Positions 1 to 64,000 of a stretch of 64,000 nucleotides of DNA are shown here, in pieces. The stretch lies in sequence record NC_019526.1; one strand, given 5' to 3'. How positions within the stretch are numbered: the stretch's first letter is position 1; every line of letters starts with the position of its first letter. The position numbers and the translations under genes are program-made. The notes under the pieces are model-generated. The model ran no database searches. It worked only from the letters and a program-made list of their open reading frames with translations, and was not told the origin of the DNA.

Positions 1-1549
1 TTAATGGTTGGATACTATCAACTACTATACTTGCATTTGGTTTAGATGTTGGTAATGATACTGTATTTTTATAAGTAACTTTATCTTTATACATACTACC
101 ATCATCACTGAATACATCAGTGTTTTGATATTTCCCGGTTGGGTCATTAATGTCAATGAATCGTGACTGACCACTATATATTCGGTTAATAGCTTTTGCT
201 TTTTGAACCAAATTACCCTGACTTAATGGTGCAATATCATAATCCTCACCATTGACAAATCGGTTTTGGGTGTAATATAATTGTGGAGCACGAGCTTTAA
301 TCTGTTCCAGAGTTTCAGCACTTTGTGCACGACTACTTTCGTACTGTAATGTAAATTTAACTTCAAGGATACTCTGTTCGTAGTTTGATTGTGCATTAGT
401 TCTGTACTGATATTTTATACTTTTATTTTGGATATCAGTTGTTTTAATACTGTATGTCATCCCATTACTAACACGATACCACGTTCTGAATGTTCCACGT
501 GGAACAACACCACTTCTTGAATCAGGAAACTTAATACTAATTTGATCATTATCACGCGTGGTTACAGCGAAAATAGTTTGTTTTTTTCTGTCTACACTGT
601 TATAAGCAACACTTTCCATTGCAGGAACTTTAGTCCATTTGGTTCTTACTAAACCGTCCTGATTAATTTCTTGTACCCAAACATCTGTTTCATTAATATT
701 ATTAACATTAATATCCTGTAAACGGTTTTCAATACTCACACTATAATCGAAGTCTTGTTTAGAAAGTGTGCCTTGTTTGAAATAAACGAAAAATCCAGTA
801 TTGATTGAATTAAAACCATTACCATCATTCTGATAAATGATATATTTTTGTTCTTGTGGTTCAGGATGGCGTTCATCGACACCAGAAGAGCTAATATCAG
901 GGTTTACTACTTCAAATTTCATACTTTCACCATTTACGTTTGCACTAAATGGGATAGCTGGTGATTGCATTTGATTAGTATTCATTTTATACAAATGAGT
1001 ACTCAACCCATTCACATTAGTTTTCTTAACTGGATTGCCAAACTGGTTGGTACTCACAAAAACATTGTTCATAACCAGAATAAAGTTCTCGTACCAGTTA
1101 GGATCAGTAGGGTCATTCCATCTAATCGTTTTATCTTTAAGTGATTTATTAAAACTATTTCGTACATCCTGGTTTGTTTTTATTTCAGTGACTTTAGCTA
1201 ATGCACGACCTGGATATGAACGTCTTGGAGCATAAGAGATCATTTTAGCAAGTTTAAGTACCGAAGCCCTGCGGGTTGCAGTATCCATAAAGTTTTCACG
1301 AGTGTTCATGTCCATACGAAATGCAAGGTTTTGACCAAGCATGGCAATCGTGTCCAGAATGAATAAAAATTCATCATTTGCAATCCAGTCATTGAATGTA
1401 TCAGGATAGTTAGTACTAAGATAGTCAACCATACTTTGACGTATACTATCGAAATCATATGAATTCAATGAAATTTGATAAAAACTTTCATATATTTGCG
1501 ACCAGTCTTCACCAGCGTATAAATTAGATTGTCTTCTTTGCTGAGACAT
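1..1549 (-). CDS. Baseplate wedge subunit (T4 gp6-like), 3' end runs off the window
   Basis: Open minus frame from ATG at 1549 (MSQQRRQSNLYAGEDWSQIYESF...YDFDSIRQSMVDYL...DFMDTATRRASVLKLAKMI), RBS AAGGA, TATAAATA late promoter at 1753-1760; N-terminus is typical of gp6/baseplate-J wedge proteins. Not in the ORF track because its stop is outside the window. Confidence 0.85.
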   Translation of the reverse strand, partial: MSQQRRQSNLYAGEDWSQIYESFYQISLNSYDFDSIRQSMVDYLSTNYPDTFNDWIANDEFLFILDTIAMLGQNLAFRMDMNTRENFMDTATRRASVLKLAKMISYAPRRSYPGRALAKVTEIKTNQDVRNSFNKSLKDKTIRWNDPTDPNWYENFILVMNNVFVSTNQFGNPVKKTNVNGLSTHLYKMNTNQMQSPAIPFSANVNGESMKFEVVNPDISSSGVDERHPEPQEQKYIIYQNDGNGFNSINTGFFVYFKQGTLSKQDFDYSVSIENRLQDINVNNINETDVWVQEINQDGLVRTKWTKVPAMESVAYNSVDRKKQTIFAVTTRDNDQISIKFPDSRSGVVPRGTFRTWYRVSNGMTYSIKTTDIQNKSIKYQYRTNAQSNYEQSILEVKFTLQYESSRAQSAETLEQIKARAPQLYYTQNRFVNGEDYDIAPLSQGNLVQKAKAINRIYSGQSRFIDINDPTGKYQNTDVFSDDGSMYKDKVTYKNTVSLPTSKPNASIVVDSIQPL

Positions 1550-1767
1550 ATATGTTATTCCTTTAAAATTATGTTGAATGTATTTTTAAAGTGCTGTATA
1601 AGTACTGAAATATGATTTTCATCATATCTAATTCTCAATAGTCATTCTTTATACACGTAATTATGTTTTCTAATGATTCATTATTACTTTGGTATTGTAA
1701 ATTGATTCATTTAACCATATAAAATACTATCCAGTACTATATTCTATGAAGATATTTATAAAATAAT

Positions 1768-1790
1768 AAAGGCTCCATATCGGAGCCTTT
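1768..1790 (-). terminator. Rho-independent terminator after the gp25-like gene
   Basis: AAAGGCTCC-ATATC-GGAGCCTTT inverted repeat with A/T tails. Confidence 0.75.
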
Positions 1791-1797
1791 AATGTTA

Positions 1798-2187
1798 TTA
1801 TGAAACAACATAAGATGACATTTTATCAGTGTTTCTGTTATCAAATACCATACGAAGAGTTTCAACTGAATTTAGAATTACATACTTCAGTTGTAATTCA
1901 ACTACATAACCGTAATCAATTTTTTCGGCTGCAATATTCAATAGTTCAACTCTTGGTTCTTCATACACAATTCTCCTACAGTCAGCTTCAATAAGATTGA
2001 GTGTGTTGTAGCTATCCAGTGAGAAGATTAAATCCCAACCAATAAACCCGTAGTTAGCATCAAATGCTCTCTCTCCTTTTCTGGTATTGAAGTGATTGAG
2101 AAGGTCTTGACGAATCAATTCTTCATTGTATAATGTTTTTGTTCTACCCTGTGATGGAGTAGAAAATCCTTTAAAAACAACAGCCAT
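1798..2187 (-). CDS. Baseplate wedge protein, gp25/GPW-like
   Basis: 129 aa, IRQDLLNHFNTRKGER...YGF and EPRV motifs of the gp25 family; baseplate context. Confidence 0.88.
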   Translation of the reverse strand: MAVVFKGFSTPSQGRTKTLYNEELIRQDLLNHFNTRKGERAFDANYGFIGWDLIFSLDSYNTLNLIEADCRRIVYEEPRVELLNIAAEKIDYGYVVELQLKYVILNSVETLRMVFDNRNTDKMSSYVVS

Positions 2188-2201
2188 ATATTAATTTCCT
2201 G

Positions 2202-2690
2202 TTATGCAGCAGATTCGACGATTTTAGCCATTTTATCTGCACGAGATGTAGTTTGACGATACCACAGTGAATCACGCATCTGACGTCCTGCTTCTTTATA
2301 ATCAGCACGACCTAAAGCAGCAAGTGCTTTTTTGAAGTTAAGCACTTTTGATTTACCCATTTGAAATACCATTAGCCATAGAACACGCTGTACGCTCTCT
2401 GGAGCAGTCATACCGAATTGTTGATAGATTGCCTTAGCATCATTGTATGCTTGCTTAGCGTCCTTCAGGAGCAGTGCATCAGCCTCTTTTTCAGTTAGTC
2501 CGTTTTTAAAGTTCTCGCCTTTTAAAACCAGATGACCATAACCAATAGTATCTAGACCTAAACTGTCTTTGTATACCCAGAATTTGTTATTTTTAAAATA
2601 ACCAAGTTTAGACTGATACGCGATAGTACCTTCAAACTCTTTGACTTCAGTAAAAAACTGTTTATCATCACTAGAAATAGACCAGCCCAT
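2202..2690 (-). CDS. Phage (GH24/T4-type) lysozyme, stand-alone
   Basis: EFEG...YKDSLGLDTIGYGHL and MVFQMG...SLWYRQTTSRA motifs; paralog of the C-terminal domain of 4475..7135. Confidence 0.9.
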   Translation of the reverse strand: MGWSISSDDKQFFTEVKEFEGTIAYQSKLGYFKNNKFWVYKDSLGLDTIGYGHLVLKGENFKNGLTEKEADALLLKDAKQAYNDAKAIYQQFGMTAPESVQRVLWLMVFQMGKSKVLNFKKALAALGRADYKEAGRQMRDSLWYRQTTSRADKMAKIVESAA

Positions 2691-2800
2691 ATTTTTACCT
2701 CTTTTACTTAAATTTACTTGACTTTGTATTTATATTAGAGTACATTTGTGTAGTAAAAATATTTGAATACTAAAAGTTGTTAATTATTTAAGGTGTTTAA

Positions 2801-3223
2801 ATGAGATATGATGTTATAAATGATGTTAGATCTGTTTCTGTGGTTAATAAAAAGTACTTCTATAAACCAAAAGGTAAAAACAATAAGAAGTATGAAACCA
2901 TGATTGATGAATACGGAACAGAAGTGATTTGTAGTGATGTACCACTTGATTTACCAGAATTATCATATGAATACAATTCTTCAATTGAATACAATGGTGT
3001 TGAATTTATTTATAGAACGTATATTCGTGATAATTATGAAATAGAAGATGATGTAATATACAGACGTATGACAGATTACACTGAAATGGATGAAGATGAG
3101 CTATTCCAGTACTCATTGGTATTCGAGAATGATAATTTTTCATTTCATGATGCAGTTAAAATACAAAAATGGTTAATTATGAGATATCGTGTTGTTAATA
3201 CCACGATTAATGTGGATTTATAA
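2801..3223 (+). CDS. Hypothetical protein
   Basis: 140-aa ORF, AAGGTG RBS, TTGACT-N17-TACATT promoter-like element upstream. Confidence 0.65.
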   Translation: MRYDVINDVRSVSVVNKKYFYKPKGKNNKKYETMIDEYGTEVICSDVPLDLPELSYEYNSSIEYNGVEFIYRTYIRDNYEIEDDVIYRRMTDYTEMDEDELFQYSLVFENDNFSFHDAVKIQKWLIMRYRVVNTTINVDL

Positions 3224-3234
3224 GAGAGATTATA

Positions 3235-3693
3235 ATGCCTGGAAAACCAGAGAAAATTTATGACAATACAGAATTAACCATTATACTGAAAAATGTAAAC
3301 AATTACAAGAATCTAAGTCCAGAAGCAAGGGAGATATTCAAAGAAACGAATATCAAGTACAAACCGAGCGGTGCTGAAAGACCCTATGATATGGATCATA
3401 TTTACTATATGATTAGAGTTCTAACTGAGGTGTCACTTGATTCAGTACGAAAGAGTTTAATTCTAAGGACAGGTGTAGTATTATCTAACAAGTCAATACA
3501 AAGATATAAGCGTGTTGTAATAGAAGTATCAAAAGCATTGTTATGTACACACAGAAATGGTATTGCTTTGCATATCAAAAAAGAAGAAGGAAAACACTAT
3601 TTGACAGATCAACAAAGTTCCAGATTGAACACTTTAAGGAAAAAGGGTGTCCCTATTGAGGACATGATAAATTACCTACAGAAACTGCTCTAG
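3235..3693 (+). CDS. Hypothetical basic protein, possible DNA/origin-binding
   Basis: 152-aa basic ORF with AAGAGA RBS; stop abuts the 36-bp repeats; function inferred from position only. Confidence 0.65.
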   Translation: MPGKPEKIYDNTELTIILKNVNNYKNLSPEAREIFKETNIKYKPSGAERPYDMDHIYYMIRVLTEVSLDSVRKSLILRTGVVLSNKSIQRYKRVVIEVSKALLCTHRNGIALHIKKEEGKHYLTDQQSSRLNTLRKKGVPIEDMINYLQKLL

Positions 3694-3812
3694 CCCAGTA
3701 TTCATGCGGGTTGTAGGAATTAGGGACACCTTTTTGTGTGTTTTTTTGGTGCAGTGTCCCTAATTCAGACCAAGAACCCAGTATTCATGCGGGTTGTAGG
3801 AATTAGGGACAC
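3694..3812. repeat. Two identical 36-bp direct repeats with an inverted 13-bp half-copy between them
   Basis: CCCAGTATTCATGCGGGTTGTAGGAATTAGGGACAC at 3694-3729 and 3777-3812; GTGTCCCTAATTC at 3754-3766. Confidence 0.95.
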
Positions 3813-4108
3813 TCTATTATTAAATTCATACTTTTTCCTGTCCTTAATTCAATAGGTCGCTACGCTCAAATATTGATCTTCGTCACTCCGTTCCTCGATC
3901 AATATTAAAATCGGCAATTTGCGTTTTGTTCTCGATTCGCAAGCGAACCAATCACAAACCCGCAGCGAATTGCGAATCTCCCTTCGGTCAGTCAGTAACA
4001 CTGCTTTTTGGAGAAAGCAACTCTCGGAGTGATGAAAAACGAATTCCATTCGCCTCATGAAAAACCAACGAATAGTCGGTTCTGTTGAATTACTTGAATT
4101 ATAATTGT

Positions 4109-4415
4109 CTGTATTCACTTCTAAGGAGTTTTATACACTTCCTTAGTGGTTCTATGTCTTAAACAAGAAAACACATCAGAATGCAATACAGGAATTCTCG
4201 TAGCTATTATCAAAGCAGTTACTATCCATTGTAATATCTGCTCCATTAAAAGGACGCCCAATTCAGTACTGAAAAACTTTTGTGAGTAAGTCATTTCAAA
4301 CTGATTAATTTAAGGACACCCATTCAAATTAGCTGTATCCACTTCTAAGAAGTTTTATACAATTCCTTGGTGGTTTTATGTCTTAAACAAGAAAACGCAT
4401 CAGAATGCGATACAG
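4109..4415 (+). repeat. Two imperfect 83-nt direct repeats, each closed by a 7-bp stem (candidate structured RNA or ssDNA element)
   Basis: 4109-4191 and 4333-4415; CTGTATT...AATACAG versus CTGTATC...GATACAG. Confidence 0.9.
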
Positions 4416-4444
4416 AGCGTTTTATGTGGTGTTACAGAAATAAC

Positions 4445-4467
4445 AAAAGGAGCACAAGGCTCCCTTT
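4445..4467 (-). terminator. Probable terminator after the gp5-like gene
   Basis: AAAAGGAGC-ACAAG-GCTCC-CTTT hairpin just 3' of the stop at 4475. Confidence 0.55.
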
Positions 4468-4474
4468 GTTATTA

Positions 4475-7135
4475 TTACTGACATGCCTCAAGACGACGTG
4501 CCATAAACTCGGCACGTCTTGTTGTTTGACCATACCATGCAGAGTTGCGAATGTGTGCCGCCGCCAGGCGATAGTTTCCCTGTGCCATAGCACCAAGCAT
4601 ACCCGTAAATTGTTGTACGCCCCCTTTACCCATCTGGAATACCATCTCGACTAGTACAAGTTGAGCCATATATGGTGTTTTCATCTTATAAGATGCATAG
4701 ATAGAACTTGCATCGTTGATTGCCTTTGTACTATCACGAACCAACATTGCATCAGCTTGTTCTTCAGTAATACCTGAACTGAAGTTTTCACCACGTAATA
4801 CTAGGTGTCCATAACCAATAGTTGGGAATCCTCTACTATCAGTATAAGTCCAGAATTTATCATTTCTAAAGTACCCTTTTGCTTGTTGATATTGTTTAGT
4901 ACCTTCAAACTCTTTGAGTTCTGGCATTAATGTAGAATCACCTGGTTTGATTTGCCAATCCACCGCAGTTTTATCTACTGTACCAATATTCATTTCTTGT
5001 GGGGAGTAATTAACCACTGTACTGCTTTTTGATGTTCTTGGTCGTCTAACCGGAACATGACGAGACCCACGTTGTGCATAACCAGAACCAATTGTTTGTA
5101 TCTTGGTACTAACAACCAGTTCATTACTATCATTACCAGACACCACTACTGTGTTAGATGATGTTTCTTTGGTAGCTTTACCTTGTATTAGTGTTTTATT
5201 TGCACATTCTGAACCCGTACCAGTTTGGGTAGCATAGAATAGACCAGGATCTACTGTACCACTAAAACCATATAAATTGGCTGAATCGACGCGAATTTCA
5301 AATTTCAAAATACCACTTGCAGTACCAATTTCTTGTCCTTTTTGTACTACATCTTTACTATACAATGAAGTTTTCAAACCATAAAATACTGATTTATACC
5401 CAGAATTATGTACAATATACACTGCATTATTATATATACCAACTGTACCGGCATCAGGTGCAACTACAGTAGAATTACATTGTATTTCCCAGCCATTATG
5501 ATCTGTTGTACTTCCTTTATTGTCAGTTATATTTTTACCCCAATACCCGTACTGACGAATAATACCATTACATGGCATTAACATGTGAAGACCTTCATAT
5601 GTTTGGGAATAACCATTCATACCAGTATCAGTCATTAAATCTTGTGTCTGTACTTGAGATGTTTCTGGGGCGTATGAGATGAACTGTACGGCCTCCTGTT
5701 GTTGAGCCTGTACCAACTGTGGCTGGACGTCATTCGCAGGTTGTGGATGTACTGGTGCCGTAGTTGAACCACTTCCTGAACCATTGTAACCCGTATCTAC
5801 GGTACTACCATGATTTGATGCATCCTGCCAGTTTGAAATATTATGAATATGTTCATTAAGTCCAGCATTTGGTGTTTTAAAGTCCGGTGCCATAAATTCA
5901 GCAGTACCCTTATTACCTGAAGCATCAACTGTAAGATTCTGCCCACCACCACTGATATTAGTGGATGAATCACCGATGATGTTAGCAGTTGAACCTTTCA
6001 TGGAAACATTACTACCAGCAGTCACATCAGTACTACTACCGCTTTGTAAACGTAAAGAAGCAGCCGTCACCAATCGTAAATCTGCACCACTATTGATAAC
6101 TACTTGTCCTTCTATTTTAGAATCCAATGAACCAAGTAATTCAAGTTTAGTATTACCACTAATACGAGCATTAAGATCCTGTCCAGTTTCTATATTACAT
6201 GATCTACCAGCAACCATATTAATATCCTGACCAGCACGAATGTTAATATTTTTATCGCAGTGAATATTAATATCTCCATCACCGGTAAATGATATACGAG
6301 CAGTACCATCACGATTGATTAATAAAATATCACCAGTTGCCTCAGATAACATCAACTGAGCACCACTACGAGTACGCAAAACAATACCTTCATTGGTTCT
6401 TGCTCCCACCCTGGTATCATTCACTGGGTTGTTGAATTGTGTATCCTGATAAGTATCTGGATCATCATCCCATGAAGGAACATTAAGTTCATCATCGGTA
6501 TATCCATCATCTAGTACAAAACTATTACCCCTTGGTGTACTCATACCATATACTGTACTAATCATTTGTCTGGTACTACTTCTATTAGCTACACCAGCTT
6601 CTTTGTCGTATAAAAGGTTTTGTTTTTTTAAACCTTCAACGATAGGAACATTGACATATTTTTCATTTTGATCAGTACTGATGGTATTTCTGTCATAATC
6701 GGTAACTGGTAATGGAGAATCTGTACCACTATATTGTGATGTAGTGGAAGTTGCCATACCTGGAACCATTGTGTTCATTCGTTGTTCGTATATACAACCA
6801 ATCCAGTAAGCTTCATGTGATCTACCCTGAATGAATATAACAATTACTGGACAGCCTACATCGGGAGGTACCGCCCAGAATCCATAACCTTTTGGATACT
6901 GACCGTATGCATCAGCACTCGGTACACCTGGGGTTTTACCTGCAAATGGAGACATATAAGAACATTCAATCCATGATTTCTTATCGTCTCGTTCACTTTG
7001 TGAACCCTGAACCCATACTTTAATTTTACCACTCATAGTAGGATCTCGGTTGTCCATAACAATCGCTACCTGTGGATAAGCTGGGTCAAAACGACCCAAC
7101 TGTTCTTTTGCATACTGTTTACTTGTATCTACCAT
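4475..7135 (-). CDS. Baseplate central spike (gp5/VgrG-like): OB fold, beta-helix, degenerate M23-like domain, C-terminal lysozyme
   Basis: DNRDPTMSGKIKVWV...GFWAVPPDVGCPVIVIF (gp5 OB fold), beta-helix repeats, EHIH, C-terminal EFEG/TIGYGHL lysozyme. Confidence 0.9.
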   Translation of the reverse strand: MVDTSKQYAKEQLGRFDPAYPQVAIVMDNRDPTMSGKIKVWVQGSQSERDDKKSWIECSYMSPFAGKTPGVPSADAYGQYPKGYGFWAVPPDVGCPVIVIFIQGRSHEAYWIGCIYEQRMNTMVPGMATSTTSQYSGTDSPLPVTDYDRNTISTDQNEKYVNVPIVEGLKKQNLLYDKEAGVANRSSTRQMISTVYGMSTPRGNSFVLDDGYTDDELNVPSWDDDPDTYQDTQFNNPVNDTRVGARTNEGIVLRTRSGAQLMLSEATGDILLINRDGTARISFTGDGDINIHCDKNINIRAGQDINMVAGRSCNIETGQDLNARISGNTKLELLGSLDSKIEGQVVINSGADLRLVTAASLRLQSGSSTDVTAGSNVSMKGSTANIIGDSSTNISGGGQNLTVDASGNKGTAEFMAPDFKTPNAGLNEHIHNISNWQDASNHGSTVDTGYNGSGSGSTTAPVHPQPANDVQPQLVQAQQQEAVQFISYAPETSQVQTQDLMTDTGMNGYSQTYEGLHMLMPCNGIIRQYGYWGKNITDNKGSTTDHNGWEIQCNSTVVAPDAGTVGIYNNAVYIVHNSGYKSVFYGLKTSLYSKDVVQKGQEIGTASGILKFEIRVDSANLYGFSGTVDPGLFYATQTGTGSECANKTLIQGKATKETSSNTVVVSGNDSNELVVSTKIQTIGSGYAQRGSRHVPVRRPRTSKSSTVVNYSPQEMNIGTVDKTAVDWQIKPGDSTLMPELKEFEGTKQYQQAKGYFRNDKFWTYTDSRGFPTIGYGHLVLRGENFSSGITEEQADAMLVRDSTKAINDASSIYASYKMKTPYMAQLVLVEMVFQMGKGGVQQFTGMLGAMAQGNYRLAAAHIRNSAWYGQTTRRAEFMARRLEACQ

Positions 7136-7146
7136 TATTATTTCCT

Positions 7147-9480
7147 TTAATTGGTATCAGAATTAGAATTTGATGTAGAATCTGAACGTTTTAATGCACG
7201 AACTACTAATGCTGCCTGAAGTTGTTGTGTAAATGAACCGCCATTAGAGAACGTACTAACTACTTTATTAACTCTATAAAAAGAACTATTAAAAATTGTT
7301 GGGGTACTTACATCCAAAATACCGGTATTATCATTAATAGAAACAACTGGTTTAATATTAAGTAAAAGATATGCTTCAGTATCCAGATAGTTAGCATAAT
7401 AAAAATCATCAACATCCAATGATATTTCTTGTCCATCCTGAACAATTTGTTTAATGTATTTTAAAAAAGAATAATCACTCCATCCCAACCAGTAAGGATC
7501 TCCAACAACTTTCATGTCAAGATTCATTAGAAAAGGGCGAACATAATAATTATCACGCATGTTACGCCTAACCATTTCTTCTGAACTACTATTATCATTA
7601 ACGGAAGCACTTGTGGTAGTGTAGTTATTCTCTGCTTCAGTAGGAACTGCGTAAATTAAATTATCACGAGTGGTAATATTACCAGTATCGCTTCCAGTAC
7701 CACTGTGCTCAGATGAAACGTTGTCATTGTAATCTTCTACGTATTCTCGGTTAACTTGAACTTTGAAGTTATTAAGTTCATCCTGTTCTTCTTGTGCTCC
7801 AACTTTTTGTAATGGAATAAGTGATTCATTAACTTTTTTAACGAATTGTTTTTGTTCATCTGTTAATACAGTACCAAGTTTTTCTTTTGTTTTTAAATCA
7901 TAAGCAACTTCCCATGCATCCGGTAGTGTTTTGTACTGAACACCGTCCAGAATAAACGGAGTACTGGCATGAGTACCACCAATATTTTTAGTGTCTTGTA
8001 TTGGTGTGGGGTTGCGTGTTGTAGCAACAAAAAACTGTTGATCGAATTTTAAATCTAAATTTAAAATTTCCTGGTTAAGACCCGTAAAATGATAATTATA
8101 AGTTTTGGCTTTTATTTTTGTTTTGTTATCACTTGGATCTATATATTTCTTAGCCTCATTAAAAAATGTTTCAAAATTAAATCTTTCTTTTTCCAAATCT
8201 TTCTCATGAACAATATCACCGAGTTTATATGGTAAAATATTAAAAATAACTTTATATACAGTAGTATTTCGATATGGATCAAACCCCACATATTCCTGTA
8301 CTGGAATGATATTAACAAATTGACGAACACTTTGTACATCTGCTGGATTACCACAGTTATCAAGTACATCATCGATTATTCTTGAAACTGGAGTACTGGC
8401 ATTCCATGACAAATACTTTGAACCTTGTTGACCTGTACTTGTCTTACCTACTTCGGAACTTTGTTTAGAATCATAATTGATATATAAATCTTTAAGAGAA
8501 GGAGTGACTCTTAATTCAAAGAATTTTTGATCAGAAAGTTCACTAAACAATGGGACAAGATATCCATATTGTCTCATTGACATTTCATTTAATTTATCTT
8601 CTAAATCTGCACATAATTCGTCAAAATATGCAGCAGTGCAGTTATATTGTTCTTTTAGTGTCCATGAATTATTATCAACTAAACTTCTTGTGTTAGCCAC
8701 TAATTGCATATTGTATTTCATTACGCTACCAGTTTGAGAAGCCTGTGCCAGTACTTTAATCATACGCACTGACCATTTTCTGGTAATATCAGGAATAACT
8801 GTTGGTGCTCCATCTTTATATCCAATAAATTTTAATTCGAGAATAAGAGGTACATCACCAAATTTCTTATAGCCAAGTTTGTTGCTTAATACAATTAATG
8901 TATCATATAAACTCATACTATTATTTTCAGTAACAGAAATTTCATATGTATTAGAACTATAACAAGTGGTTAAACCTGGAGAAGCTGGAACTGCGTTAGT
9001 AATTTTAACATCAGTAATACTATAATTAGAGGTAACACCACTTTCAGCAATAATATATTCTTGTGATTCCCAGTTTGGCTCTTTGTTAAACATTTTGAAA
9101 TCATCCGGTGATAATGCATAAAGGGAAAAATGCCATGTGTAATTATCATACTGTAATAGAACATTTTCATAATTAACTACATAGTCATTAAAATCTTTTC
9201 CATAAAATACACCATCTAATGGTCTATCTGTGCCATTATTTTCTGGTTGTGGGTTCGCCGCAAATTTGTTATTACTAATAGCACTAACATCATTTTTAAA
9301 AGAATTTACTTTATTTTGTAATATAGAAGAAATGTCTTTTGTAGCACTACTTTCGGATGTTGTAGTACTTGTTGAGTTTGATACACTGCTTGTAGTACTA
9401 CTTGATGCTGTTTTAGCTTGTTCTACATCATCAGCAAATGTTTGTGCCTGTTTTACTAGATTACTTAAATTGAATGCCAT
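7147..9480 (-). CDS. Baseplate hub-like structural protein
   Basis: 777 aa; LDMKVVGDPYWLG and YRVNKVVSTFSNGGSFTQQL motifs resemble gp27/gpD-type hubs; sits between spike and gp53-like genes. Confidence 0.7.
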   Translation of the reverse strand: MAFNLSNLVKQAQTFADDVEQAKTASSSTTSSVSNSTSTTTSESSATKDISSILQNKVNSFKNDVSAISNNKFAANPQPENNGTDRPLDGVFYGKDFNDYVVNYENVLLQYDNYTWHFSLYALSPDDFKMFNKEPNWESQEYIIAESGVTSNYSITDVKITNAVPASPGLTTCYSSNTYEISVTENNSMSLYDTLIVLSNKLGYKKFGDVPLILELKFIGYKDGAPTVIPDITRKWSVRMIKVLAQASQTGSVMKYNMQLVANTRSLVDNNSWTLKEQYNCTAAYFDELCADLEDKLNEMSMRQYGYLVPLFSELSDQKFFELRVTPSLKDLYINYDSKQSSEVGKTSTGQQGSKYLSWNASTPVSRIIDDVLDNCGNPADVQSVRQFVNIIPVQEYVGFDPYRNTTVYKVIFNILPYKLGDIVHEKDLEKERFNFETFFNEAKKYIDPSDNKTKIKAKTYNYHFTGLNQEILNLDLKFDQQFFVATTRNPTPIQDTKNIGGTHASTPFILDGVQYKTLPDAWEVAYDLKTKEKLGTVLTDEQKQFVKKVNESLIPLQKVGAQEEQDELNNFKVQVNREYVEDYNDNVSSEHSGTGSDTGNITTRDNLIYAVPTEAENNYTTTSASVNDNSSSEEMVRRNMRDNYYVRPFLMNLDMKVVGDPYWLGWSDYSFLKYIKQIVQDGQEISLDVDDFYYANYLDTEAYLLLNIKPVVSINDNTGILDVSTPTIFNSSFYRVNKVVSTFSNGGSFTQQLQAALVVRALKRSDSTSNSNSDTN

Positions 9481-9489
9481 AATAACCTC

Positions 9490-9816
9490 TTATTGGACGT
9501 TTCTCGAAGTCCCAAGATACGTTTGAATTCTTTGTGGTGTGGGTACTTTAATAACTAAACCACTTTTAAAATTATAAATTGGATCTTCACCTAATAAATC
9601 TGGATTAAGAAGTGCAAAAATATAATACAAACGTTCATTGCCGTATAATTCATATGATAATCTCCACGGCTGTTCATCGTATTTGGCAGGAATTTCGTAA
9701 TCCTGATCACTATCCGCCGCCACCATATCTCTTGGTAAATTATAATCCAGATACCATGTCTTTTCAGTCTTTGCATATGGAGAAAATTGACTTGGACTTG
9801 CATTAGAATTAGACAT
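9490..9816 (-). CDS. Baseplate wedge gp53/tail-X (LysM-like) protein
   Basis: PWRLSYELYGNERLYYIFALLNP...GLVIKVP. Confidence 0.8.
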   Translation of the reverse strand: MSNSNASPSQFSPYAKTEKTWYLDYNLPRDMVAADSDQDYEIPAKYDEQPWRLSYELYGNERLYYIFALLNPDLLGEDPIYNFKSGLVIKVPTPQRIQTYLGTSRNVQ

Positions 9817-10547
9817 TAAATAAATCCTCCTTTGCGTAATAAGTCTCCACGCTTAAATGAATTAAGATTAAAATTTTTGGTAACATAATCCGATGTAGGT
9901 TGTTCTTCTAATTGGATAGTTACAGGGACTTTGTGTGGAACCCATACTTCGTTTTGTTGATTCATATAACCATTACTTCTTAATTGATCAAAAAAAGTTC
10001 TGGTATCCGAATCACTTAAATTAAATGTAGTAGTGCTACTATCGACTGGAACCTGAATATAATCAACATCGTTGGTTAAAGAAAAATTATAACTTTTTAA
10101 AATAACAGGAATATCATTATATACATATCTTCCATAAGCACTTAGTAGTAAAATCGGTGGAGGTGCACCAGCCACCGCATAATCATTATTACTGCTCATA
10201 GCAGCCTGTCTACCAAAATCCATCAAAGATACACTTCTTATGAAATGCATACATGCTAAAGTATACAGTGCTTCTGTTGGTGTATTACTAACGAACTCAC
10301 CTTGAATATTAAAAATAGTATTACTCGTATTTTTATAATTATTATAATTTGAATTTGAATGTACAGGTGATTGTGTTTCATAAACTACTGAACGTTGTTC
10401 AGTGATAGTTGGGGTAACATTCCATACTAAACCATTAGAACTTCTAAGAAAGGATAGTAACGTTGGTGTGGAAGCATCTCCATAATCACCGTATACATAA
10501 TTCGCACCCGCATCCTTTGGTCTTAATCTTACACGGCGGTCAATCAT
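9816..10547 (-). CDS. Baseplate/tail-tube initiator-like protein
   Basis: GAPPPILLLSAYG..YNDIPVILKSYNF motif typical of contractile-tail tube initiators; late promoter at 10576-10583. Confidence 0.65.
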   Translation of the reverse strand: MIDRRVRLRPKDAGANYVYGDYGDASTPTLLSFLRSSNGLVWNVTPTITEQRSVVYETQSPVHSNSNYNNYKNTSNTIFNIQGEFVSNTPTEALYTLACMHFIRSVSLMDFGRQAAMSSNNDYAVAGAPPPILLLSAYGRYVYNDIPVILKSYNFSLTNDVDYIQVPVDSSTTTFNLSDSDTRTFFDQLRSNGYMNQQNEVWVPHKVPVTIQLEEQPTSDYVTKNFNLNSFKRGDLLRKGGFI

Positions 10548-10664
10548 TTTTATTTCTCCATTAGGACATTTATAATATTTATATTTGAATAAAAACTATT
10601 TTTTGTACTATAATATATACAATGATCCATATTATGGACAACGTGCAATCAAAAGGATTTGTAA

Positions 10665-11543
10665 ATGACACGCCCACGCAGAAAAAAATATCTCAATAAT
10701 GCAGATCTATTGAGAGAAATTCAAAAAAGCAAAATGACATATTGTTCTGTAATAGATCCTATATACAATATGTATGATTTCATTGTTTTTGATGAATCAG
10801 AAATCGATGAAGAGATTCTACAAAAAGCAAAAACTGCAAGAATCAAACGTCTAAATAATGAAATCCTCGAAAATACAAGGAATGTTCTGAATTGTGGAAC
10901 TAAAAAGGCTCGTGAACATTGCATTGAACAGGATTTATTCTTAAAAGATGTACCAGATGATGAAGTTGTTATTAGAGTAATCACAAATGAACACATTCCA
11001 GAAGGAACACGTACAAATTTCGAAGCATTTAAGCAATATATTATCAGTACTGATGGTGAATTGATTGAAGTTGCTAGAAGTCACTGGAAAGGTGATTTTG
11101 AAACCGGAGAATTCACTGTTAATGGTGGTAAGTTAACTAATGAGCTTGGTAAAATGTTCATTAAGCTGGTTGAAGAGATTTCACATAAAGCTAATTTTAG
11201 AAATTATACATACTTAGATGAAATGCAAGGTGAAGCACGAATTCAGTTGGTAAAAAATGCTCTACTTTTCAAAGAAAGTATGTTGTACAAAAAAGATAAA
11301 CCTACTAATCAACTAAATCCATTTTCTTATTATACAAGTTTCGTAACTAATTCGTTTCGTTCTGTTCTTAATAGTGAAAAAACTGTTCGTAATATCCGAG
11401 ATGATTTATTGGAAATCAACGGTTTCACTCCATCACATACACGTCAATTGGAAATTGAAGTACAAATGATTGAACGAAAGAAAGAAGAAGAACAGGAACA
11501 AGAAGAAGAGAAAAATATCGATGAAAACCGACATTTTATTTGA
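10665..11543 (+). CDS. gp55: Late-transcription sigma factor (T4 gp55-like)
   Basis: YLNNADLL N-terminus, NFRNYTYLDEM, NPFSYYTSFVTNSF, acidic tail; precedes gp47/gp46 as in T4. Confidence 0.85.
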   Translation: MTRPRRKKYLNNADLLREIQKSKMTYCSVIDPIYNMYDFIVFDESEIDEEILQKAKTARIKRLNNEILENTRNVLNCGTKKAREHCIEQDLFLKDVPDDEVVIRVITNEHIPEGTRTNFEAFKQYIISTDGELIEVARSHWKGDFETGEFTVNGGKLTNELGKMFIKLVEEISHKANFRNYTYLDEMQGEARIQLVKNALLFKESMLYKKDKPTNQLNPFSYYTSFVTNSFRSVLNSEKTVRNIRDDLLEINGFTPSHTRQLEIEVQMIERKKEEEQEQEEEKNIDENRHFI

Positions 11544-12561
11544 TAAAGCGATAACATTCACCGATATTCATTTCGGAATGAAGAATAACAGTAAACAACA
11601 CAATGAAGATTGTGTTAATTTTGTCAAATTCATGATTGAAGAAGCAAAAAAGAATGAAATAAGAGTTGCTATTTTCATGGGTGACTATTTTCACAACAGA
11701 AGCAATATTAATATTCAAACACTTAATTATGGTCTTGAAGTTCTTCAGATGCTTAATGATAATTTTGATAAAGTTTATTTTATTGTCGGTAATCATGATA
11801 TGTATCACAAAAATAAACGAGATATAACCAGTATTAATATGGCTAAAGTATACAATAATATTGTATTCATTAATGAAATTACAACAATTAAAGATTGTAC
11901 TTTTATCCCGTTTATGATTGATGATGAATATAAACAACTACCACATATTAAATCCAAATATGTATTTGGTCATCTGGAATTACCTGGATATTTGTTGAAT
12001 AAAATGGTAGAAATGCCCGATTGTGGAAAAGAGAACGAAGATTCTTTCAGTTCATGTGAATATGTTTTTAGTGGACATTTTCACAAACGCCAGGCTAAAT
12101 TAACCAGACATGGTACTAAAATTGTATACACTGGAAATTGTTTCCCTCATAACTTTTCTGATACATGGGACGATGCTCGTGGTGTTATGATTCTTGAACA
12201 CGGAAAAGAACCACAATTTAAAGCATGGGAACACGCACCAAAATACAGAACATTCACATTATCTGAATTTTTGTCCAACCCACAATATTATGTCCAAAAT
12301 GATACCATCAACAAAGTGTTAATTGATGTTAATATCAGTACTGATGAAATTAGTTTCATTCGTGAAATATTCAGTTCTCAATATAATATCAGAGAATTTA
12401 ATGCTGTTGCTAATAAACAAAATATAAAAGAATTACTTGAATCTGAACAGGAATTCGAAAATACAGAATCAGTCGATGAAATTGTAATTCAACAAATTAT
12501 GGAACTTGATAGTACAATGTTCGATAAATCACTACTTATACAAATATATAATTCTTTATAA
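11521..12561 (+). CDS. gp47: Recombination endonuclease subunit (gp47, SbcD/Mre11-like)
   Basis: TDIHFG, GDYFH, GNHD, GHFH metallophosphoesterase motifs; start moved to ATG at 11521. Confidence 0.93.
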   Translation: MKTDILFDKAITFTDIHFGMKNNSKQHNEDCVNFVKFMIEEAKKNEIRVAIFMGDYFHNRSNINIQTLNYGLEVLQMLNDNFDKVYFIVGNHDMYHKNKRDITSINMAKVYNNIVFINEITTIKDCTFIPFMIDDEYKQLPHIKSKYVFGHLELPGYLLNKMVEMPDCGKENEDSFSSCEYVFSGHFHKRQAKLTRHGTKIVYTGNCFPHNFSDTWDDARGVMILEHGKEPQFKAWEHAPKYRTFTLSEFLSNPQYYVQNDTINKVLIDVNISTDEISFIREIFSSQYNIREFNAVANKQNIKELLESEQEFENTESVDEIVIQQIMELDSTMFDKSLLIQIYNSL

Positions 12562-12570
12562 GGAAATAAA

Positions 12571-14715
12571 GTGTTAACATTTAAACGTATTACTATGCGA
12601 AATTTTTTCTCCTTTGGTAATGCACCACAAACAATTGATCTAGATAGTTCAGATATTACACTTGTTCTTGGTCAAAATAATGATGCAGTTATTGAAGGAA
12701 ATGATAGTTCAGGAAGAAGAAATGGTGTTGGTAAATCCGCTATTATTCAGGGAATTGTTTTTGGTTTGTACGGAAAAAGTATTGCAAATGAAATTAAAAT
12801 TCCCAATTTAGTGAATAAAATAAACGGAAAGAACTGTGAAGTAAAAATTGAATTTGAAAAAGATGGAATTTCTTATATTGTAGAACGTGGGCGTAATCCT
12901 GCGTTTTTTAATTTCATTAAACTCAGTGATGATCAAATAAATGACGAAAGTCGTGGTGAAAAGAAAGATACACAAGAAGATTTAAATGAAATTTTGGGTA
13001 TTTCACAATTTCTGTTTGAACACATTGTGGTGCTGAATGCTAACGTAGAACCTTTTCTTTCCATGTCTGCACAAAAACAACGTGATATGATCGAAGAACT
13101 TCTCGGTATTACACAATTAACCGAAAAAGCACAGCTTCTTAAAGATATGCAAAAGGAAACTAAGCGTTTAGCAGAGCAAGAACGTTTTAAAAATGAAACT
13201 ATACAAGCAAGTAATGAACGAATTCAAAAAAGTATAGAAACTCTTCAGGAACAGGCAAATAAATTCGAAATTGACAAGTCAAACCGAATCAGTGAACTAG
13301 AAAAACAGATTGAAACCTATTCTGTTCTAAATTTCGAAGAACTATATGAACAAGCTAATATAAAAGAAGAATCATTAATTCATAATGCTAAGAAATCCAA
13401 TTTAGAAAATCGCGTATCTGATTTAGTACTGAAATATGAATCATATAAACGAGATATTGAACATAATAAAGCAATACTAAAGATTAATATCGAACGCCTT
13501 CAACAAGTTGACATTGTAAGTGAATTAAAGAATCATGAAGAACTTGAATTGTGGAAACAACTTGAATCTATACTAAAAGAGAACATAACACAAAAGAATT
13601 ATAAAGAACAAAAAATAAATTTATTAAAAAGTACTTTACAAAGTTCTAAATCTTCTCTTGAATTGGAAAAAAACAAACTAGATGTGGTACTCAATAGCAA
13701 ATGCCCACTGTGTAAATCAAGTCTGGAGCATAATGAGCATAGTTCTGATATTAAATCAAAAATTCTGAAAACAATTACTGATATTGAGAACTCGATATTA
13801 ACTATTGAATATGATATTAGTATACTTCATGAAGAAGTTGATTCAATTGACGTGTTTGATATGCCTCATAAACCAGAAACTGTGTATAATACACTGACTG
13901 AAGCACAAATGCATGAGCATAAGTTACAGGAGTTAATTAAACAGTACGAAATTGATCAAATCAATATTTTTGAATCAGAATTAATGTCATCATATGAAGA
14001 ATTAAATTCTTTTGAACTAAAAGATGTACCAGATGCACTAACCAAGACTGAAGTTCGTGAACTGGAACTTGCTTATGATTCATTAAAACAACAATTACAA
14101 CGAGAATTTAGTACAGTAAACACATATATTAGTCAAATTAACACACTTCAGAATGAATCCATTGTTGTGGTTAATTATGACTCTTATAATGAACTGGATA
14201 AGCTACAAAATCATCAAGATTTTATGGTTAAACTTCTTCTCAATAAAGATTCATACTTGAGAAAGCGTATCATTGAACAAAATATTTCATTTTTAAACAA
14301 CAGACTTCAGTACTATATTGATATGTGTGGTTCAGAGCACAATGTTAAGTTCTTGACTGATTTGAGTGTTGAAATTGAAAAGAATGACCAGTACTTTGAC
14401 TATAAACAGCTTAGTCGCGGTGAACGTACTCGTGTTAATATCGCACTGTCTTGTGCCTTCAGGGATACATATGAATCATTATATCAAAATATCAATTTAA
14501 TTTGTTGTGATGAGGCATTAGAAACTGGCTTGGATGCTAGTGGTGTATTGAGAGCATGGATGATATTTCAGGACATGGCATCAATCAGAAATAAAAATGT
14601 CTTTGTTATTTCACACAGAGATGAACTTATTTCAAAAACCGAAAATATCATGAAAGTTACTAAAGAGGATGGATTCAGTACTGTTCAGTACTGTACATTA
14701 GACGATATATATTAA
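12571..14715 (+). CDS. gp46: Recombination ATPase subunit (gp46, SbcC/Rad50-like)
   Basis: Walker A NGVGKS, coiled coil with CPLC hook, LSRGE signature, Walker B CCDE, SH loop. Confidence 0.95.
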   Translation: MLTFKRITMRNFFSFGNAPQTIDLDSSDITLVLGQNNDAVIEGNDSSGRRNGVGKSAIIQGIVFGLYGKSIANEIKIPNLVNKINGKNCEVKIEFEKDGISYIVERGRNPAFFNFIKLSDDQINDESRGEKKDTQEDLNEILGISQFLFEHIVVLNANVEPFLSMSAQKQRDMIEELLGITQLTEKAQLLKDMQKETKRLAEQERFKNETIQASNERIQKSIETLQEQANKFEIDKSNRISELEKQIETYSVLNFEELYEQANIKEESLIHNAKKSNLENRVSDLVLKYESYKRDIEHNKAILKINIERLQQVDIVSELKNHEELELWKQLESILKENITQKNYKEQKINLLKSTLQSSKSSLELEKNKLDVVLNSKCPLCKSSLEHNEHSSDIKSKILKTITDIENSILTIEYDISILHEEVDSIDVFDMPHKPETVYNTLTEAQMHEHKLQELIKQYEIDQINIFESELMSSYEELNSFELKDVPDALTKTEVRELELAYDSLKQQLQREFSTVNTYISQINTLQNESIVVVNYDSYNELDKLQNHQDFMVKLLLNKDSYLRKRIIEQNISFLNNRLQYYIDMCGSEHNVKFLTDLSVEIEKNDQYFDYKQLSRGERTRVNIALSCAFRDTYESLYQNINLICCDEALETGLDASGVLRAWMIFQDMASIRNKNVFVISHRDELISKTENIMKVTKEDGFSTVQYCTLDDIY

Positions 14716-14746
14716 AAAAAGGGGAGCATATTAGCTCCCCTTTTTT
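14714..14746. terminator. Bidirectional terminator between convergent genes
   Basis: AAAAAAAGGGGAGC-ATATTA-GCTCCCCTTTTTT. Confidence 0.85.
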
Positions 14747-15762
14747 ATTATTGTCATAATTTCATTCAAAGATGTAGGTGATACGGTTTCGGTCCACCCA
14801 TCACCGAATAATTCTTTTGTTAAGTGTCTTGCTTTTATGGTTCTTTTTATTTCTTTTTCTATGTTAAATGCATCATTACAATTTTCATATACTTTGTGGT
14901 ATACAACATTCAATTTGTACTTACATTTATTTTTATATGAACCCATTCTGTGTTTGATATTCTTTGTTATACCGAATTTATAACCAACTATATTATTATA
15001 ATCATCAGATACTTCTAAAATGTATATACCTGAACTAAAATCAGAAGATTTATAACCATTTTTGTAACTAACAGAATTACACAAAGGACACCCTTTATCT
15101 CGCATAAAATTGTCATATGTCATAGACCATGTATAATTGCATTTACAAGTTAAAATGACTTTACTAAAAACACCATTAAAGTTCTTTTCATCTATTAATT
15201 CAAATTTAATGCCAGTTTCTTTGCTTTTAATTTTTAAATTCTCATTTAATTCATTTATACTGTATTTGTGAGTACCTGAACATTTCAAACAACCAATATT
15301 ATTACTGAAAAATGAGTCATAAGTGGTAGTATTCCATTCGTATGCTTCAGAATGTTTAGTATTGTCATTGCATTTTAGTTTTAAATATGTTTTTGTTTTA
15401 TTATATTCATCAAAACCGAGGAATTCCAGTGTCCCACCTCGTTTAATGCATTCATTTTCCACATTTTGAATTAAAATTTCAGGTGTTAACTTATTCAATG
15501 AAGGCTTTCTGAACTTTTTTGATTCTATATTTCTCAGATATCTATATAATTTGTTAATTCTGTAATTATTATAAGTTATATTATCATGTGTTATTGAAGT
15601 AAGTGTATTATTACCTAACCATTTTTCTTCAATAATGAATCCATTGAATTTTATATTAAATTTGGATAACCTTTTCGATAAATCGTTGAAATATTCCCAT
15701 GGAGTTCTGGAATTATAGTTAACGTGAACTAAAATAATATCATCTGGTAAAGATATTATCAT
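14731..15762 (-). CDS. Homing-endonuclease-like protein (Zn-ribbon repeats plus GIY-YIG/T5orf172-like domain)
   Basis: GCLKC and GCPLC repeats; C-terminal GIYI...KFGIT...E...FGDGWTET shared with 25787 and 46257. Confidence 0.7.
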   Translation of the reverse strand: MIISLPDDIILVHVNYNSRTPWEYFNDLSKRLSKFNIKFNGFIIEEKWLGNNTLTSITHDNITYNNYRINKLYRYLRNIESKKFRKPSLNKLTPEILIQNVENECIKRGGTLEFLGFDEYNKTKTYLKLKCNDNTKHSEAYEWNTTTYDSFFSNNIGCLKCSGTHKYSINELNENLKIKSKETGIKFELIDEKNFNGVFSKVILTCKCNYTWSMTYDNFMRDKGCPLCNSVSYKNGYKSSDFSSGIYILEVSDDYNNIVGYKFGITKNIKHRMGSYKNKCKYKLNVVYHKVYENCNDAFNIEKEIKRTIKARHLTKELFGDGWTETVSPTSLNEIMTIIKKGS

Positions 15763-16253
15763 TTTTGATCTCTTTTTATATCATTCATATTCAATTGACC
15801 ACTTTGTATTAGCTTTCTGGCTTGTTTGGAACGTTCTTTTATGTTACTACCGGGTACTAACCCCAAATCACTAAGAATTTCGCTCTGTTGGTTTGCTGGA
15901 AGTCGTTTGAAGCGATTTACATCAACGGTAAGTGCCGTGTGATGTATAACTTGTTCATCTGGTGAAACAGAATCGTGGTATTCCAGATAATCTGCTAAAT
16001 TTCTCAATACTTCGTATAACGGTTTATCCGTTAAATGCTTACAATATTGGTGGAAGCTATTATAAACTTTACCTTCGAACGCATTCACCTCATTTTGTAA
16101 TACTCCCCTACAACTCTGTGTATCATAATGTCTGTGGTCAAGAACGGGTCTTATTATTTTAATTCCAATAATTGGATCAATACCATTTTGTTCCTTCAGT
16201 TTTCCATTTCTATATTTGGCAGCTTCATTGCTATTTTTTAATCTACGTTTCAT
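15759..16253 (-). CDS. Recombination endonuclease VII-like
   Basis: PVLDHRH...CRGVLQNEVNAFEGKV His-Me finger motif of the gp49 family. Confidence 0.8.
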   Translation of the reverse strand: MKRRLKNSNEAAKYRNGKLKEQNGIDPIIGIKIIRPVLDHRHYDTQSCRGVLQNEVNAFEGKVYNSFHQYCKHLTDKPLYEVLRNLADYLEYHDSVSPDEQVIHHTALTVDVNRFKRLPANQQSEILSDLGLVPGSNIKERSKQARKLIQSGQLNMNDIKRDQK

Positions 16254-16380
16254 GATATAATCTCTTATATTATATATCTAATAAATTTATTTACTTCAAT
16301 AAATACCTATGTAAATAATCTTTCTGTATAATGCATAATTCAATACATAATTTCTTGATACGTTAGATACGGAATAGCAA

Positions 16381-16412
16381 AATAGGTCAGTACTTTTCAG
16401 TACTGACCTATT
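16381..16412. terminator. Hairpin terminator downstream of the gp26-like gene and its extension
   Basis: AATAGGTCAGTACT-TTTC-AGTACTGACCTATT, 14-bp stem containing AGTACT in each arm. Confidence 0.8.
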
Positions 16413-16423
16413 TTTTTCTGATT

Positions 16424-16639
16424 TTATCGCCCCTCATTTTGTTTACGGACTTTCTTGTTGTATGCTTTAACCATCAAGTCTCGTTCAGTTACTGGCATAT
16501 TAAGTAACATTTCATACGAGGTATTATCAATATATACAGCAGCTTCCATTAATGCTTGTTTAATTTCTTGCTGATTAAACTCTATGTCTCGTATGTATTT
16601 TTCTATTTCAGTTGCCTCTAACTGGAGAAGCTGAGATCG
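16424..16639 (-). CDS. -1 frame extension of the gp26-like gene (gp51-like C-terminal segment), 71 codons
   Basis: Frame opens just upstream of the slippery T TTT TTC (16639-16645) and reads RSQLLQLEATEIEKYIRD...KQNEGR*; first ATG only at codon 31. Confidence 0.6.
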   Translation of the reverse strand, partial: RSQLLQLEATEIEKYIRDIEFNQQEIKQALMEAAVYIDNTSYEMLLNMPVTERDLMVKAYNKKVRKQNEGR

Positions 16640-17478
16640 AAAAAACGGGTAATATCATACACCAAATCTTCAATAACCCATTCATGATTACATTCACTAC
16701 ATTCAACCTGCATCGTGTGTTCAACACCAGTATTTTGCATTGTGTTGATTTCATCCTGAATAGTTTTAAGAACGTCTTTTGACTGATCTCCTACCCATTC
16801 TGAAATAAATTCTCGTTCAGTCACTTCATCCCCGTCTGGAGTGATAATTTTAGAGATACTATAAACAATACCGTCGAAGTTAATTTTAGTGATAGGTTCA
16901 AAAATATCAGAAATGAATAGTTTTGCTCGGTCTTCATCACTTAACGACTCATCTAAATCGAGATATTTGGATTTGGACTGAATATTGAACATTCGCTCAT
17001 TTATATCACATTGTTCTTTCCATGTAAGTGGTTTAAGTTCAATACTTAATCCATTATTTAAAACTACAGTAGGGATTTCTTTAATATATTTTACTGTATT
17101 CAATAGCACATTCAAATCACGTTCGATACGACCTTCATGGTCACATTCGGGACATTTTACATTAATATCATAAGTATATTCTTTGGTTGCAACTTTAATT
17201 GCAATAAGCAGTTGTTCGATATCATTGATGTATAATTCATCTGCATTAAGGACGTTCGGGCAGCAATTTTCAATAACTCGTGATACCGCATCCCCGGACA
17301 TAAGCATATCAGGAGTATTTAGTACTATTTCATCACGAGCACTGCGAGCACATACCCCAACTTTAATACCTTTATTTCCTAATACACCATCGGGATATTT
17401 AATTACATCATTTGAAATAAGTTTAGCACTAAGTACTTCAATTTTTGTGTACTTGGCTAGTGGGTTCATCTTACTCAT
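16618..17478 (-). CDS. Baseplate hub assembly / tail chaperone, T4 gp26-like
   Basis: MNPLAKY, RDEIVLNTPDMLMSGDA, CPECDH and CSECNH Zn motifs, terminal FF; start set at 17478 by GGAG RBS. Confidence 0.8.
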   Translation of the reverse strand: MSKMNPLAKYTKIEVLSAKLISNDVIKYPDGVLGNKGIKVGVCARSARDEIVLNTPDMLMSGDAVSRVIENCCPNVLNADELYINDIEQLLIAIKVATKEYTYDINVKCPECDHEGRIERDLNVLLNTVKYIKEIPTVVLNNGLSIELKPLTWKEQCDINERMFNIQSKSKYLDLDESLSDEDRAKLFISDIFEPITKINFDGIVYSISKIITPDGDEVTEREFISEWVGDQSKDVLKTIQDEINTMQNTGVEHTMQVECSECNHEWVIEDLVYDITRFFDLSFSS

Positions 17479-17548
17479 AAAGACTCCAATCAATGAACAA
17501 AATAAATAATCTATATGACATATTTATAAATGTTTAAAAGGATAAAAA

Positions 17549-19711
17549 ATGGCTGGTACAAGTACGGATTATCTATTACAACAATTGTTAACCAGTAATG
17601 AAAAAGCTAATGATAATTTATCTGCGATGAGAGATTTATTATCAGAAAATTTGAAAAAAAACGGTTCAAATAATAACAATAATAATAATCCAGGAAACGG
17701 AAATAATAGAAGAAAGAAAGAAAAGATATCATTAAATGATGCTTTAAAAAATATATCCAGAGATGTTAGTGGATTTAGTAGAACTCTCATTAACGGTAGT
17801 GCGGATGTTGGAACTGTTACGAATTCGCTTGGTACCGGAATGAGTAGTGTAATCGGTACATTAGGAAAGGCTGTTCCAGCTATTAGTGGTGTAACTACTG
17901 CATTCCAGTTACTAATTGAAGCAGGACTATCTGTTTATAATTATCTAAATCAACAACTGGAAATGTATAATAAAATCAATTCCAGTGGTGTTAGTTTATC
18001 AAATGGTATGAACTCTATTCGTGCTGGTAGTGCTAATGCGTTAATGAGTATGGACAAATTCGGTAATTCCGTAGTAAAACATGCTGGTGTTATTGCACAA
18101 TTAAATGGTATATACGGTGATGGTGTTAAGGAATATGGTGATTTGCTTGGAACATTACAATTAGCACAGGATAAAATAGGTATATATGGTGTATCACAGG
18201 AACAAATGGCTGACTTAACCGCGAGGAATATTAAATTCCAGAAACAATTTGGTGGTGCAGAATTAATTAGACAAACTAACCAGGAAAAAAGCACACAAGA
18301 ATTTATTAAAAATATGACAACTTTTAGTAAATCAATGGGTGAATCAGTTGATGCAATTTTAAAGAAAACTCAGGATTTTGATAATTCACTTGATGCTCGT
18401 GGTTTAGAAGCTGCATTGGAAAACTGGGCTGGATTAAGTAATAAAGCTGCTACATTAACTACTGATGCATTTATTCAAGCTGCTGCCGGTATGGGTGACG
18501 CAGGAAAATCTTTTTTTAAAATAATTTCATCACAAGCTGTCACTGGTGCATTACCTACTGAATATATGACTGGTACTATTGCAGAATTTGCCGAAGAAAA
18601 CAAAAAAATGTTTATGGGTGGTATTACTGATGCAAAGGAAATACGCTCAGCTAACATCAAATGGGTTAGAATGCATAAAGAACAGATTAAGCGTGACATG
18701 ATGAACCAGATACAACTTGGGAACATCGAAGCCGCTAACTTCAACAGAAGTCTTCTTGAACTGGAAGCTTCCTCTAATGACCCAAAAAATGGACCAAAAC
18801 AACGTTTGGAGGAATTAACTAACAGATTTAATAATTGGATTGGTAATACATTTATAAAACCATTTAATCTTTTAATGGATGCTGGGGTTACATGGTTATT
18901 AGATATTTCAGATCAAACAACATCATTTAACCAATTTGTAACTACCGTATTCAGTCAGGGAATCGACAAAATAATGAATATGGTAACTGGCTTTTTTAAG
19001 AACTTTCCAGTACTTAGTGATATAGGAAAAACTTTATTCGGTGATTCTTATAATACATTGGTTGATAATGTTGGTGGTTTTATTGGTAATTTAGTAAAAA
19101 TACCTATACAACTGATATCAGTTGTAACCGATATATGGAATGGTAATTTAGCTGGTGCAAGGGAAACTGTACAAAATGCAATTGCTTCATTTAAACAGAA
19201 TTTCTTGGGTATGTGGGAAGGTATAAAAGATATCAAATTCAGTTTCAGTGACGTTAAAGACCGCTTGGTTAATATTGTAGAAACACTAAAAAATAAATTA
19301 ATTAATGCATTTGACATTCTTAAATATGTTTTCGGTGTCAGTGATGAAATGCCAAAAACTGAAAATACAAAAACACCAAGTGCTGAAAAACCAAAAAATG
19401 AAAACATAAATACACCCAGTAACAGTAAACCGACTGTTAATGATAATAACAGAAAACAACCACAAGTTGATCAAAATGCTTCTAATTATACCCCACCAAC
19501 TCGTGTGGATGAAGCTCAAGATAATTACAAAAAATCTCCTGATGATGAAAAAGTTGATAATAATTTACAACCAGTAAATTACGATGAATCAATGGTTGAA
19601 TTATTAGGACGTGTAACATCTGCGTTAGAAAAAGCTAACGAATACAATGTACAGAATTCAAATTATCTTAGAACTATATCTGATAATACTCAAATACAAC
19701 GTAATAGTTAA
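17549..19711 (+). CDS. Tape-measure-like / tail-associated helical protein
   Basis: 720 aa, helical Gly/Ala/Ser-rich with periodic aromatic residues; next to gp26-like gene; late promoter ATAAATA at 17502-17508. Confidence 0.6.
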   Translation: MAGTSTDYLLQQLLTSNEKANDNLSAMRDLLSENLKKNGSNNNNNNNPGNGNNRRKKEKISLNDALKNISRDVSGFSRTLINGSADVGTVTNSLGTGMSSVIGTLGKAVPAISGVTTAFQLLIEAGLSVYNYLNQQLEMYNKINSSGVSLSNGMNSIRAGSANALMSMDKFGNSVVKHAGVIAQLNGIYGDGVKEYGDLLGTLQLAQDKIGIYGVSQEQMADLTARNIKFQKQFGGAELIRQTNQEKSTQEFIKNMTTFSKSMGESVDAILKKTQDFDNSLDARGLEAALENWAGLSNKAATLTTDAFIQAAAGMGDAGKSFFKIISSQAVTGALPTEYMTGTIAEFAEENKKMFMGGITDAKEIRSANIKWVRMHKEQIKRDMMNQIQLGNIEAANFNRSLLELEASSNDPKNGPKQRLEELTNRFNNWIGNTFIKPFNLLMDAGVTWLLDISDQTTSFNQFVTTVFSQGIDKIMNMVTGFFKNFPVLSDIGKTLFGDSYNTLVDNVGGFIGNLVKIPIQLISVVTDIWNGNLAGARETVQNAIASFKQNFLGMWEGIKDIKFSFSDVKDRLVNIVETLKNKLINAFDILKYVFGVSDEMPKTENTKTPSAEKPKNENINTPSNSKPTVNDNNRKQPQVDQNASNYTPPTRVDEAQDNYKKSPDDEKVDNNLQPVNYDESMVELLGRVTSALEKANEYNVQNSNYLRTISDNTQIQRNS

Positions 19712-19723
19712 GGAAGTTAATAA

Positions 19724-21457
19724 ATGTCATGGAAACGTCACATGAGTACTGCTCGACCACGAGTATCAGTACAAAAAAATACAAGTTCAGATAAAGCGGC
19801 AGGAAGCAAGTCAAATTTTGCTTCTTATCTTCCACAAGTATATCAAGGATTACCAAATCGAACCGATCGATATCGACAATATGAAGAAATGGATCAAGAT
19901 CCTGAAATCAGAACTGCATTGAATATCATTGCTGATTTCTGTACTCAGAGTGATGTTGATTTTGGATTACCTTACAAAATTAAGTACAAAGATAATATCG
20001 GTGATACTGAAGTTACTACAATCGAAGACCGCCTGGATGCATGGACTGATCAGAATGATTTTAAAATCAGAATGTATGAAATTGTACGCGGTTTGTTGAA
20101 ATATGGAGATCAATTTTTTATTCGTGATCCAGAAACTTATGATTGGTACTGGGTTGATCCTAGTAATGTTGAACAGGTATTTGTAAACCAGGCAACAGGT
20201 AAAAACCCTGTAGTTTATTATATCAGGGATGTATCTTTGAATCTAAAAGATAAAGTACTTAGTAATGTACATATTGGATTTAACCAAAGTGCTTATACTG
20301 GTGCTGCACCTAATTTACTTGGTTCTAATTCATCCGCTGCATCAGTTGGTGGATTGGCTGGTATTACAAGTTCTGGCTCTTCTGGTTCATCAGATCCATT
20401 TAATACAAGTGGTAGAATGGATGTATTACCAGTAGCTGCTGAACACGTCATTCATTTTAGTCTAAACACAGGACAAGATGGTGTGTGGCCATTTGGTACC
20501 AGTATTCTGGAAAATGTTTTTAAAACATATAAGCAAAAATCACTTCTTGAAGACAGTATTATTATATATCGAGTACAACGTGCACCCGAACGCAGGGTAT
20601 TTCGTATTGATGTAGGTGATATGCAAACTCATCAGGCAATGGCTTATGTTGAACGTTTTAAAAATGAAATTCATCAACGAAGAATCCCTTCAAATAAAGG
20701 AGGAAGTACTTCAATGATGGATGCAGCATATAACCCATTAAGTATTTTAGAAGATTACTACTTCCCACAAACTGCTGATGGTCGTGGTTCATCCGTTGAT
20801 ACATTACCAGGCGGCGACAATCTTGGGCAGATTGATGATTTGAGATACTTTAATAATAAACTTATTAGGGGATTACAAATTCCTTCATCATATCTACCAC
20901 AAGGTCCAGATGATGGAGGTGTTTCATTATTTGGTGATGGTGCAACTCAGGCAATGGCAAGTGAAATTCGTTTTAATAATGAATGTATGCGTTATCAACG
21001 TCTGGTAGCAAAAGTATTCGATGCTGAATTTAAACGATTTATGCTACATAACGGTTATAACATAAGTACTGCATCATTTGAGGTAGTATTGAATGCACCA
21101 ATTAACCTTGCAACTTATCGTAGAGCAGAACTGGATGCTAAATTGATTACTACCTACTTACCTCTTAATGATTTACCATATATGGCAAAACAAACCATTC
21201 TACAAAAAATGGGCTTTGAACAGAAAGATATTGTACAGAATGAAGAATTACTTCGTCAGGAACTTGGTATGGATATTAACACCGCTAATAGTACTGAACA
21301 AGCATCACTTCAATCAGTCGGTATTGAAGCACCAAATAATTCTGAACAAGATCTCGGTGTAGATGAAAATGGTGAGCTAGAAAGTGCAGATAAAGAATAT
21401 CAGGATTCACAAGAAACATCAAATTTTAACCCAAATGGTTTAGGTGATTCTTTTTAA
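19724..21457 (+). CDS. gp20: Portal protein
   Basis: YEEMDQDPEI, IIIYRVQRAPERRVFRIDVG, LEDYYFP, TLPGGDNLGQIDDLRYF. Confidence 0.97.
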   Translation: MSWKRHMSTARPRVSVQKNTSSDKAAGSKSNFASYLPQVYQGLPNRTDRYRQYEEMDQDPEIRTALNIIADFCTQSDVDFGLPYKIKYKDNIGDTEVTTIEDRLDAWTDQNDFKIRMYEIVRGLLKYGDQFFIRDPETYDWYWVDPSNVEQVFVNQATGKNPVVYYIRDVSLNLKDKVLSNVHIGFNQSAYTGAAPNLLGSNSSAASVGGLAGITSSGSSGSSDPFNTSGRMDVLPVAAEHVIHFSLNTGQDGVWPFGTSILENVFKTYKQKSLLEDSIIIYRVQRAPERRVFRIDVGDMQTHQAMAYVERFKNEIHQRRIPSNKGGSTSMMDAAYNPLSILEDYYFPQTADGRGSSVDTLPGGDNLGQIDDLRYFNNKLIRGLQIPSSYLPQGPDDGGVSLFGDGATQAMASEIRFNNECMRYQRLVAKVFDAEFKRFMLHNGYNISTASFEVVLNAPINLATYRRAELDAKLITTYLPLNDLPYMAKQTILQKMGFEQKDIVQNEELLRQELGMDINTANSTEQASLQSVGIEAPNNSEQDLGVDENGELESADKEYQDSQETSNFNPNGLGDSF

Positions 21458-21490
21458 AAATAAATAAAAGAGTACAAAAGGAATACTATC

Positions 21491-21721
21491 ATGCTTTTTA
21501 AAGATATTTTTGAGAGTACCAATGATTCAATGTACGATCCAGAAGACGATAAAAGTGTATATAAAATTACAGATACTCGCAAACCAAAATTAACTTTGCA
21601 GGCTCTGAATAATCTACGCAAGTACAGAGAATTTAAAGCTAAAGAAGACCAAAACCGAGATGCAAATGTAGCTGCTCTGTATAAATCTTCTCATGCTGCA
21701 CCGAATAACGGTGAAATGTAA
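21491..21721 (+). CDS. Small head-assembly protein (prohead core-like)
   Basis: 76 aa between portal and protease; MLFKDIFES cleavage-like motif; DTRKPKLTL. Confidence 0.65.
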   Translation: MLFKDIFESTNDSMYDPEDDKSVYKITDTRKPKLTLQALNNLRKYREFKAKEDQNRDANVAALYKSSHAAPNNGEM

Positions 21722-21817
21722 TATATAAAAATGGCATTTTTTAAGCTCTTTTAATAATGCCATTTTTCATTAAACTAAATACTACATATTAATGATTAAA
21801 ATCATTAGGAGAATATA

Positions 21818-22591
21818 ATGGCTAATCTAAAACTACTACAAGAAGCGATTCAGGCTTTTGCAAATGGCGAGCAAGAAGTCGCGGATACTAAAATGCGTCA
21901 ATATTTCATTGAAGCTGCAAGTGATATTAATAAAAAACTTGAAGAAGAAATGGAAGACGAAACTGACGATGAAGTAATGGAAGACTTCTCTATGTCTCCA
22001 TCTCAAGATCTGAATACCGATGTACAATACCCAATGGAAGAAGCTGAAGAAGAACCAACTGACGTTGAAGTTGATTTCCAAGCTGATGATGAAGGTGCAG
22101 ATGATTCTGCTGAAGCAGAACTACCAAGTGCTGATCAATGGGCTGATATCCAGGATGCATATCGCGGTCTACAGAAAATGTTTGATGAAATCGCTGGTTC
22201 CGACGAAGTTGAACTAGGTGACGAAGAAGAACCTACTGAAGACGGTTTCGAAGATGTTTCTTTTGGTGACGAAAAAGTTGGTGAATCTTATAAAATGAAA
22301 GATGCTCCAAGTGTAGATAAAACTGAAAAACCAGGAGTTAACAAAAAGTCTCCAATTGCTTCTACTGCTAAGTCTCCAGTACAAGGTGTTGAACCAATTA
22401 AAACTGGTAAAAACACCACTCCAGTAGTTGACGATACTTTTGACGGTGCTGATGCTGAATCTTTCACTATCCCACGTGATAATGACAATGTTCTTAATAA
22501 AGCAACTGATGCAATGAAAGATGCTAAGCAACCAAAAAATACCGCTACTAAAGCTAGTTCAGTACTACCTAAAAAAGCACCTAAACTATAA
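21818..22591 (+). CDS. Acidic prohead core protein (gp67-like position)
   Basis: Highly acidic 257 aa, strong RBS, late promoter CTAAATA, head-module position. Confidence 0.7.
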   Translation: MANLKLLQEAIQAFANGEQEVADTKMRQYFIEAASDINKKLEEEMEDETDDEVMEDFSMSPSQDLNTDVQYPMEEAEEEPTDVEVDFQADDEGADDSAEAELPSADQWADIQDAYRGLQKMFDEIAGSDEVELGDEEEPTEDGFEDVSFGDEKVGESYKMKDAPSVDKTEKPGVNKKSPIASTAKSPVQGVEPIKTGKNTTPVVDDTFDGADAESFTIPRDNDNVLNKATDAMKDAKQPKNTATKASSVLPKKAPKL

Positions 22592-22615
22592 TCATAAAAG
22601 GGAGATCATTTAAAT

Positions 22616-23236
22616 ATGAGTATGCTACGTGAATGGTCTTCATTCGAGGATTCTAAAGTACTAACTGAATACAGAGATAATGGTGTAGGTGGTAAAGATT
22701 GTTATCTGCGTGGAATTGCTATTCAGGCAGATAAAAGAAATCACAACGAACGTGTATATCCACTGAACGAAATTACTAAAGCAGTCCAAAACATGCAACA
22801 GCGTATTGCCAGTACTGGTGGTATTGCTGTTGAATGTGATCACCCAGAATCATTGAACATTAATATGGATCGTGTTGCTGGTATGATTACTAAAGTGTGG
22901 ATGGAAGGTTCTAATGGTATGGCTGAAATTAAACTATTCAATACTGATCATGGAAAAAATATTCGTGCGATGATTGAAGGTGGTCTTCGTCCTGGTGTTA
23001 GTTCACGTGGCTCTGGTAATGTTGATTATAATGGTGTTGTTAGTGATTTCGAAATTGTTACTATTGATATTGTAGCTCAACCTAGTGCTCCTGATGCTTA
23101 TCCAATGGCAGTATTTGAGTCTCTTAATAATAAGTATGGATATGGACAAACGCAGAAACCTGTTAATGAATCAAAGTCAGTTTCTAAAAATATGGATTCT
23201 GAAATCTATGATTTTTTCAAGAAATTAAAAGGTTAA
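22616..23236 (+). CDS. gp21: Prohead protease
   Basis: LRGIAIQADKRNHNERVYP, ECDHP, GVSSRGSG, TIDIVAQPSAPDA. Confidence 0.96.
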   Translation: MSMLREWSSFEDSKVLTEYRDNGVGGKDCYLRGIAIQADKRNHNERVYPLNEITKAVQNMQQRIASTGGIAVECDHPESLNINMDRVAGMITKVWMEGSNGMAEIKLFNTDHGKNIRAMIEGGLRPGVSSRGSGNVDYNGVVSDFEIVTIDIVAQPSAPDAYPMAVFESLNNKYGYGQTQKPVNESKSVSKNMDSEIYDFFKKLKG

Positions 23237-23280
23237 TATTTTTATAAACATAAATATTTGTATATTAAAGGAGATGTAAA

Positions 23281-24393
23281 ATGACTAAATTGGAAAAGCT
23301 TCTAAAAGAATCATCCCTTTCTGATGAAGCAAAACAACTCATCCAGGAAGCATGGAATGAAGAAAAAAATAATCTAGCCGCAGAAATGCGTCAGGAAATG
23401 AAAGAACGTTATAAACAAGATCTTGCTGAACTAACTGAAGGTCTTGATCAGATGATGAGTACTGTTATCGCTGAAGAAATGAATGCGGTATATGATGAAA
23501 AACGCAAACTCGTTGAAGATCGCGTAACTCTTCGTAAAACTCTGAGTAATTTCTCTGGTTTTGCTAATTCAGTACTAGCTGAAGAAGTGAAACAAATGCG
23601 TAATGAACGTAAACTTATTAAAGAAAGTATGAATAAATTCGTCAATTTCTCTAATAACATTCTTGCAGAAGAACTTAAAGAATTCCACGTTGAAAAACGT
23701 CAACTGGTAGAAAGTCGTGTTAAATTGCTTGCTGAAGGTTCTAAAAAAATCAATGAAGCTCGTGATAATTTTATTAAACGTACTTCCGAGAGTGCTGCAA
23801 AATATATTACGGAAACTACACAGAAACATCTTAGTGCACTAAAACAGGATATCGCTGAAGCTAAGCAAAATACTTTCGGGCGTAAACTATATGAAGCATT
23901 TTCTAATGAATTTTATTCACAACAATTCAATGAAAATGTCCTACTACGTTCACTGAATGAATCTCTGAAAACTAAAGAAGATGAAATTGTTCAAGTTAAA
24001 CAAGCTCTTTCAGAAAGTACTAAAGCAGTTAAAGAAGTTCAACATAAACTTCGTGTTATGGAAGATACTCAAGCACGAAATGCAATTATCTCTGAACTAA
24101 CTAAACCACTTAATGTACAACAAAAGCAAATTATGGAATCACTTCTGGCTACTTCTCCAACTGAAAAGCTAAAAGACGATTTCAATAAGTACCACAAGTC
24201 AGTACTAAATGGTACTAAAGTAACAGAATCTGTAAAAGACGTTCAACCTAAAAAGAAAACTCTTTCAGAAGGTTCAGTTGTTACCGGCAATCGCCAACAA
24301 GCAAAAGTTATCGTTGAAAATTCAGAAATTGATGAAGACGATATGAAGTACCTCGAAGAACTATCTATTCTAAGTGGTATTATTAAAAAGTAA
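23281..24393 (+). CDS. gp22: Prohead scaffold protein
   Basis: Coiled-coil 370 aa between protease and capsid genes, with multiple xxE-S sites. Confidence 0.88.
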   Translation: MTKLEKLLKESSLSDEAKQLIQEAWNEEKNNLAAEMRQEMKERYKQDLAELTEGLDQMMSTVIAEEMNAVYDEKRKLVEDRVTLRKTLSNFSGFANSVLAEEVKQMRNERKLIKESMNKFVNFSNNILAEELKEFHVEKRQLVESRVKLLAEGSKKINEARDNFIKRTSESAAKYITETTQKHLSALKQDIAEAKQNTFGRKLYEAFSNEFYSQQFNENVLLRSLNESLKTKEDEIVQVKQALSESTKAVKEVQHKLRVMEDTQARNAIISELTKPLNVQQKQIMESLLATSPTEKLKDDFNKYHKSVLNGTKVTESVKDVQPKKKTLSEGSVVTGNRQQAKVIVENSEIDEDDMKYLEELSILSGIIKK

Positions 24394-24430
24394 TATTTTT
24401 AACGCATATTTTAACCACCTTTTTCAGTAC

Positions 24431-24445
24431 TGATAAATAACTTTA
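24431..24445 (+). promoter_or_regulatory. Strong late promoter of the major capsid gene
   Basis: TGATAAATAACTTTA; identical 15-mer on the minus strand at 37376-37390. Confidence 0.75.
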
Positions 24446-24488
24446 TATTGAAAAAGATTTTAATAAAATTATCTAAAGGAGACTTTAA

Positions 24489-25670
24489 ATGTCTAATAAA
24501 CTACTAACTGAATCTCAATGGGCCGCGACCAAAGAACGTATTACCGAAGGTCTAAAAGGCAGTCGTAAACGTGTGATGGATATTACTATGGATAACTATC
24601 GTCGTGAGCGTGCACTATTTGAATCTGCTACTGCTGGTGCAACCACTGCTGGTAACATTGCTTCTGTTAACAAAGTAATTCTACCGATCATGCGTCGTGT
24701 AATGCCAACCGTTATCGCTAACGAAATTATTGGTGTACAACCAATGACTGGTCCATACTGCCAGATTCATACTCTACGTGTTCAATATGCAACCAATGCT
24801 CCAGGTGTTGCTGCTGGTGAAGAAGCTCTATCTCCATTCAAAATCGCCAAATCTTATACTGGTGAACTGAATTCTGATAACACTAGCCCACAAGCCGCTC
24901 CTACTTCTCAACTAGAAGGTACTATGGGTCGTCAGGTAAACATCAACATTCTACGTGAAATCGTTGAAGCCAAATCCCGTCGTCTCTCTGCTCGTTGGAC
25001 TGTTGAATCTATGCAAGATGCACAATCTCAACACGGTGTTGATATTGAAGCTGAACTGGTTAACGCAATTGCTCAAGAAATTACTGTAGAAATCGACCAA
25101 GAACTACTTTCTCGTCTACGTGCACTACCTGGTGCTCCAGCAGTGACCTATGACCAAACCAAAGTAACTGGTGTTGCTACTTTTATTGCTGATGAACACG
25201 CTTCTCTGGCAATTCTAATCAACCGTCAGGCAAACGAAATTGCTCGTCGTACCAAACGTGGTGCAGCTAACTGGGCTGTTGTTTCTCCAGAAGCACTATC
25301 TATTATTCAGTCTGCAACTACTTCTAGTTTTGCACGCAGTACTGAAGGTACTTTCGAAGCACCAACCAACGTTAAATTTGCTGGTACTCTAAATGGTACT
25401 ATGCGTATCTACGTTGATACCTATGCTTCTGATCTGGAAGATATCCTGATTGGTTATAAAGGTGCTAACGAAACTGACGCTGGTGCATTCTATTGCCCAT
25501 ACGTTCCATTGATGGCTACCGGTACTGTAATGGATCCAAATACCTCCGAGCTAGTGACTTCCTTCCTGACTCGTTACGGTTATCTGGAATTCGTGGATTC
25601 ATCCTCTTCCTTTGCAAACTCAGCCGATTACTTCAGCAAAATTGCTGTTCGTAACGTTACTTTCATGTAA
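24489..25670 (+). CDS. gp23: Major capsid protein
   Basis: IIGVQPMTGP, SRRLSARWT, EITVEIDQE, FYCPYVPL, LTRYG. Confidence 0.98.
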   Translation: MSNKLLTESQWAATKERITEGLKGSRKRVMDITMDNYRRERALFESATAGATTAGNIASVNKVILPIMRRVMPTVIANEIIGVQPMTGPYCQIHTLRVQYATNAPGVAAGEEALSPFKIAKSYTGELNSDNTSPQAAPTSQLEGTMGRQVNINILREIVEAKSRRLSARWTVESMQDAQSQHGVDIEAELVNAIAQEITVEIDQELLSRLRALPGAPAVTYDQTKVTGVATFIADEHASLAILINRQANEIARRTKRGAANWAVVSPEALSIIQSATTSSFARSTEGTFEAPTNVKFAGTLNGTMRIYVDTYASDLEDILIGYKGANETDAGAFYCPYVPLMATGTVMDPNTSELVTSFLTRYGYLEFVDSSSSFANSADYFSKIAVRNVTFM

Positions 25671-25714
25671 TAAAATAAAAAAACTAAAAATAATATAAAA
25701 TATTGTATTTTTTT

Positions 25715-25744
25715 ATGGGACTTCACTTTGAAGTCCCATTTTTT
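25715..25744 (+). terminator. Terminator after the major capsid gene
   Basis: ATGGGACTTCA-CTT-TGAAGTCCCAT followed by a T tract. Confidence 0.88.
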
Positions 25745-25786
25745 ATAGCATTAATTTGTTGAACAAAGTAACAAGGATGTTTTATA

Positions 25787-27013
25787 ATGATGACATTTGA
25801 TGAAGTGCATGAACAATTTATCAAAATTGGTAATAAGAGAGAACCATCTTATTTTAAAAAAATAATTTTAAAAGAAATTGAAATGTATAATTTAAATTAT
25901 GAATTTATTGGGTTTAATATTAATTCTATTATTGAATTTAAAGGAGCAAGAACGAAGTTAGTACTAAAATGTCCAGTACATGGTATTTTTTCTGATTGTA
26001 CTTTCAATAATTTTACAAAATCTAATGCACAGGGTCGCCGCTGTCCTGAATGTGCTAAAGAATCTAAAGCTTTGAAACAACGTTGTTGTACTGAAGAATT
26101 TATTGAAAAATGTAAAAGAGTACATAATGATTTTTATGATTACAGTAAGACTATATACGGAAAAAATGCTCATGAACACGTTGTTGTTACCTGTAAATTA
26201 CCAAATCATGGAGATTTCAAAATACGTCCTTCATGTCATTATAATAAAGCACAAGGTTGTCCTATATGTGCAAAAGAAAAAAGAAAAATTGATGAACAGG
26301 ATATAATAACCAGATTAAATGAAATACATAATAATCACTTTGGATTTGATAAATTCGTATATAATGGATCGGAAAATAAATCTATAGTAACTTGTTTAGT
26401 GCATAATAAAAATTATGAAGTTAAAGTTGGGAGTTTACTTTATGATCATGGCTGTGCATTGTGTTCAACAAGAGCAAAACACACAAAAGAATCATTCATA
26501 TCTATGGCAGTACTGAAACATGGTAATGTATATGATTACAGTAAAGTACAATATGTAGATTTATTCACTAAAGTTGAAGTTGTTTGTAATAAAGATAATC
26601 ATGGTTCATTCTTTATTACTCCAACAAGTCATATACATGGTTTAAAACCAAATGCATGTCCAAAATGTTCAAAATATGGATTTCAACCAAATAAACCTGG
26701 ATTCTTTTATATTCAAAAAATAACTAATTCATGTAAAGAAGTTATATCTTATAAGTACGGTATTACATGTGATTTAATAAGACGATTGAATGAGCATAAC
26801 AGAAATTCTATATATGTGCATGAATATATTTTTCATGAATACTTTGATAATGGGTATGAAGCAATTGAACTTGAAAAGCTTATAAAAAAATCAATTCCTT
26901 CTTGGTATTTGAATTCTAATGAATTTGGTGATGGTTTCACTGAAACATACGATCCTAAATACCACAAAGATGTTATTAATATAATCAAAAAACAACAAAG
27001 GAGAAATCCATGA
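25787..27013 (+). CDS. Homing-endonuclease-like protein (DUF723-like Zn repeats plus GIY-YIG/T5orf172-like domain)
   Basis: Four CxxH...GCPxC units; C-terminal FFYI...KYGIT...FGDGFTET. Confidence 0.75.
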   Translation: MMTFDEVHEQFIKIGNKREPSYFKKIILKEIEMYNLNYEFIGFNINSIIEFKGARTKLVLKCPVHGIFSDCTFNNFTKSNAQGRRCPECAKESKALKQRCCTEEFIEKCKRVHNDFYDYSKTIYGKNAHEHVVVTCKLPNHGDFKIRPSCHYNKAQGCPICAKEKRKIDEQDIITRLNEIHNNHFGFDKFVYNGSENKSIVTCLVHNKNYEVKVGSLLYDHGCALCSTRAKHTKESFISMAVLKHGNVYDYSKVQYVDLFTKVEVVCNKDNHGSFFITPTSHIHGLKPNACPKCSKYGFQPNKPGFFYIQKITNSCKEVISYKYGITCDLIRRLNEHNRNSIYVHEYIFHEYFDNGYEAIELEKLIKKSIPSWYLNSNEFGDGFTETYDPKYHKDVINIIKKQQRRNP

Positions 27014-27363
27014 AAACTGTAGTAGTATTCAAAACAATTAAAGAAGAATACATAAAAAGCTCAGTATCTAATATGAAAACGTTTGTTCCACAAGGAACAC
27101 TTGTTGCATTTGATGAGAATGATTCAATACTGTATTATTCGGATGATAGATTAGAATTCAGTACGGAAAAATTTATAGATATTGCAATGATAGTTGATAC
27201 TGAAGAAATGGAATACTCAGAGTACATGAAAAAGTACAAAGATTACCTTATGAAGTTTCATGGTAATGCACCTGTGATTAAATTACATGAATCCAGTGAA
27301 TTCTCCCCACATAACCCGTTTCAACGTTTGGTTGATTTGGGTGTGTCCTTCAAACTTTTCTGA
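27010..27363 (+). CDS. Hypothetical protein
   Basis: 117-aa ORF, ATGA-type overlap with the upstream gene, GGAG RBS. Confidence 0.7.
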   Translation: MKTVVVFKTIKEEYIKSSVSNMKTFVPQGTLVAFDENDSILYYSDDRLEFSTEKFIDIAMIVDTEEMEYSEYMKKYKDYLMKFHGNAPVIKLHESSEFSPHNPFQRLVDLGVSFKLF

Positions 27364-27421
27364 ACAAAAATTACCCATATGATATAATTTGCGAGAATAA
27401 AATTAAAAAAGGAAATTTTAT

Positions 27422-28156
27422 ATGGGTACTTATATACTAAAGCATACTTTGTTTGATAATCAGATAAACAAAGGATATACTTATCTTCCATCTTGTATCA
27501 TTGAACTTTATAAAGAAACAGAAAATAATTCATTTCTGAGTATTCGTTATCAGGGAAGATATGATAATAAGGTAAAAATAAAAAATGAACTGATTATTGA
27601 TGATTTAATTAAACAAAACATCATTACACAAGATATTCTATCTGAACTGTTTATTGATAGATTTTTATTGAATGCATCCAAAACATTATCATCCTCAGTC
27701 AAGTCTATACTGAACACCGATAACAGAACTATTTGTATTAACCCGTTTCTGGTTAAAGAGTTTTTGAAATACAAAAAACAATATAACATTGATATTAATA
27801 ATACGATACTTAATAATGCAATGCTTGAAAATGTTAAGTATGAATTCATGGAAGTGGTAACGTATAACAATTCACATGTAGGTAAAACTGCAAAACAAAT
27901 TAGCAAAACTTCTGAAGAAAAACGATTCACATCTTTACTTGATGATAATTTTATTGATTACGATGGAATAGAAAAATATCTACCTTTGGTGTTTGATGTA
28001 TTCAAATTTTCATTATCTGATAATGAATTCACCTCAAACGGTAGATTGAAACATAATGGATATTATTATTCTAATAAAGCCAGAGTTATCAAATTCAGGA
28101 TTAATGATGATTCATCCATTGAATATGTCAAATTATCAAATGAAGAAATTAAATAG
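27422..28156 (+). CDS. Hypothetical protein
   Basis: 244-aa ORF, AAGGA RBS, CTGAAC-N17-TATAAT promoter upstream. Confidence 0.7.
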   Translation: MGTYILKHTLFDNQINKGYTYLPSCIIELYKETENNSFLSIRYQGRYDNKVKIKNELIIDDLIKQNIITQDILSELFIDRFLLNASKTLSSSVKSILNTDNRTICINPFLVKEFLKYKKQYNIDINNTILNNAMLENVKYEFMEVVTYNNSHVGKTAKQISKTSEEKRFTSLLDDNFIDYDGIEKYLPLVFDVFKFSLSDNEFTSNGRLKHNGYYYSNKARVIKFRINDDSSIEYVKLSNEEIK

Positions 28157-28208
28157 ATTAATATCTTGTTATAAATAATTAATATACATATCGAAAAGGA
28201 TTTTAATA

Positions 28209-29996
28209 ATGAGTATTAGTTTTAATCACCCCCAGAATACTATAACTAGTACTGGAAATTCTGGATCATTAAATCTAGTGGTTCTTGGTGGTTCTCCTAC
28301 AAACCCAAGACCAATACGTTTTAATTCTTCATCCGTTATTATGCCTGTGCAATCACTACCCACAGGTGAAGCTGGTGCTATTGTTTTTGACAAAAGCACA
28401 AAAACCATGAAATATCATGATGGCTCTAACTGGGTTGAATTATTAAGTGCTTCCGATGTTGTAGCACCCCTTAATGTTCAAATCAATAACATTATCAATT
28501 CAATGGGAACAAAAATTGATACTGTTAATTATTCAAGTGCTGCAATACCGATGGCTAGTATTAGTGGTACTAATTTGAATATAGTATTTCCTAATTCCAA
28601 TCCAACTGTTGGAAGCACTGGATTATATACCAGTGCAAAAACTGGCAGTATTATGTACTATAGTTTAGCGTCAGGCCAAACATATGCCAGTATTCGTGAA
28701 CAAATGTCAGGAAAAACCAATGGTCAAAGTGGTAGAACCGGTTCTCAAACTTCTCCGTGGCTAACTTCAGATGGATGGTGTCTGGCTGATGGTATGTGGT
28801 GGACGTGGCAAGGCGAGAATGGTACAGTACTAAAACAAACACCAAACCTGAACCAAAGTGCCTATTTTAAGGGTTTATCTTCTGGTGGAATTACAAAAAC
28901 TGATTCACCAATTGGACAAAGTGGTTCTCTTGATACCTATACATTCACAATCCCAGATCATTATCACGGTGTAGGACAAATGAATGGAAATTCTGGACCT
29001 ACTGGTGACGATGGTTCATTTATATTTGGAAGATCTTGGAATGATGGAAATTCATATAGAGGACTTACTATTACTGGAGATCTCAACCGACGTGAAGAAC
29101 GTTCGATTAATGGGAGTGATCCAAATATTGCATTGAGTACAACGAATTCTATTTATTTAAATGCATCTCAACGTACAATTTCACACTCACATAACTTACA
29201 GAACTTCGACGTAGCACACTTCAATGTTGCAGTACTGTATAATATTGCTGAACCAAGCTTGGCATTATCGGAAAGTGTGGCAAATACAAAATTCGTACTA
29301 AAATCCGGTGATACTATGACTGGCAACTTGAATGTAGCCAACACTCTTAGAATCGCAGGTAATAGTACTAACATTCAGTTATATTTTACCAACTCTACTT
29401 TATCTGAAAGAGCAGCAATTTATCACCAAAGTACAACAAATACATTAAGACTGCGTTCAAATGGTGGTTCTGAAGTATATATTAATGGTGATGGTTCTCT
29501 GTATGTTCCAGGTTCCACAACCGTTACTGGTAATTTTGTATCACAAGGTTCCGCAACTGTTTCTGGTAACATTATATCACAGGGTTCTGCAACAGTTTCT
29601 GGTAACATTACATCACAAGGTTCTGCAACTGTCTCTGGTAACATTACATCACAAGGTAGAAATGTAGTAAGAGCTATTAATGGGATAACTGCTGATGGTA
29701 ATGGAAACTTAAATGTAACGAATTCTAGTGGTACTACTTCCGGCTGGCATAAAGATGAAGGTACCGGTATTATCACACAATGGGGTTACATCCAAAGTAC
29801 TGGTAATGATATCCATGTAAACTTTCCACGAACTTTCAGTTCAGCATGTTACTGTGTAACATTGGGTCAAATTTTCAACTCTCATGCTGACCAAGGACGA
29901 ACTGCACGTTTATTAGCACCTGCGTCAGTTTCTGGATTTGATTTTTATATCGGTTCATCAGAAACTGGGTGTTACTGGCAAGCAATCGGTCGATAA
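28209..29996 (+). CDS. Tail fibre / short fibre-like protein
   Basis: Gly/Ser/Thr-rich, HYH and HSH motifs, 12-aa repeats, C-terminal GIITQWG...VNFPRTF..ACY...YWQAIGR domain; TATAAATA at 28170-28177. Confidence 0.8.
   Translation: MSISFNHPQNTITSTGNSGSLNLVVLGGSPTNPRPIRFNSSSVIMPVQSLPTGEAGAIVFDKSTKTMKYHDGSNWVELLSASDVVAPLNVQINNIINSMGTKIDTVNYSSAAIPMASISGTNLNIVFPNSNPTVGSTGLYTSAKTGSIMYYSLASGQTYASIREQMSGKTNGQSGRTGSQTSPWLTSDGWCLADGMWWTWQGENGTVLKQTPNLNQSAYFKGLSSGGITKTDSPIGQSGSLDTYTFTIPDHYHGVGQMNGNSGPTGDDGSFIFGRSWNDGNSYRGLTITGDLNRREERSINGSDPNIALSTTNSIYLNASQRTISHSHNLQNFDVAHFNVAVLYNIAEPSLALSESVANTKFVLKSGDTMTGNLNVANTLRIAGNSTNIQLYFTNSTLSERAAIYHQSTTNTLRLRSNGGSEVYINGDGSLYVPGSTTVTGNFVSQGSATVSGNIISQGSATVSGNITSQGSATVSGNITSQGRNVVRAINGITADGNGNLNVTNSSGTTSGWHKDEGTGIITQWGYIQSTGNDIHVNFPRTFSSACYCVTLGQIFNSHADQGRTARLLAPASVSGFDFYIGSSETGCYWQAIGR
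29541..29657 (+). repeat. 36-bp tandem repeats in the fibre gene (SQGSATVSGNI[I/T])
   Basis: Units start at 29541, 29577 and 29613, with a partial unit at 29649. Confidence 0.9.
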
Positions 29997-30091
29997 TTTT
30001 TTTTGAACGAAAATAACATATAACGATATAATTAAAGCATCTGACACACAGTCAGGTGCTTTTTATATAATGACAAAGAAGGAAATTAATT

Positions 30092-30385
30092 ATGGCTAAA
30101 CATGAAGACAAAGTACAAATTGAAGATCTAAATAATGAACAACGCAAACGTCTTAGTGACGGTCTGAACAATGCAGTAGTTCAACTTACTTTTATTGATG
30201 ATACCAAAGCCTCACTGAAAGATTTTATTGATTCACTGGCTGACGAACTCGGTATCGATGCGAGTGATATCAAACAAGCCGCCAATACTATCTATAAACA
30301 AAACTTCTTCGATAAATCCAGTAAGCATGATAAAATCGAAACTATTCTAAGTATTACTGGTAATCTTCCACAAGCCGACGATTAA
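30092..30385 (+). CDS. dsDNA-binding protein, T4 DsbA-like
   Basis: 97 aa, SLKDFIDSLADELGIDASDIKQAANTIYKQNF pattern resembles the DsbA/GapR family. Confidence 0.65.
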   Translation: MAKHEDKVQIEDLNNEQRKRLSDGLNNAVVQLTFIDDTKASLKDFIDSLADELGIDASDIKQAANTIYKQNFFDKSSKHDKIETILSITGNLPQADD

Positions 30386-30398
30386 TACATTATAAATA

Positions 30399-30423
30399 AA
30401 AGCCTCCTTTTCTGGAGGCTTTT
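30399..30423 (+). terminator. Terminator after the dsbA-like gene
   Basis: AAAGCCTCC-TTTTCT-GGAGGCTTT plus T tract. Confidence 0.75.
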
Positions 30424-30460
30424 TCTATCTGTTAAGTGCAATTAAAAATAAGGAAATTTA

Positions 30461-33400
30461 ATGTATATTGATGCATATATGGAACGAAAACGTAGTGGTG
30501 ATGTGTTGCACGTAGTAGAACGAAAAAATGGAAAGCGTATTCTACGAGAATTACAACCACTATATGAGTATTATGTAGAAAATGTTAATGGTAATCACAA
30601 AACCATTTATGGTACTAAAGCAGAAAAACTGGAATTCGATACTGCATCTGAACTAAAACGAAGTATAGAAAAAAATGTATCAAATGGAATCAGAACATTT
30701 GAAGGTAAATTCAATGTTGTATTCAAAACACTTGCTCAATATTATATGGGTACTGAATCACCAGATTTAAACATTGTATTCTTCGATATTGAAACTGATT
30801 TTCATAAGAAATTTGGTTATGCATCTCCATCTAATCCCTTTAATCGTGTAACAGCCATTTCATTATATCAGTCATGGACAGGTAAAGATTATGTACTTAC
30901 CCTTGCTCCAGAAGATATGACAACAACAGAAGCACAGGATATTGTCAATAAACTAAATGCGGAAACTAATGATCCAAATTCAAGTGTAATTCTTTATACT
31001 GATGAAAAGGAAATGTTCATGGATTTCTTTAGTCTAATTGATGATAGTGATGTATTATCTGGATGGAATAGTGAATTTTTTGATATTCCTTACATGATTA
31101 ACAGAACCAAAATTATCTTCAATGAAGCCATGACTGCTCGTTGGTGTTTATGGAATAAAAAACCAATTGCACGTGAAGCGGATAACTTTGGTAAATTGGT
31201 ACAGACATATGATTTGGTTGGTCGAGTTCATCTTGATTATCTTGCTCTTTATAAGAAACACGCTGCTCAGGTAGAGCAATCGTATAAACTTGATTATATC
31301 GCAGAAAAAATCACAAAAGAAAATAAAGTACAGTACGAAGGATCTCTGGATAAATTATATAGAGAAGATTATATGACTTTCCTTCGATATTCTAAACAGG
31401 ATAGTATTCTTCTCAAAAAAATCGATTCTATTCTTGACTATATTAGTCTGCATAACCGACTTGCACATAAAGAATGTGTTCTCATCAAAACTACTATGGG
31501 TTCAGTAGCACTGATTGACACTTCAATTATCAATCTAGCACACAAACGTGGTGAAGTGGTATTTGATAAAAAAGAAGAGGTTGAAATTGATCCAGAACTT
31601 GAGTACTATGATGGATACGATGATGATGAAGACAATAATGATTCAAAACTCAGTGCAAAAGCAGCAGGTGCATGGGTACAAGACCCAATATTAGGATTAG
31701 TTGAATACTTAGGTTGTACTGACTTTAACTCACTTTACCCAACTGTACTTCGAACTCTAGGAATGAGTACTGAATGTATTCTTGGGCAAATTAGACAAGA
31801 TTATACAGAAAAATACTTAGAAGAACGTATATCTGAACAAAAAGCAAAGTCTAAATCAAAATCATTTGAACCGGAGTGGACAGCAGCATGGCATGGTTTA
31901 TTCGCCGCTGTGGAGTTTACGATGGTACATGAAAGAAGTGAAAAACTACTGACTATTGATTTAGAAGATGGCAGTTCTTTTCAGGCAACTGGTTCACAGT
32001 TATATGATATTATATTCAGTCCAGAAAGTACTATTGTACTTAGTGCAAATGGAACACTATTTGATAAATCAAAATATGGTGTTATTCCAGATATCCTAAC
32101 GCAATGGTATTCTGAGCGTAAAGCCCAGCAAAAAATGGTAATTGATTATAAACATATGGCTTCAGATGGTTGGGAAATCCCATCACCTGATATTGTTCAA
32201 AATATGTTTTCACAATTCAGTACTAAATCATACTATAAAACAAACCTTCATGAAGAAGACCCAGTATATCTTCTACGTAAAGCTATAGGTGATAATAATC
32301 TTGAAGAAATTGCTCGTCTTATTGTAGAAAATAATTTAGTACTAAAAGATGGACGTATTTTTTGTTCAGATGAGGATAAAAAATATTTCAAACAACAAAG
32401 TGCTTTCTGGAAACAAAACCAACAAATTCGTAAAATTCTTCTAAACAGTCTTTATGGTGCACTATTGAACAAAGGAAGTACTTTCTTTGATAAACGACTT
32501 GGACAATCAGTAACATTAACTGGCCGCTCAATGACAAAACACATGGCAAGTCGCATTAATGAAATTACTACTGGGGTTTATAATCACACTGGTGGTAGTG
32601 TTATATATGGTGATACCGATTCTGTGTACTTCAGCGTTGTTCATTATTTAAAAGAACAAAACATTCCATGTGATCTAAGTAAAGAAGAGATTGTGGATAT
32701 GTATATAAAAATTGGCGATGAAGTGGGTGAATCTTTTCCTGAATTTATGGACAAAATGTTCAATACTGGAATTGAAAAAGGTAAAATTGTAGGTGCTGAT
32801 CTGGAAATGGTTGGCTCCCGAGGGCTGTTCCTTAAAAAGAAACGTTATGCTATACTGAAATATTGGGAAGATGGGTTCCGTAAAGATGTTGATGGTAAAC
32901 CTGGTGAAATCAAAGCAATGGGGCTTGAGATTAAGCGTTCAGATACACCAAAATACATCCAGAACTTCCTTGAAGAGACTTTAATGGCATTACTGGTAGG
33001 GGAGTCCGAGAGTGAATTAAAACAGCGTGTACGCGATTTTAAGGCGGTATTTAAGGACAAACCAGCACACGAAAAGGGTTCACCTAGAACAGTGAAAAAT
33101 TATTCAAACCTTGAAGCTGATTTTAAAAATACTGGTAAATGTCATGTAGGTCACGTCCTCGCTGGTATTCAATGGAATATGTTACGCAATGCATATGATG
33201 ATAAAACTGTGCCAGAAGTTACTGATGGTACTAAAGTGATTGTATGTGATTTGAAACCAAATCCACTTGGAATTACTAAAATTGGTTATCCAATTGATTG
33301 TGCTGAGTACTTACCTGAGTGGTTCCTTGAATTACCGTTCGATACAGATAAAATGGAAGAAATTATCTTAACTAAAAAACTGGATAATATCTTTGGTATT

Positions 33401-33463
33401 CTTGATATGGATATTGGTATTCATGAAAAAAGTACTGCACAGGATTTTGGATTTTTCTCGTAA
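30461..33463 (+). CDS. gp43: Family B DNA polymerase
   Basis: Exo motifs FDIET and GWNSEFFDIPY; polymerase motifs DFNSLYP, KILLNSLYG, YGDTDS, KKRY. Confidence 0.97.
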   Translation: MYIDAYMERKRSGDVLHVVERKNGKRILRELQPLYEYYVENVNGNHKTIYGTKAEKLEFDTASELKRSIEKNVSNGIRTFEGKFNVVFKTLAQYYMGTESPDLNIVFFDIETDFHKKFGYASPSNPFNRVTAISLYQSWTGKDYVLTLAPEDMTTTEAQDIVNKLNAETNDPNSSVILYTDEKEMFMDFFSLIDDSDVLSGWNSEFFDIPYMINRTKIIFNEAMTARWCLWNKKPIAREADNFGKLVQTYDLVGRVHLDYLALYKKHAAQVEQSYKLDYIAEKITKENKVQYEGSLDKLYREDYMTFLRYSKQDSILLKKIDSILDYISLHNRLAHKECVLIKTTMGSVALIDTSIINLAHKRGEVVFDKKEEVEIDPELEYYDGYDDDEDNNDSKLSAKAAGAWVQDPILGLVEYLGCTDFNSLYPTVLRTLGMSTECILGQIRQDYTEKYLEERISEQKAKSKSKSFEPEWTAAWHGLFAAVEFTMVHERSEKLLTIDLEDGSSFQATGSQLYDIIFSPESTIVLSANGTLFDKSKYGVIPDILTQWYSERKAQQKMVIDYKHMASDGWEIPSPDIVQNMFSQFSTKSYYKTNLHEEDPVYLLRKAIGDNNLEEIARLIVENNLVLKDGRIFCSDEDKKYFKQQSAFWKQNQQIRKILLNSLYGALLNKGSTFFDKRLGQSVTLTGRSMTKHMASRINEITTGVYNHTGGSVIYGDTDSVYFSVVHYLKEQNIPCDLSKEEIVDMYIKIGDEVGESFPEFMDKMFNTGIEKGKIVGADLEMVGSRGLFLKKKRYAILKYWEDGFRKDVDGKPGEIKAMGLEIKRSDTPKYIQNFLEETLMALLVGESESELKQRVRDFKAVFKDKPAHEKGSPRTVKNYSNLEADFKNTGKCHVGHVLAGIQWNMLRNAYDDKTVPEVTDGTKVIVCDLKPNPLGITKIGYPIDCAEYLPEWFLELPFDTDKMEEIILTKKLDNIFGILDMDIGIHEKSTAQDFGFFS

Positions 33464-33475
33464 TGATGGTGATAT

Positions 33476-33839
33476 ATGTTTGAAGATGAAATTCAAAGGA
33501 ATAATGAATTGTATGAAGAGTATAAAAAAATGAAATCTGAAACAAAACAAAAGAACATTAACATAAGAATTACAGAATGTCTAATGAGTAATACTATCGA
33601 TTCAATACTGGCATATGATGCAATAGATGAGGACATTCTAACCAAGAATGGTTTCGTTAGAACAGGAACTATTTCTTTGTATAATGAGATTGTTGGTGTT
33701 TATAGAAACCCAGTAAATAAAAAAAACTTTTACTATAGAAATTGGTGATGATGTAGAACATCCATCAAATTTCATTGAAAAGGTTAACAATGAAATAATT
33801 AAAAAATCAGATAAACACTATCTGTACAACTGGAAATAA
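33476..33839 (+). CDS. Hypothetical protein, apparently frameshifted at an A8 run (33719-33726)
   Basis: Frame 0 stops at 33748; the +1 frame opens at the A-run and continues TFTIEIGDDVEHPSN...YNWK* to 33839. Confidence 0.5.
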
Positions 33840-33952
33840 TTATTTTTTTTATTAAAAAATCTGAACAACACAAGCATTTGTGATAAAATGCTTGTGTTGG
33901 AAAAGCAAAGAAACAACGATTAAATTTATAAAATAACAAAGAGGAATTAAAT

Positions 33953-34696
33953 ATGGATCTACGCAGTGTACTACGCGATCTGATGAACACTACTTCTAGT
34001 ATGAATTTTGATAAAATTTCCATTACTAAAGAAGATCGTGGCGATGGTGAAAAAATTTATATGGAAAGTAAAGCAGATCAAAATGCTATTGTAATGCGTG
34101 CGTATGTAAAAGAGTCCGTACCTGAACTGGTTGAACTAAGTGGTCGTTTTGGTCTAGGTCAACTAGGTTTACTACAAGGTCTTCTGAATCTTAATACATT
34201 TAAGACTGAAGACACAAAAATTGTACCAATTATCAAAGATGGTGCTGTTAAAAGTCTAACCTTTACATCACCAGAAGCAACAACCAATTTTGTTGTTATT
34301 TCTGATAAACTAACACCACAGGCTGTTAAAGTTGCTGAGCGTGGTTATGAAATTCAAGTAACACCAAGTGCTTCTAAAATTCAGGAACTCAAAAGCTTTA
34401 GTTCTCTGTTCAAATCAATGAGTACTAAAATTACTCCTTACACCGAAAATGGGACTCTATATTTCTCTTGTGGTGAGAAAAATAAAAATACTTCAGGTGG
34501 TGTACTTGCATTCTGTCTGTGTGATGTTGAATACCCAATGCTACAAGGCTATGAAATTGATTCAGTACTATCAGCTACTGCTCGTGTAGCAAACGCAGAA
34601 AGTACTGAAATGTTTATTACAAATAAAGGTCTAATGAAAATTAAAGTTGATACTGGGATTGCAGTATACGAATTTTTCATGCAAGGTTCAGTATAA
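33953..34696 (+). CDS. Putative sliding clamp (gp45-like)
   Basis: 247 aa, two-domain alpha/beta pattern ending GLMKIKVDTGIAVYEFF, downstream of the polymerase; inferred from size, pattern and position. Confidence 0.55.
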   Translation: MDLRSVLRDLMNTTSSMNFDKISITKEDRGDGEKIYMESKADQNAIVMRAYVKESVPELVELSGRFGLGQLGLLQGLLNLNTFKTEDTKIVPIIKDGAVKSLTFTSPEATTNFVVISDKLTPQAVKVAERGYEIQVTPSASKIQELKSFSSLFKSMSTKITPYTENGTLYFSCGEKNKNTSGGVLAFCLCDVEYPMLQGYEIDSVLSATARVANAESTEMFITNKGLMKIKVDTGIAVYEFFMQGSV

Positions 34697-34755
34697 GTAA
34701 TAACTAAAATGGGGAAAATGAATTTCCCCATTATAATAAAGGAGAAAATATAAAA

Positions 34756-34962
34756 ATGCCAATTTATACTTATCGTTGTAGTACCGAAAATTGTACTAAT
34801 GTAGAAGATAAAATTGTTAAATATTCAGAACGTGAAAATCCAAAAGACTGTAAAGTGTGTGGTTCTGAAAAATCAATGCATTTTGAAAATTTCACACCGG
34901 GTGACAAAGGTGCAGCTTTTAACTACAAAGGAAATTGGTTGAATACCACAGGGAGATATTAA
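34756..34962 (+). CDS. FmdB-like zinc-ribbon protein
   Basis: MPIYTYRC...C...CKVCGS...FNYKGNW. Confidence 0.82.
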   Translation: MPIYTYRCSTENCTNVEDKIVKYSERENPKDCKVCGSEKSMHFENFTPGDKGAAFNYKGNWLNTTGRY

Positions 34963-34963
34963 T

Positions 34964-35263
34964 ATGAAATTAAAAATGATTAATGATTATGTACTGGTAA
35001 AACTTATTAAAGCAGAGGATACTAGTGCTGGTGGTATTATTCTAAGCAATGTTGAACCTCCTTGCGTCGGTCTTGTATTGTCAGTAGGTAAGGGTAAAGT
35101 TCTACCTAATGGAGAAATTGCTGAACATGATATTAAAGAAGGTGATATGGTTATTTTTGGTAAATCATCCCTTAATATACCAATTGAAGAAGATCTTGGT
35201 GGTGGAAAGGATACTTATCATGTAATGAAAATTGAAGAAGTGTTTGGTAAGAAATATGCATAA
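34964..35263 (+). CDS. groES: Co-chaperonin GroES-like
   Basis: DYVLVKLIKAEDTSAGGIILS mobile loop, GLVLSVGKG, IKEGDMVIF. Confidence 0.92.
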   Translation: MKLKMINDYVLVKLIKAEDTSAGGIILSNVEPPCVGLVLSVGKGKVLPNGEIAEHDIKEGDMVIFGKSSLNIPIEEDLGGGKDTYHVMKIEEVFGKKYA

Positions 35264-35963
35264 GAAAAAACGTCTCTTTCCATTTTGGTTAATTCCAGCC
35301 CATTGGGGATTAACTGGAAAAGCAAAAGAACTCGCTAAAATCAATTATTATTATTCAGGAAAAGATGCTGATCTTATGAGTGCAGAACATATGTACTTAA
35401 CTCCATATGAAATTGATAAAGCCAAAATGGAAATCAACAAAAAATATGATGATATTAGTGAACTACTATATCGTATCGGTGTTGTTGATCTGGATTTAAA
35501 ATACAATCGAATTTCTAAACTGGAGCATAGTAATTTAGTACTGGACATTCGATATGAATTAAAAGAACTGGATGAAAAAGAGTACGAAGCTCAAAAAATC
35601 GAATTACTTCCTGATGGTGTGGAAAAGAAATTAGCTGCAATTGAATATTCATATAAGTATCATGAGATTACTGAAAATGAATATCATAAAGAAATCGCAA
35701 CTATTAACAAAGAACCATGGGGTCAATTATATTCATCATATAATCCAGAAGAAGGTTCAATTGAATTTTCTTTTGATTATAATGAATATTTTTGGAAAAA
35801 ACTAAAAGCTGATGGTCATCCGGGTAATGACGAAGATGAGATTATCGATAATTATATCAGATATTGTTGTCGAAACATTGCACAGGATGATAATGAAGTT
35901 TCTGAAAGTGATGATGTGGTAATTCCAGACATTCTTCCCGAAGGATTTAAATCTTACAAATAA
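35256..35963 (+). CDS. Conserved hypothetical protein
   Basis: Start at MHKKKRLFPFW overlaps the groES stop; 235 aa. Confidence 0.75.
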   Translation: MHKKKRLFPFWLIPAHWGLTGKAKELAKINYYYSGKDADLMSAEHMYLTPYEIDKAKMEINKKYDDISELLYRIGVVDLDLKYNRISKLEHSNLVLDIRYELKELDEKEYEAQKIELLPDGVEKKLAAIEYSYKYHEITENEYHKEIATINKEPWGQLYSSYNPEEGSIEFSFDYNEYFWKKLKADGHPGNDEDEIIDNYIRYCCRNIAQDDNEVSESDDVVIPDILPEGFKSYK

Positions 35964-35964
35964 T

Positions 35965-35999
35965 AAAAAAGGAGAATCAGTTTGATTCTCCTTTTTTTT
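35965..35999. terminator. Bidirectional terminator
   Basis: AAAAAAGGAGAATC-AGTTT-GATTCTCCTTTTTTTT between convergent genes. Confidence 0.88.
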
Positions 36000-36010
36000 T
36001 ATATTAAAAA

Positions 36011-36706
36011 TTAGCTTACCAGAGCAGGGATCCATTTATACATCTTAATGGCGAAATCACCAGCAGCATCAGCAGCGGTACTTAGTAGTGGAACTACGGT
36101 AACGCCATCTTTAGCCAGCATTGGAACACCAGTGAGATCATCAATCAACAGACGACCTACTTCTTTTTCAGTACTTGGAACACCTTGGAAAGAACGAATG
36201 TTTTTATCAAATACATCAGCACGTTCGATCATAAAGGTAACAACAGTAGCAGCAGCGATTGAAGCAGTACCTACAGAAAGAACACCATTTGGTGCATTGG
36301 TAAAATCTTCAATAGCAACACCAGTAGGATTGCCAGCGATTTCAGAAGTACTCAGAATAACTGCACGTTGTTGGACAATATCAACAATACGTTGTAGATT
36401 CAGTTGAGCAGCATAGGCAGCATTGTAATCAGCTTCAAGAGTTGCAACAACGAATGGAGTACCGTCAACGCGGATAATACCTTTTTCGTTAAGATAAGCA
36501 ACGATTACTTCTGGTAGTTCAGTGTTTAGAAAACGTTGAACACCGACAAATGAACTAATTGCACCAGTAACCATAAAATCAACATTACCTAGTTTACTTA
36601 CAGCGATTGATGCAAGGGCATTCTTACCATAGAAGTAGCCAAGTACTTTATCATAAGAAAAGCCATTAATACGTTCAAATTCGGTATTAGTAGTATTAGT
36701 AGCCAT
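36011..36706 (-). CDS. Probable virion structural protein (paralog A)
   Basis: Ala/Val/Thr-rich, capsid-like codon bias, QQRAVILSTS...TFMIERADVF shared with 36722. Confidence 0.75.
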   Translation of the reverse strand: MATNTTNTEFERINGFSYDKVLGYFYGKNALASIAVSKLGNVDFMVTGAISSFVGVQRFLNTELPEVIVAYLNEKGIIRVDGTPFVVATLEADYNAAYAAQLNLQRIVDIVQQRAVILSTSEIAGNPTGVAIEDFTNAPNGVLSVGTASIAAATVVTFMIERADVFDKNIRSFQGVPSTEKEVGRLLIDDLTGVPMLAKDGVTVVPLLSTAADAAGDFAIKMYKWIPALVS

Positions 36707-36721
36707 AGTTAATTCCCCTTA

Positions 36722-37330
36722 TTATAGTTGTACTGGTAGAGCAGCACGTACTTTAACAGCAGCAGCAGTTGCAGCAGCGGCATTACCGCTTGCACCAGTG
36801 CCACTTAGAGCATCGACAACGGCATCTTTAGTACGGAAAATACCAGCCTGTACCAGTGCTTTAGCTAGATCTTCTGCTGGGTTAACAGGGACGTCATAAG
36901 CAGCACCAGGACGTTTATCTTGTTTGTTGAATACGTCTTGGCGTTCGATGATCCAAGTGATAGCAACAGAACCAGCACCACCAGCAACATCAACACCACT
37001 GGTTGCAAATGCAACTACATTAGCAGAAGCGGTTTTGAAATTGGAAGGGATAACAACATCAGTATCAAATGCAATCACGGAAGTAGTAACCAGTACTGCA
37101 CGTTGACGTAGCAGTGAAGTAATTACGAACTGATTGTATTGAGCATTGGTTAGTGCAGTTTGAAGTGCCTGATCTTGTTCTTCAGAACCATCAGAAGTTA
37201 CTTTGGTATGACCAACTTCAACATCAGTTGGTAGATCAATTACTACGGTTACGAAACCGTTATTACCACCCCACCATTCGCGGCTATCAGCACTCATACC
37301 ATAGTTGCGGTTAAAAGAGTTAAGACTCAT
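36722..37330 (-). CDS. Probable virion structural protein (paralog B)
   Basis: RQRAVLVTTS...TWIIERQDVF; driven by a capsid-identical late promoter. Confidence 0.75.
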   Translation of the reverse strand: MSLNSFNRNYGMSADSREWWGGNNGFVTVVIDLPTDVEVGHTKVTSDGSEEQDQALQTALTNAQYNQFVITSLLRQRAVLVTTSVIAFDTDVVIPSNFKTASANVVAFATSGVDVAGGAGSVAITWIIERQDVFNKQDKRPGAAYDVPVNPAEDLAKALVQAGIFRTKDAVVDALSGTGASGNAAAATAAAVKVRAALPVQL

Positions 37331-37375
37331 AAAAAAATCTCCTTAGTCAATTTTGTTGTAAGTTTTCACCTTACT

Positions 37376-37390
37376 TAAAGTTATTTATCA
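37376..37390 (-). promoter_or_regulatory. Late promoter identical to the capsid-gene promoter
   Basis: Reverse complement reads TGATAAATAACTTTA. Confidence 0.75.
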
Positions 37391-37529
37391 AAATAAATCA
37401 GACCCCATTAAAATATAATAAAAAAGTCCAATTTTAACATAATAATATTTATCTTTTAAATATTTGAACGAATTAAAATCTAAATGATATAATATTATTG
37501 CTTATTATGAAATGAAACGGAGTTCATAA

Positions 37530-39001
<1,472 letters not shown>

Positions 39002-39036
39002 TTCAGGAGAAATGATAAGGATATCATTTTATTTTT

Positions 39037-42373
<3,337 letters not shown>

Positions 42374-42398
42374 ATATCTAAATAAAATACTAAAATAA

Positions 42399-43691
<1,293 letters not shown>

Positions 43692-43901
43692 ATAAAATCT
43701 GAACAAAAACTTGTAAGTTGATATAATGAATATTGTAAGGAGATGTACCTACAAATATAAAAAAGCAGTTAAATAATTTTGAACAAAAACACAAAAATGT
43801 TCTATAATTATTTGGTAGGAAGGAAGAATGAATTTTCTTCTGATATTAGTGACAAAGAAAATATAAACAAAGATGCAATTAAACATAAAGGACTATAATC
43901 T

Positions 43902-44987
43902 ATGAAAACTCTAGCAGAAATTCGTGCAGAACTAAAAGCTCAAGCTGAAAAACAAGAAGCTCAAAAGAATGGTACATTTGTTGGTGAACGTAAACCAGAT
44001 TCTTTCTTGGCTTTTTGGAATGTTGGTTTAAATGAAACTCTAAACCTTCGTTTTCTACCTGATGCAGATGAATCAAATCCATATTTCTGGCGTGAACGTG
44101 ATATGATTAATCTTACCTTTAATGGTATTAAAGGTGTTAAACAAGAACGTGTAACTGTTCAAGTGCCATGTAATGAAATGTGGGTACCAAAAAGCTGCCC
44201 AGTATTGACTGAAGTTCGCAAATGGTTTGATGAAGCAAATAAAACCGAAAACGAGGAACTGAAAAAACTAGCATCCTCTTACTGGAAAAAGAAAACCTAT
44301 CTGATGCAATGTTTTATTGCTCCAGACAGTGCACCAGTTAAAGATGATATTGCTCCAGAAAACCCAATTCGTCGAATTCTAGCTAATAAAGATATCTTCG
44401 AAAAAGTAAAATCCATTCTACTTAATCCTGGTATCAAAGAAATGCCAACTCACTTCGAATATGGTCGTGATTTTGGTATTACTAAAACTAAAAATGGTGG
44501 TGGGTATAACAATTATGATAGTTCACAATTTTCTATGTCTGAACGTCCACTGAGTGCAGAAGAACGTGCAGCAATTGAAAAATATGGTCTGTATAATCTA
44601 AATGATTTTATGCCAAAACAACCAAATGCAGAAGAACTAAAAGCAATCAAAGAAATGTTCGAAGCATCAGTGAATGGTGAAGCTTATGATCCAGATCGTT
44701 GGGCTTTTGCTTACCGTCCAGCAGGTGTTCAAAAACCACAAACTACATCTCCTGCTGATGTGATTGCTAGTGCAAATATTCAAACTCCATCTGTAAGTAC
44801 TGAACCAACAACCCCTGTTGTAGAGAGTACCAGTACTGCTGCATCAGACCTGCTAAATCGCCTGAAAACTAACAGTACTGCACCAGTACAGGAACCAGTA
44901 GTTGCATCAGCACCAGTTCCTGAAACTACCAAAAGTACTGCTTCAGCAGCAGATCTAATTGCCCGTCTGAAACAACAACAAAAATAA
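43902..44987 (+). CDS. gp32: Single-stranded DNA-binding protein
   Basis: LRFLPD...PYFW, CPV, YWKKKTY, GRDFGITK..GGYNNYDSSQF. Confidence 0.92.
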   Translation: MKTLAEIRAELKAQAEKQEAQKNGTFVGERKPDSFLAFWNVGLNETLNLRFLPDADESNPYFWRERDMINLTFNGIKGVKQERVTVQVPCNEMWVPKSCPVLTEVRKWFDEANKTENEELKKLASSYWKKKTYLMQCFIAPDSAPVKDDIAPENPIRRILANKDIFEKVKSILLNPGIKEMPTHFEYGRDFGITKTKNGGGYNNYDSSQFSMSERPLSAEERAAIEKYGLYNLNDFMPKQPNAEELKAIKEMFEASVNGEAYDPDRWAFAYRPAGVQKPQTTSPADVIASANIQTPSVSTEPTTPVVESTSTAASDLLNRLKTNSTAPVQEPVVASAPVPETTKSTASAADLIARLKQQQK

Positions 44988-45017
44988 TAAGTTTTTGGTA
45001 CAATATAGAGTATATAA

Positions 45018-45044
45018 TAAAGGAGCTATGGATTAGCTCCTTTT
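45018..45044 (+). terminator. Terminator-like hairpin after gp32
   Basis: AAAAGGAGCTA-TGGAT-TAGCTCCTTTT. Confidence 0.75.
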
Positions 45045-45060
45045 CATTTCAAATGGAGAA

Positions 45061-46179
45061 TTGAATATGAAACTGACAAGTGGTTTTGCTAATATTTTAA
45101 AAAATAGTACTGCATCAGTTAAAAAGAATACTGGTGTTAGCGTTGGATTCCATGATCCTGATACATGGATCAGTACTGGTAATTATGCACTTAATTATCG
45201 TATTAGTGGTTACTTTGATCGTGGTATTCCACTAGGAAAAGTTGTAATGTTTGCAGGTGAATCTGGTGCAGGTAAATCATTCCTAGCTTCTGGTAATATA
45301 GCTCGTGAAGCACAAAAACAAGGTATTTTTGTAGTACTAATCGATTCAGAGAACGCTCTTGATTCTGATTGGTTAGAATCTTTAGGAGTAGATACTTCAG
45401 AAGATAAACTTCTAAAAGTTAACATGGGCATGGTAAACGACGTAGCCAAATTCACATATGAATTTATTGATGGATATCGTAAAGAATATCAAGATATCCC
45501 TCGTGAAGAACGCCAGAAAGTATTATTCATTGTGGATAGTATTGGTTTTCTATCTGTTCCTGCTGCTGTTGAACAATTCAAATCAGGGGATATGAAGGGG
45601 GACATGGGGATAAAGGCGAAGCAGCTAAAAGCTTATATTACTCAATGTGTGAACTCTTTTGGTGATCTGAATATTGGTATGGTTTGTGTGAATCATTCAT
45701 ATTCCTCACAAGACATGTTTAACCCAGATCCTGTTGTAGCCGGTGGTGCCGGACTTGTATATGCTTCTTCTATGGTAATTGCAATGGCTAAGTTGAAGTT
45801 AAAAGAAGATGAAGATGGAAATAAAACTTCAGAAGTTAATGGAATTCGTGCTAAATGTAAAGTTATGAAGACTCGCTATAATAAACCTTTTGAGGATGTA
45901 GAAATTAAGATTCCGTGGAATACTGGCATGGATCCAAGAAGTGGTTTACTTGATATGTTTGAGAAGTATAATTTGATTACAAAAACTGGTAATAGACTTC
46001 AATACACTGATATAGATACTGGTGAAGTAATTATTAAATTTCGTAAAGCATGGTCTAATAATGAAGACAACTGTTTAGATTTAGTAATGAATCAGTTTAA
46101 ACGCAATCCATTAGTCGCACCAATCACCGAAGAAGAAAAAGGCGATGAGAACTTTGGTGTTGAACCAGATGTAGAATAA
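45061..46179 (+). CDS. uvsX: RecA-like recombinase
   Basis: WISTGNYALN, AGESGAGKS, IDSENAL, VDSIG, GGAGLVYASS; start may be ATG at 45067. Confidence 0.96.
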   Translation: MNMKLTSGFANILKNSTASVKKNTGVSVGFHDPDTWISTGNYALNYRISGYFDRGIPLGKVVMFAGESGAGKSFLASGNIAREAQKQGIFVVLIDSENALDSDWLESLGVDTSEDKLLKVNMGMVNDVAKFTYEFIDGYRKEYQDIPREERQKVLFIVDSIGFLSVPAAVEQFKSGDMKGDMGIKAKQLKAYITQCVNSFGDLNIGMVCVNHSYSSQDMFNPDPVVAGGAGLVYASSMVIAMAKLKLKEDEDGNKTSEVNGIRAKCKVMKTRYNKPFEDVEIKIPWNTGMDPRSGLLDMFEKYNLITKTGNRLQYTDIDTGEVIIKFRKAWSNNEDNCLDLVMNQFKRNPLVAPITEEEKGDENFGVEPDVE

Positions 46180-46191
46180 ATGTTTAAAATT

Positions 46192-46236
46192 ATGGTTGAT
46201 TTAGGTCAACCATTTTGTTATACTTTCAGTATAACA
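46192..46236 (+). promoter_or_regulatory. Sigma70-like promoter with -35 and -10 each embedded in a palindrome
   Basis: TTGATT(46196)-N17-TATACT(46219); ATGGTTGA/TCAACCAT and TGTTATACT/AGTATAACA. Confidence 0.55.
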
Positions 46237-46256
46237 TTTTAATTGAGAATTTACAG

Positions 46257-47405
46257 ATGGCTAAAAAAAGAACTCAAGAAGAAGCAAATAAATTAGTTTT
46301 TGATGCCTGTGAACGCAAAAACTACACATTTAAATCTTTTGTATATAATAACAGAAATACTAGAATTGATGTACATTGTAATGTATGTGGGTATGAATGG
46401 GATATATTGTTTGAAAATTTAACAAGAAATCCTTGTGGTTGTCCAGATTGTGCTGGATTGGTTAAACGAACACAAGAACAAGCAGAAAATGAAGTACGTC
46501 AAAAATGTAATGAAAGAAATTATAAATTTGGAAAGTTTGTTTATGTAAATAATCAAACAAAAATACCGTTAATTTGCCATTGTGGATACGAATGGGTTTC
46601 ATGTTCTTTTTCTAAATTTGTACATGGTAACAGGGGTTGTCCACGTTGCTCTAAAAAAATACAATTAACTCAAGAAGAAGCAACCAAAAAAGTGGATGCA
46701 AAATGTAAAGAGAATAATTACTTATATAAGGAATTCTCGTATATTGGAGTTGATGATACGAGACTTTTTCTTATTTGTCATTGTGGATATGATTGGAATT
46801 GTTCATTTGATAAATTTGTTAATTCAGGAACAGGCTGTCCTAAATGTGGTGGTAGATTGCAATTAACTCAAGAAGAAGCCGAAGAACGAGTATTATCTAA
46901 ATGCAAAGAGCATAATTATACATATAAACCATTTTGTTATCTAACCAATGAAACAAAAATATCTTTGATTTGTCATTGTGGATATGAATGGGATTGTAGG
47001 TATTCATTGTTTGTAATGCCAAACGGAACTGGTTGTCCAAAATGTTCTCATAATGATGGACAGTTATATTCATATATACATTCAATAACAGATGATGACG
47101 GTAATTTAATTTCTGTAAAATATGGGATAGAAACCACAATCAATAGTAGGAATAAAAGTCAAAATAAATTATCTAACTATAATATTTCAGTACTTAATAC
47201 TTACAAATATATTACTGTTGAACAGTGTAAAAATGCAGAAAAAGAATGTATTAAATTATTCCAAAAAGAAAACAAAGAACTTTTTGGAAGAAAGGGTTAT
47301 ATAACTAAAGAAGAAATGAGGGATGGTTGGACGGAAACCACATCTGTTTCTAATATTGAAAAAATCATTTCTATCTATGAAAAATGGGGTGGAATTAAAC
47401 AATAA
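46257..47405 (+). CDS. Homing-endonuclease-like protein (four ~66-aa Zn-ribbon repeats plus GIY-YIG/T5orf172-like domain)
   Basis: TQEEA...CHCGYEW...GCPxC x4; KYGI...RDGWTET; start moved to ATG at 46257. Confidence 0.75.
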   Translation: MAKKRTQEEANKLVFDACERKNYTFKSFVYNNRNTRIDVHCNVCGYEWDILFENLTRNPCGCPDCAGLVKRTQEQAENEVRQKCNERNYKFGKFVYVNNQTKIPLICHCGYEWVSCSFSKFVHGNRGCPRCSKKIQLTQEEATKKVDAKCKENNYLYKEFSYIGVDDTRLFLICHCGYDWNCSFDKFVNSGTGCPKCGGRLQLTQEEAEERVLSKCKEHNYTYKPFCYLTNETKISLICHCGYEWDCRYSLFVMPNGTGCPKCSHNDGQLYSYIHSITDDDGNLISVKYGIETTINSRNKSQNKLSNYNISVLNTYKYITVEQCKNAEKECIKLFQKENKELFGRKGYITKEEMRDGWTETTSVSNIEKIISIYEKWGGIKQ

Positions 47406-47869
47406 TGGCAAAACCTTGGCATTGGATAATTAAGGACGATAAGAGTAAACTTCTTGATTTGATTACATATTTCAGTACTGAAATTGATGAAGCAAAGAAG
47501 GAAGTTAAAAAGGTTGGTTCTGTTGAGAAATTAGCACAAGACTTACCTGGCTGGCATGAAACACGTTTGTCCCAATTACAAGAACTTGAAGCAGTACTGG
47601 AAACACTTGAAATAGAAATGAAACAAATACAGGCAGAAAAATTTAAATACTATCTGGAATCATATCGACGTCAGCTATCCAGTTCAGACTGTAAGAAGTA
47701 TGTTGAGGGTGATAAAGACGTGTGTGATTTGGCTGAAGTTATTAACGAAGTTGCTTTTCTACGAAATCAATACACCAGTATTATTAAATCATTAGAAATG
47801 AAAGCATTCCAATTAAACAATATTGTTAAATTGCGATGTGCTGGTTTGGAAGACATTAGACTAGATTAG
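47405..47869 (+). CDS. uvsY: Recombination mediator, UvsY-like
   Basis: YLESYRRQLSSSDCKKYVEGD...IIKSLEMKAFQLNNIVKL. Confidence 0.82.
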   Translation: MAKPWHWIIKDDKSKLLDLITYFSTEIDEAKKEVKKVGSVEKLAQDLPGWHETRLSQLQELEAVLETLEIEMKQIQAEKFKYYLESYRRQLSSSDCKKYVEGDKDVCDLAEVINEVAFLRNQYTSIIKSLEMKAFQLNNIVKLRCAGLEDIRLD

Positions 47870-47914
47870 AAAAAAGGACGCTTATGCGTCCTTTTATACG
47901 TTATAGGGAAATAT

Positions 47915-48736
47915 ATGACAAATAAACTTGAAGAATTTGTGAATTCTATTGCAGTACTGGATACTGAAACCAATGGTATTCTTGAAACCGATGAAATTAT
48001 AGAATTTAGTATTTCATTTCCAGAATCATTGAATGATTCTATTGATAATATAATGAATTACACCAATCGTTATAAACCACAAAAAGAAGTGCCAGCTATA
48101 GCAAGTTCAGTTCATTTTATTACAAATGAAGATTTGGAAAGTTGTGGAACTTATGATTCTGAATTACCAACAATTGATGCATTAATGGGAAGTCGTCAAT
48201 ATTATGTTGGTCACAATGTACAGTTTGATCGTAGAATGATGCGTCAATGTGAAGATAAATATCGCAGTGAACCTTCTCAATATCTATATAAAGATAATTG
48301 GATTTGCACTTTACGATTAGCCAAAAAACTTCATGCAGAAGATTCTGATTACGATAATATGACTCTAAGTTACTTATGGTTTAAACTTGGGTGTTATAAG
48401 GGGCATCGTAAAGTAGAAGCACATAGTGCACGTGATGATGTTTTTATGTGTTACTCGGTGCTAATTAAATTAGTTGAAGAATGCATTTCACTTGGAATCA
48501 TTGATCCAAATAATGATATTGGATCTCAAATTATTCAGTACTGTAATACTCCTATTATCTATGAAAAAGTAACATTTGGTAAACACAAAGGAATGGATTT
48601 TTCTGAATTACCAATGGATTACCTTATGTGGATGATTACAAATAGTGACATTTTAAATACTGACAAAGAAGATTGTGATATGGATTTGGTGGCAACTTTT
48701 GAGTACGAATATAACAGAAGGACAAACGCCAATTAA
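47915..48736 (+). CDS. DEDDh 3'-5' exonuclease (DnaQ/ExoX-like)
   Basis: LDTET, VGHNVQFD, AHSARDD, C-terminal FGKHKG...LPMDYLMW. Confidence 0.9.
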   Translation: MTNKLEEFVNSIAVLDTETNGILETDEIIEFSISFPESLNDSIDNIMNYTNRYKPQKEVPAIASSVHFITNEDLESCGTYDSELPTIDALMGSRQYYVGHNVQFDRRMMRQCEDKYRSEPSQYLYKDNWICTLRLAKKLHAEDSDYDNMTLSYLWFKLGCYKGHRKVEAHSARDDVFMCYSVLIKLVEECISLGIIDPNNDIGSQIIQYCNTPIIYEKVTFGKHKGMDFSELPMDYLMWMITNSDILNTDKEDCDMDLVATFEYEYNRRTNAN

Positions 48737-48753
48737 TAACAAGGAAGATATAA

Positions 48754-50289
48754 ATGGAAATACCAAAAGTAGGAACAGGAACGTTCAGACCAAAGGCCAA
48801 AAAAGGTACTTCGTGCAAATTGATTATTCAAGATGAGGTTAATTGTAAGTTCGAAGGGTTAGATCCTTCCTTGCGTTCATTATTGATAAAAGAAGTATCA
48901 TATATTTTACCATATGCGAAATTCACTCCAGCAGGTAGACTTGGCCGCTGGAATGGTGAAGTGAATTTTATGAATATGGGTGGTGGTACATATTTACATA
49001 TGCTTGATAAACTTCTTCCAATATTAGATGAGTACGAAGTACAAATTGAATTAGAAGATCATAGGATTGATTATGGTTTTCAATTCGATCCGATTGATGA
49101 GAATATTTTCAGTGATGTAGTATTTCCAATTGGGCATCACATGGAAGGTAAAAGTATTATTCTTCGTGAACATCAAGTAAACTCAGTAAATGCATGTTTA
49201 GCAAATCCACATGGATTATTATTAGCAGCAACTGGAGCCGGAAAGACAATTATCTGTGCAGCGTTAGCTCGTTCAGTACAGAAATACGGTCGTTCAGTAA
49301 TTGTTGTCCCTAGCACTGATTTAGTTCAACAGACATATAATGATTATGTTATGATGGGACTTGATACTGGGATGTTTTGTGGTGCTCAAAAGGATTTCGG
49401 TCATCAACATACTATTACTACATGGCAATCATTTAACTCCTTGTGGAAAAAAACCAAGAAGGGTGAAATAGAATTAACAGAGCAAGATGTTCATGATTTT
49501 ATTGATGGTGTTGTTTGTGTTATTGTTGATGAAGTACAAACAGCCAGAGGTGATGCATTATCTAATCTATTATCAAAAGTAATGCAGAATGTTCCTTTGC
49601 GTTGGGGTTTAACTGGAACGATTCCAAAAGATCAAATTGAAGCGGCCAGAATTAAATGTAATCTTGGTAATGTGATTTATACTGTTACATCAAAAGAATT
49701 ACAAGATAAAAAGATACTAAGCACGTGTAACATTAGTTGTATAAAATTAAAAAGTTCAATGAAGTTTGAGAATTATGCCGAAGAATTAAAATTTCTAACA
49801 ACTGATAGAGAAAGAATGTCATATGTTGCTAAGCTTATTCAAGCATTATCTGAATCAGGTAATACATTAGTATTGGTTGATAGAATTGAATGTGGTAATC
49901 TTTTATGTGAATTTTTAGGTTTACCAAAATCAGAATTTGTTAAAGGTGACACAAAGAAAAAAGATCGTGAATCTTCTTATGGTGAAATTCGTTGGGCTGA
50001 TAATAAAATTCTTATTGCAACCTACGGTGTTGCTAGTACTGGAATTAGTATTTCCAGACTTTATAATGTGGTACTAGTTGAACCAGGAAAGAGTTTTATA
50101 AAAACAATCCAGAGTATAGGTCGTGGATTACGTGTGGCTGAAGACAAAGACCATGTTGAAATCATTGATATCAGTAGTTCAACAAAATACAGTGCAAAAC
50201 ATCTCAGAGAGCGTTTGGTTTATTACAAGGAAGCAAAATATCCACACAATGTCATAGAAGTAAAAGACTGGCAAAATCTCTCAGACTAA
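48754..50289 (+). CDS. uvsW: SF2 DNA helicase, UvsW-like
   Basis: AATGAGKT, IVDEVQ, GLTGT, STGISI, QSIGRGLR. Confidence 0.93.
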   Translation: MEIPKVGTGTFRPKAKKGTSCKLIIQDEVNCKFEGLDPSLRSLLIKEVSYILPYAKFTPAGRLGRWNGEVNFMNMGGGTYLHMLDKLLPILDEYEVQIELEDHRIDYGFQFDPIDENIFSDVVFPIGHHMEGKSIILREHQVNSVNACLANPHGLLLAATGAGKTIICAALARSVQKYGRSVIVVPSTDLVQQTYNDYVMMGLDTGMFCGAQKDFGHQHTITTWQSFNSLWKKTKKGEIELTEQDVHDFIDGVVCVIVDEVQTARGDALSNLLSKVMQNVPLRWGLTGTIPKDQIEAARIKCNLGNVIYTVTSKELQDKKILSTCNISCIKLKSSMKFENYAEELKFLTTDRERMSYVAKLIQALSESGNTLVLVDRIECGNLLCEFLGLPKSEFVKGDTKKKDRESSYGEIRWADNKILIATYGVASTGISISRLYNVVLVEPGKSFIKTIQSIGRGLRVAEDKDHVEIIDISSSTKYSAKHLRERLVYYKEAKYPHNVIEVKDWQNLSD

Positions 50290-50365
50290 AAAAATGGATT
50301 GAAGCTGAATGAAATTGAAAAAAATGATATAATTATTGTGTAAAATCAACAAGGAAGTAGAAATT

Positions 50366-50788
50366 ATGGAATTAAGAACTAGCATTTCTTTTATTGGTAC
50401 TGAAGATGTACTATCTAAAATCGATTATCTAATCAATGAAGAATCTCTTATTGATGATATGGTTTATTCGCTGGATTTTATCTCTGAACTGGAAACAGAA
50501 GATACTTATGTTTATCGTTGTTACAGTACTGGTGATTCGTGGGTAAACATCTATGATATTCATTCACGATTTTCTACAAATGGAATTGATAAATGTGATA
50601 TCATTTACACCAGTACTGATTCAGAGACTTATGTTGATGTGATCAGTTTGAGTGGAAATTTTGATGCTTATGTTGATTGTGATCCTGAAAAAATTCAGGA
50701 AATTTGTGAAACATATGGGCTTGAATTTTTTGGTTCAGATGAACCAGAAGAAGAATACGACGACGACGAAGAAGAGGGATATTATTGA
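50366..50788 (+). CDS. Acidic hypothetical protein
   Basis: Start at MELRTS (AAGGAAG RBS); promoter CTGAAT-N17-TATAAT upstream. Confidence 0.72.
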   Translation: MELRTSISFIGTEDVLSKIDYLINEESLIDDMVYSLDFISELETEDTYVYRCYSTGDSWVNIYDIHSRFSTNGIDKCDIIYTSTDSETYVDVISLSGNFDAYVDCDPEKIQEICETYGLEFFGSDEPEEEYDDDEEEGYY

Positions 50789-51285
50789 TGAATATTTTAA
50801 CACCAGAAAATAACGCATTTGATATGGATTTGGTATCAGATTTAATTCCCGAAGAAATGTATTGCGTACTGGATTTAAGTCCGGGTGGTGATAGTGATTT
50901 TTATTTTCGTCATATTCTCAATACTATCACATTCAACAGCAATAGTGCTGATATTCAAATTGGTAATAAAGTACTACAAGTACCTCTAAACTGGCAAATT
51001 ATGTTAGGTGATGAAGATACTGGAATGGTAGAAATGTGTACTATTGAAAACATACTTAATATGAAAGAACCAAAAGCATATGTTTTCAATCCAATTCGTT
51101 CTATGTATCCACGTTTTGAACCAGTTAAAGTACTAAGAGCATTTACTCTACCTACTAAATGGCAAATTCCAATTGTACCAAAAAAGAATTTGCTATGTGT
51201 TCCATTACAACACGGTTCTAATCCACCTTGCGTATATTTCGCAGATGAAAATGAGAAAATTCAGGATTTACATTTGGGGCTATAA
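50785..51285 (+). CDS. Conserved hypothetical protein
   Basis: 166-aa coupled ORF. Confidence 0.75.
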   Translation: MMNILTPENNAFDMDLVSDLIPEEMYCVLDLSPGGDSDFYFRHILNTITFNSNSADIQIGNKVLQVPLNWQIMLGDEDTGMVEMCTIENILNMKEPKAYVFNPIRSMYPRFEPVKVLRAFTLPTKWQIPIVPKKNLLCVPLQHGSNPPCVYFADENEKIQDLHLGL

Positions 51286-52082
51286 TGTCTGATAAAAAAG
51301 AATTACAAATTCAGGATGTATTACATCATATTGATATTGCAGATTATAAGTACTATGATACACTTAGTGATGAAGAAAAGAAAAGTTTCACGCCATATAC
51401 TGTTTTGAGATGGGTAAGTGCGTTGGACGATTCGTTATTGGTTACTTATAACGCAAAAGAGATTGAAAATGTATTCGGTAAATGGAAGGGTGGTGGTAAA
51501 GAAGCATTAAACGAGCTTGTATTAGAACTCCAGAAAGATGGAGTTGGGGTTTTGAATGTATCAAAATACTGCCATACCGAACCTTATGATTGGCGAATCA
51601 AATTTTCAGTTAAAGACAAAAATTCCAGCGAAAAATTGATTTCCACACTGAAGGATTTTGGAATTAAATCATATGAGATTCTCCAACTGGAAAATAGTGA
51701 TGTACTAAAATATCAATTAATCTTTTTAAATGATATGGTTAACGATGGATTTTGGGAAATGAAAGACCATCCTGATTTAGTGTATCAATTGATGTGTTCG
51801 GTTCAGGATATGGTTGGTGCTGAACCTAAAGTACATAACTGGATCCCGTTTACTAAAGGTTTGAAGAATGTTAGTACTGAATTATTCAATATCATTAAAC
51901 AAACCCAACCCGAATTAACACGAGAAAATATAAACGAGCTTGAATATAAAATTCTCCTTTTATCTTACTCTAAAGAATCTTTTAAAGAACTACTTGATGA
52001 TTTTGGATATCAGGAGAGTGAAGTTAAAAAATTGTTAAAAACATTTAAAGAAGAATGTTCGAAATATGGCAAAGAGATCTAG
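51285..52082 (+). CDS. Hypothetical protein; N-terminus weakly reminiscent of a clamp-loader small subunit
   Basis: YDTLSDEEKKSFTPYTVLRWVS; functional call is weak. Confidence 0.65.
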   Translation: MSDKKELQIQDVLHHIDIADYKYYDTLSDEEKKSFTPYTVLRWVSALDDSLLVTYNAKEIENVFGKWKGGGKEALNELVLELQKDGVGVLNVSKYCHTEPYDWRIKFSVKDKNSSEKLISTLKDFGIKSYEILQLENSDVLKYQLIFLNDMVNDGFWEMKDHPDLVYQLMCSVQDMVGAEPKVHNWIPFTKGLKNVSTELFNIIKQTQPELTRENINELEYKILLLSYSKESFKELLDDFGYQESEVKKLLKTFKEECSKYGKEI

Positions 52083-52812
52083 TACAGGGGGAATAAAAAC
52101 CCCTATCAAGAAAATTAAAAAAGAAGAATATGTATGTTATTTCTGTGATAAAAAATTTAAAAGAGAAAATACTATACTAACGCATAAATGTATTAAACGT
52201 GACCGATATAATGATCGAGAAAGTCGTTTAATGCGAGAAGCATTAAGAATATATCTTTTGTTTATGAAAATAAATCATTTACCACTAAAGAAAGATGTTG
52301 AACCACTAATGTATTTTATCAAATCTTTGTATTTTAATGACTTCTATGATTTCGCTAATTACATTCTAAATAATGATATACTTGAAAAAGAAAGATTTTT
52401 GAATCACATTATGACTAGTGGTATGTCAGTGCAGAAATGGACTACCCATGCAGTACTTGAAGAGTGGGTTCTTCATGTATTAAAATATGAACATCCAGAA
52501 CGTGGTGTAGAACGTTCTATTATGGCAATAGTCGAATGGTCTGAATTGACGTCAAATGAATGGACTACATTTTTTGATAATGTTTCTCCTGCTCGTTTTA
52601 TTGCATGGGTAGAAAGTGGTAAAATATCTCCATGGTTATTATGGACTGTTCCACCGGAAGTGCTTAGAAAAATAACAGACCGACTTAGTGATTCTGAGCT
52701 TGAATATATAGTCAAATATATTGATCCTACTTATTATCAAATAAAAAGTATAAATCCTTATCAAGTATCAGTGCAAAAATTAAAAACTATATTACAAGAT
52801 TCGGGATTTTAA
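52066..52812 (+). CDS. Hypothetical protein with an N-terminal C2H2/C2HC-type zinc finger
   Basis: YVCYFCDKKFKRENTILTHKC. Confidence 0.72.
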   Translation: MAKRSSTGGIKTPIKKIKKEEYVCYFCDKKFKRENTILTHKCIKRDRYNDRESRLMREALRIYLLFMKINHLPLKKDVEPLMYFIKSLYFNDFYDFANYILNNDILEKERFLNHIMTSGMSVQKWTTHAVLEEWVLHVLKYEHPERGVERSIMAIVEWSELTSNEWTTFFDNVSPARFIAWVESGKISPWLLWTVPPEVLRKITDRLSDSELEYIVKYIDPTYYQIKSINPYQVSVQKLKTILQDSGF

Positions 52813-52815
52813 AAT

Positions 52816-53181
52816 ATGAGTATATATAAACAAACTATCAATGAAGGTAAAATTGATAATCTCTATCACAGAAATGTAACTAAACCAGAAGTACAGAGTA
52901 TTAAAAAATCATCTGAACTTAAATTGCTCAGAAGTGGAAGTGTAACTGAAATAACACTGGATGATAAAACATTTCAGGTTTATGATGCACATAAGATTCA
53001 TAATATTATTACGTTCGTTGAACGACATGAAGATAGTATATTCAATTTAAGACAAGATAATAATAATCTTAAAAAACAAATACAAATACTATCAAAGAAT
53101 ATTCAAACATTACAAAGTACTGTTACAAAATTACAGGAACAATTAAAAAATGCAGGATTCAGTTCAAACAACTACTTATAA
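52816..53181 (+). CDS. Hypothetical coiled-coil protein
   Basis: 121 aa, C-terminal heptads. Confidence 0.7.
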   Translation: MSIYKQTINEGKIDNLYHRNVTKPEVQSIKKSSELKLLRSGSVTEITLDDKTFQVYDAHKIHNIITFVERHEDSIFNLRQDNNNLKKQIQILSKNIQTLQSTVTKLQEQLKNAGFSSNNYL

Positions 53182-53791
53182 AAAAGCAAGAACCGACATT
53201 GACATTGATGTAAAAGATGCAAAAGAAGTAATAAGTATTCTTCCTTGTACAAGGAGTACTGAAAAAATTAATGAAAGTGGGTTAATCGTTCATAATAGTG
53301 GAGTTCATTTTGATAATATTCCTGTTGATCCTGTTACTGGGTATAGTAGTATTGAATATAAAAAAGCCGAACAATTAGGGTATCAAAAAGTTGATATCCT
53401 TTCTAATTCGGCTTATAAGTACGTGAGAGACCGAGAACATTTAATTGAACTCGTTAATAAAGAACCACAATGGGATTTATTGCTGATACCAGAAATAGTA
53501 GAAGAATTGTCACATATTAAAAAACACATTTCACTTCTTAATGTATGGAAACCACAAAGCATAGATGAACTGGCAATGTTTATTGCCATGATTCGTCCGG
53601 GGAAATACAAATGCCAAAGTATGAATTCATGGGATGAAGTACGTAAAGAAATATGGGATTACAGTACAGTACCAGTGCAGGCAGATGGTAAAAAGGTAAT
53701 GTATTTCAAAAAACCACATGCTTACGCGTATAGTTTTATGATTGTGGTGCAATTGAACGCATTAGTTGAACACATTATGTCCTCTTCTTGA
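53150..53791 (+). CDS. Miniature DNA polymerase III alpha (DnaE)-like catalytic domain
   Basis: DIDID, HNSGV, KVDIL, AMIRPG, KKPHAYAY correspond to DnaE palm/thumb/finger motifs. Confidence 0.8.
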   Translation: MQDSVQTTTYKKARTDIDIDVKDAKEVISILPCTRSTEKINESGLIVHNSGVHFDNIPVDPVTGYSSIEYKKAEQLGYQKVDILSNSAYKYVRDREHLIELVNKEPQWDLLLIPEIVEELSHIKKHISLLNVWKPQSIDELAMFIAMIRPGKYKCQSMNSWDEVRKEIWDYSTVPVQADGKKVMYFKKPHAYAYSFMIVVQLNALVEHIMSSS

Positions 53792-54131
53792 GGGCAACAT
53801 TTCTTCGTTTAATTCGTTTTTGCGGTAAATCACTTAAAGATGTTTGTGGTCCACTGATGAATTTAATTTGTGGTGTATCGAAACGCTTAGTATAGTTTTC
53901 AAATTTTTCCATTTCTTCCTGGAAAAATAAACATACTGGAATCAGCCTATTACTCTGAAACCACCAGTCCTCTGCTAACTGGAGTATTTCCTCTCTTTCT
54001 TTTTTAGACATAAGATCCAAGCAATAGAGTGTTGTGTATTTGGTACTCTTTATTTTAATTATCCCAATGTAGGTATTTTCGTTGTGGTCGAGTACTGTAA
54101 TGTATTCGGGAAATGCTTGGTATTGATTCAT
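53775..54131 (-). CDS. Hypothetical late protein
   Basis: 118 aa, GGAAG RBS, TATAAATA on the minus strand at 54170-54177. Confidence 0.72.
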   Translation of the reverse strand: MNQYQAFPEYITVLDHNENTYIGIIKIKSTKYTTLYCLDLMSKKEREEILQLAEDWWFQSNRLIPVCLFFQEEMEKFENYTKRFDTPQIKFISGPQTSLSDLPQKRIKRRNVALKKRT

Positions 54132-54191
54132 ATCACTTCCATAAATATTATATAGGTTTTAGTATTAAGTATTTATAGAAGGAAAATATTA

Positions 54192-55169
54192 ATGTCTCAT
54201 AGTGGCGTATATATGTACCCATATAATCAGGAAGTATCATTAGGAAATTTCAATATGCCATTTCATAATGAGAAAATTGTTATATACAGAGGTGCGAATA
54301 ATAATTTATCCTTTACAATCCATAATGCTGATGGAAAATATACAAAAATAAAAGACAATGAATATTTGACATTCATGATCTTCGATGCAAGAAATAATAG
54401 TATTTTATTTAATACTGTACTTGATAAACAAATTCCATCGTGGTTATCTGAGAGTGGTCAGGCACGACAATCACTTGGTAATAAAGAAAAAGTTTATTAT
54501 GGTTGTGTTGTTCCTGCTGGTGTTATTCAGGATACTAGTCCAGGTTTAAAATATCGATGGAGTATTGTCAAAACTACTATTGATGGTTCTCTTCTTGAAC
54601 CCACTCAATATTTGTATACTGGACTTGATTATGAAGCATATGGTGAATTACAAATTTCAGATAAAGCTGCACCTGTGTTTGTCCCCAGTACTGAAGTTTC
54701 TAAGGATAAAAATTCTTCATGGAAGTCTATCAAAGATAGTTACAGAGAAGTTATCAGTGATTCTTTAAAAGGTGAATATGATGTAATGTGTACTTCTCCA
54801 TTAGCAGCACAAATGCAATATGGGTTAGTTGATGGATTGAGTACAATTGCACTTTATACTGATAATTTTATTGGAAGAATACAATTACAAGGTTCACTTG
54901 AAAATAATGTACCGTCTGATGCAGAGAATTACAAATGGTTTATTATTAAATTAGATTCAAGTGAATACATTCAAAATAGTATAGATGAAAATGGATTCAT
55001 TATTCCTATGAATGGAATACAGACATTTAATTTCAAAGGCAATTATATGTGGTTAAGAGTTGTGGTATGTATTCCACCAATCGAGTATACTGTTCCTTAT
55101 GATTATAATACTGTGCGTAAAGAATACGATCCATTAAAAACACTTCCAAAAATATTGATTCGTCGATAA
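54192..55169 (+). CDS. Probable structural protein
   Basis: 325 aa, beta-rich, late-type CATAAATA at 54140-54147. Confidence 0.7.
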   Translation: MSHSGVYMYPYNQEVSLGNFNMPFHNEKIVIYRGANNNLSFTIHNADGKYTKIKDNEYLTFMIFDARNNSILFNTVLDKQIPSWLSESGQARQSLGNKEKVYYGCVVPAGVIQDTSPGLKYRWSIVKTTIDGSLLEPTQYLYTGLDYEAYGELQISDKAAPVFVPSTEVSKDKNSSWKSIKDSYREVISDSLKGEYDVMCTSPLAAQMQYGLVDGLSTIALYTDNFIGRIQLQGSLENNVPSDAENYKWFIIKLDSSEYIQNSIDENGFIIPMNGIQTFNFKGNYMWLRVVVCIPPIEYTVPYDYNTVRKEYDPLKTLPKILIRR

Positions 55170-55227
55170 ATTTGAACAAAAATACCTTTTAGTGATAGAA
55201 TGTTTTTATCAAAAGAAGGAAAACGAG

Positions 55228-56286
55228 ATGAATCAAGTTCAAAATATAGTATCTCAAATTTTTAAAGACCCGGTGCCAGCGATAAACCAGTGGAAAAGAC
55301 ATAACTGTCCTGCTTGTGTTTTTCGTGGTCAGGGTCGCCCAGATACAAGAGGACGTGGAAATCATATGTTCAATGCTGATGGTGGTATTGCATATAACTG
55401 CTTTAACTGTCATTTAAAAGTGTCATGGGTTCCTGGTTTATATATGAGCAAAGATTTTAAATCTTTGCTTTCTTATTTTGGGGCTGATGAAAAAAGTATT
55501 GCATATTTAGATCTCTTCGTTAAAGAAATGGTCAATAATGAAGAATATAAAAAAGAAACACCATCCTCTAAACTATTTCAAAATTTACAAACAAGATCGT
55601 TGCCAGAGAATGCAAAAACATTTATAGAATGGGCTAATACTGAACAACCACCAAAGGAATTCATTTCAGTACTAAATTCCGTAAATTCAAGAAATCCATA
55701 TATTCTGGATTTGGACTTATACTGGAGTCCATCTAAAGAGCATCAATTATATAATAGATTTATTATACCTTATTATATGAATAATAAAATAATTGGTTAT
55801 ACTGCTCGTCATAAAGAACACAATCCCACCAAGTCATTGCGATATATAAACCAGGTCAGTACTAATATTTTATATAATTATGATTTATTAAATGATAACA
55901 GAATTAAAACGATTTTAGTTACCGAAGGACCAATTGATGCCGCATTGATGGGTGGTGTAAGTGCAAACAACTATTTTTTAACTTCTCCACAGATTGATTT
56001 ATTAAAAGCAGCACAGGAACGTGGTAAGAAAATAGTCATTGTACCTGACAGGGATAAAAATGGATTGGAAGCAGTAAATCAGGCAATTGATAATGGGTTT
56101 AGTGTTTCATTACCAAATTTTGGAACTATTAAAGATCCAACCAAATTCGGACACAGACCAATAAAAGACTTCGATGAAGCATGTGTTATATATGGAAGAA
56201 TATTTTGTTTACAATTAATACACGATTCAATACTAGATACTGAATTTTCAATCAAAACAAGAATTGCAAATTCATGGGATATATAA
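55228..56286 (+). CDS. gp61: DNA primase (gp61/DnaG-like)
   Basis: CPAC...CFNC Zn ribbon, IIPY...GYTAR, TOPRIM EGPIDA and PDRD, KDFDE; start at ATG 55228. Confidence 0.88.
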   Translation: MNQVQNIVSQIFKDPVPAINQWKRHNCPACVFRGQGRPDTRGRGNHMFNADGGIAYNCFNCHLKVSWVPGLYMSKDFKSLLSYFGADEKSIAYLDLFVKEMVNNEEYKKETPSSKLFQNLQTRSLPENAKTFIEWANTEQPPKEFISVLNSVNSRNPYILDLDLYWSPSKEHQLYNRFIIPYYMNNKIIGYTARHKEHNPTKSLRYINQVSTNILYNYDLLNDNRIKTILVTEGPIDAALMGGVSANNYFLTSPQIDLLKAAQERGKKIVIVPDRDKNGLEAVNQAIDNGFSVSLPNFGTIKDPTKFGHRPIKDFDEACVIYGRIFCLQLIHDSILDTEFSIKTRIANSWDI

Positions 56287-56300
56287 AATAAAGGAATATA

Positions 56301-57869
56301 ATGAACAAATCAATCACACCGGACGTGACTCAATATAGTATTAAAAATCAAGAATATCTTCTTTCTCAAATTTTTACAAATCCAGATTTGTATGTACGTT
56401 GTAAAAATATCTTAAAACCTGAATATTTTGATAAGATATTTCAAAACAGTATTCAGTACGTTCATGAATACAGTAATAAGTACAACGGTGGTTTCCCAAC
56501 TCTACTTGATATTGAAGTTAAAAGTGGATTTCAATACACTGAAATTAAAGTATCTGAATTAAACAAACAAGCTGTATTAGATCATTGCGGTGAATTTTGT
56601 CGTCACAAAGCACTAGCACTTGCAGTTGAAAAGGGAATGGAATTAGTTCAACAAAAAAAATATGGTGGTATTGAAGAATTAATCCGTGAAGCCATGCTTG
56701 TTACTGTACAAAATGAATTAGGTCTTGATGTATATGAAAACCCAGAGGAAACAATCCAGTCACTTAAAGATATGCAGGGTTCGATGCGAAGTGGATGGGA
56801 TACTCTTGATTTCAAATTATTTGGTGGTTTTGGTAAACAAGAACTTGAAATATTCGCAGCGGCAAGTGGTGGTGGTAAATCGGTTGTACTACAAAATATC
56901 GCAGTTAACTTTTCCAAAATGGGATTAAATGGTGCATATATTTCACTGGAACTTGCAGAAGAACTGGTTGCGGTTCGTATCTATGGTATGATGACTGATA
57001 CTAAACTGAGTACAATCAAAAGCGATGCAAGTAACATTGGTATGAAAATCGCCATTGATGGTAAACAGTCTGGTTCACTGAGGATTAAGCGTTTACCAGA
57101 ATCGATCACAACTTCTAATGATATCGAAAGTTACATTCGAGAATTACAAATAAAAACTGGGATTAAACTGGATTATATTTGTGTGGACTACTTAGACTTG
57201 ATGACCTCGGAACGTAGTACTGATGCATCAAACGTGTTTGTTAAGGATAAATTTGTATCAGAAGAATTACGTGCCTTAGCACATACTATGGACATGACTG
57301 TATTCACAGCCGCACAGTTTAACCGTAGTGGTATTAATGAAGAAAAGAAAAGTCAGGCACAAATTGCAGGTGGCATGTCAAAGATTTATACTGCTGATAA
57401 CGTAATTTATATCGAAACTAATAAAGATAAAGGTGAACTTTGGTTTGACTTCCAGAAAACTCGTAACAGTTCTGCTGTAGGTTCAAAACTTCGTATGTCT
57501 TATAATATGGACTCTCTTCGAGTACTGGATCATGCACAAACAATTCAGGAGCTTGAGTGTAATAAGAGTGGTTTTAAGCTCACACAGAGTACTATGGGTG
57601 TTGGTGGAGGCTCAGTGACACAACCCCCTTCGACTATGACAAGTCTTCGCCACAGCCTTTACAATGCAAATATGGGGCTATCTCAACCAGTTGAAGTTGA
57701 ACACAATGTAGACAACACAAGTGTACTAAATACTGACAATGAGGATGTTTTAAATTCACCAGTATATGAAAATGAAACAATTGAAGAATTTGAAATTGTA
57801 GAATCGGTGCAGACAAAACTTTCTCCAAGTAAAATTAGTAATATGAGAGACTTTTTAGGGAAGAGATAG
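56301..57869 (+). CDS. gp41: Replicative helicase (gp41/DnaB-like)
   Basis: AASGGGKS, ISLELAEE, CVDYLDL, TAAQFNR, QKTRNS. Confidence 0.93.
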   Translation: MNKSITPDVTQYSIKNQEYLLSQIFTNPDLYVRCKNILKPEYFDKIFQNSIQYVHEYSNKYNGGFPTLLDIEVKSGFQYTEIKVSELNKQAVLDHCGEFCRHKALALAVEKGMELVQQKKYGGIEELIREAMLVTVQNELGLDVYENPEETIQSLKDMQGSMRSGWDTLDFKLFGGFGKQELEIFAAASGGGKSVVLQNIAVNFSKMGLNGAYISLELAEELVAVRIYGMMTDTKLSTIKSDASNIGMKIAIDGKQSGSLRIKRLPESITTSNDIESYIRELQIKTGIKLDYICVDYLDLMTSERSTDASNVFVKDKFVSEELRALAHTMDMTVFTAAQFNRSGINEEKKSQAQIAGGMSKIYTADNVIYIETNKDKGELWFDFQKTRNSSAVGSKLRMSYNMDSLRVLDHAQTIQELECNKSGFKLTQSTMGVGGGSVTQPPSTMTSLRHSLYNANMGLSQPVEVEHNVDNTSVLNTDNEDVLNSPVYENETIEEFEIVESVQTKLSPSKISNMRDFLGKR

Positions 57870-57880
57870 GAATAATGTGA

Positions 57881-58150
57881 ATGGACGCAAAAAACCAAAA
57901 TCTATTAGATAGTATTTTTGAACACACATCCGAAAAAAGATCAATACAGCATTTTAGTAATAGAGCAGATCACGCGATTAACTCTGTTATTAATTTACTT
58001 GAATATATAGAAACTGAATTTGATGCAGACGACGCTGAGGATTTAAAAAAGCGTTTATTTCTTAGTATAAAGAATAGAGACTATAAAAAGTTTCAAAAAG
58101 GATTGGAGAATATTGCACTCGATGAATCCAGAAAGAATAAGGATAATTGA
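57881..58150 (+). CDS. Conserved hypothetical protein
   Basis: 89 aa, AINSVINLLEYI...LKKRLFLSIKNRDYKKF. Confidence 0.75.
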   Translation: MDAKNQNLLDSIFEHTSEKRSIQHFSNRADHAINSVINLLEYIETEFDADDAEDLKKRLFLSIKNRDYKKFQKGLENIALDESRKNKDN

Positions 58151-58725
58151 TGATTTTTGACAAGTCCAAATTTGAAAAATTAACCAAACCACGCAAACTG
58201 AAATATATTCAGGAAAATGACTTTTTTGGATTCAAACGAAAAATGCAGTGATGGTATTGTATTGTATAGAAAATGGTTTAACGGATGTTGTATATGCACC
58301 ATGTGGGGCTGAATGTAAAATAACCTCAACTAAACCATCCAAGTATTGTAATAGTTATAAAAACAGAAAGGAAGAAACTTGCCCTCTGTGTCATAATTAT
58401 TATAAAAATATAATGCAAGAGAAGTACAAAGAAAGTTGTACCAAAAAATATGGTGTAGAAAATCCAATGAAAAGTACTGAAATTAGAGAAAACTATAAAC
58501 AGAATTTCATTGAAAAAACAGGATATACAAATCCATTGTGCACAGGTACCGATTCAAGAACAAAAAGAGATCAAACTTGTATTGTATTATTTGGTTCGGT
58601 ATCTTCACAAAAACGACCCATCACTTTTGCCTAATTTAACAGAAGATGATATAACTATCGGTTTGTATAAGTTCAATAAAATATACACTACTGGGAATTT
58701 GAAATATGAAAAAAACTATAAATGA
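58150..58725 (+). pseudogene. Decayed paralog of the 61148 endonuclease-like gene (two frameshifts plus internal deletion)
   Basis: Frame change at T6 (58222-58227); KYGVENPMKS repeats; terminal FNKIYTTGNLKYEK matches YNKIFDCGNFKFTK of 61148. Confidence 0.65.
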
Positions 58726-58861
58726 AAATGCCAGTTCTGGAAGTACATCATCTGGATCTATTGCTTCCACTACCAACGGATTACATTATCCGCTAGTCAC
58801 CAGACTTCCCAAGACTAATTTCTTTGGAATGAAAGAATATAAAAAGAAGGATAAAAAATGA
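58706..58861 (+). CDS. 51-aa small probable head peptide (absent from ORF track)
   Basis: MKKTINENASSGSTSSGSIAS...; ATGA overlap with 58858. Confidence 0.6.
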   Translation: MKKTINENASSGSTSSGSIASTTNGLHYPLVTRLPKTNFFGMKEYKKKDKK

Positions 58862-59250
58862 AACCATATACTTTCTATACAATCAATACAGTTGTTGATA
58901 TTGGTGATGGTAGTACTCCTACTATATCAAATGGAAAGTTCACTGGTGCTATGAATTTATCAAGGCTGGTAGAAACAATTACTATACATGATTATCCTAT
59001 GATGGTAAGTATTGTAAAAACTGAAGTAGATTTATCAAAAGATAGTAATGCTGAATTTTACAATTTACCATCTGTGTGGGGAAAATGTGTTGTGAGTACT
59101 TTTAAGTTCGCATTAACAAATGATGTGACATTGAAAATTAATGGTGTTCCATTGGTATTGCCTACTGTAGTTAATAATACCAGAATTACTAAATTCCAGA
59201 CAATGAATACTAACAGGAATATCAGTATTATTAAGCAGACTTTTTATTAA
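58858..59250 (+). CDS. Hypothetical protein, distant relative of 36011/36722
   Basis: NLSRLVETI...TFKF...NGVPL resembles NLQRIVDIV...TFMI...TGVPM. Confidence 0.65.
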   Translation: MKPYTFYTINTVVDIGDGSTPTISNGKFTGAMNLSRLVETITIHDYPMMVSIVKTEVDLSKDSNAEFYNLPSVWGKCVVSTFKFALTNDVTLKINGVPLVLPTVVNNTRITKFQTMNTNRNISIIKQTFY

Positions 59251-59289
59251 AATAAATAATTGAAAGATCTTTTTACAAAAGGAATTAAA

Positions 59290-60261
59290 ATGGATATTCA
59301 ACAAACATCACAAGAATTACAAAAATTTGCTGATTCTCAGGGAATGAATATTGATGTTTCTACTGTACTTGATAATATGGATGCTGGTGATTTCGTGGAA
59401 TTGAATTCGGCTATCGACTCTAACAATAATCAAGAAATTTTTAAAATTCTTCAAAAATATAAAGCACGTATGAGTGAAAGTTTTGAATATTTTAGTCCAA
59501 CATATGTACTTAAATACGTAACCGAAAATTCAAAACTAAAAGAAATTGATAATTATAGTATTAAAGAATTAAAAGAAGCGTATTCAAAATTCAGTACATA
59601 TGGTGATATTTCAGAATTTAGTACTCAGGAATTAAAAGCATTAGTGTATGAAGATATAACACAGAATGCTACACAGCTTAATGCGTTAAAAACTAGTAAT
59701 ATTGCACAACAAAATCTACAACAGCAACAACAACAAATTAATCCACAGACACAGGCTAAAGTTAAACAAGCAGAATTGCAAAAAGGTACGGGTAATATGA
59801 AAGTATCTGTTCCTGGTCAACAATCTGGTACAGATGAAATTGAACCCCTTGTTGGTATTGATGTTGGACAAACACCACAACAGACATTGGTTGTTACTAA
59901 AAGTGGTTCTAAACCAAATCAGGTTAATATATTTGGTCTAGATGACGTCACCCCAGTTCAGGAATCAAGAAAACTAATGGATGACATTGATAAGATCTGC
60001 ACAGAAGAAAAATCTGTACAAGAGATTAATGCAGAAACTAAAAATGTTGCTCAGCCAGCACCTGAACAAAGTGGAACGCCATCGCCAGTTACTTATACTG
60101 CTCCTGGTATGGGTGAGTTTATTCATTCAGTACAGGACGTTCCATTTGAAGATGATTTCAGTGGAGAAGAAAGCCCATTAGGAAATTCTAAATTTGAACA
60201 GAATGATGAAATTGTTAACGATATAATTGATTTATGTAATCGAATGGATAATAGAAAATGA
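59290..60261 (+). CDS. Probable internal head protein
   Basis: Gln-rich/acidic, MSES, VTEN and VQES motifs, late promoter ATAAATA at 59252; start at ATG 59290. Confidence 0.65.
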   Translation: MDIQQTSQELQKFADSQGMNIDVSTVLDNMDAGDFVELNSAIDSNNNQEIFKILQKYKARMSESFEYFSPTYVLKYVTENSKLKEIDNYSIKELKEAYSKFSTYGDISEFSTQELKALVYEDITQNATQLNALKTSNIAQQNLQQQQQQINPQTQAKVKQAELQKGTGNMKVSVPGQQSGTDEIEPLVGIDVGQTPQQTLVVTKSGSKPNQVNIFGLDDVTPVQESRKLMDDIDKICTEEKSVQEINAETKNVAQPAPEQSGTPSPVTYTAPGMGEFIHSVQDVPFEDDFSGEESPLGNSKFEQNDEIVNDIIDLCNRMDNRK

Positions 60262-60452
60262 GATCTATAAAAACCGACAATGGTTATAGTATTATCCTTA
60301 GTAATGAAGAGTACTCATTATATAGAAAAATTAAAGCTAGAAAAAAAATTCACGAAGAATCTCTTCCTGAATATTATCAAGAACTCGCCAATAAACTGGT
60401 ATCAAGGGGTGTTCTTGATAAAACTGAAGATAATATATATACAGTAAAATAA
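60258..60452 (+). CDS. Hypothetical protein
   Basis: 64 aa, coupled; ELANKLVSRGVL. Confidence 0.7.
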   Translation: MRSIKTDNGYSIILSNEEYSLYRKIKARKKIHEESLPEYYQELANKLVSRGVLDKTEDNIYTVK

Positions 60453-60476
60453 TACAATGTAATTAAAGGAAGTTAT

Positions 60477-61130
60477 ATGAGTTATTATTCTGATGATTAT
60501 GAACAAAATAAGAAGGCTAAATCAGAAATTTCTGATTTACTTACTGACTTGTATGATATTGGTTTTTATGATAAAAATGATATCCCACCACCGGTAAGCA
60601 CAGCACCTGATTATGGTTATGATTATATTACAGAAGGTGTACAAGGTACTTATTCACTGGATGAAAATGGTATTCCAGTTAATGTAGTACAACCCACTAT
60701 CCCAGAACAGTACTATACTGAACCTGTTATTCAAAAACCAAAAAATACTAAAAAATGGGATTTAGTTGAAGATCACTATCCAGGTACTAAAAGTACTAAA
60801 GTCTATAGTATTAAATGTAATTCAAATGACCAAATTATTATGAATAACATTTTAATGCACGAAGCCGCTTTAACTTTAGTAAATCTTTTAAATGAAGGTA
60901 GAATGTTAACTGATCCAAAAATTCTTGGTATAATCAGCAGTGGTATTCAATTTACTTCAGTTATGAATGAGGTCATAAAAGTATCAAAAGAACGTCTTGT
61001 GGTACTAAATGAAGCTCGTTATGATGATGCAAAAGAATTGGATGTAAAAATTGCCGAAAAGAAAAATGAAGCATATAAACTGAAAAAACGTGTACTGGAT
61101 TTTCTAAAAACTGAAGGCTACATTAAATAG
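60477..61130 (+). CDS. Hypothetical protein
   Basis: 217 aa, AAGGAAG RBS. Confidence 0.72.
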   Translation: MSYYSDDYEQNKKAKSEISDLLTDLYDIGFYDKNDIPPPVSTAPDYGYDYITEGVQGTYSLDENGIPVNVVQPTIPEQYYTEPVIQKPKNTKKWDLVEDHYPGTKSTKVYSIKCNSNDQIIMNNILMHEAALTLVNLLNEGRMLTDPKILGIISSGIQFTSVMNEVIKVSKERLVVLNEARYDDAKELDVKIAEKKNEAYKLKKRVLDFLKTEGYIK

Positions 61131-61147
61131 TACTTCAAGGGAATGAA

Positions 61148-62881
61148 ATGAAAAAATATCTGAAAAATTTAGATACAGAAACAGAAAATCTATTTAATGA
61201 AATTCGTTCATTACTAAGTAACAAAAATAGTAAATCATGGCATACCTCAATAAATGCTTCTGGAAGGGAGCATTTAAAAAACGCGGTACTCAGAGTCTAT
61301 CCAAGTAGTGATTTTTTATTATCAGAAGCATTAAAACTGATTATCAATCAAGAAGAACCACCGTATGCAGTATGTGGTAGAAAATGTAAGTATTTTAATG
61401 GTCAGTATGATAGATATTGTTCATTGGGTGTCAAACCCAATAAAAACACTTATTGTGAGAAGTGCAATAATCACTGGCGAGAAAAGAAAAACAAATCCAC
61501 AAAAGAAAACTGTCTAAATCAGTACAATGTTGAACACCCTTTTCAGCGAAATGATGTGAAAACAAAAGTACATGAAACTAAAATACGAAAATACGGTACT
61601 AATTATAATAAAATAATTTCAAACAAATCATTCAGTACTTATTATAATAAAACTGGATATTCATGTCCATTGAGTAATCCAGATATACAACAAAAAATTA
61701 AAGAAACTAATATTAAAAATTATGGATATGAAAATCCCGGTTCATCTCCATTAATTGTACAAAAAAGAAAAAATACCCAGAAGAAATTATATGGTCATGA
61801 ACATTCTATGCAGAATGGTGATATAAAACTAAAGGTATTGATTAAATCTGCCACACAGAGAATGGATAGTATAAATTCAAAACTTGAATTTACTAATTTT
61901 ATTCCTTTGTTTGATATTAGTGATTTAATTGGTTTGGATACATATAACAAAATGCCATACTGGTGTAATACACATGGTTTATTTTATTCATGTAGTAATT
62001 ATAAAATTATATGTAATGAATGCACTCCCGTTCATATAAGCACACAACACAAAGAGATATTAAATTTTATAGAAAATCTTGGTATTGAATGTGTAACGAA
62101 TACACGCTCTGTTTTAAAAAGTACTATGGAATTGGATATTTTTATACCTGACTTGAATGTTGCAATAGAAATTAATGGTATGTACTGGCATAGTACTGAA
62201 TACAAAGAACGACTGTATCATCAAAACAAAATGCTGGAATGTAAAGAACATGGCATTCACTTAATACAGATATGGGAAGATGAATGGAATACCAAACAAG
62301 ATTTGGTTAAATTTCGTTTGATGAATGTATTAAAATGCTCCAGTACTATATATGCAAGAAAATGTAAAATAAAAGAAATCAATAAAAAAGAATGTGATAA
62401 TTTTATTAATACATACCATATCCAAGGTTCTAGTTCATCATCTATTAGAATTGGTTTATATTACGAAAATGAATTATATGCAGTTATGACATTTGGAAAA
62501 TCCAGATTTGATAAAACTGTTCAGTATGAATTGATACGATATTGTTCAAAAAGTACAGTCGTTGGCGGTGCATCTAAATTATTAAAGTACTTTGAGAAGA
62601 AATACAAACCAGTGTCGTTGATTTCTTATGCAGATGCGTGTTGGAGTACGGGTGATTTATATATTAAACTTGGTTTTACATATAATGGATTAACTGAACC
62701 TGGTTATTTTTATTACAAATCAAGTACTGGTAGAATTTCAAGGCATCAATGTCAAAAGAAAAAACTAGTCAATCAGGGATATGATGAAAATTTATCAGAA
62801 TATCAAATATGTACCACTGTACTTAAATATAACAAAATATTTGATTGTGGTAATTTTAAATTCACTAAATATTACATATAA
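61148..62881 (+). CDS. Homing-endonuclease-like protein (KYGxxN repeats, PD-(D/E)xK/Vsr-like nuclease, C-terminal ARKC domain)
   Basis: ELDIFIPDLNVAIEINGMYWH...LIQIWEDEW, IYARKCKI, ISYADACWSTG. Confidence 0.75.
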   Translation: MKKYLKNLDTETENLFNEIRSLLSNKNSKSWHTSINASGREHLKNAVLRVYPSSDFLLSEALKLIINQEEPPYAVCGRKCKYFNGQYDRYCSLGVKPNKNTYCEKCNNHWREKKNKSTKENCLNQYNVEHPFQRNDVKTKVHETKIRKYGTNYNKIISNKSFSTYYNKTGYSCPLSNPDIQQKIKETNIKNYGYENPGSSPLIVQKRKNTQKKLYGHEHSMQNGDIKLKVLIKSATQRMDSINSKLEFTNFIPLFDISDLIGLDTYNKMPYWCNTHGLFYSCSNYKIICNECTPVHISTQHKEILNFIENLGIECVTNTRSVLKSTMELDIFIPDLNVAIEINGMYWHSTEYKERLYHQNKMLECKEHGIHLIQIWEDEWNTKQDLVKFRLMNVLKCSSTIYARKCKIKEINKKECDNFINTYHIQGSSSSSIRIGLYYENELYAVMTFGKSRFDKTVQYELIRYCSKSTVVGGASKLLKYFEKKYKPVSLISYADACWSTGDLYIKLGFTYNGLTEPGYFYYKSSTGRISRHQCQKKKLVNQGYDENLSEYQICTTVLKYNKIFDCGNFKFTKYYI

Positions 62882-62900
62882 CTTATAAGGAATATATAAA

Positions 62901-63524
62901 ATGTCTGACATTAAAAAAATCATGGAAGCTGAAAATCGTGTAGAAGCACTGAAGTTCATGCAGATTAATGAAAGTAATATTGAAAAACTGGAAGTGGTTC
63001 TCGCAATCAAATCTGGTATTGCCGATAAACTACAACGTGCTTCTGAGCAGTTGATGAACTACAGCGTTGACGTTCTCGGTCCAATTGTTGATCGTATTAA
63101 AGCAGAAGAAGGTATTGAAGTGGCCGAAGAATTTCAGTCCAGAGTTAAAAACATCCTTCAACATGCAGCAGATGTAGTTATGGATGCTAAAGACCAGATC
63201 ACTAACGAAACTCTTAAACTTACTGGTGATGTAGCTGATAATCCAGATGTGGCGGATATCGGTATTGATGATGATCTAACTGTTGATGAGGAAACCCCAA
63301 CTTTTGATATGGAATCTGATGCTTCCTTTGATGATATTGAAGAACCTGTACCGGAAGATCGTGCAATGAAAGAATCTGTACAATATACCCAAGTTGGTAT
63401 CAAAATGGAAAGTACTAAAGGTACTATTGGTACAAAATATTTCAGTACTCATAAAGAAGCTGAAAAATGGCTCAAAGAAAATGAATCTAAAGTCAAAAAA
63501 GTACTTGGGTTCGAGAAAAAATAA
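62901..63524 (+). CDS. Acidic probable head protein
   Basis: INES, MKES and ENES motifs; capsid-like codon bias. Confidence 0.68.
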   Translation: MSDIKKIMEAENRVEALKFMQINESNIEKLEVVLAIKSGIADKLQRASEQLMNYSVDVLGPIVDRIKAEEGIEVAEEFQSRVKNILQHAADVVMDAKDQITNETLKLTGDVADNPDVADIGIDDDLTVDEETPTFDMESDASFDDIEEPVPEDRAMKESVQYTQVGIKMESTKGTIGTKYFSTHKEAEKWLKENESKVKKVLGFEKK

Positions 63525-63532
63525 GGTTAATT

Positions 63533-63883
63533 ATGAAATTTCGTGATATTGTAAAAATCACAGAAGATGCACCACCAAAAGATATTCGCAATATGATCAC
63601 CAGTATTGCATTATCACTAGTTGCATCTGGTAGGGAAGAGGTTGGTATTCAGTCATTGGTTAATGAAATTAAGAAAAGGACTGGTATTGATGTTCCTTAT
63701 AATGTGATGATGGATATTTTAAATTCGTTGCCATTTGTTCAGGATGCAAATTCTGATAGAGTACAATTTTCAGGAACTGATACCAGTACTGACTTTAAGC
63801 AACCTAATTCAGAAGAAAGTTCTGAACAAAAAGTACAAGATATGGCTGGTAAAGCAGCCACCGACAGTATGAAATCACTATAA
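63533..63883 (+). CDS. Small probable head protein
   Basis: MKFRDIVKITED N-terminus. Confidence 0.68.
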   Translation: MKFRDIVKITEDAPPKDIRNMITSIALSLVASGREEVGIQSLVNEIKKRTGIDVPYNVMMDILNSLPFVQDANSDRVQFSGTDTSTDFKQPNSEESSEQKVQDMAGKAATDSMKSL

Positions 63884-64000
63884 AATTTTTGAACAAAAAG
63901 ACAAAAATAAGCTATAATTATGGAGTAACAAGGGAATGTTTGTTCCACCTATTATTAGCAGATATTCTTATGTTGATTATAAAAGAATTGAAGGCGGCTC

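Follow-up and report, generated by a model that had tools for sequence, protein, structure and literature searches.

The window analysed here, a stretch of 64,000 nucleotides, spans positions 62001-126000 of the 346 kb genome of the Klebsiella jumbo phage vB_KleM_RaK2. It carries 127 copies of the palindrome AGTACT at a mean spacing of 498 bp and 28 copies of the longer palindrome CAGTACTG (Table 1), compared with the 115-120 and at least 27 estimated in the original prediction. Sites are present in 39 of the 42 genes of at least 600 nt. Their flanks are all distinct, with any two sites sharing at most 17 of 24 flank bases, which rules out a dispersed repeat or miniature mobile element.

Table 1. 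AGTACT sites and associated elements (positions numbered within the window)
Feature	Position	Strand	Remarks
AGTACT array, 127 sites	998..63790	.	First site 998-1003, last site 63785-63790
Full CAGTACTG, 28 copies	4264, 6673, 11045, 12336, 14676, 14686, 16398, 22810, 24425, 25337, 26508, 29230, 37091, 37946, 38911, 41058, 43361, 44831, 44873, 45171, 47473, 47592, 47952, 48536, 50524, 50611, 54686, 63784
Tandem pair CAGTACTG-TT-CAGTACTG, 10-bp spacing	14676..14693	.	Within the gene for the gp46 recombination nuclease, at its 3' end
Perfect 16-bp hairpin AAAATAGGTCAGTACT-TTTC-AGTACTGACCTATTTT, then T-run	16379..16414	.	Between gp49 and gp26
CAGTACTG fused to ATAAATA, T4-type late-promoter-like box	24425..24439	+	From sequence
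Intergenic AGTACT	1601..1606	.	RefSeq gene table
Intergenic AGTACT (CCAGTACT)	1733..1738	.	RefSeq gene table
AGTACT between RefSeq genes	60310..60315	.	Inside unannotated 64-aa ORF 60258-60452
AGTACT overlapping the ORF133 stop codon	61129..61134	.	Upstream of the hef homing-endonuclease gene

In 100 dinucleotide-preserving shuffles of the window, AGTACT occurred 15.1 +/- 3.9 times with a maximum of 25, and none reached 127. Base composition predicts 21.6 AGTACT and 0.6 CAGTACTG, matching the earlier figures of about 22 and fewer than one, and a first-order model likewise predicts 0.6 CAGTACTG. Among all 4096 hexamers AGTACT ranks first for over-representation in the window (z 28.8), followed by CAGTAC and GTACTG. 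It is the top 6-mer, and CAGTACTG the top 8-mer, in both the window and the whole genome, where we count 937 AGTACT against 79 expected (one per 369 bp) and 247 CAGTACTG against 3. The enrichment is nested, rising from GTAC through AGTAC to AGTACT, and it is not shared equally by other GTAC-containing hexamers: AGTACT stands at 11.9x and the NGTACT variants at only 2-4x. The same genome strongly avoids the palindromes CTTAAG, GCATGC, TGGCCA and ACATGT; in the window CTTAAG occurs once against 79 expected, GCATGC 0 times against 30 and ACATGT 6 times against 34. The enrichment of AGTACT is therefore the reverse of the usual palindrome avoidance, as had been claimed.

The word extends beyond its six core letters in a graded manner, the full form being (T)(T)C-AGTACT-G(A)(A) and the best form TTCAGTACTGAA; every top 6-, 8- and 10-mer is a piece of ATTCAGTACTGAAT. 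Flank preference is mirror-symmetric, with C at -1 favoured 3.1x together with its mirror G at +1, T favoured at -2 and -3, and G at -1 disfavoured (0.4x). The preference for C, or against G, at -1 recurs in all eight enriched named phages; in the metagenomic contig L011, A is favoured there instead of C. The half-site CAGTA by itself is not enriched (1-1.7x), and the table of xGTACy combinations is approximately multiplicative, with a synergy of about 1.8x. The palindrome reaches about 12 bp and is seldom longer, and the share of sites that are CAGTACTG varies among genera from 5 to 24%.

Is this a property of the DNA or of the proteins it encodes? Against the RefSeq gene table, frame 0 (AGT-ACT, Ser-Thr) accounts for 74 of the 127 sites, frame 2 (xxA-GTA-CTx) for 35 and frame 1 for 11; of the rest, six fall between genes and one crosses the end of a gene. 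Intergenic DNA of the window would be expected to hold 0.74 sites rather than six, an 8x enrichment that rises to 30x in the early region, where 8.5 kb of spacer DNA in total carry 100 AGTACT sites. Shuffling synonymous codons within genes yielded 37.8 +/- 5.4 sites against 120 observed (z 15.4), with 2.9-4.6x enrichment in each of the three frames. A far more restrictive dicodon shuffle, preserving the protein, the first two codon bases and all dinucleotides, yielded 82.6 +/- 5.6 against the same 120 (z 6.7). Ser-Thr pairs are encoded as AGT-ACT in 74 of 142 cases where 24.5 are expected. Ser-Thr is itself the most over-represented dipeptide (142 versus 93.6), with the reverse Thr-Ser at expectation, and Val-Leu is found 131 times against 94.7 expected, with Leu-Val at 95. 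The enrichment arises at DNA level and is not an amino-acid or codon effect, and the force behind it suffices to make Ser-Thr and Val-Leu dipeptides more frequent in the proteome. Both the presence of sites in all three frames and spacers and the DNA-level origin of the signal had been proposed originally, and both hold.

A whole clade of Enterobacterales jumbo myoviruses, with genomes of about 350 kb, has the word in common. AGTACT ranks first among hexamers in phages 121Q, EJP2, GAP32, CBB, pEa_SNUABM_12, fENko-Kae01, SE_PL and XbC2 and in eight metagenomic jumbo contigs, and it is enriched in every enterobacterial "Rak2-like" jumbo phage tested. No enrichment was found in the Pseudomonas relative PA5oct, in Vibrio phage 2.275.O or in about 35 environmental relatives. 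A 50-kb sample of E. coli K-12 contains three sites, some 45-fold fewer than phage DNA.

Single sites turn over, yet their retention is about twice that of random hexamers. At 66-71% nucleotide identity, 15-41% of RaK2 sites are kept in position, compared with 13-18% for all hexamers, a conservation above the neutral level. Conserved Ser-Thr pairs are written AGTACT in 39 of 46 cases, and 51 of 109 site columns are lineage-specific. The comparison of RaK2 with K64-1 revealed no detectable per-site constraint (6 site mismatches versus 4.9 expected; three gains and three losses). The per-site force is weak, and a fixation bias could fit these data equally well. Spacing is more even than random (coefficient of variation 0.895, p 0.004), also outside the early region (0.815, p 0.0015). 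The largest site-free gaps, of 3.9 and 3.4 kb, fall in tail-spike genes that resemble genes of other phages. These tail-spike genes are horizontally exchanged.

AGTACT is also built into regulatory DNA. RaK2 has 17 early promoters, strong and of sigma70 type, that follow the pattern AAA-AGTACTTGAC(A)-N9-CCAGTACTG-TATAAT, with 20 bp between the two boxes. The word also lies at the centre of 5'-UTR hairpins, in terminator stems and in one late-promoter-like box. The hairpin between gp49 and gp26, said in the original prediction to carry the word in both arms, does so; it has a dG of -21.7 kcal/mol (z -7.45), a stability equalled by 0 of 200 shuffles, and it looks like an intrinsic terminator, possibly a bidirectional one. 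The site noted earlier beside the capsid promoter indeed abuts the late-promoter-like box; the major capsid gene begins 50 bp downstream, at 24489. ATAAATA is the late-promoter consensus of this phage group (PMC5259590), and from its sequence the box probably acts as a promoter. In phage CBB, one published terminator uses AGTACT and the published RpoD-like promoters lack the boxes; the promoter role is therefore lineage-specific and unable to explain the clade-wide enrichment.

Why would a phage accumulate a palindrome? A density of one per 370 bp, where phages should purge palindromes, points to an unrecognised DNA-reading activity. The density is upheld by a weak DNA-level force per site, in every frame and in non-coding DNA, which also holds the spacing more even than chance. 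As the best explanation, though one we hold at a little under an even chance, we propose that AGTACT is a weakly selected word resembling the cyanobacterial HIP1, and that a DNA-binding factor with two-fold symmetry, belonging to this phage clade, reads it. AGTACT would be the recognition site of a reader of double-stranded DNA. This reader would most likely be encoded by the phage clade and be a DNA-binding protein or enzyme that acts as a dimer, with each half-site perhaps contributing binding energy more or less independently. Since phage DNA holds the word at a ~45x higher density than the E. coli K-12 sample, the putative reader would load on phage DNA over its full length. Such a distributed "self" mark could help to organise or protect the genome, or act in its replication, recombination or packaging. 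Since AGTACT is wired into RaK2 regulatory DNA, the reader would probably modulate early transcription too.

The roughly 10x excess, its even spread over genes and spacers and its presence in all enterobacterial relatives suggest a genome-wide signal that "this is phage DNA". We consider, as a more speculative possibility, that AGTACT is an even, orientation-free genome-identity word by which a clade-specific phage factor would distinguish the 346 kb of phage DNA from the bacterial chromosome and control the early promoters. Pfam and PHROG scans of 36 RaK2 proteins gave no clade-restricted sequence-specific DNA-binding candidate; the set comprised 26 window proteins, 7 encoded near the sigma factor or at other loci, and the products of the 3 DNA-modification genes. 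The three binders suggested earlier fared no better: no clue to DNA specificity came from the Zn-ribbon protein (34756-34962) or from the protein at 30092-30385, which is acidic (pI 4.7) and possibly DsbA-like, and a Vibrio phage without enrichment encodes an orthologue of the C2H2-like protein (52066-52812). Against a dedicated reader, symmetry is also expected from a type-II-like methyltransferase, a type II topoisomerase or a nuclease.

The methyltransferase is the first of these to be weighed. AGTACT might be the target of a phage enzyme, for example of N6-adenine methylation by the Dam-family protein gp447, with a methylation-dependent function that could be self-marking, the timing of early promoters (fully methylated versus newly replicated) or control of packaging as at P1 pac. 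Type II methyltransferases recognise short palindromes, and HIP1 includes a methylated CGATCG core. The AGTACT boxes occupy promoter positions where methylation could matter, and all enriched lineages in which gp447 (PF05869, NPPY motif) was looked for have it conserved in synteny, beside a cytidyltransferase gene. Restriction patterns in the RaK2 paper also point to modified DNA. However, the co-occurrence of gp447 and enrichment is confined to one clade and hence not independent, and about 65 non-jumbo viral contigs with gp447-like genes, 37-48% identical to gp447 and so as similar as that of GAP32, include none that is clearly enriched (0-4.6x expectation on small counts, several with 0 sites against 5-6 expected). 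The C5 enzyme gp194 is closest to DNMT3 and CpG methylation is reported in the RaK2 paper, but AGTACT contains no CpG. A Mom-like gene is absent from the syntenic frd-dda position of 121Q, a phage equally enriched. Methylation alone would leave the benefit of more sites unexplained, so that a reader is still required. The methyltransferase anticipated in the original prediction could not be tied to the word, and this reading is unsupported; we regard it as unlikely.

Alternatively, AGTACT may be the preferred site of a symmetric enzyme of phage DNA metabolism, such as the T4-type topoisomerase II (gp39/gp52) or a recombination or repair nuclease, rather than of a dedicated binding protein. Even spacing, which is observed, would help to manage the topology or recombination of a 346-kb genome; A/GTAC/T would suit the 4-bp staggered, two-fold-symmetric cut of topoisomerase II; and the phage encodes gp39/gp52, gp46/47, endonuclease VII, UvsX, UvsY and UvsW. 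Nothing links gp39/gp52 or the nucleases to AGTACT, and their homologues would be expected in non-enriched relatives as well. Known topoisomerase II consensus sequences are weak. We judge this reading, which is a sub-case of the best explanation, quite unlikely in its own right.

Could the word have no function at all? Sequence-biased repair or gene conversion of the very-short-patch type, or a mutation bias set by replisome context, might turn near-matches into AGTACT. The weak per-site force with gains equal to losses, the nested enrichment, and the location of the longest gaps in horizontally exchanged genes, as slow amelioration predicts, all fit such a drive. It should, however, drain one-mismatch neighbours, and these are undrained (AATACT/AGTATT 1.42x, AGCACT/AGTGCT 1.98x, and NGTACT as above). 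Nor should mutation space sites more evenly than Poisson or fix them in 17 promoters, in hairpin centres and in terminators, and no Vsr-like gene was noticed in a non-exhaustive search. A functionless drive seems improbable.

Two further readings are highly improbable. In one, an Enterobacterales host protein reads AGTACT and is recruited or titrated by the phage, which would agree with the restriction of enrichment to phages of Enterobacterales or those classed with them. The varying strength of flank preference between genera argues against it. The obvious case is the nucleoid-occlusion protein SlmA, whose site GTGAGTACTCAC includes the AGTACT core, and to our knowledge no other host factor has this specificity. 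Both half-sites of an SlmA target need G1, T2, A4 and G5, with a purine at position 3 (PMC3020112). SlmA is contradicted by the phage sequence: before AGTACT, C is favoured and G disfavoured, G at -3 is not favoured, and the 346 kb contain a single SlmA-like site. In the other, self-complementary AGUACU seeds RNA hairpins or is bound by an RNA-binding protein or nuclease; the hairpin centres and arms, the CBB terminator and the presence of a palindrome in transcripts from both strands are in keeping with this. Yet just 16 of the 937 sites lie in palindromes extended by at least 4 bp per side, the majority are isolated within coding sequence, and an RNA reader does not need a mirror-symmetric flank preference. 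Finally, although AGT and ACT are favoured codons, the phage encodes tRNA-Ser(GCU) and Ser-Thr codon pairs make up over half of the sites, it is virtually out of the question that the enrichment stems from codon usage, from amino-acid composition, from a preference for certain codon pairs or from a family of dispersed repeats, given the outcome of both shuffles, the equal enrichment of frames 1 and 2, the enriched spacers, the unenriched Thr-Ser and Leu-Val, and the unique flanks.

We found no mention of the AGTACT word in the literature consulted on these phages, among them the jumbo phages RaK2, K64-1, 121Q, PBECO4, GAP32 and CBB, which are in wide use for therapy and as models. Digestion with ScaI or RsaI would reduce their genomes to small fragments if the sites are unmodified. 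The word offers a cheap metagenomic diagnostic of the clade, recoding and synthetic-genome work should respect it, and early promoters bearing the motif are parts that combine strength with small size.

Cells are known to carry words iterated across the genome, among them Chi, uptake sequences, KOPS and HIP1, and each has led or may lead to DNA-handling machinery; if the genome-identity reading is true, AGTACT would be to a virus what Chi, uptake sequences or HIP1 are to cells. Chi (GCTGGTGG) and KOPS are likewise distributed, over-represented "self" words. A DNA-processing machine reads them, and their many copies are under weak selection. They are asymmetric and strand-oriented, whereas AGTACT is its own reverse complement, has no polarity and is unenriched as a half-site. 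The uptake sequences DUS and USS of Neisseria and Haemophilus occur about once per kb, mark their own DNA, shape encoded peptides and often form inverted pairs in terminator stems, as AGTACT does in the hairpin described above. Unlike AGTACT they are not palindromes, measure 9-12 nt and are recognised by a competence receptor, and a lytic phage has no uptake. The Dam/GATC signals (SeqA and MutH in E. coli, P1 pac) share a short palindrome of informative density and clustering, and RaK2 parallels these systems in encoding a Dam-family enzyme. GATC itself is not enriched here (777 versus 1036 expected), and methylation of AGTACT is conjectural. The SlmA site shares a core and dimer-type symmetry with AGTACT and differs in its required flanks, which the phage disfavours. 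The closest parallel is HIP1 (GCGATCGC), for which the original analogy stands in density, occurrence in every frame and in spacers, and clade-wide conservation with turnover. Both are short palindromes present roughly once per 0.4-1.4 kb, retained above chance and embedded in other functional elements. AGTACT differs in being another, AT-rich word, in being carried by an enterobacterial phage rather than a cell, and in that its candidate methyltransferase, gp447, is only circumstantially implicated. It goes beyond HIP1 in its evidence of even spacing and fixed promoter positions. AGTACT is thus an analogue of HIP1 and not a member of it.

The over-representation of AGTACT is real and very strong, and to our knowledge the word is undescribed in the literature on these phages. 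The window, identical to positions 62001-126000 of the Klebsiella jumbo myovirus vB_KleM_RaK2 (NC_019526, 345,809 bp), carries baseplate, head, DNA-polymerase, terminase, recombination and primase-helicase genes, with a coding share of 93.7%. As the original prediction had claimed from a count by eye, the excess spans the window: it contains 127 copies of AGTACT and 28 of the 8-nt full form CAGTACTG, which adds C before and G after the core, where base composition predicts 21.6 and 0.6. Dinucleotide-preserving shuffles of the window (n = 100) yield 15.1 +/- 3.9 copies of AGTACT, with a maximum of 25. The word ranks top among all hexamers for over-representation (z 28.8), those just below it, CAGTAC and GTACTG, are its sub-words, and the top 8-mer is CAGTACTG. 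Genome-wide there are 937 copies (79 expected) and 247 of the longer form (3 expected), every 10-kb bin holds 12-69 AGTACT, and the top 10-mers are TTCAGTACTG, ATTCAGTACT, CAGTACTGAA and TCAGTACTGA. A fourth-order Markov model predicts an AGTACT count of 119; the enrichment is therefore nested across word lengths and not limited to a single one, rising in the genome from 2.8x for GTAC through 5.5x for AGTAC and 11.9x for AGTACT to 83x for CAGTACTG and 208x for TCAGTACTGA.

Could coding constraints or repeats produce this excess? In the window, 74 copies lie in frame 0 (AGT-ACT), 35 in frame 2 and 11 in frame 1, one sits at a gene end, and six are intergenic where 0.74 are expected, which bears out the earlier claim of a signal at the DNA level. 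Synonymous-codon shuffling within each gene leaves 37.8 +/- 5.4 copies against 120 observed (enrichments of 2.9, 4.6 and 3.5-fold in the three frames), and the excess persists even under the dicodon shuffle, a very restrictive model with little freedom left (82.6 +/- 5.6, z 6.7). Ser-Thr is the top over-represented dipeptide (142 vs 93.6; Thr-Ser, at 96, is at expectation), Val-Leu occurs 131 times vs 94.7 (Leu-Val 95), and among the 142 Ser-Thr pairs, 74 use the codons AGT-ACT where codon usage predicts 24.5. The force behind the word reaches the encoded proteins. Copies are present in 39 of the 42 window genes of at least 600 nt, and their flanks are mutually unrelated. A codon, dipeptide or codon-pair artefact is thus ruled out by the shuffles, the frame analysis and the intergenic counts, and a dispersed repeat by the unique flanks. 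AGU, the codon that the word imposes on genes, is read by a tRNA-Ser(GCU) that the phage encodes; a tRNA-Met(CAU) called by ARAGORN has no entry in the RefSeq feature table.

The excess opposes the genome's own trend. Genome-wide, CTTAAG occurs once (79 expected), GCATGC not at all (30 expected), TGGCCA four times (37 expected) and CGTACG not at all; in the window, counts are 0 for CTTAAG (15.8 expected), 6 for ACATGT (33.8) and 3 for TCTAGA (14.7). GACATC (0 vs 66 expected genome-wide) and GATGTC (2 vs 75) make up a pair that is not palindromic and resembles a Type IIS or Type III target. Such strong avoidance places the RaK2 genome under restriction pressure, and the contrast originally drawn with palindrome avoidance by phages holds within RaK2 itself.

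What, then, could read the word? Its flanks mirror each other: a preceding C and a following G are favoured 3.1x, a preceding G stands at 0.4x, and the T preferred at -2 and -3 has its counterpart in A at +2 and +3. Enrichment of the half-site CAGTA is slight (1-1.7x) when no C follows, the xGTACy table is near multiplicative with an A...T synergy of about 1.8-fold, and palindrome symmetry beyond 12 bp is rare, with 16 of the 937 sites extended by at least 4 bp per side. Mirror symmetry with near-multiplicative halves would be the signature of a two-fold-symmetric reader of double-stranded DNA whose halves contribute independently. We infer that the word exists because a two-fold-symmetric factor, probably phage-encoded, reads it along the whole genome. 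One-mismatch neighbours of AGTACT occur at 0.55-4x, the deamination product AGTATT/AATACT at 1.42x; since they are not depleted, there is no sign of a very-short-patch-type drain of near-matches.

The enrichment is conserved across the RaK2-like clade of ~350-kb jumbo myoviruses. When relatives were compared by syntenic pieces of 25-50 kb, AGTACT was the top hexamer in 121Q (76 vs 12.7), EJP2 (71 vs 9.4), GAP32 (58 vs 6.8), CBB (54 vs 7.7), pEa_SNUABM_12 (56 vs 7.6), XbC2 (98 vs 7.4), and fENko-Kae01 and SE_PL (38 vs 7), and also in eight metagenomic contigs of 355-378 kb, at 8-15x. No enrichment is seen in PA5oct (1 vs 7.1), Vibrio phage 2.275.O (5 vs 3.9) or about 35 environmental relatives (60-65% capsid identity). 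Within one contig, IMGVR_UViG_3300031417_000002 (pieces L011 and L108), enrichment is 3.5x near the capsid gene and 7.9x near the methyltransferase gene, and L011 prefers A, not C, at -1.

Across 15 orthologous genes aligned by codon (14.6 kb), sites are retained above the hexamer background: at 66-71% nucleotide identity, 6-15 of 39 RaK2 sites are kept in place per comparison, 52 of 183 overall (28%) vs 13-18% for all hexamers, and 39 of the 46 kept Ser-Thr pairs are written AGTACT. Turnover is extensive, with 51 of 109 site columns found in one genome only and 4 common to all eight. RaK2 and K64-1 (0.87% divergence, 50 kb) share 89 sites, with 3 private to each, and short-term purifying selection between them is undetectable, in-site substitutions (6 vs 4.9) not being depleted. 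Retention, turnover and the lack of short-term depletion together point to many weak sites at mutation-selection balance, or to a fixation-bias equilibrium; the excess may reflect such a non-adaptive bias.

Outside the early region, sites are spaced more evenly than Poisson, with a coefficient of variation of 0.895 vs 0.996 +/- 0.042 over 0-215 kb (p 0.004) and 0.815 over 250-320 kb (p 0.0015); the window by itself gives 0.93, which does not reach significance. The largest two site-free gaps, 3.9 and 3.4 kb, fall in tail-spike genes that resemble those found in other phages and in bacteria. In E. coli K-12, a 50-kb stretch taken as a sample holds 3 copies, a density per base ~45 times below that of the phage. 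The window's three paralogous endonuclease genes of HNH type together carry 3 AGTACT in 3.4 kb; such a low content would be expected of mobile genes that arrived recently. They are inserted between core genes, with gp46/gp49, the capsid gene and uvsX/uvsY as neighbours.

Most of the regulatory use of the word falls outside the window. Site density peaks in the early region (genome 220-250 kb), where spacer DNA totalling 8.5 kb holds 100 copies (3.3 expected) and small ORFs totalling 12.9 kb hold 52 (2.4 expected). Site pairs spaced by 20 bp (19 vs 2.5 expected) match 17 promoters of sigma70 type with the layout AAA-AGTACTTGAC(A)-N9-(C)CAGTACTG-TATAAT-G, and the word also forms the middle of 5'-UTR hairpins, for instance GGGAATCAGTACTGATTCCC. 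One of the early promoters lies at genome 227479-227515. Both intergenic placements named for the window, a hairpin with the word in both arms and a copy by the capsid promoter, were recovered (Table). A likeness to LexA half-sites (TACTG/CAGTA) was set aside, the promoter sequences forming no SOS boxes when inspected against the LexA/SOS-box consensus. In a 1.5-kb ORF-free early stretch outside the window, three copies of GAGAATGATAATGATTCTCATT, which we take to be very like the Fur-box consensus, each adjoin an AGTACT site. In the related phage CBB, the RpoD-like promoters that have been published lack the boxes, and one CBB terminator has the word; the promoter role was thus co-opted within a lineage and does not account for the enrichment across the clade.

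AGTACT may be a methylation target, as originally suggested; none of the RaK2 DNA-modification genes gp194, ORF149 and gp447 can be tied to the word. In all enriched lineages examined for it, the Dam-family methyltransferase gp447 is conserved and keeps its syntenic position. When viral contigs were searched with a profile, homologues just as similar turned up in about 65 unrelated phage contigs, none of them clearly enriched and several without any copy of AGTACT, and gp447 is therefore rejected as a sufficient cause; with the gp447 protein as a single query, the viral contigs gave no match other than RaK2 itself. Several AT-rich non-jumbo IMG/VR contigs with gp447-like genes (L118, L123, L173, L182 and others) have 0 AGTACT where 5-6 are expected, the opposite of the jumbo clade's behaviour. 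Identity to RaK2 gp447 is 98% in K64-1 and drops to 69% in Muenster, KP13-7 and phiKp_21, genomes that otherwise match RaK2 at ~99% in the capsid region; this suggests an allele swap at the locus. The Mom-like ORF149 is rejected because it is not at the syntenic position in 121Q, and the target of Mu Mom does not fit AGTACT. Also rejected as cognate enzyme is the C5 methyltransferase gp194: it is most similar to DNMT3, CpG methylation is reported in the RaK2 paper, and its tblastn matches within the clade are Alcyoneusvirus and Asteriusvirus genomes and some Salmonella relatives, with no Mimasvirus or Eneladusvirus record among the matches listed. A preference of a topoisomerase or nuclease for AGTACT may likewise underlie the excess.

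As to a phage-encoded symmetric reader, Pfam and PHROG family scans of 36 RaK2 proteins (26 small or unknown ones of the window, 7 from the sigma-factor neighbourhood and other loci, and 3 for DNA modification) returned no clade-restricted sequence-specific DNA binder. They yielded only a Zn ribbon, a C2H2-like finger in ORF122 and a weak match for the acidic ORF099. Every clade member has ORF122, a possible accessory factor of replication; its orthologue in the non-enriched Vibrio phage 2.275.O (34% identity) counts against this C2H2 protein, an originally proposed binder, as the reader.

Two further genes deserve mention. ORF116, which follows directly on uvsX and an endonuclease gene inserted there, matches the UvsY family, of which the RaK2 genome paper could detect no homologue. 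Most relatives (121Q, GAP32, CBB, SE_PL) match only residues about 418-889 of the large terminase; EJP2 and fENko-Kae01 match at full length. A fusion or an insert may account for the N-terminal 400 aa, and a separate 'terminase' ORF of about 235 aa, annotated just upstream in GAP32 and CBB, is probably the counterpart of RaK2 ORF110.

Table. Features discussed in the text; positions are those of the window unless marked otherwise.
Feature	Position	Strand	Description
10-bp tandem of the word	14676-14693		
Free-standing endonuclease gene	14731-15762	-	PHROG 'endonuclease'/HNH, treble-clef zinc finger
Terminator-like hairpin	16379-16414		AGTACT in both arms; dG -21.7, z -7.5
Word adjoining ATAAATA late-promoter-like box	24425-24439		Upstream of capsid gene
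Free-standing endonuclease gene	25787-27013	+	PHROG 'endonuclease'/HNH, treble-clef zinc finger
ORF099	30092-30385		'Transcriptional regulator' PHROG match
Zn ribbon	34756-34962		
Large terminase	39704-42373	+	889 aa
Free-standing endonuclease gene	46257-47405	+	PHROG 'endonuclease'/HNH, treble-clef zinc finger
ORF116	47405-47869	+	UvsY recombination-mediator family, PF11056, E 1e-5, above curated cut-off
ORF122	52066-52812	+	Basic conserved protein, CxxC-x12-HxC finger, replication module
tRNA genes	18529-18617 and 18885-18962 in L005 (RaK2 genome 178,529 and 178,885)		
Fur-box-like copies	RaK2 genome ~225,590-226,160		
gp447 gene	RaK2 genome 280980-281498		

Among known systems, the SlmA site GTGAGTACTCAC shares the AGTACT core with the RaK2 word. 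SlmA binding requires G, T and a purine ahead of AG (PMC3020112), these required bases are disfavoured in the RaK2 flanks, and the genome holds 1 SlmA-like site; recruitment of this host reader is rejected, and the RaK2 word differs from the SlmA site in the flanks while sharing its core.

Follow-up and report, generated by a model that had tools for sequence, protein, structure and literature searches.

The duplicated element of the Klebsiella jumbo phage vB_KleM_RaK2 is an A-B-A direct repeat with a period of 224 bp, situated in the non-coding end part of an insertion that is specific to Alcyoneusvirus, and its right end carries a short motif that is common to RaK2-like phages, IncX1-type plasmids, T5-like phages, Weberviruses and several groups of prophages and jumbo phages. 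The window analysed here is the whole 64,000-nt stretch corresponding to positions 62001-126000 of NC_019526.1, and coordinates are given within it unless another record is named. An earlier note on this DNA had read the two elements as a multibranch RNA with compensatory base changes. That interpretation is partly supported: the stretch is non-coding, belongs to no recognised family and has a plus-strand bias, while the evidence goes against a compensatory multibranch RNA. The reading that we tentatively prefer, and to which we give a little less than an even chance, is that a young, recombination-born A-B-A duplication holds one complete and one truncated motif, the motif being a shared DNA recognition site. 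For RaK2 this is deflating, in that the simplest view of the "covarying ncRNA" is of a duplication that arose recently within accessory, non-coding DNA. More useful is an unannotated motif of 35-45 nt that recurs in prophages, in siphoviruses like T5 and T1, in a jumbo myovirus and in about 950 plasmids of the IncX1 type.

The locus matches RaK2 at 100% identity, and nine other Alcyoneusvirus records match it at 97.7-99.4%. In the RaK2 annotation the repeat region is flanked by ORF075 on the plus strand, which ends at 3693, and by gp5 on the minus strand, annotated as a baseplate hub/tail lysozyme, with its stop at 4475. In two related jumbo phages, Turkey3 of Escherichia and GAP32 of Cronobacter, gp5 directly adjoins the genes for the endolysin, gp25 and wedge in that order, and the intervening RaK2 DNA is therefore a lineage-specific insertion in the baseplate operon (Table 1). 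It contains ORF074 and ORF075, both on the plus strand, followed by about 780 nt of non-coding DNA. Searches of Pfam and PADLOC gave nothing above noise for either ORF. The only matches of ORF074 are to PHROGs of unknown function, no homologue of ORF075 was found outside Alcyoneusvirus (an ORFan of the genus), and a structure prediction for ORF075, made in search of an RNA- or DNA-binding fold, was unusable (pLDDT 39). The convergent gp5 (minus) and ORF074/075 (plus) units have in common one terminator-like hairpin, whose equivalent is annotated as a terminator in the record of phage Muenster. No sigma-70 promoter was found on the plus strand at the copies, the regional total of sites being that expected by chance, and the spacer holds a single weak minus-strand sigma-70-like site (4235-4206). 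The element, proposed to be antisense to the baseplate operon, is antisense to no baseplate gene: it lies downstream of the gp5 stop in the 780-nt non-coding gap, where only the doubtful ORF077w overlaps it.

The repeat stretch itself is non-coding, and the two small minus-strand ORFs annotated in this gap, ORF076w and ORF077w, are probably non-genes. Six genomes keep an intact ORF077w frame, 2 have frameshifts in it (two one-base deletions each) and Muenster lacks it. For ORF076w, 3 of 9 genomes have insertions or deletions that disrupt the frame and lead to internal stops. Neither ORF gave a match in Pfam, PHROG or PADLOC. The annotations of RaK2, K64-1 and RCIP0023 include ORF077w, and the records of several relatives annotate neither ORF. 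A small plus-strand ORF that looks alike in RaK2 copy 2 and in the first IncX site (both start (A/T)TGGTG and read through the conserved word described below) was rejected because stops close it in two prophage groups and its frame is shifted in L015.

The two copies of the repeat are 94 nt long, 88% identical and spaced at 224 bp, and the 83-nt cores originally described fall within them. The duplication is real and is not due to chance, because a 20-mer common to both copies occurs twice in the window against 0.03 expected. No further copies were found elsewhere in the window or in the records of relatives, each genome having two adjacent copies (Muenster one). The stems and substitutions reported for the copies are likewise all present in the sequence: the 7-bp closing stem reads CTGTATT/AATACAG in copy 1 and CTGTATC/GATACAG in copy 2, the CTAAGGA/TCCTTAG hairpin of copy 1 is partly kept as CTAAGAA/TCCTTGG in copy 2, and a second arm changes from TTCT to TTTT on one side and from ACAT to GCAT on the other. 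The closing stem makes up the outer portion of a more extensive, imperfect inverted repeat, I3 (24 nt, 75% complementary). Each 83-nt core has a 15-nt word at its ends, direct at 4177-4191 and 4401-4415 and inverted at the left ends of the copies. Inverted and direct words are complementary at 11 of 15 positions over a span of 83 nt, a level reached by 2 of 200 shuffles (copy 2).

Table 1. Features at the repeat locus, in coordinates of the 64,000-nt window
Feature	Position	Strand	Description
Alcyoneusvirus-only insertion, ~1.8 kb	2691..4474	.	Separates gp5 from endolysin-gp25-wedge; based on Turkey3/GAP32 gene order
Annotated ORF076w	3849..4058	-	Small hypothetical ORF
Copy 1 of 94-nt repeat	4098..4191	.	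Core 4109-4191; ends within the shared motif; local hairpin only -1.5 kcal/mol
Inverted degenerate 15-nt word, left end of copy 1	4109..4123	-	Copy 2 equivalent 4333-4347
Annotated ORF077w, 57 aa	4121..4294	-	Only annotated ORF overlapping the element
130-nt spacer between copies	4192..4321	.	Spacer plus one copy is the 224-bp unit missing from phage Muenster
Copy 2 of 94-nt repeat	4322..4415	.	Core 4333-4415; 13 variable columns of 94 among 8 genomes
Complete motif instance	4390..4435	+	A-rich lead, word CAGAATGCGATACAG (4401-4415), GCGTTTT and flank
Bidirectional intrinsic-terminator-like hairpin	4439..4473	.	Inverted repeat I9, 15-nt arms, 93% complementary; terminator scan and fold

Within Alcyoneusvirus, phage Muenster has a single copy, with a copy-1-type 5' flank and a copy-2-type 3' flank. 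We infer that this hybrid-flanked copy is the product expected of recombination between the two repeats, although it could equally represent an ancestral single state rather than a deletion. Copy 2 of OU509535 carries copy-1 states, so gene conversion operates at the locus. Copy 2 is also the most variable segment of the locus: about half of its variable columns (Table 1) are conversions, and the corresponding figures are 5 of 94 columns for copy 1, about 3% for gp5 and 0.7% for ORF074/075. Conservation of the element therefore does not exceed that of the DNA around it. Beyond these genomes, a metagenome scan with the RaK2-specific 5' part yielded one further Alcyoneusvirus-like contig and three chance matches. 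The duplication would be a by-product of recombination, one copy and the spacer being gained or lost through homologous recombination between the 94-nt repeats, and conversion between the copies would give rise to states that appear compensatory.

One such appearance is at position 7 of the closing stem. Across ten related genomes, pair 7:77 occurs as U-A, U.G and C-G and never as C.A. U-A is found in copy 1 of two genomes, U.G in most of the other first copies and in Muenster, and C-G in copy 2 and in copy 1 of one metagenome relative. The pairing states claimed to be compensatory are hence seen, but they concern a single pair and gene conversion can explain them, the U.G state also being expected from a copy-2 conversion tract that covers the 3' end alone.

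Outside Alcyoneusvirus, only the right-hand third of the element is conserved, namely the 15-nt word CAGAAYGCGWTACAG followed by GCGTTTT(AG). The conserved block as a whole consists of an A-rich lead, the word in the form (C/T)AGAAYGCGWTACAG and then N-GCGTTTT, often followed by AG. We built a covariance model (R1) from 39 distinct instances gathered by a pattern that fixes the word and GCGTTT, so that conservation within the instances is partly circular. This model scores the block at the right end of copy 2 at 50.7 bits (E ~8e-12), with no other significant match in the 64 kb, and gives copy 1 with its flank (4166-4209) 9.5 bits (E = 3). The complete RaK2 instance hence comprises the right end of copy 2 and a further 14-20 nt outside the repeat. 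It is the only complete one in RaK2; in copy 1 the repeat boundary at 4191 interrupts the motif. The conserved loop, or word, of this family is what the earlier note describes as the second arm of a closing stem, on its 3' side.

In the plus-strand-equivalent orientation the block can fold as AGAAYGC, an 8-nt loop and GCGUUUU, with an invariant G.U pair and a C-G/U.G alternation, and the G.U pairs of this upper stem form on the plus strand only. The predicted RaK2 hairpin spans 4396-4428 and lies 10-20 nt upstream of the intrinsic terminator; hairpin and terminator together fold at -28.8 kcal/mol on the plus strand (z = -5.4) and at -27.8 kcal/mol on the minus strand (z = -4.85). A lower stem extends the hairpin in some members, among them L056 and L062 with long perfect stems of -22 to -23 kcal/mol. 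Read in a fixed register, 73.4% of lower-stem cells pair, compared with 72.0% in shuffles. On the DNA, the block reads as phased words of about 10 bp, and its long and short forms differ by one 10-nt unit. The short forms, as in T5 inverted repeat B and at 4058-4093 of L025, are without the 10-nt middle unit and no hairpin is possible in them, while the T5 long form keeps the words and loses the top of the stem, leaving a weakened hairpin. No other member has an exact complement of the word upstream of it, and a tolerant scan found a partner in the IncX type only. A literature search for the motif letters returned only an unrelated PCR primer, and the motif matched no known operator consensus in any test, nor was a binding factor found.

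When the non-coding region was used in a sensitive BLAST search, unrelated phages matched segment 4380-4425 only, always in unannotated DNA: Klebsiella Weberviruses at 85-87% over 46 nt, and about 200 T5-like phages at up to 91% over 32 nt. E. coli plasmids accounted for about 1189 places in 600 genomes, typically two to four per plasmid, and 953 plasmids in PLSDB hold the IncX motif region, including the IncX1 plasmid pECTm80. A pattern scan of IMG/VR gave 31 stretches, located in contigs of T5-like or Webervirus-like type, in prophage-like contigs of 38-41 kb that form two groups, and in contigs 142-246 kb long. By comparison, a set of one genome per species (185,579 species) gave only 15 stretches, several of them plasmid-like or probably chance. 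The motif is nearly absent from chromosomes and is unannotated in every record examined. Such sharing among replicons with unrelated flanks normally indicates a common exploited host factor or a recombination-prone module boundary.

The surroundings of the motif vary. Its orientation relative to neighbouring ORFs is mixed; it is also found inside tail and baseplate operons, and in three groups it is antisense to the tail/baseplate operon. In L016 and L019 a terminator on the same strand precedes the motif by 74-84 nt, and an annotated one in T5 ends about 50 nt upstream, which places the motif outside the upstream transcript in these cases; terminator adjacency to the motif is itself inconsistent across the family. 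Neighbours connected with replication include DnaA boxes in T5-like phages and IncX plasmids (bioRxiv 10.1101/866236), Rep O and DnaT-domain genes in the prophage-like contigs, and an annotated DnaB-family ATPase about 1.8 kb from the motif in L016.

While the other motif groups have single words only, IncX1 plasmids resemble RaK2 over a larger unit. In pN31c and pECTm80 the spacer between repB(pir), the replication initiator gene, and stbDE/phd-relE holds two direct units of about 84 nt with inverted word ends, 189 nt apart (PMC3332091 for the pECTm80-type region). In the IncX copies, where the span is 83-84 nt, the inverted word is complementary at 12-13 of 15 positions, a level that 0-1 of 200 shuffles attained, and the RaK2 element aligns with the profile of IncX site 1 over at least 65 nt. 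With the same inverted-word span and this alignment, a two-copy unit of about 83 nt is therefore common to RaK2-like phages and IncX1 plasmids. The resemblance has its limits, in that the interior of the plasmid unit is barely alignable to RaK2 and gives no common fold, and the plasmid region also has iterons and DnaA boxes. Nor do the arms covary, A/T variation in the word breaking the pairing in L048 uncompensated. Neither PMC3332091 nor the records assign a function to the IncX1 units.

A second known setting is Repeat Region 3 of T5-like phages, where the same motif is found in a conserved untranslated region of the terminal repeat (features of AY587007.1), known as the injection-stop region (Davison, bioRxiv 10.1101/866236). 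In T5 it occupies 9263-9308, between palindrome C/terminator and palindrome D/IRD', and a short form of it overlaps inverted repeat B; in the T5-like phage saus132 it stands just before the DnaA boxes. RaK2 and T5 are alike in that the motif sits among repeats and palindromes of unproven function. They differ in that the T5 copy is diverged (26.6 bits) and is not annotated as a feature of its own, and in that RaK2 has neither an adjoining DnaA-box array nor a terminal-repeat context. As the motif occurs both in the untranslated region linked to the two-step injection of T5 DNA and in the replication/stability region of IncX plasmids, a single explanation would bear on both systems. Existing transcriptome and protein-occupancy data for T5 or IncX could help to tell a site on DNA from one that acts in RNA.

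With low confidence, we favour a DNA-level reading on the pattern of the sequences: lower-stem pairing close to that of shuffles, the existence of short forms, mixed orientation and replication-control neighbours. The motif may be a site recognised chiefly at the DNA level, by a factor that the host encodes or that is widely shared in some other way, and the plus-strand hairpin would then be secondary, perhaps under little or no constraint in RaK2-like phages. No binding factor having been found and the instance set being biased by its pattern, the DNA reading is therefore a preference and not a demonstration.

The main rival to a DNA site is a plus-strand RNA hairpin, formed at the 3' end of the ORF074/075 transcript or as a small RNA, which would stabilise the RNA or bind and titrate a host protein, possibly as an anti-defence decoy, in which case copy number would matter. 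This is possible, though we think it unlikely. In its favour, the G.U pair and the C-G/U.G alternation of the upper stem work on the plus strand only, the module of hairpin and terminator is what would be expected at an RNA 3' end (with the minus strand almost as good), and the motif stands alone in unrelated phages and plasmids while nearly lacking from chromosomes. Copy number does change, from four tandem 69-nt units in the Webervirus-like genome L022 to one in phage Mingus_MM1, with two in IncX and RaK2. Two further points count against a DNA site, namely that pair 7:77 is never C.A, as selection on a plus-strand stem would give, and the long perfect stems of L056 and L062. Against it stand the mixed orientation, including the antisense placement in three groups, the upstream same-strand terminators of L016, L019 and T5, the covariation of the lower stem, which is not above shuffles, and the short forms and T5 itself, which cannot form it. 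The motif also varies rapidly within Alcyoneusvirus, and no gene for a partner protein lies near it.

A broader version, in which CAGAAYGCGWTACAG and GCGUUUU make up an undescribed strand-specific hairpin of RNA or ssDNA that unrelated enterobacterial phages and conjugative plasmids would carry on its own to counter a shared host factor or defence system, its dosage set by duplication, strikes us as improbable. If it were true, the dosage would be two units in RaK2-like phages and IncX1 plasmids and four in tandem in one Webervirus-like genome. A known system of similar layout is the phage PhiTE pseudo-ToxI; such pseudo-antitoxin RNA repeats are reportedly carried by phages that escape type III toxin-antitoxin systems. 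Like them, the motif family offers a short non-coding phage unit, tandem changes in copy number (L022 compared with L012) and related copies on plasmids. RaK2 differs in that its copies are not tandem and no ToxN-like gene is present. A type III toxin-antitoxin locus proper has ToxI-like direct repeats in tandem, placed immediately before a gene for an endoribonuclease toxin of the ToxN/AbiQ type, and was rejected for RaK2, where the repeats are 224 bp apart, lie downstream of ORF075 and have no ToxN-like gene nearby.

The original proposal, that each 83-nt unit is a multibranch plus-strand ncRNA with a 7-bp closing stem under compensatory evolution, now has little probability. The three pairing states of 7:77 agree with it, as do the three other substitutions, which the genus alignment confirms to be tolerated as G-U pairs on the plus strand only, and the inverted ends of the IncX units at the same 83-84-nt span. 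The copies fold only modestly better than shuffles on the plus strand (z = -2.4 and -2.8), but the minus strand folds about equally well (-2.2 and -2.7). RNAalifold on the copies from related phages, suggested at the outset as a check, gave 0 pairs changed on both sides within the genus on either strand, and over the RaK2 and IncX units together it gave neither a closing stem nor a consensus fold (-3.1 kcal/mol). With these results and a lower stem pairing about as in shuffles, covariation provides no case for a structured ncRNA. The 3' arm is in addition the family word, which usually has no partner and whose variation in IncX is uncompensated, one copy is dispensable in Muenster, and the element is fast-evolving.

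Database comparisons bear out the observation that the element belongs to no recognised family. ARAGORN found no tRNA or tmRNA in the whole window, the sole tRNA likeness being the 7-bp closing stem, and a match of 20 identical nt with a tRNA gene of metagenome contigs is no more than that pattern would give by chance. Rfam 15 at gathering thresholds gave no match in the window, its best sub-threshold match being sraA (25 bits against a threshold of 56, E = 0.29), and none at the motif in 14 other loci. The paper on PA5oct ncRNA offers a precedent for ncRNA expression in related jumbo phages.

We give likewise little probability to a reading in which the motif or unit is a signal of single-stranded DNA that folds when the duplex is opened or transferred, a comparison drawn by context with the single-strand initiation (priming) signals of plasmids and phages. 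The latter are strand-specific ssDNA hairpins that direct primer synthesis and are defined by functional assay. The context is suggestive in the replication region of conjugative IncX1 plasmids, where the units are close to iterons and DnaA boxes, and in the Rep O/DnaT-domain and DnaB-family neighbours mentioned above; the imperfect palindromic architecture, with G.T-tolerant pairing on one strand, is also compatible, and ssi-like palindromes are accessory parts of small enterobacterial replicons (bioRxiv 10.1101/2022.12.05.519187). On the other hand, the motif also lies inside tail and baseplate operons, the RaK2 locus has no origin-like composition, and the short forms cannot fold.

Very improbable is a minus-strand reading, in which the copies code for the ORF077w C-terminus or serve the gp5 transcript as its 3' UTR or as an additional terminator. 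ORF077w is annotated in three records, but its frame is shifted in 2 genomes and absent from 1, and it has no family match. In the scan for terminators, CGCATTCTGATGCG with the T-run after it came up on the minus strand as a weak candidate, in copy 2 only; in the motif hairpin the U-run belongs to the stem. Against this reading, the minus-strand hairpin is weakened in copy 2 of K64-1, phiKp_21 and L065, and a strong terminator already follows gp5.

Two classes of mobile element were also considered and rejected. A miniature inverted-repeat transposable element would not fit, with no flanking duplication visible and only two adjacent copies per genome; the terminal inverted repeats are imperfect (11 of 15), and in other elements the conserved block extends past the right inverted repeat. 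An integron attC site is an imperfect palindrome whose outer core sites are conserved, which an integron integrase recombines and which flanks gene cassettes; here the ends CTGTATY/RATACAG differ from what we take to be the attC core sites, and the insertion contains no integrase-sized gene.

A parallel in layout is found in the PeSL cassettes of T4-type phages, which are said to combine an early sigma-70 promoter with a stem-loop at many intergenic sites per genome (as described by Arbiol, Comeau and Krisch). The cassettes are intergenic repeats with stem-loops that flank small accessory ORFs and let the segment between them be gained or lost by recombination, a pattern with which the A-B-A arrangement of RaK2 and the single copy of Muenster are consistent. 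RaK2 differs in having two copies per genome and no convincing sigma-70 promoter. As a separate observation, the A-B-A layout with loss of one unit has some resemblance to an integron cassette.

In Turkey3 and GAP32, the operon comprising gp5, endolysin, gp25 and wedge genes is unbroken. The same operon is interrupted in Alcyoneusvirus by a 1.8-kb insertion, which carries two ORFans on the strand opposite to the operon and whose non-coding part has a slightly higher G+C content than its neighbours (0.41 versus about 0.32). The motif (the conserved 15-nt word followed by GCGTTTT) occupies a comparable position and orientation in a group of 38-39-kb prophage-like contigs (L029 and relatives), where it lies antisense to the operon, with a 263-aa ORF on one side and a gp25-like baseplate gene on the other; in RaK2 it follows gp5 and precedes endolysin-gp25. 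Tail genes flank the single motif unit of phage Mingus_MM1; at the matching position, a 47-kb Webervirus-like IMG/VR contig (L022) has a tandem array of four 69-nt units, and the motif forms the end of every unit. The 41-aa ORF annotated over the Mingus_MM1 unit is probably spurious.

Coordinates of the motif and of associated features, by locus
Feature	Locus	Position	Remark
1.8-kb insertion	RaK2 window	2691-4474	
Second repeat system	RaK2 window	3641-3859	directly 3' of ORF075 stop
Perfect 36-nt direct repeat (repeat analysis of window)	RaK2 window	3694-3729 and 3777-3812	spacing 83
Inverted copies of 13-nt GAATTAGGGACAC	RaK2 window	3754-3766 and 3838-3850, plus one within ORF075	alternate with direct copies
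Motif	L029	3087-3132	
Tandem units	L022	2050-2301	
Motif unit	Mingus_MM1 (L012)	1199-1243	
Region with motif, palindrome and DnaA boxes	saus132 (L013)	1560-1720	
Motif	T5 (L063)	9263-9308 (record)	
Putative primosome-assembly-like stretch	pN31c (L014)	3800-3880	
Motif, two copies	L017	3501-3546 and 6091-6135	2.6 kb apart

In T5-like phages (saus132, T5), a perfect 20-nt palindrome that looks like an SOS (LexA) box begins no more than about 35 nt past the motif, and DnaA boxes come next. The T5 copy lies in an unannotated gap extending from palindrome C to palindrome D. On the IncX1 plasmid pN31c, the first motif unit is preceded, at a distance of about 130 nt, by a stretch that may resemble the primosome-assembly region of ColE1/pBR322. 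The motif occurs twice in a chromosomal island of E. coli that adjoins an integrase gene (L017), with the first copy in a 1-kb gap without genes.

In two metagenome contigs (L064 and L067), a tRNA gene has, in its anticodon-arm/variable region, a 20-nt block in common with the 5' part of the element that is specific to RaK2; chance alone would be expected to give about this number of hits to the search pattern.

Beside ORF075 we also observed a second repeat system, in which GAATTAGGGACAC forms the final 13 nt of the 36-nt direct repeat; all four GAATTAGGGACAC sites in the 64-kb window fall within this system. Because direct copies of GAATTAGGGACAC alternate with inverted ones, alternative hairpins of 13-14 bp can form.

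Follow-up and report, generated by a model that had tools for sequence, protein, structure and literature searches.

The gp26-like gene of Klebsiella phage vB_KleM_RaK2 (NC_019526.1; genus Alcyoneusvirus), a jumbo myovirus with a genome of 346 kb, ends on a slippery heptamer where a programmed -1 frameshift is proposed to yield, from one gene, a short and a long hub-assembly chaperone, the counterparts of T4 gp26 and gp51. The probability of this account as a whole is put at about 0.8; the trans-frame protein has not been observed and is not mentioned in the virion mass-spectrometry papers. As judged from sequence comparison, the heptamer marks a site of -1 recoding that is conserved, though absent from annotations, within the T4-type gp26/gp51 chaperone family. 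No report of a frameshift in a gp26-like gene was found in the literature, and a slippage join is present in the annotation of none of the 12 GenBank records inspected. The analysis was performed on a window of 64,000 nucleotides, and the positions given below are those of this window unless a locus is named (window position equals NC_019526.1 position minus 62000).

The gp26-like gene, its surroundings and the proposed shift site

The features of the region are collected in Table 1. The product of F403_gp448 matches the Pfam family T4_baseplate (PF12322) over residues 59-272 at 2e-20, with a score of 73.8 bits that lies above the cut-off of the family (gathering score, 24.5 bits), and phrog_150 'baseplate hub' at 1.6e-30. 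The protein displays a Cys4 ribbon (C109, C112, C260 and C263), and its FF pair at 279-280 occupies invariant columns of the alignment. The ribbon is also behind erroneous annotations in a number of relatives, among them 'Lead, cadmium, zinc and mercury transporting ATPase' and 'ribosomal protein S27E', which are found in the Yersinia phage fHe-Yen9-03/-04 records and in the JGI proteins P0153, P0161 and P0163.

Table 1. Positions of the features discussed in the text
Feature	Position	Strand	Basis or remark
Slippery heptamer T TTT TTC (X XXY YYZ register), proposed -1 shift site	16639-16645	-	direct reading, conservation
-1 coding stretch, from the heptamer to the TAA stop (16426-16424)	16424-16645	-	71 codons beyond two Phe codons
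0-frame gp26-like gene F403_gp448	16618-17478	-	286 aa, annotated 'baseplate hub subunit, gp26'
T4-late-type promoter motif TATAAATA, 5' of the gp26-like gene	17521-17528	-	read directly; function inferred
Shine-Dalgarno GGAG, 5 nt 5' of the ATG at 17478	17484-17487	-	read directly
Palindromic hairpin, 16 pairs, T/A runs on its flanks, terminator-like, directly after the -1 ORF stop	16379-16414	.	direct reading
ORF088, 720-aa virion structural protein, likened to a tape measure in the RaK2 record	17549-19711	+	annotation

According to the annotation, a late sigma factor of the gp55 type is also encoded in the window. At the other end of the unit, 364 bases without annotation separate the stop of the gp26-like gene from the next gene, which encodes endonuclease VII. 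The palindrome located in this interval is perfect over its 16 pairs and could end transcription both ways; it marks the boundary between the late gp26-like transcript and the endonuclease VII gene of the same strand. The annotation of Klebsiella phage Muenster has a 39-aa ORF with an RBS antisense to the conserved -1 ORF (locus 2656-2775, about 16456-16575 of the window, plus strand). This call, which occupies the gap left without annotation, is probably spurious.

The neighbouring ORF088 is transcribed divergently and matches phrog_14121, a PHROGs family of virion structural proteins. Its homologue in phage CBB, CBB_251, is represented by 29 peptides in CBB virions, and CBB_250, the homologue of the RaK2 gp26-like protein, does not figure in the virion mass-spectrometry table (PMC5259590). 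The record of the PA5oct homologue of the gp26-like protein bears no ESI-MS/MS note either; both are absence of evidence only. A preliminary description of this region had mentioned an adjacent but divergent tape-measure-like gene. The position stands, but the tape-measure identity could not be confirmed: ORF088 has no match in Pfam or in the PDB, and BLASTP against T4-like gp29 gives no better than E = 0.013.

Read on the minus strand, the 0 frame passes through CGT TTT TTC and, after six more codons, meets its TAG stop (16620-16618). The -1 frame is open from 16654, three codons before the heptamer, and the predicted products are a short protein of 286 aa and a long one of 351 aa (280 + 71). 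The in-register heptamer at the end of the gene, the 71-codon frame closing just before a terminator and the product sizes of 286 and about 351 aa had all been put forward in the preliminary description, and each of them is borne out by reading of the minus strand.

Slippery motifs as such are frequent in this AT-rich window, where 122 in-register XXXYYYZ heptamers are present in 48 long ORFs. Only two of these lead to a -1 frame of at least 60 codons: the shift site considered here and one at 51273-51285. The latter, TTTGGGG on the plus strand, was rejected as a recoding site, since it belongs to an ordinary overlap of two consecutive genes through TAATG (ATG of the second at 51285).

The -1 stretch of RaK2 matches phrog_18291 at 6.8e-31. 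This family of unknown function, made from the same ORF calls, is the only one found in PHROGs, where the distant -1 ORFs match nothing. No match to the -1 domain was obtained in NCBIfam or in Pfam (in a copy without PF28602), nor was any found for the isolated domain by Foldseek search of the BFVD structures. The AF2 model of the domain consists of three predicted helices (pLDDT 81).

Conservation of the heptamer and proposed mode of slippage

A TBLASTN search with the -1 translation retrieved 74 phage records. The diverged matches (53-63% identity) start at the Phe-Phe pair of the heptamer, within the annotated upstream gene. A set of 26 distinct loci was compared, representing 13 deep lineages with protein identities of 21-100%: the RaK2 genus, Asteriusvirus 121Q, Salmonella phage Munch, the Mimasvirus phages CBB, GAP32 and XbC2, Serratia phage BF, Yersinia phage fHe-Yen9, a Vibrio phage, Sinorhizobium phage Phosso, Agrobacterium phage Atu_ph07, Ralstonia phage RsoM2USA, Pseudomonas phage PA5oct, Stenotrophomonas phage RAS14 and several IMG/VR contigs. 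In RaK2-type phages, TBLASTN finds one gp26-like place per genome; the HMM check for a second PF12322 paralogue was limited to the 64-kb window. The gp26-like match of Escherichia phage CMSTMSU (MH494197.1, 292937-293757) is in two pieces, unlike that of all other relatives, which could be due to an indel or to an assembly error in the gene.

The site and its conservation are direct observations. The heptamer is kept in register at every one of the 26 loci, as T TTT TTC in 24 and as T TTT TTT in the remaining two, and is followed throughout by a homologous -1 ORF of 72-84 codons. The 0-frame stop is always met 1-11 codons past the heptamer, with variable position and variable preceding residues, and the -1 frame opens only 0-12 codons ahead of it. 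The probability of encountering the wobble T and the TTT codon in all 13 lineages by synonymous choice is about 10^-8.4, computed as the product of the per-lineage probabilities given the amino acids and the codon usage of each gene. In the relatives, a canonical terminator (GC-rich hairpin and T run) is located after the -1 stop and not after the 0-frame stop.

The proposed mechanism is the following. A late mRNA of the gp26-like gene, begun at the TATAAATA promoter and terminated at the hairpin (16379-16414), would be decoded in two ways. Most ribosomes would follow the 0 frame to its TAG; their 286-aa product, with its Cys4 ribbon, is a PF12322 member like T4 gp26 and gp51. A minority, with tRNA-Phe in the P and A sites, would slip back by one base on U UUU UUC (16645-16639) and read the 71 further codons, resulting in a 351-aa protein that has its first 280 residues in common with the short form and a helical C-terminal extension of its own. 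Both forms would work together as assembly chaperones of the baseplate hub and tail initiation, the short one corresponding to T4 gp26 and the long one to T4 gp51, in a ratio set by the frameshift, as in lambda with G/GT. That the slip is ribosomal, how efficient it is and the chaperone role are inferred only.

Stimulatory signals were sought on both sides of the heptamer. No conserved downstream RNA structure was detected by RNAalifold (13 sequences, 0 predicted pairs), the single-sequence fold of RaK2 downstream of the heptamer is unremarkable (z = -0.41), and no Shine-Dalgarno-like stimulator is seen upstream of the shift site. Stimulatory elements are common at -1 frameshift sites without being obligatory. 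The heptamer U_UU.U_UU.C is among those shown by experiment to be shift-prone in E. coli in the absence of a stimulator, and it is used by IS elements (PMC4066793). Because no stimulator was found, the efficiency of slippage is inferred to be probably low, as for lambda G/GT.

Both products might also be made by transcriptional slippage, RNA polymerase adding a U within the T6 run (T7-T9 in some relatives), and the conserved feature is indeed a homopolymer run as well. Six T are short for productive slippage by bacterial RNA polymerase, and it is at six T that the run is held in 24 of the 26 loci; it reaches T9 in RsoM2USA (locus 2268-2276) and T7 in RAS14 (locus 2127-2133). U runs are under-represented in E. 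coli genes, partly on account of such slippage, but the heptamer also stands in the perfect register for tandem slippage, a motif whose ribosomal activity has been measured (PMC4066793). Sequence alone cannot separate the two processes. Because of the constancy of the run and of its ideal register, ribosomal slippage is nevertheless favoured over transcriptional slippage, which is considered unlikely in general and more plausible in RsoM2USA and RAS14 than in RaK2.

Coding character of the -1 frame

The -1 codon directly after the heptamer specifies Arg in most lineages and varies synonymously between CGA, CGG, CGT and CGC, while the 0-frame residue that overlaps it varies (D, G, E, V or A). 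PA5oct, RsoM2USA and RAS14 have one extra residue ahead of this conserved Arg. Directly 3' of the heptamer, residue conservation is confined to the -1 frame. Pairwise divergence at the first, second and third positions of the -1 codons amounts to 0.35, 0.23 and 0.44 in codons 3-14, and to 0.36, 0.23 and 0.53 over the whole ORF. The order 3>1>2 is the signature predicted for coding sequence, and it is observed from the heptamer on, upstream of any candidate start.

These data bear on a second explanation, namely that the -1 ORF is a separate small gene of about 40-70 aa expressed by its own initiation or by termination-reinitiation, the heptamer being incidental to the conserved Phe-Phe pair. 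The public records favour this explanation, since all 12 GenBank entries inspected annotate separate genes or nothing and phrog_18291 is a family of such small ORF calls; ATGA or TAATG overlaps are moreover present at the 0-frame stop in 121Q, XbC2, Phosso and Atu_ph07. However, no start position is common to the relatives, in which the gene callers have set the start of the small ORF in five different places. Counted from the heptamer, the RaK2 -1 frame offers no ATG, GTG or TTG before codon 32 (ATG 16549), which has no Shine-Dalgarno-like sequence upstream; the first start of the RsoM2USA ORF comes only at codon 49, and the 75 codons of the PA5oct ORF include no ATG, GTG or TTG at all. The lack of initiation signals is a plain observation. 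Both the protein conservation and the codon-position pattern also reach back to the heptamer, past every candidate start, and the wobble T and the TTT codon are kept beyond codon usage. A separate gene is therefore regarded as very unlikely. With an ATG placed across their 0-frame stop, 121Q, XbC2, Phosso and Atu_ph07 may gain a free small protein by coupled re-initiation, which is not possible at the 0-frame stop of RaK2.

The homologues of the 0-frame protein retrieved from a collection of 5.8 billion clusters measure 276-298 aa in 67 cases out of 68, the last one being a 172-aa fragment, and none of the 68 is an in-frame fusion. A profile of the -1 domain compared to 1.84 billion representatives identified only ORF calls of 41-67 aa, again without fusion. 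Although homopolymers are the classic location of indel errors, a sequencing error or a recent frameshift mutation splitting a single 351-codon gene is hardly credible and is excluded by this absence of any unsplit version from the protein collections searched, the same split being found besides in 26 independently sequenced genomes and metagenome contigs, among them ten Alcyoneusvirus records identical over the 76-residue -1 translation that spans the shift site. The split appears to be a selected state, as expected if the short and long products are both needed.

The preliminary description had interpreted the region as a probable programmed -1 frameshift with in-frame ATGs only at codon 31 or later, had suggested examining the conservation of TTTTTTC and of the -1 ORF, and had accepted that homologues lacking the slippery site, or possessing a proper start and RBS for the downstream ORF, would refute it. 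The interpretation withstood the comparison: none of the 26 loci is without the site, no start or RBS is common to them, and the first RaK2 start is as late as announced. The programmed -1 frameshift is thus supported by the conservation and start-codon tests, in the absence of an observed trans-frame protein.

Comparison with insertion sequences, lambda and T4

The heptamer of RaK2 is the one used for the transposase frameshifts of the IS3 and IS1 families, where U_UU.U_UU.C was found experimentally to be shifty in E. coli (PMC4066793). The IS sites differ in being usually accompanied by a downstream pseudoknot or hairpin or by an upstream Shine-Dalgarno sequence, none of which was found in RaK2, and their proteins are unrelated to the gp26-like protein.

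Long-tailed phages have kept a -1 frameshift in their tail assembly chaperone genes (Xu, Hendrix and Duda 2004, reviewed in PMC5009743), and it is regarded as near-universal among them, T4 being the stated exception: the G-T frameshift is described as conserved 'except T4' (PMC5009743). The RaK2 gene resembles lambda G/GT in several respects. Both systems have a slippery heptamer close to the 3' terminus of a small assembly gene; the short product and the C-terminally extended one, predicted in the case of RaK2, have their N-terminal part in common; no strong stimulator is present and the gene is linked to that of a large tail or virion protein. The T4 relatives of the RaK2 protein are likewise assembly chaperones, and gp51 does not occur in the particle (PMC3004832); the CBB virion table has no entry for CBB_250, which, as noted above, is absence of evidence only. 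The differences concern first the protein itself, a PF12322 member with a Cys4 ribbon and hence of another family: its only Pfam match is T4_baseplate, NCBIfam gives nothing that would indicate a tail-assembly-chaperone family, and no PDB fold match exists for the family in a search with the model of the paralogue gp51. In addition, the RaK2 gene is divergent from the putative tape measure rather than upstream of it on the same strand, and its heptamer is T TTT TTC. The link to G/GT made in the preliminary description holds for the logic of the system and fails for the protein family; the RaK2 pair and lambda G/GT are analogous, not homologous.

A further comparison is with T4 itself. Both gp26 and gp51 appear in the list of hub assembly chaperones, and the particle does not contain gp51 (PMC3004832). 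Genes 26 and 51 of the Tequatrovirus record MG781191.1 lie next to each other in divergent orientation, and the product of each belongs to PF12322. The domain covers residues 1-206 of the 208 of gp26, that is to its end, but only residues 1-201 of the 250 of gp51. Gp26 of this record terminates four residues past a Phe-Phe pair encoded TTC TTT, and its gene has neither slippery site nor -1 ORF. Gp51 continues in frame, from the position equivalent to the RaK2 heptamer, into a helical tail of about 49 residues, and a second precomputed Pfam domain, PF28602, is reported for gp51 relatives. In Slopekvirus and Pseudotevenvirus, the genes of gp51 (247 aa) and gp26 (184-185 aa) are found in tandem in the order 48-54-51-26-25 (Klebsiella phage KLB1 and Cronobacter phage D6b, extracted loci 1501-2795 and 1501-2794; further locus 3839-5268). 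Tandem neighbours in these genera versus divergent ones in Tequatrovirus fit an origin of the pair by local duplication.

The gp51 tail and the -1 domain open alike, with an aromatic residue, a basic residue and Leu-Leu followed by Pro-acidic-acidic-Ile/Val, and close alike, with a hydrophobic pair, Met/Pro and Glu-Arg followed by an amphipathic helix. Comparison of the two by hhalign gives P = 1.6e-3, 4e-4 and 1e-4, the last with two divergent gp51 added and at 58% probability, the range over the comparisons being 16-58%. In the hhalign register the helices predicted by AF2 coincide (gp51 226-230 and 234-249, pLDDT 92; -1 domain 47-51 and 57-74, pLDDT 81). A pair of motifs defined post hoc was matched, among 1677 six-frame ORFs, only by gp51 and the -1 ORFs. 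The signal comes from profile-profile comparison only, since an HMM of the gp51 tail is not significant against the six-frame ORFs (E 0.6-5); the gp51 AF2 model (pLDDT 92) has no Foldseek match in the PDB at E below 0.1, and a profile search of the PDB sequences found nothing. The likeness, which depends on profiles and predicted models, thus has moderate support. The description of the region as a gp26-like segment joined to a gp51-like one was consequently apt, in so far as gp26 ends at the equivalent FF and the gp51 tail resembles the -1 domain, but its second half is only moderately supported. Equivalence of the RaK2 short and long forms to T4 gp26 and gp51 is likewise inferred; it is probable but not shown.

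If the account is true, a frameshift is present in the hub chaperone gene of the T4 family throughout a large clade of jumbo myoviruses infecting Klebsiella, Escherichia, Salmonella, Erwinia, Pectobacterium, Yersinia, Vibrio, Agrobacterium, Sinorhizobium, Ralstonia, Pseudomonas and Stenotrophomonas. Corrected annotation would follow for at least 74 genomes, in which a 'hypothetical protein' or a gap becomes the C-terminal domain of a second chaperone isoform, and the poorly understood roles of T4 gp26 and gp51 would receive a concrete hypothesis.

RaK2 and T4 have in common that the 0-frame product and the T4 proteins are PF12322 members with Cys motifs and a C-terminal aromatic pair at equivalent positions, and that gp26 ends, and the gp51 tail starts, where the RaK2 heptamer is located. 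They differ in that the T4-like phages use two genes without slippery site, whereas RaK2-type phages have one gene, as found by TBLASTN, with the heptamer. It is tempting, at somewhat less than even odds, to see here two solutions for the provision of a short and a tail-bearing assembly chaperone of the hub and tape measure. Gp26/gp51 would then be the T4-lineage counterpart of G/GT on an unrelated fold, and T4 would owe its long-noted lack of a tail-gene frameshift to a gene duplication that replaced recoding, or the reverse. A fixed ratio of short to long chaperone may be a general need of tail initiation, one lineage meeting it through recoding and another through paralogy.

Follow-up and report, generated by a model that had tools for sequence, protein, structure and literature searches.

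C-family polymerases are the bacterial replicases, usually more than 1100 residues long, and for a long time no role outside cellular replication was ascribed to them. The locus described here raises the question of whether ORF124, a phage protein of 213 residues that carries motifs of the C-family polymerase DnaE, is an enzyme by itself, one part of an enzyme, or a remnant. The window, that is the whole 64,000-nucleotide stretch of DNA that was analysed, corresponds to record positions 62001-126000 of the Klebsiella jumbo phage vB_KleM_RaK2 (100% identity, JQ513383/NC_019526). ORF124 is labelled 'DNA polymerase' in RefSeq and is included in phrog_11778, 'DNA polymerase' (E 5.9e-104). A first-pass annotation of the window had read it as a minimal C-family nucleotidyltransferase, self-contained in 213 residues and perhaps in partnership with the neighbouring coiled-coil and zinc-finger proteins.

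The five DnaE-like motifs on which that reading was built were all recovered in ORF124 (Table 1), and they are colinear with those of E. coli DnaE. D16 and D18, the equivalents of D401 and D403, are the first two catalytic carboxylates. In an alignment of 43 sequences, D16, D18, D20, H48, G51, K80, D82, R149, P150, H190 and Y194 were invariant. Conservation was also counted in 100 full-length representatives, one per 50%-identity cluster; K80 and D82 were retained in all 100, D16, D18 and R149 in 98 each, and D20 and H190 in 96 each. The PDB profile matches of ORF124 were to DnaE1 only, with four motifs colinear. Judged from the sequences, the motifs are not chance matches. Pairwise dN/dS of ORF124 was 0.014-0.028 where dS was unsaturated and about 0.045 for RaK2 vs GAP32 and CBB (overall range 0.014-0.046), values indicative of strong purifying selection.

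Table 1. Features of the split polymerase and its surroundings in phage RaK2. Positions are those of the window unless the record is named; residue numbers in the last column are those of E. coli DnaE.
Feature	Position	Strand	Remarks
RaK2 ORF124 (YP_007007279.1)	53150..53791 (record 115150-115791)	+	ATG to TGA, 213 aa
DIDID strand (D16/D18/D20)	53195..53209	+	= PDFDVD400-405, D401/D403/D405
HNSGV (H48, G51)	53291..53305	+	= HAGGV511-515, strand after the thumb in DnaE
KVDIL (K80/D82)	53387..53401	+	= KFDFLG, K553/D555; D555 = third catalytic carboxylate
AMIRPG (R149, P150)	53585..53602	+	= fingers motif FRPGP638-642; weak Pfam PF17657 match
KKPHAYAY (H190, Y194)	53708..53731	+	= fingers motif NKSHSAAYA757-765
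RaK2 ORF162 (YP_007007317.1), 172 aa	record 148852-149370, outside the window		N-terminal half; PF07733
Family-B DNA polymerase PolB (gp43-like), complete, 1000 aa	30461..33463	+	exonuclease + polymerase domains
DnaQ-like 3'-5' exonuclease ORF117	47915..48736	+	possible partner, inconsistent co-occurrence
Primase	about 55.2-56.3 kb

AlphaFold modelled ORF124 with a pLDDT of 93.3 and a pTM of 0.81. The top 12 PDB matches of this model were all Pol III alpha chains, with noise below them. The label 'putative membrane protein', which some records carry, was rejected because the model is a confident soluble alpha/beta fold. When the ORF124 sequence alone was searched against the PDB, the best match was 1iuk, at chance level only, and no match was found in NCBIfam. 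An hhalign comparison of the profile of the ORF124 family with the single E. coli DnaE sequence returned the correct alignment at a low probability (3.8%), so the fold matches and the colinear motifs were used as the basis of the assignment instead. The first-pass annotation had named two outcomes that would refute its DnaE assignment, a structure unlike a Pol-beta-like palm and a lack of conservation of the aspartates in homologs; both were checked, and neither was observed.

The nucleotide-binding part of the palm is encoded elsewhere. A search of the whole phage genome for the DnaE palm family PF07733 found ORF162, 34 kb downstream of ORF124, which passes the Pfam cut-off (35.1 vs 23.9 bits). 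An hhalign alignment placed ORF162 on residues 322-396 of E. coli DnaE (probability 86%, E 5e-6), and R140, G141 and S142 therefore correspond to R362, G363 and S364; they lie in a GRGSS loop (G139/R140/G141/S142/S143) that is invariant in this half. ORF162 terminates in the counterpart of FERFLN, the stretch immediately before the PDxDxD strand in DnaE, and ORF124 starts about 15 residues ahead of its PDxDxD equivalent; the break in the palm therefore falls near DnaE residue 395-398. No homology was assigned to the first ~95 residues of the N-terminal half, which were modelled with lower confidence (pLDDT 61-86). A Pol-beta-like palm with a GS loop and three catalytic aspartates is complete only when both halves are taken together. 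ORF124 is not the whole catalytic core; it is the metal- and template-binding half only, and the nucleotide-binding palm half is the separate gene ORF162. Of the earlier reading, the C-family assignment stands and the self-contained 213-residue core does not.

The two halves are inherited together. Phage records with the C-half number 96 and those with the N-half 93, and their tallies by host genus match. In isolated phages the two genes are always far apart (15-224 kb); besides RaK2, examples are XacN1 (15 kb), PA5oct (44 kb), SCTP-2 (116 kb) and Atu_ph07 (182 kb). Phages infecting Klebsiella, Pseudomonas, Agrobacterium, Xanthomonas and Salicola share one split point. When the halves were tested reciprocally on IMG/VR, both were found in 7 of 10 large contigs, 34-280 kb apart; all three complete genomes had both, and the three exceptions were 36-79% complete. 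The ORF124 family comprises 335 clusters at 90% identity and 555 at 50% identity (E<=0.001). Each half forms more than 500 clusters at 50% identity and is represented by at least 590 loci in IMG/VR. The sequencing runs with the sequence were only wastewater metagenomes, as contigs, in which transcripts and virion DNA are inseparable.

The two halves also occur as natural fusions, which are rare. In P0178, P0390 and P0391 (375-376 aa, from separate assemblies) a single ORF carries the N-half and, after it, the C-half, and the same order is seen in a divergent fusion, P0263 (336 aa). The linker in the fused forms is about 10 residues. Residues 92-206 of P0178 match positions 302-417 of the DnaE superfamily model TIGR00594 unbroken across the junction (E 7.6e-15). 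In a tree of the C-half, rooted at the midpoint and with a long P0263 branch, each fused lineage is nested within clades of split forms. Two origins of the fused forms are required, forced by well-supported branches, and the fused forms made up one group in none of 200 bootstrap trees. The tree is most simply read as an ancient split followed by two re-fusions.

A model of a fused homolog (pLDDT 89.6, pTM 0.87) was compared with known structures. The combined alignment behind this model had about 10 residues of the C-half rows shifted. The PDB search returned 16 DnaE/PolC chains (E 8.5e-8 to 4.4e-5), the next match having E>=4. When the model was superimposed on DnaE/PolC with VIA-align, Z was 13-21, with 320-354 of the 375 residues aligned, and the alignment stopped at about E. 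coli DnaE residue 773 (Taq 830).

The association of the two RaK2 proteins was evaluated by structure prediction. Three runs of the complex of ORF124 and ORF162 gave a score of 0.91, and the best of three controls gave 0.00. Among solved complexes 58 of 80 reach that mark, as do 2 of 110 mismatched pairs, a calibration that is only rough here, own alignments having been used. The modelled interface comprises about 200 contacts, made on the side of the N-half by the GRGSS loop and the C-terminus and on the side of the C-half by the DIDID strand, the KKPHAYAY helix and the region of K80. The score supports the predicted binding of the two halves, and it could also reflect the model's memory of the DnaE fold.

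Taken with the homology, the split and the co-inheritance, ORF124 probably forms the C-terminal half of a minimal, two-chain nucleotidyltransferase of the C-family (Pol III alpha-like) in the Rak2-like (group 2.2) jumbo phages, with templated DNA synthesis beside PolB as its likely activity. ORF124 and ORF162 would be translated separately, without an intein, and the two chains would dock non-covalently to form one palm and partial-fingers module of about 385 residues. In DnaE and Pol-beta-like enzymes the GS loop holds the triphosphate of the incoming nucleotide. ORF162 would supply helices and the GRGSS loop, the counterpart of R362/G363/S364, for positioning the nucleotide triphosphate. ORF124 would supply the strands with D16, D18 and D82, together with K80 and the RPG and KxxH motifs lining the active site; the three aspartates would bind two metals, a role taken from DnaE/Pol-beta-like enzymes.

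The possibility was considered that the two chains are joined by protein splicing. The cyanobacterial polymerase DnaE-n/DnaE-c is encoded by two genes whose products are joined by protein trans-splicing via a split intein. The phage module resembles it in being a C-family polymerase from two distant genes. However, the cyanobacterial DnaE is split in the fingers, is flanked by split-intein halves and is re-ligated to full length, whereas the phage split lies inside the palm. Intein trans-splicing was rejected for the phage proteins since there is no extra sequence at the C-terminus of the N-half or the N-terminus of the C-half, and thus no room for an intein: the N-half ends after FERFLN, DIDID follows some 15 residues into the C-half, and the linker of the natural fusions is only about 10 residues long. 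Furthermore, no intein families were found in Pfam scans of ORF124 and ORF162.

Much of DnaE has no counterpart in the phage, as the first-pass annotation had recognised for the PHP domain, the beta-binding domain, the OB fold and most of the fingers. The PHP domain (PF02811) matched 14 of 14 control genomes and nothing in the phage genome, where the HhH/clamp-binding domain (PF14579, HHH_6) likewise had no match. Both ORF124 and ORF162 are too short to hold the beta-clamp-binding HhH domain or an OB fold. The spacing from D20 to H48 is 28 residues vs 106 from D405 to H511 in E. coli, so the thumb has been deleted (~78 residues). The distance from P150 to K187 is 37 residues vs 117 from P640 to N757, corresponding to a deletion of about 80 mid-fingers residues, and everything past residue ~773 of E. 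coli DnaE is absent. The fused P0178 scored 54 bits against TIGR00594, for which the cut-off is 434 bits, and the N-half at most 30.7 bits against NCBIfam. Given these missing domains and scores far below the cut-offs, the split module would work like a C-family catalytic core and is not a DnaE/PolC orthologue. It has in common with DnaE/PolC (PDB 2hnh, 2hpi, 3e0d, 5lew, 3f2b) the Pol-beta-like palm, the GS phosphate-binding loop, the three carboxylates, K553 and the fingers motifs RPGP and KSHA in the same order. It differs in size, with about 385 residues in two chains compared with about 1100-1450 in one, and in lacking, besides the domains already mentioned, the distal fingers and the tau-binding domain.

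The module would have low processivity, because it has no thumb and no clamp-binding domain. Its most likely activity would be short-patch, template-directed DNA synthesis that aids the PolB replisome by gap filling, repair or primer extension. The genomic surroundings fit such a role. Around ORF124 the module order is SSB, UvsX, endonuclease, ORF117, UvsW, ORF119-123, ORF124, ORF125w, ORF126, gp61 primase and gp41 helicase, where ORF125w lies on the reverse strand and ORF126 is a virion protein. The block from UvsW to the primase and helicase is syntenic in RaK2, PA5oct and Atu_ph07, ORF162 lies ~1.1 kb upstream of the gp44 clamp loader, and 5 of 5 other diverse carriers have PolB. The coexistence with a complete PolB and a primase had been noted in the first-pass annotation and is correct.

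Because the thumb, most of the fingers and the known DNA- and clamp-binding domains of DnaE are absent, templated synthesis on duplex DNA is not assured. The heterodimer might instead be active as a non-templated or specialised nucleotidyltransferase that tails DNA or RNA ends, extends RNA primers only, or makes a nucleotide-derived product. The absence of the OB fold as well, and the presence in this phage of a complete proofreading PolB, would be in keeping with such an enzyme. So would the core fold, which is common to the non-templated CCA-adding enzymes: generic Pol-beta-like nucleotidyltransferases of this kind (PDB 5hc9, 3h38) share the minimal nucleotidyltransferase core, residues ~104-278 of the fused model. 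However, in VIA-align this likeness gave a Z of only 3.5-3.8 over about 100 residues, far below the similarity to DnaE/PolC, and the CCA-adding enzymes are without the C-family fingers motifs. The C-family-specific RPG, KxxH and K80 are kept in 91-100 of the 100 representatives, and the replisome context, with primase-helicase and clamp loader, also argues against a specialised activity, which is considered unlikely.

It is more doubtful still, indeed highly improbable, that ORF124 is a self-sufficient minimal nucleotidyltransferase, possibly acting with the adjacent ORF123 (coiled coil) and ORF122 (zinc finger). All three carboxylates and the two fingers motifs are in ORF124, the protein was modelled confidently when alone, and ORF122 is retained upstream of it in RaK2, PA5oct and Atu_ph07. 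However, the palm is incomplete without the GRGSS half, which is a separate, strictly co-inherited gene, and the natural fusions join exactly the ORF124-type and ORF162-type halves. ORF123 was rejected as a partner since it is a virion structural protein with no homolog at the locus in PA5oct, Atu_ph07 or XacN1. ORF122 and the reverse-strand ORF125w are conserved neighbours of ORF124 in the three deep lineages, but a virion protein lies in the same conserved block, which was lost in XacN1, so that the synteny of ORF122 is that of part of the block. ORF122 as a hidden DnaE domain was likewise rejected; it belongs to a phage-only family of C2H2 zinc fingers and has no DnaE-related features. The partners proposed in the first-pass annotation were accordingly dropped; a functional link between ORF122 and ORF124 is possible but unsupported.

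Another candidate partner of the heterodimer was the exonuclease ORF117. A DnaQ-type exonuclease is present in RaK2, CBB, Atu_ph07 and XacN1, but such a domain was detected in only 1 of 5 diverse IMG/VR carriers, so the idea of an obligate epsilon-like partner was not adopted. In E. coli, epsilon binds the PHP domain, which is absent from RaK2.

That ORF124 and ORF162 are what remains of a captured host dnaE, in decay or no longer catalytic (a scaffold, a regulator or non-functional), as their extreme reduction relative to DnaE and the description of the 172-residue alpha subunit of phage CBB, an N-half, as 'truncated' (PMC5259590) might suggest, is the least credible reading: decay is effectively excluded because of the selection data, with low dN/dS and near-invariant catalytic residues, and the number of clusters and IMG/VR loci, the single split point across five host genera and the two re-fusions also speak against a remnant.

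A split minimal Pol III alpha of the group 2.2 jumbo phages has been described by Iyer, Anantharaman, Krishnan, Burroughs and Aravind (Viruses 2021;13:63; PMC7824862, section 3.4.1 and Fig. 3b). According to that section, two standalone proteins are encoded by distant genes, one the N-terminal half that binds NTP and the other the C-terminal half that binds Mg2+ and template, and they accompany PolB in the absence of other Pol III domains; a possible cooperation with PolB in the synthesis of one strand or in repair was suggested, as was the possibility that the split enzyme models an ancestral one. The group described there includes Atu_ph07, in which both halves were found here. RaK2 has the features given in that section (distant genes, a GRGSS N-half, carboxylates and fingers motifs in the C-half, PolB and no other Pol III domains), and as far as the section describes the system, ORF124 and ORF162 are the same system, with nothing essential that differs.

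The split Pol III alpha is therefore already known, from computation in 2021, with a predicted biochemical role; no experimental follow-up was found in the literature searched. The first-pass annotation had also mentioned similar fragments in related jumbo phages, and these are indeed annotated in CBB and in Atu_ph07, for which an earlier genome paper listed an alpha and epsilon pair. The RaK2 paper names only PolB gp100, and genes of the ORF124 and ORF162 types receive no specific mention in the main text of the omics paper on PA5oct. As a whole, the annotation was right in assigning ORF124 to DnaE and mistaken about the standalone enzyme and its partners, and the system had been published (PMC7824862). 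The present analysis adds the re-fused forms with their two origins, the model of the complex with its controls, and the weak linkage to a DnaQ-type exonuclease. In section 3.4.1 and Fig. 3b of PMC7824862, the re-fused forms, a heterodimer prediction, the mapping to E. coli residues, dN/dS, the abundance in IMG/VR and the inconsistent presence of DnaQ are not mentioned.

There is a small chance that the module of about 385 residues has a role other than auxiliary replication or repair, such as primase hand-off, end tailing or a non-templated product, and that the split serves to regulate formation of the enzyme. If so, it would be the smallest functional C-family catalytic core and would bring a new activity to the C-family. 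In either case the locus poses the question of why a phage with a proofreading PolB keeps a second, bacterial-type polymerase core, and why it keeps that core split. A two-chain core of this size, under strong purifying selection and common in viral metagenomes, would mark the minimal catalytic unit for the C-family.

The first 95 or so residues of ORF162, the N-half of the split mini-Pol III, gave neither a Pfam nor a DnaE sequence match. In the predicted structure of the natural fusion protein, this region was modeled with lower confidence (pLDDT 61-86). The VIA alignments to DnaE begin at chain residues 9-18, and the region might therefore represent what is left of the PHP domain or of the linker between PHP and palm, or else a new element.

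The GenBank and RefSeq labels for both halves are inconsistent among the relatives and include "hypothetical protein", "putative membrane protein", "DNA polymerase", "DNA polymerase III alpha subunit" and "DnaE-like". The C-half, encoded by ORF124, is labeled "membrane protein" in GAP32, Muenster and the Erwinia phages, a designation contradicted by the DnaE-like fold, which is confidently predicted to be soluble.

The coordinates of the features discussed here are collected in the table. Genes labeled as virion structural proteins, ORF123 and ORF126, are interspersed within the replication module. Homologs of ORF126 occupy the same position in the related jumbo phages PA5oct and Atu_ph07, and ESI-MS/MS identified the PA5oct homolog as structural. 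The reverse-strand ORF125w shares 17 nt with the 3' end of ORF124, and its place and orientation are conserved in PA5oct (tblastn E 5e-22) and Atu_ph07 (tblastn E 1e-16). In RaK2, the primase-helicase genes are followed at a distance of a few kb by a gene for a Hef-like homing endonuclease; in PA5oct, one is found immediately upstream of the UvsW-to-primase block.

Features of the split polymerase and its neighborhood
Feature	Window	Record	Strand	Description
ORF162 residues 1-95	outside window	148852-149370 (gene; L001:1219-1737, the sequence holding ORF162)		N-half start
ORF123	52816-53181			labeled virion structural protein
ORF125w	53775-54131		-	small gene, 118 aa, phrog_11637
ORF126	54192-55169			labeled virion structural protein
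Hef-like homing endonuclease gene	about 61148-62881	123148-124881

A metagenomic jumbo-phage genome from IMG/VR, G003, which holds locus L043, also encodes the split mini-Pol III. Matches to PolB at about 115.7-119.4 kb of this genome occupy two different open frames (616 + 567 aa), which suggests that its family-B polymerase is split or interrupted as well.

The metagenomic protein P0253 (233 aa) carries the first ~100 residues of a C-half (DVDIDM...KLDVLNN) followed by unrelated sequence, which we take to resemble the C-terminus of a pseudouridine synthase (RluA motif). P0253 may be the product of a genuine rearrangement or of chimeric contig assembly. Two weak matches to the fused protein, P0403 and P0404 (540-551 aa), accommodate PHP and DNA_pol3_alpha domains within only ~545 residues. 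They may represent further C-family polymerases that have been truncated or split and are intermediate between the mini form and DnaE.
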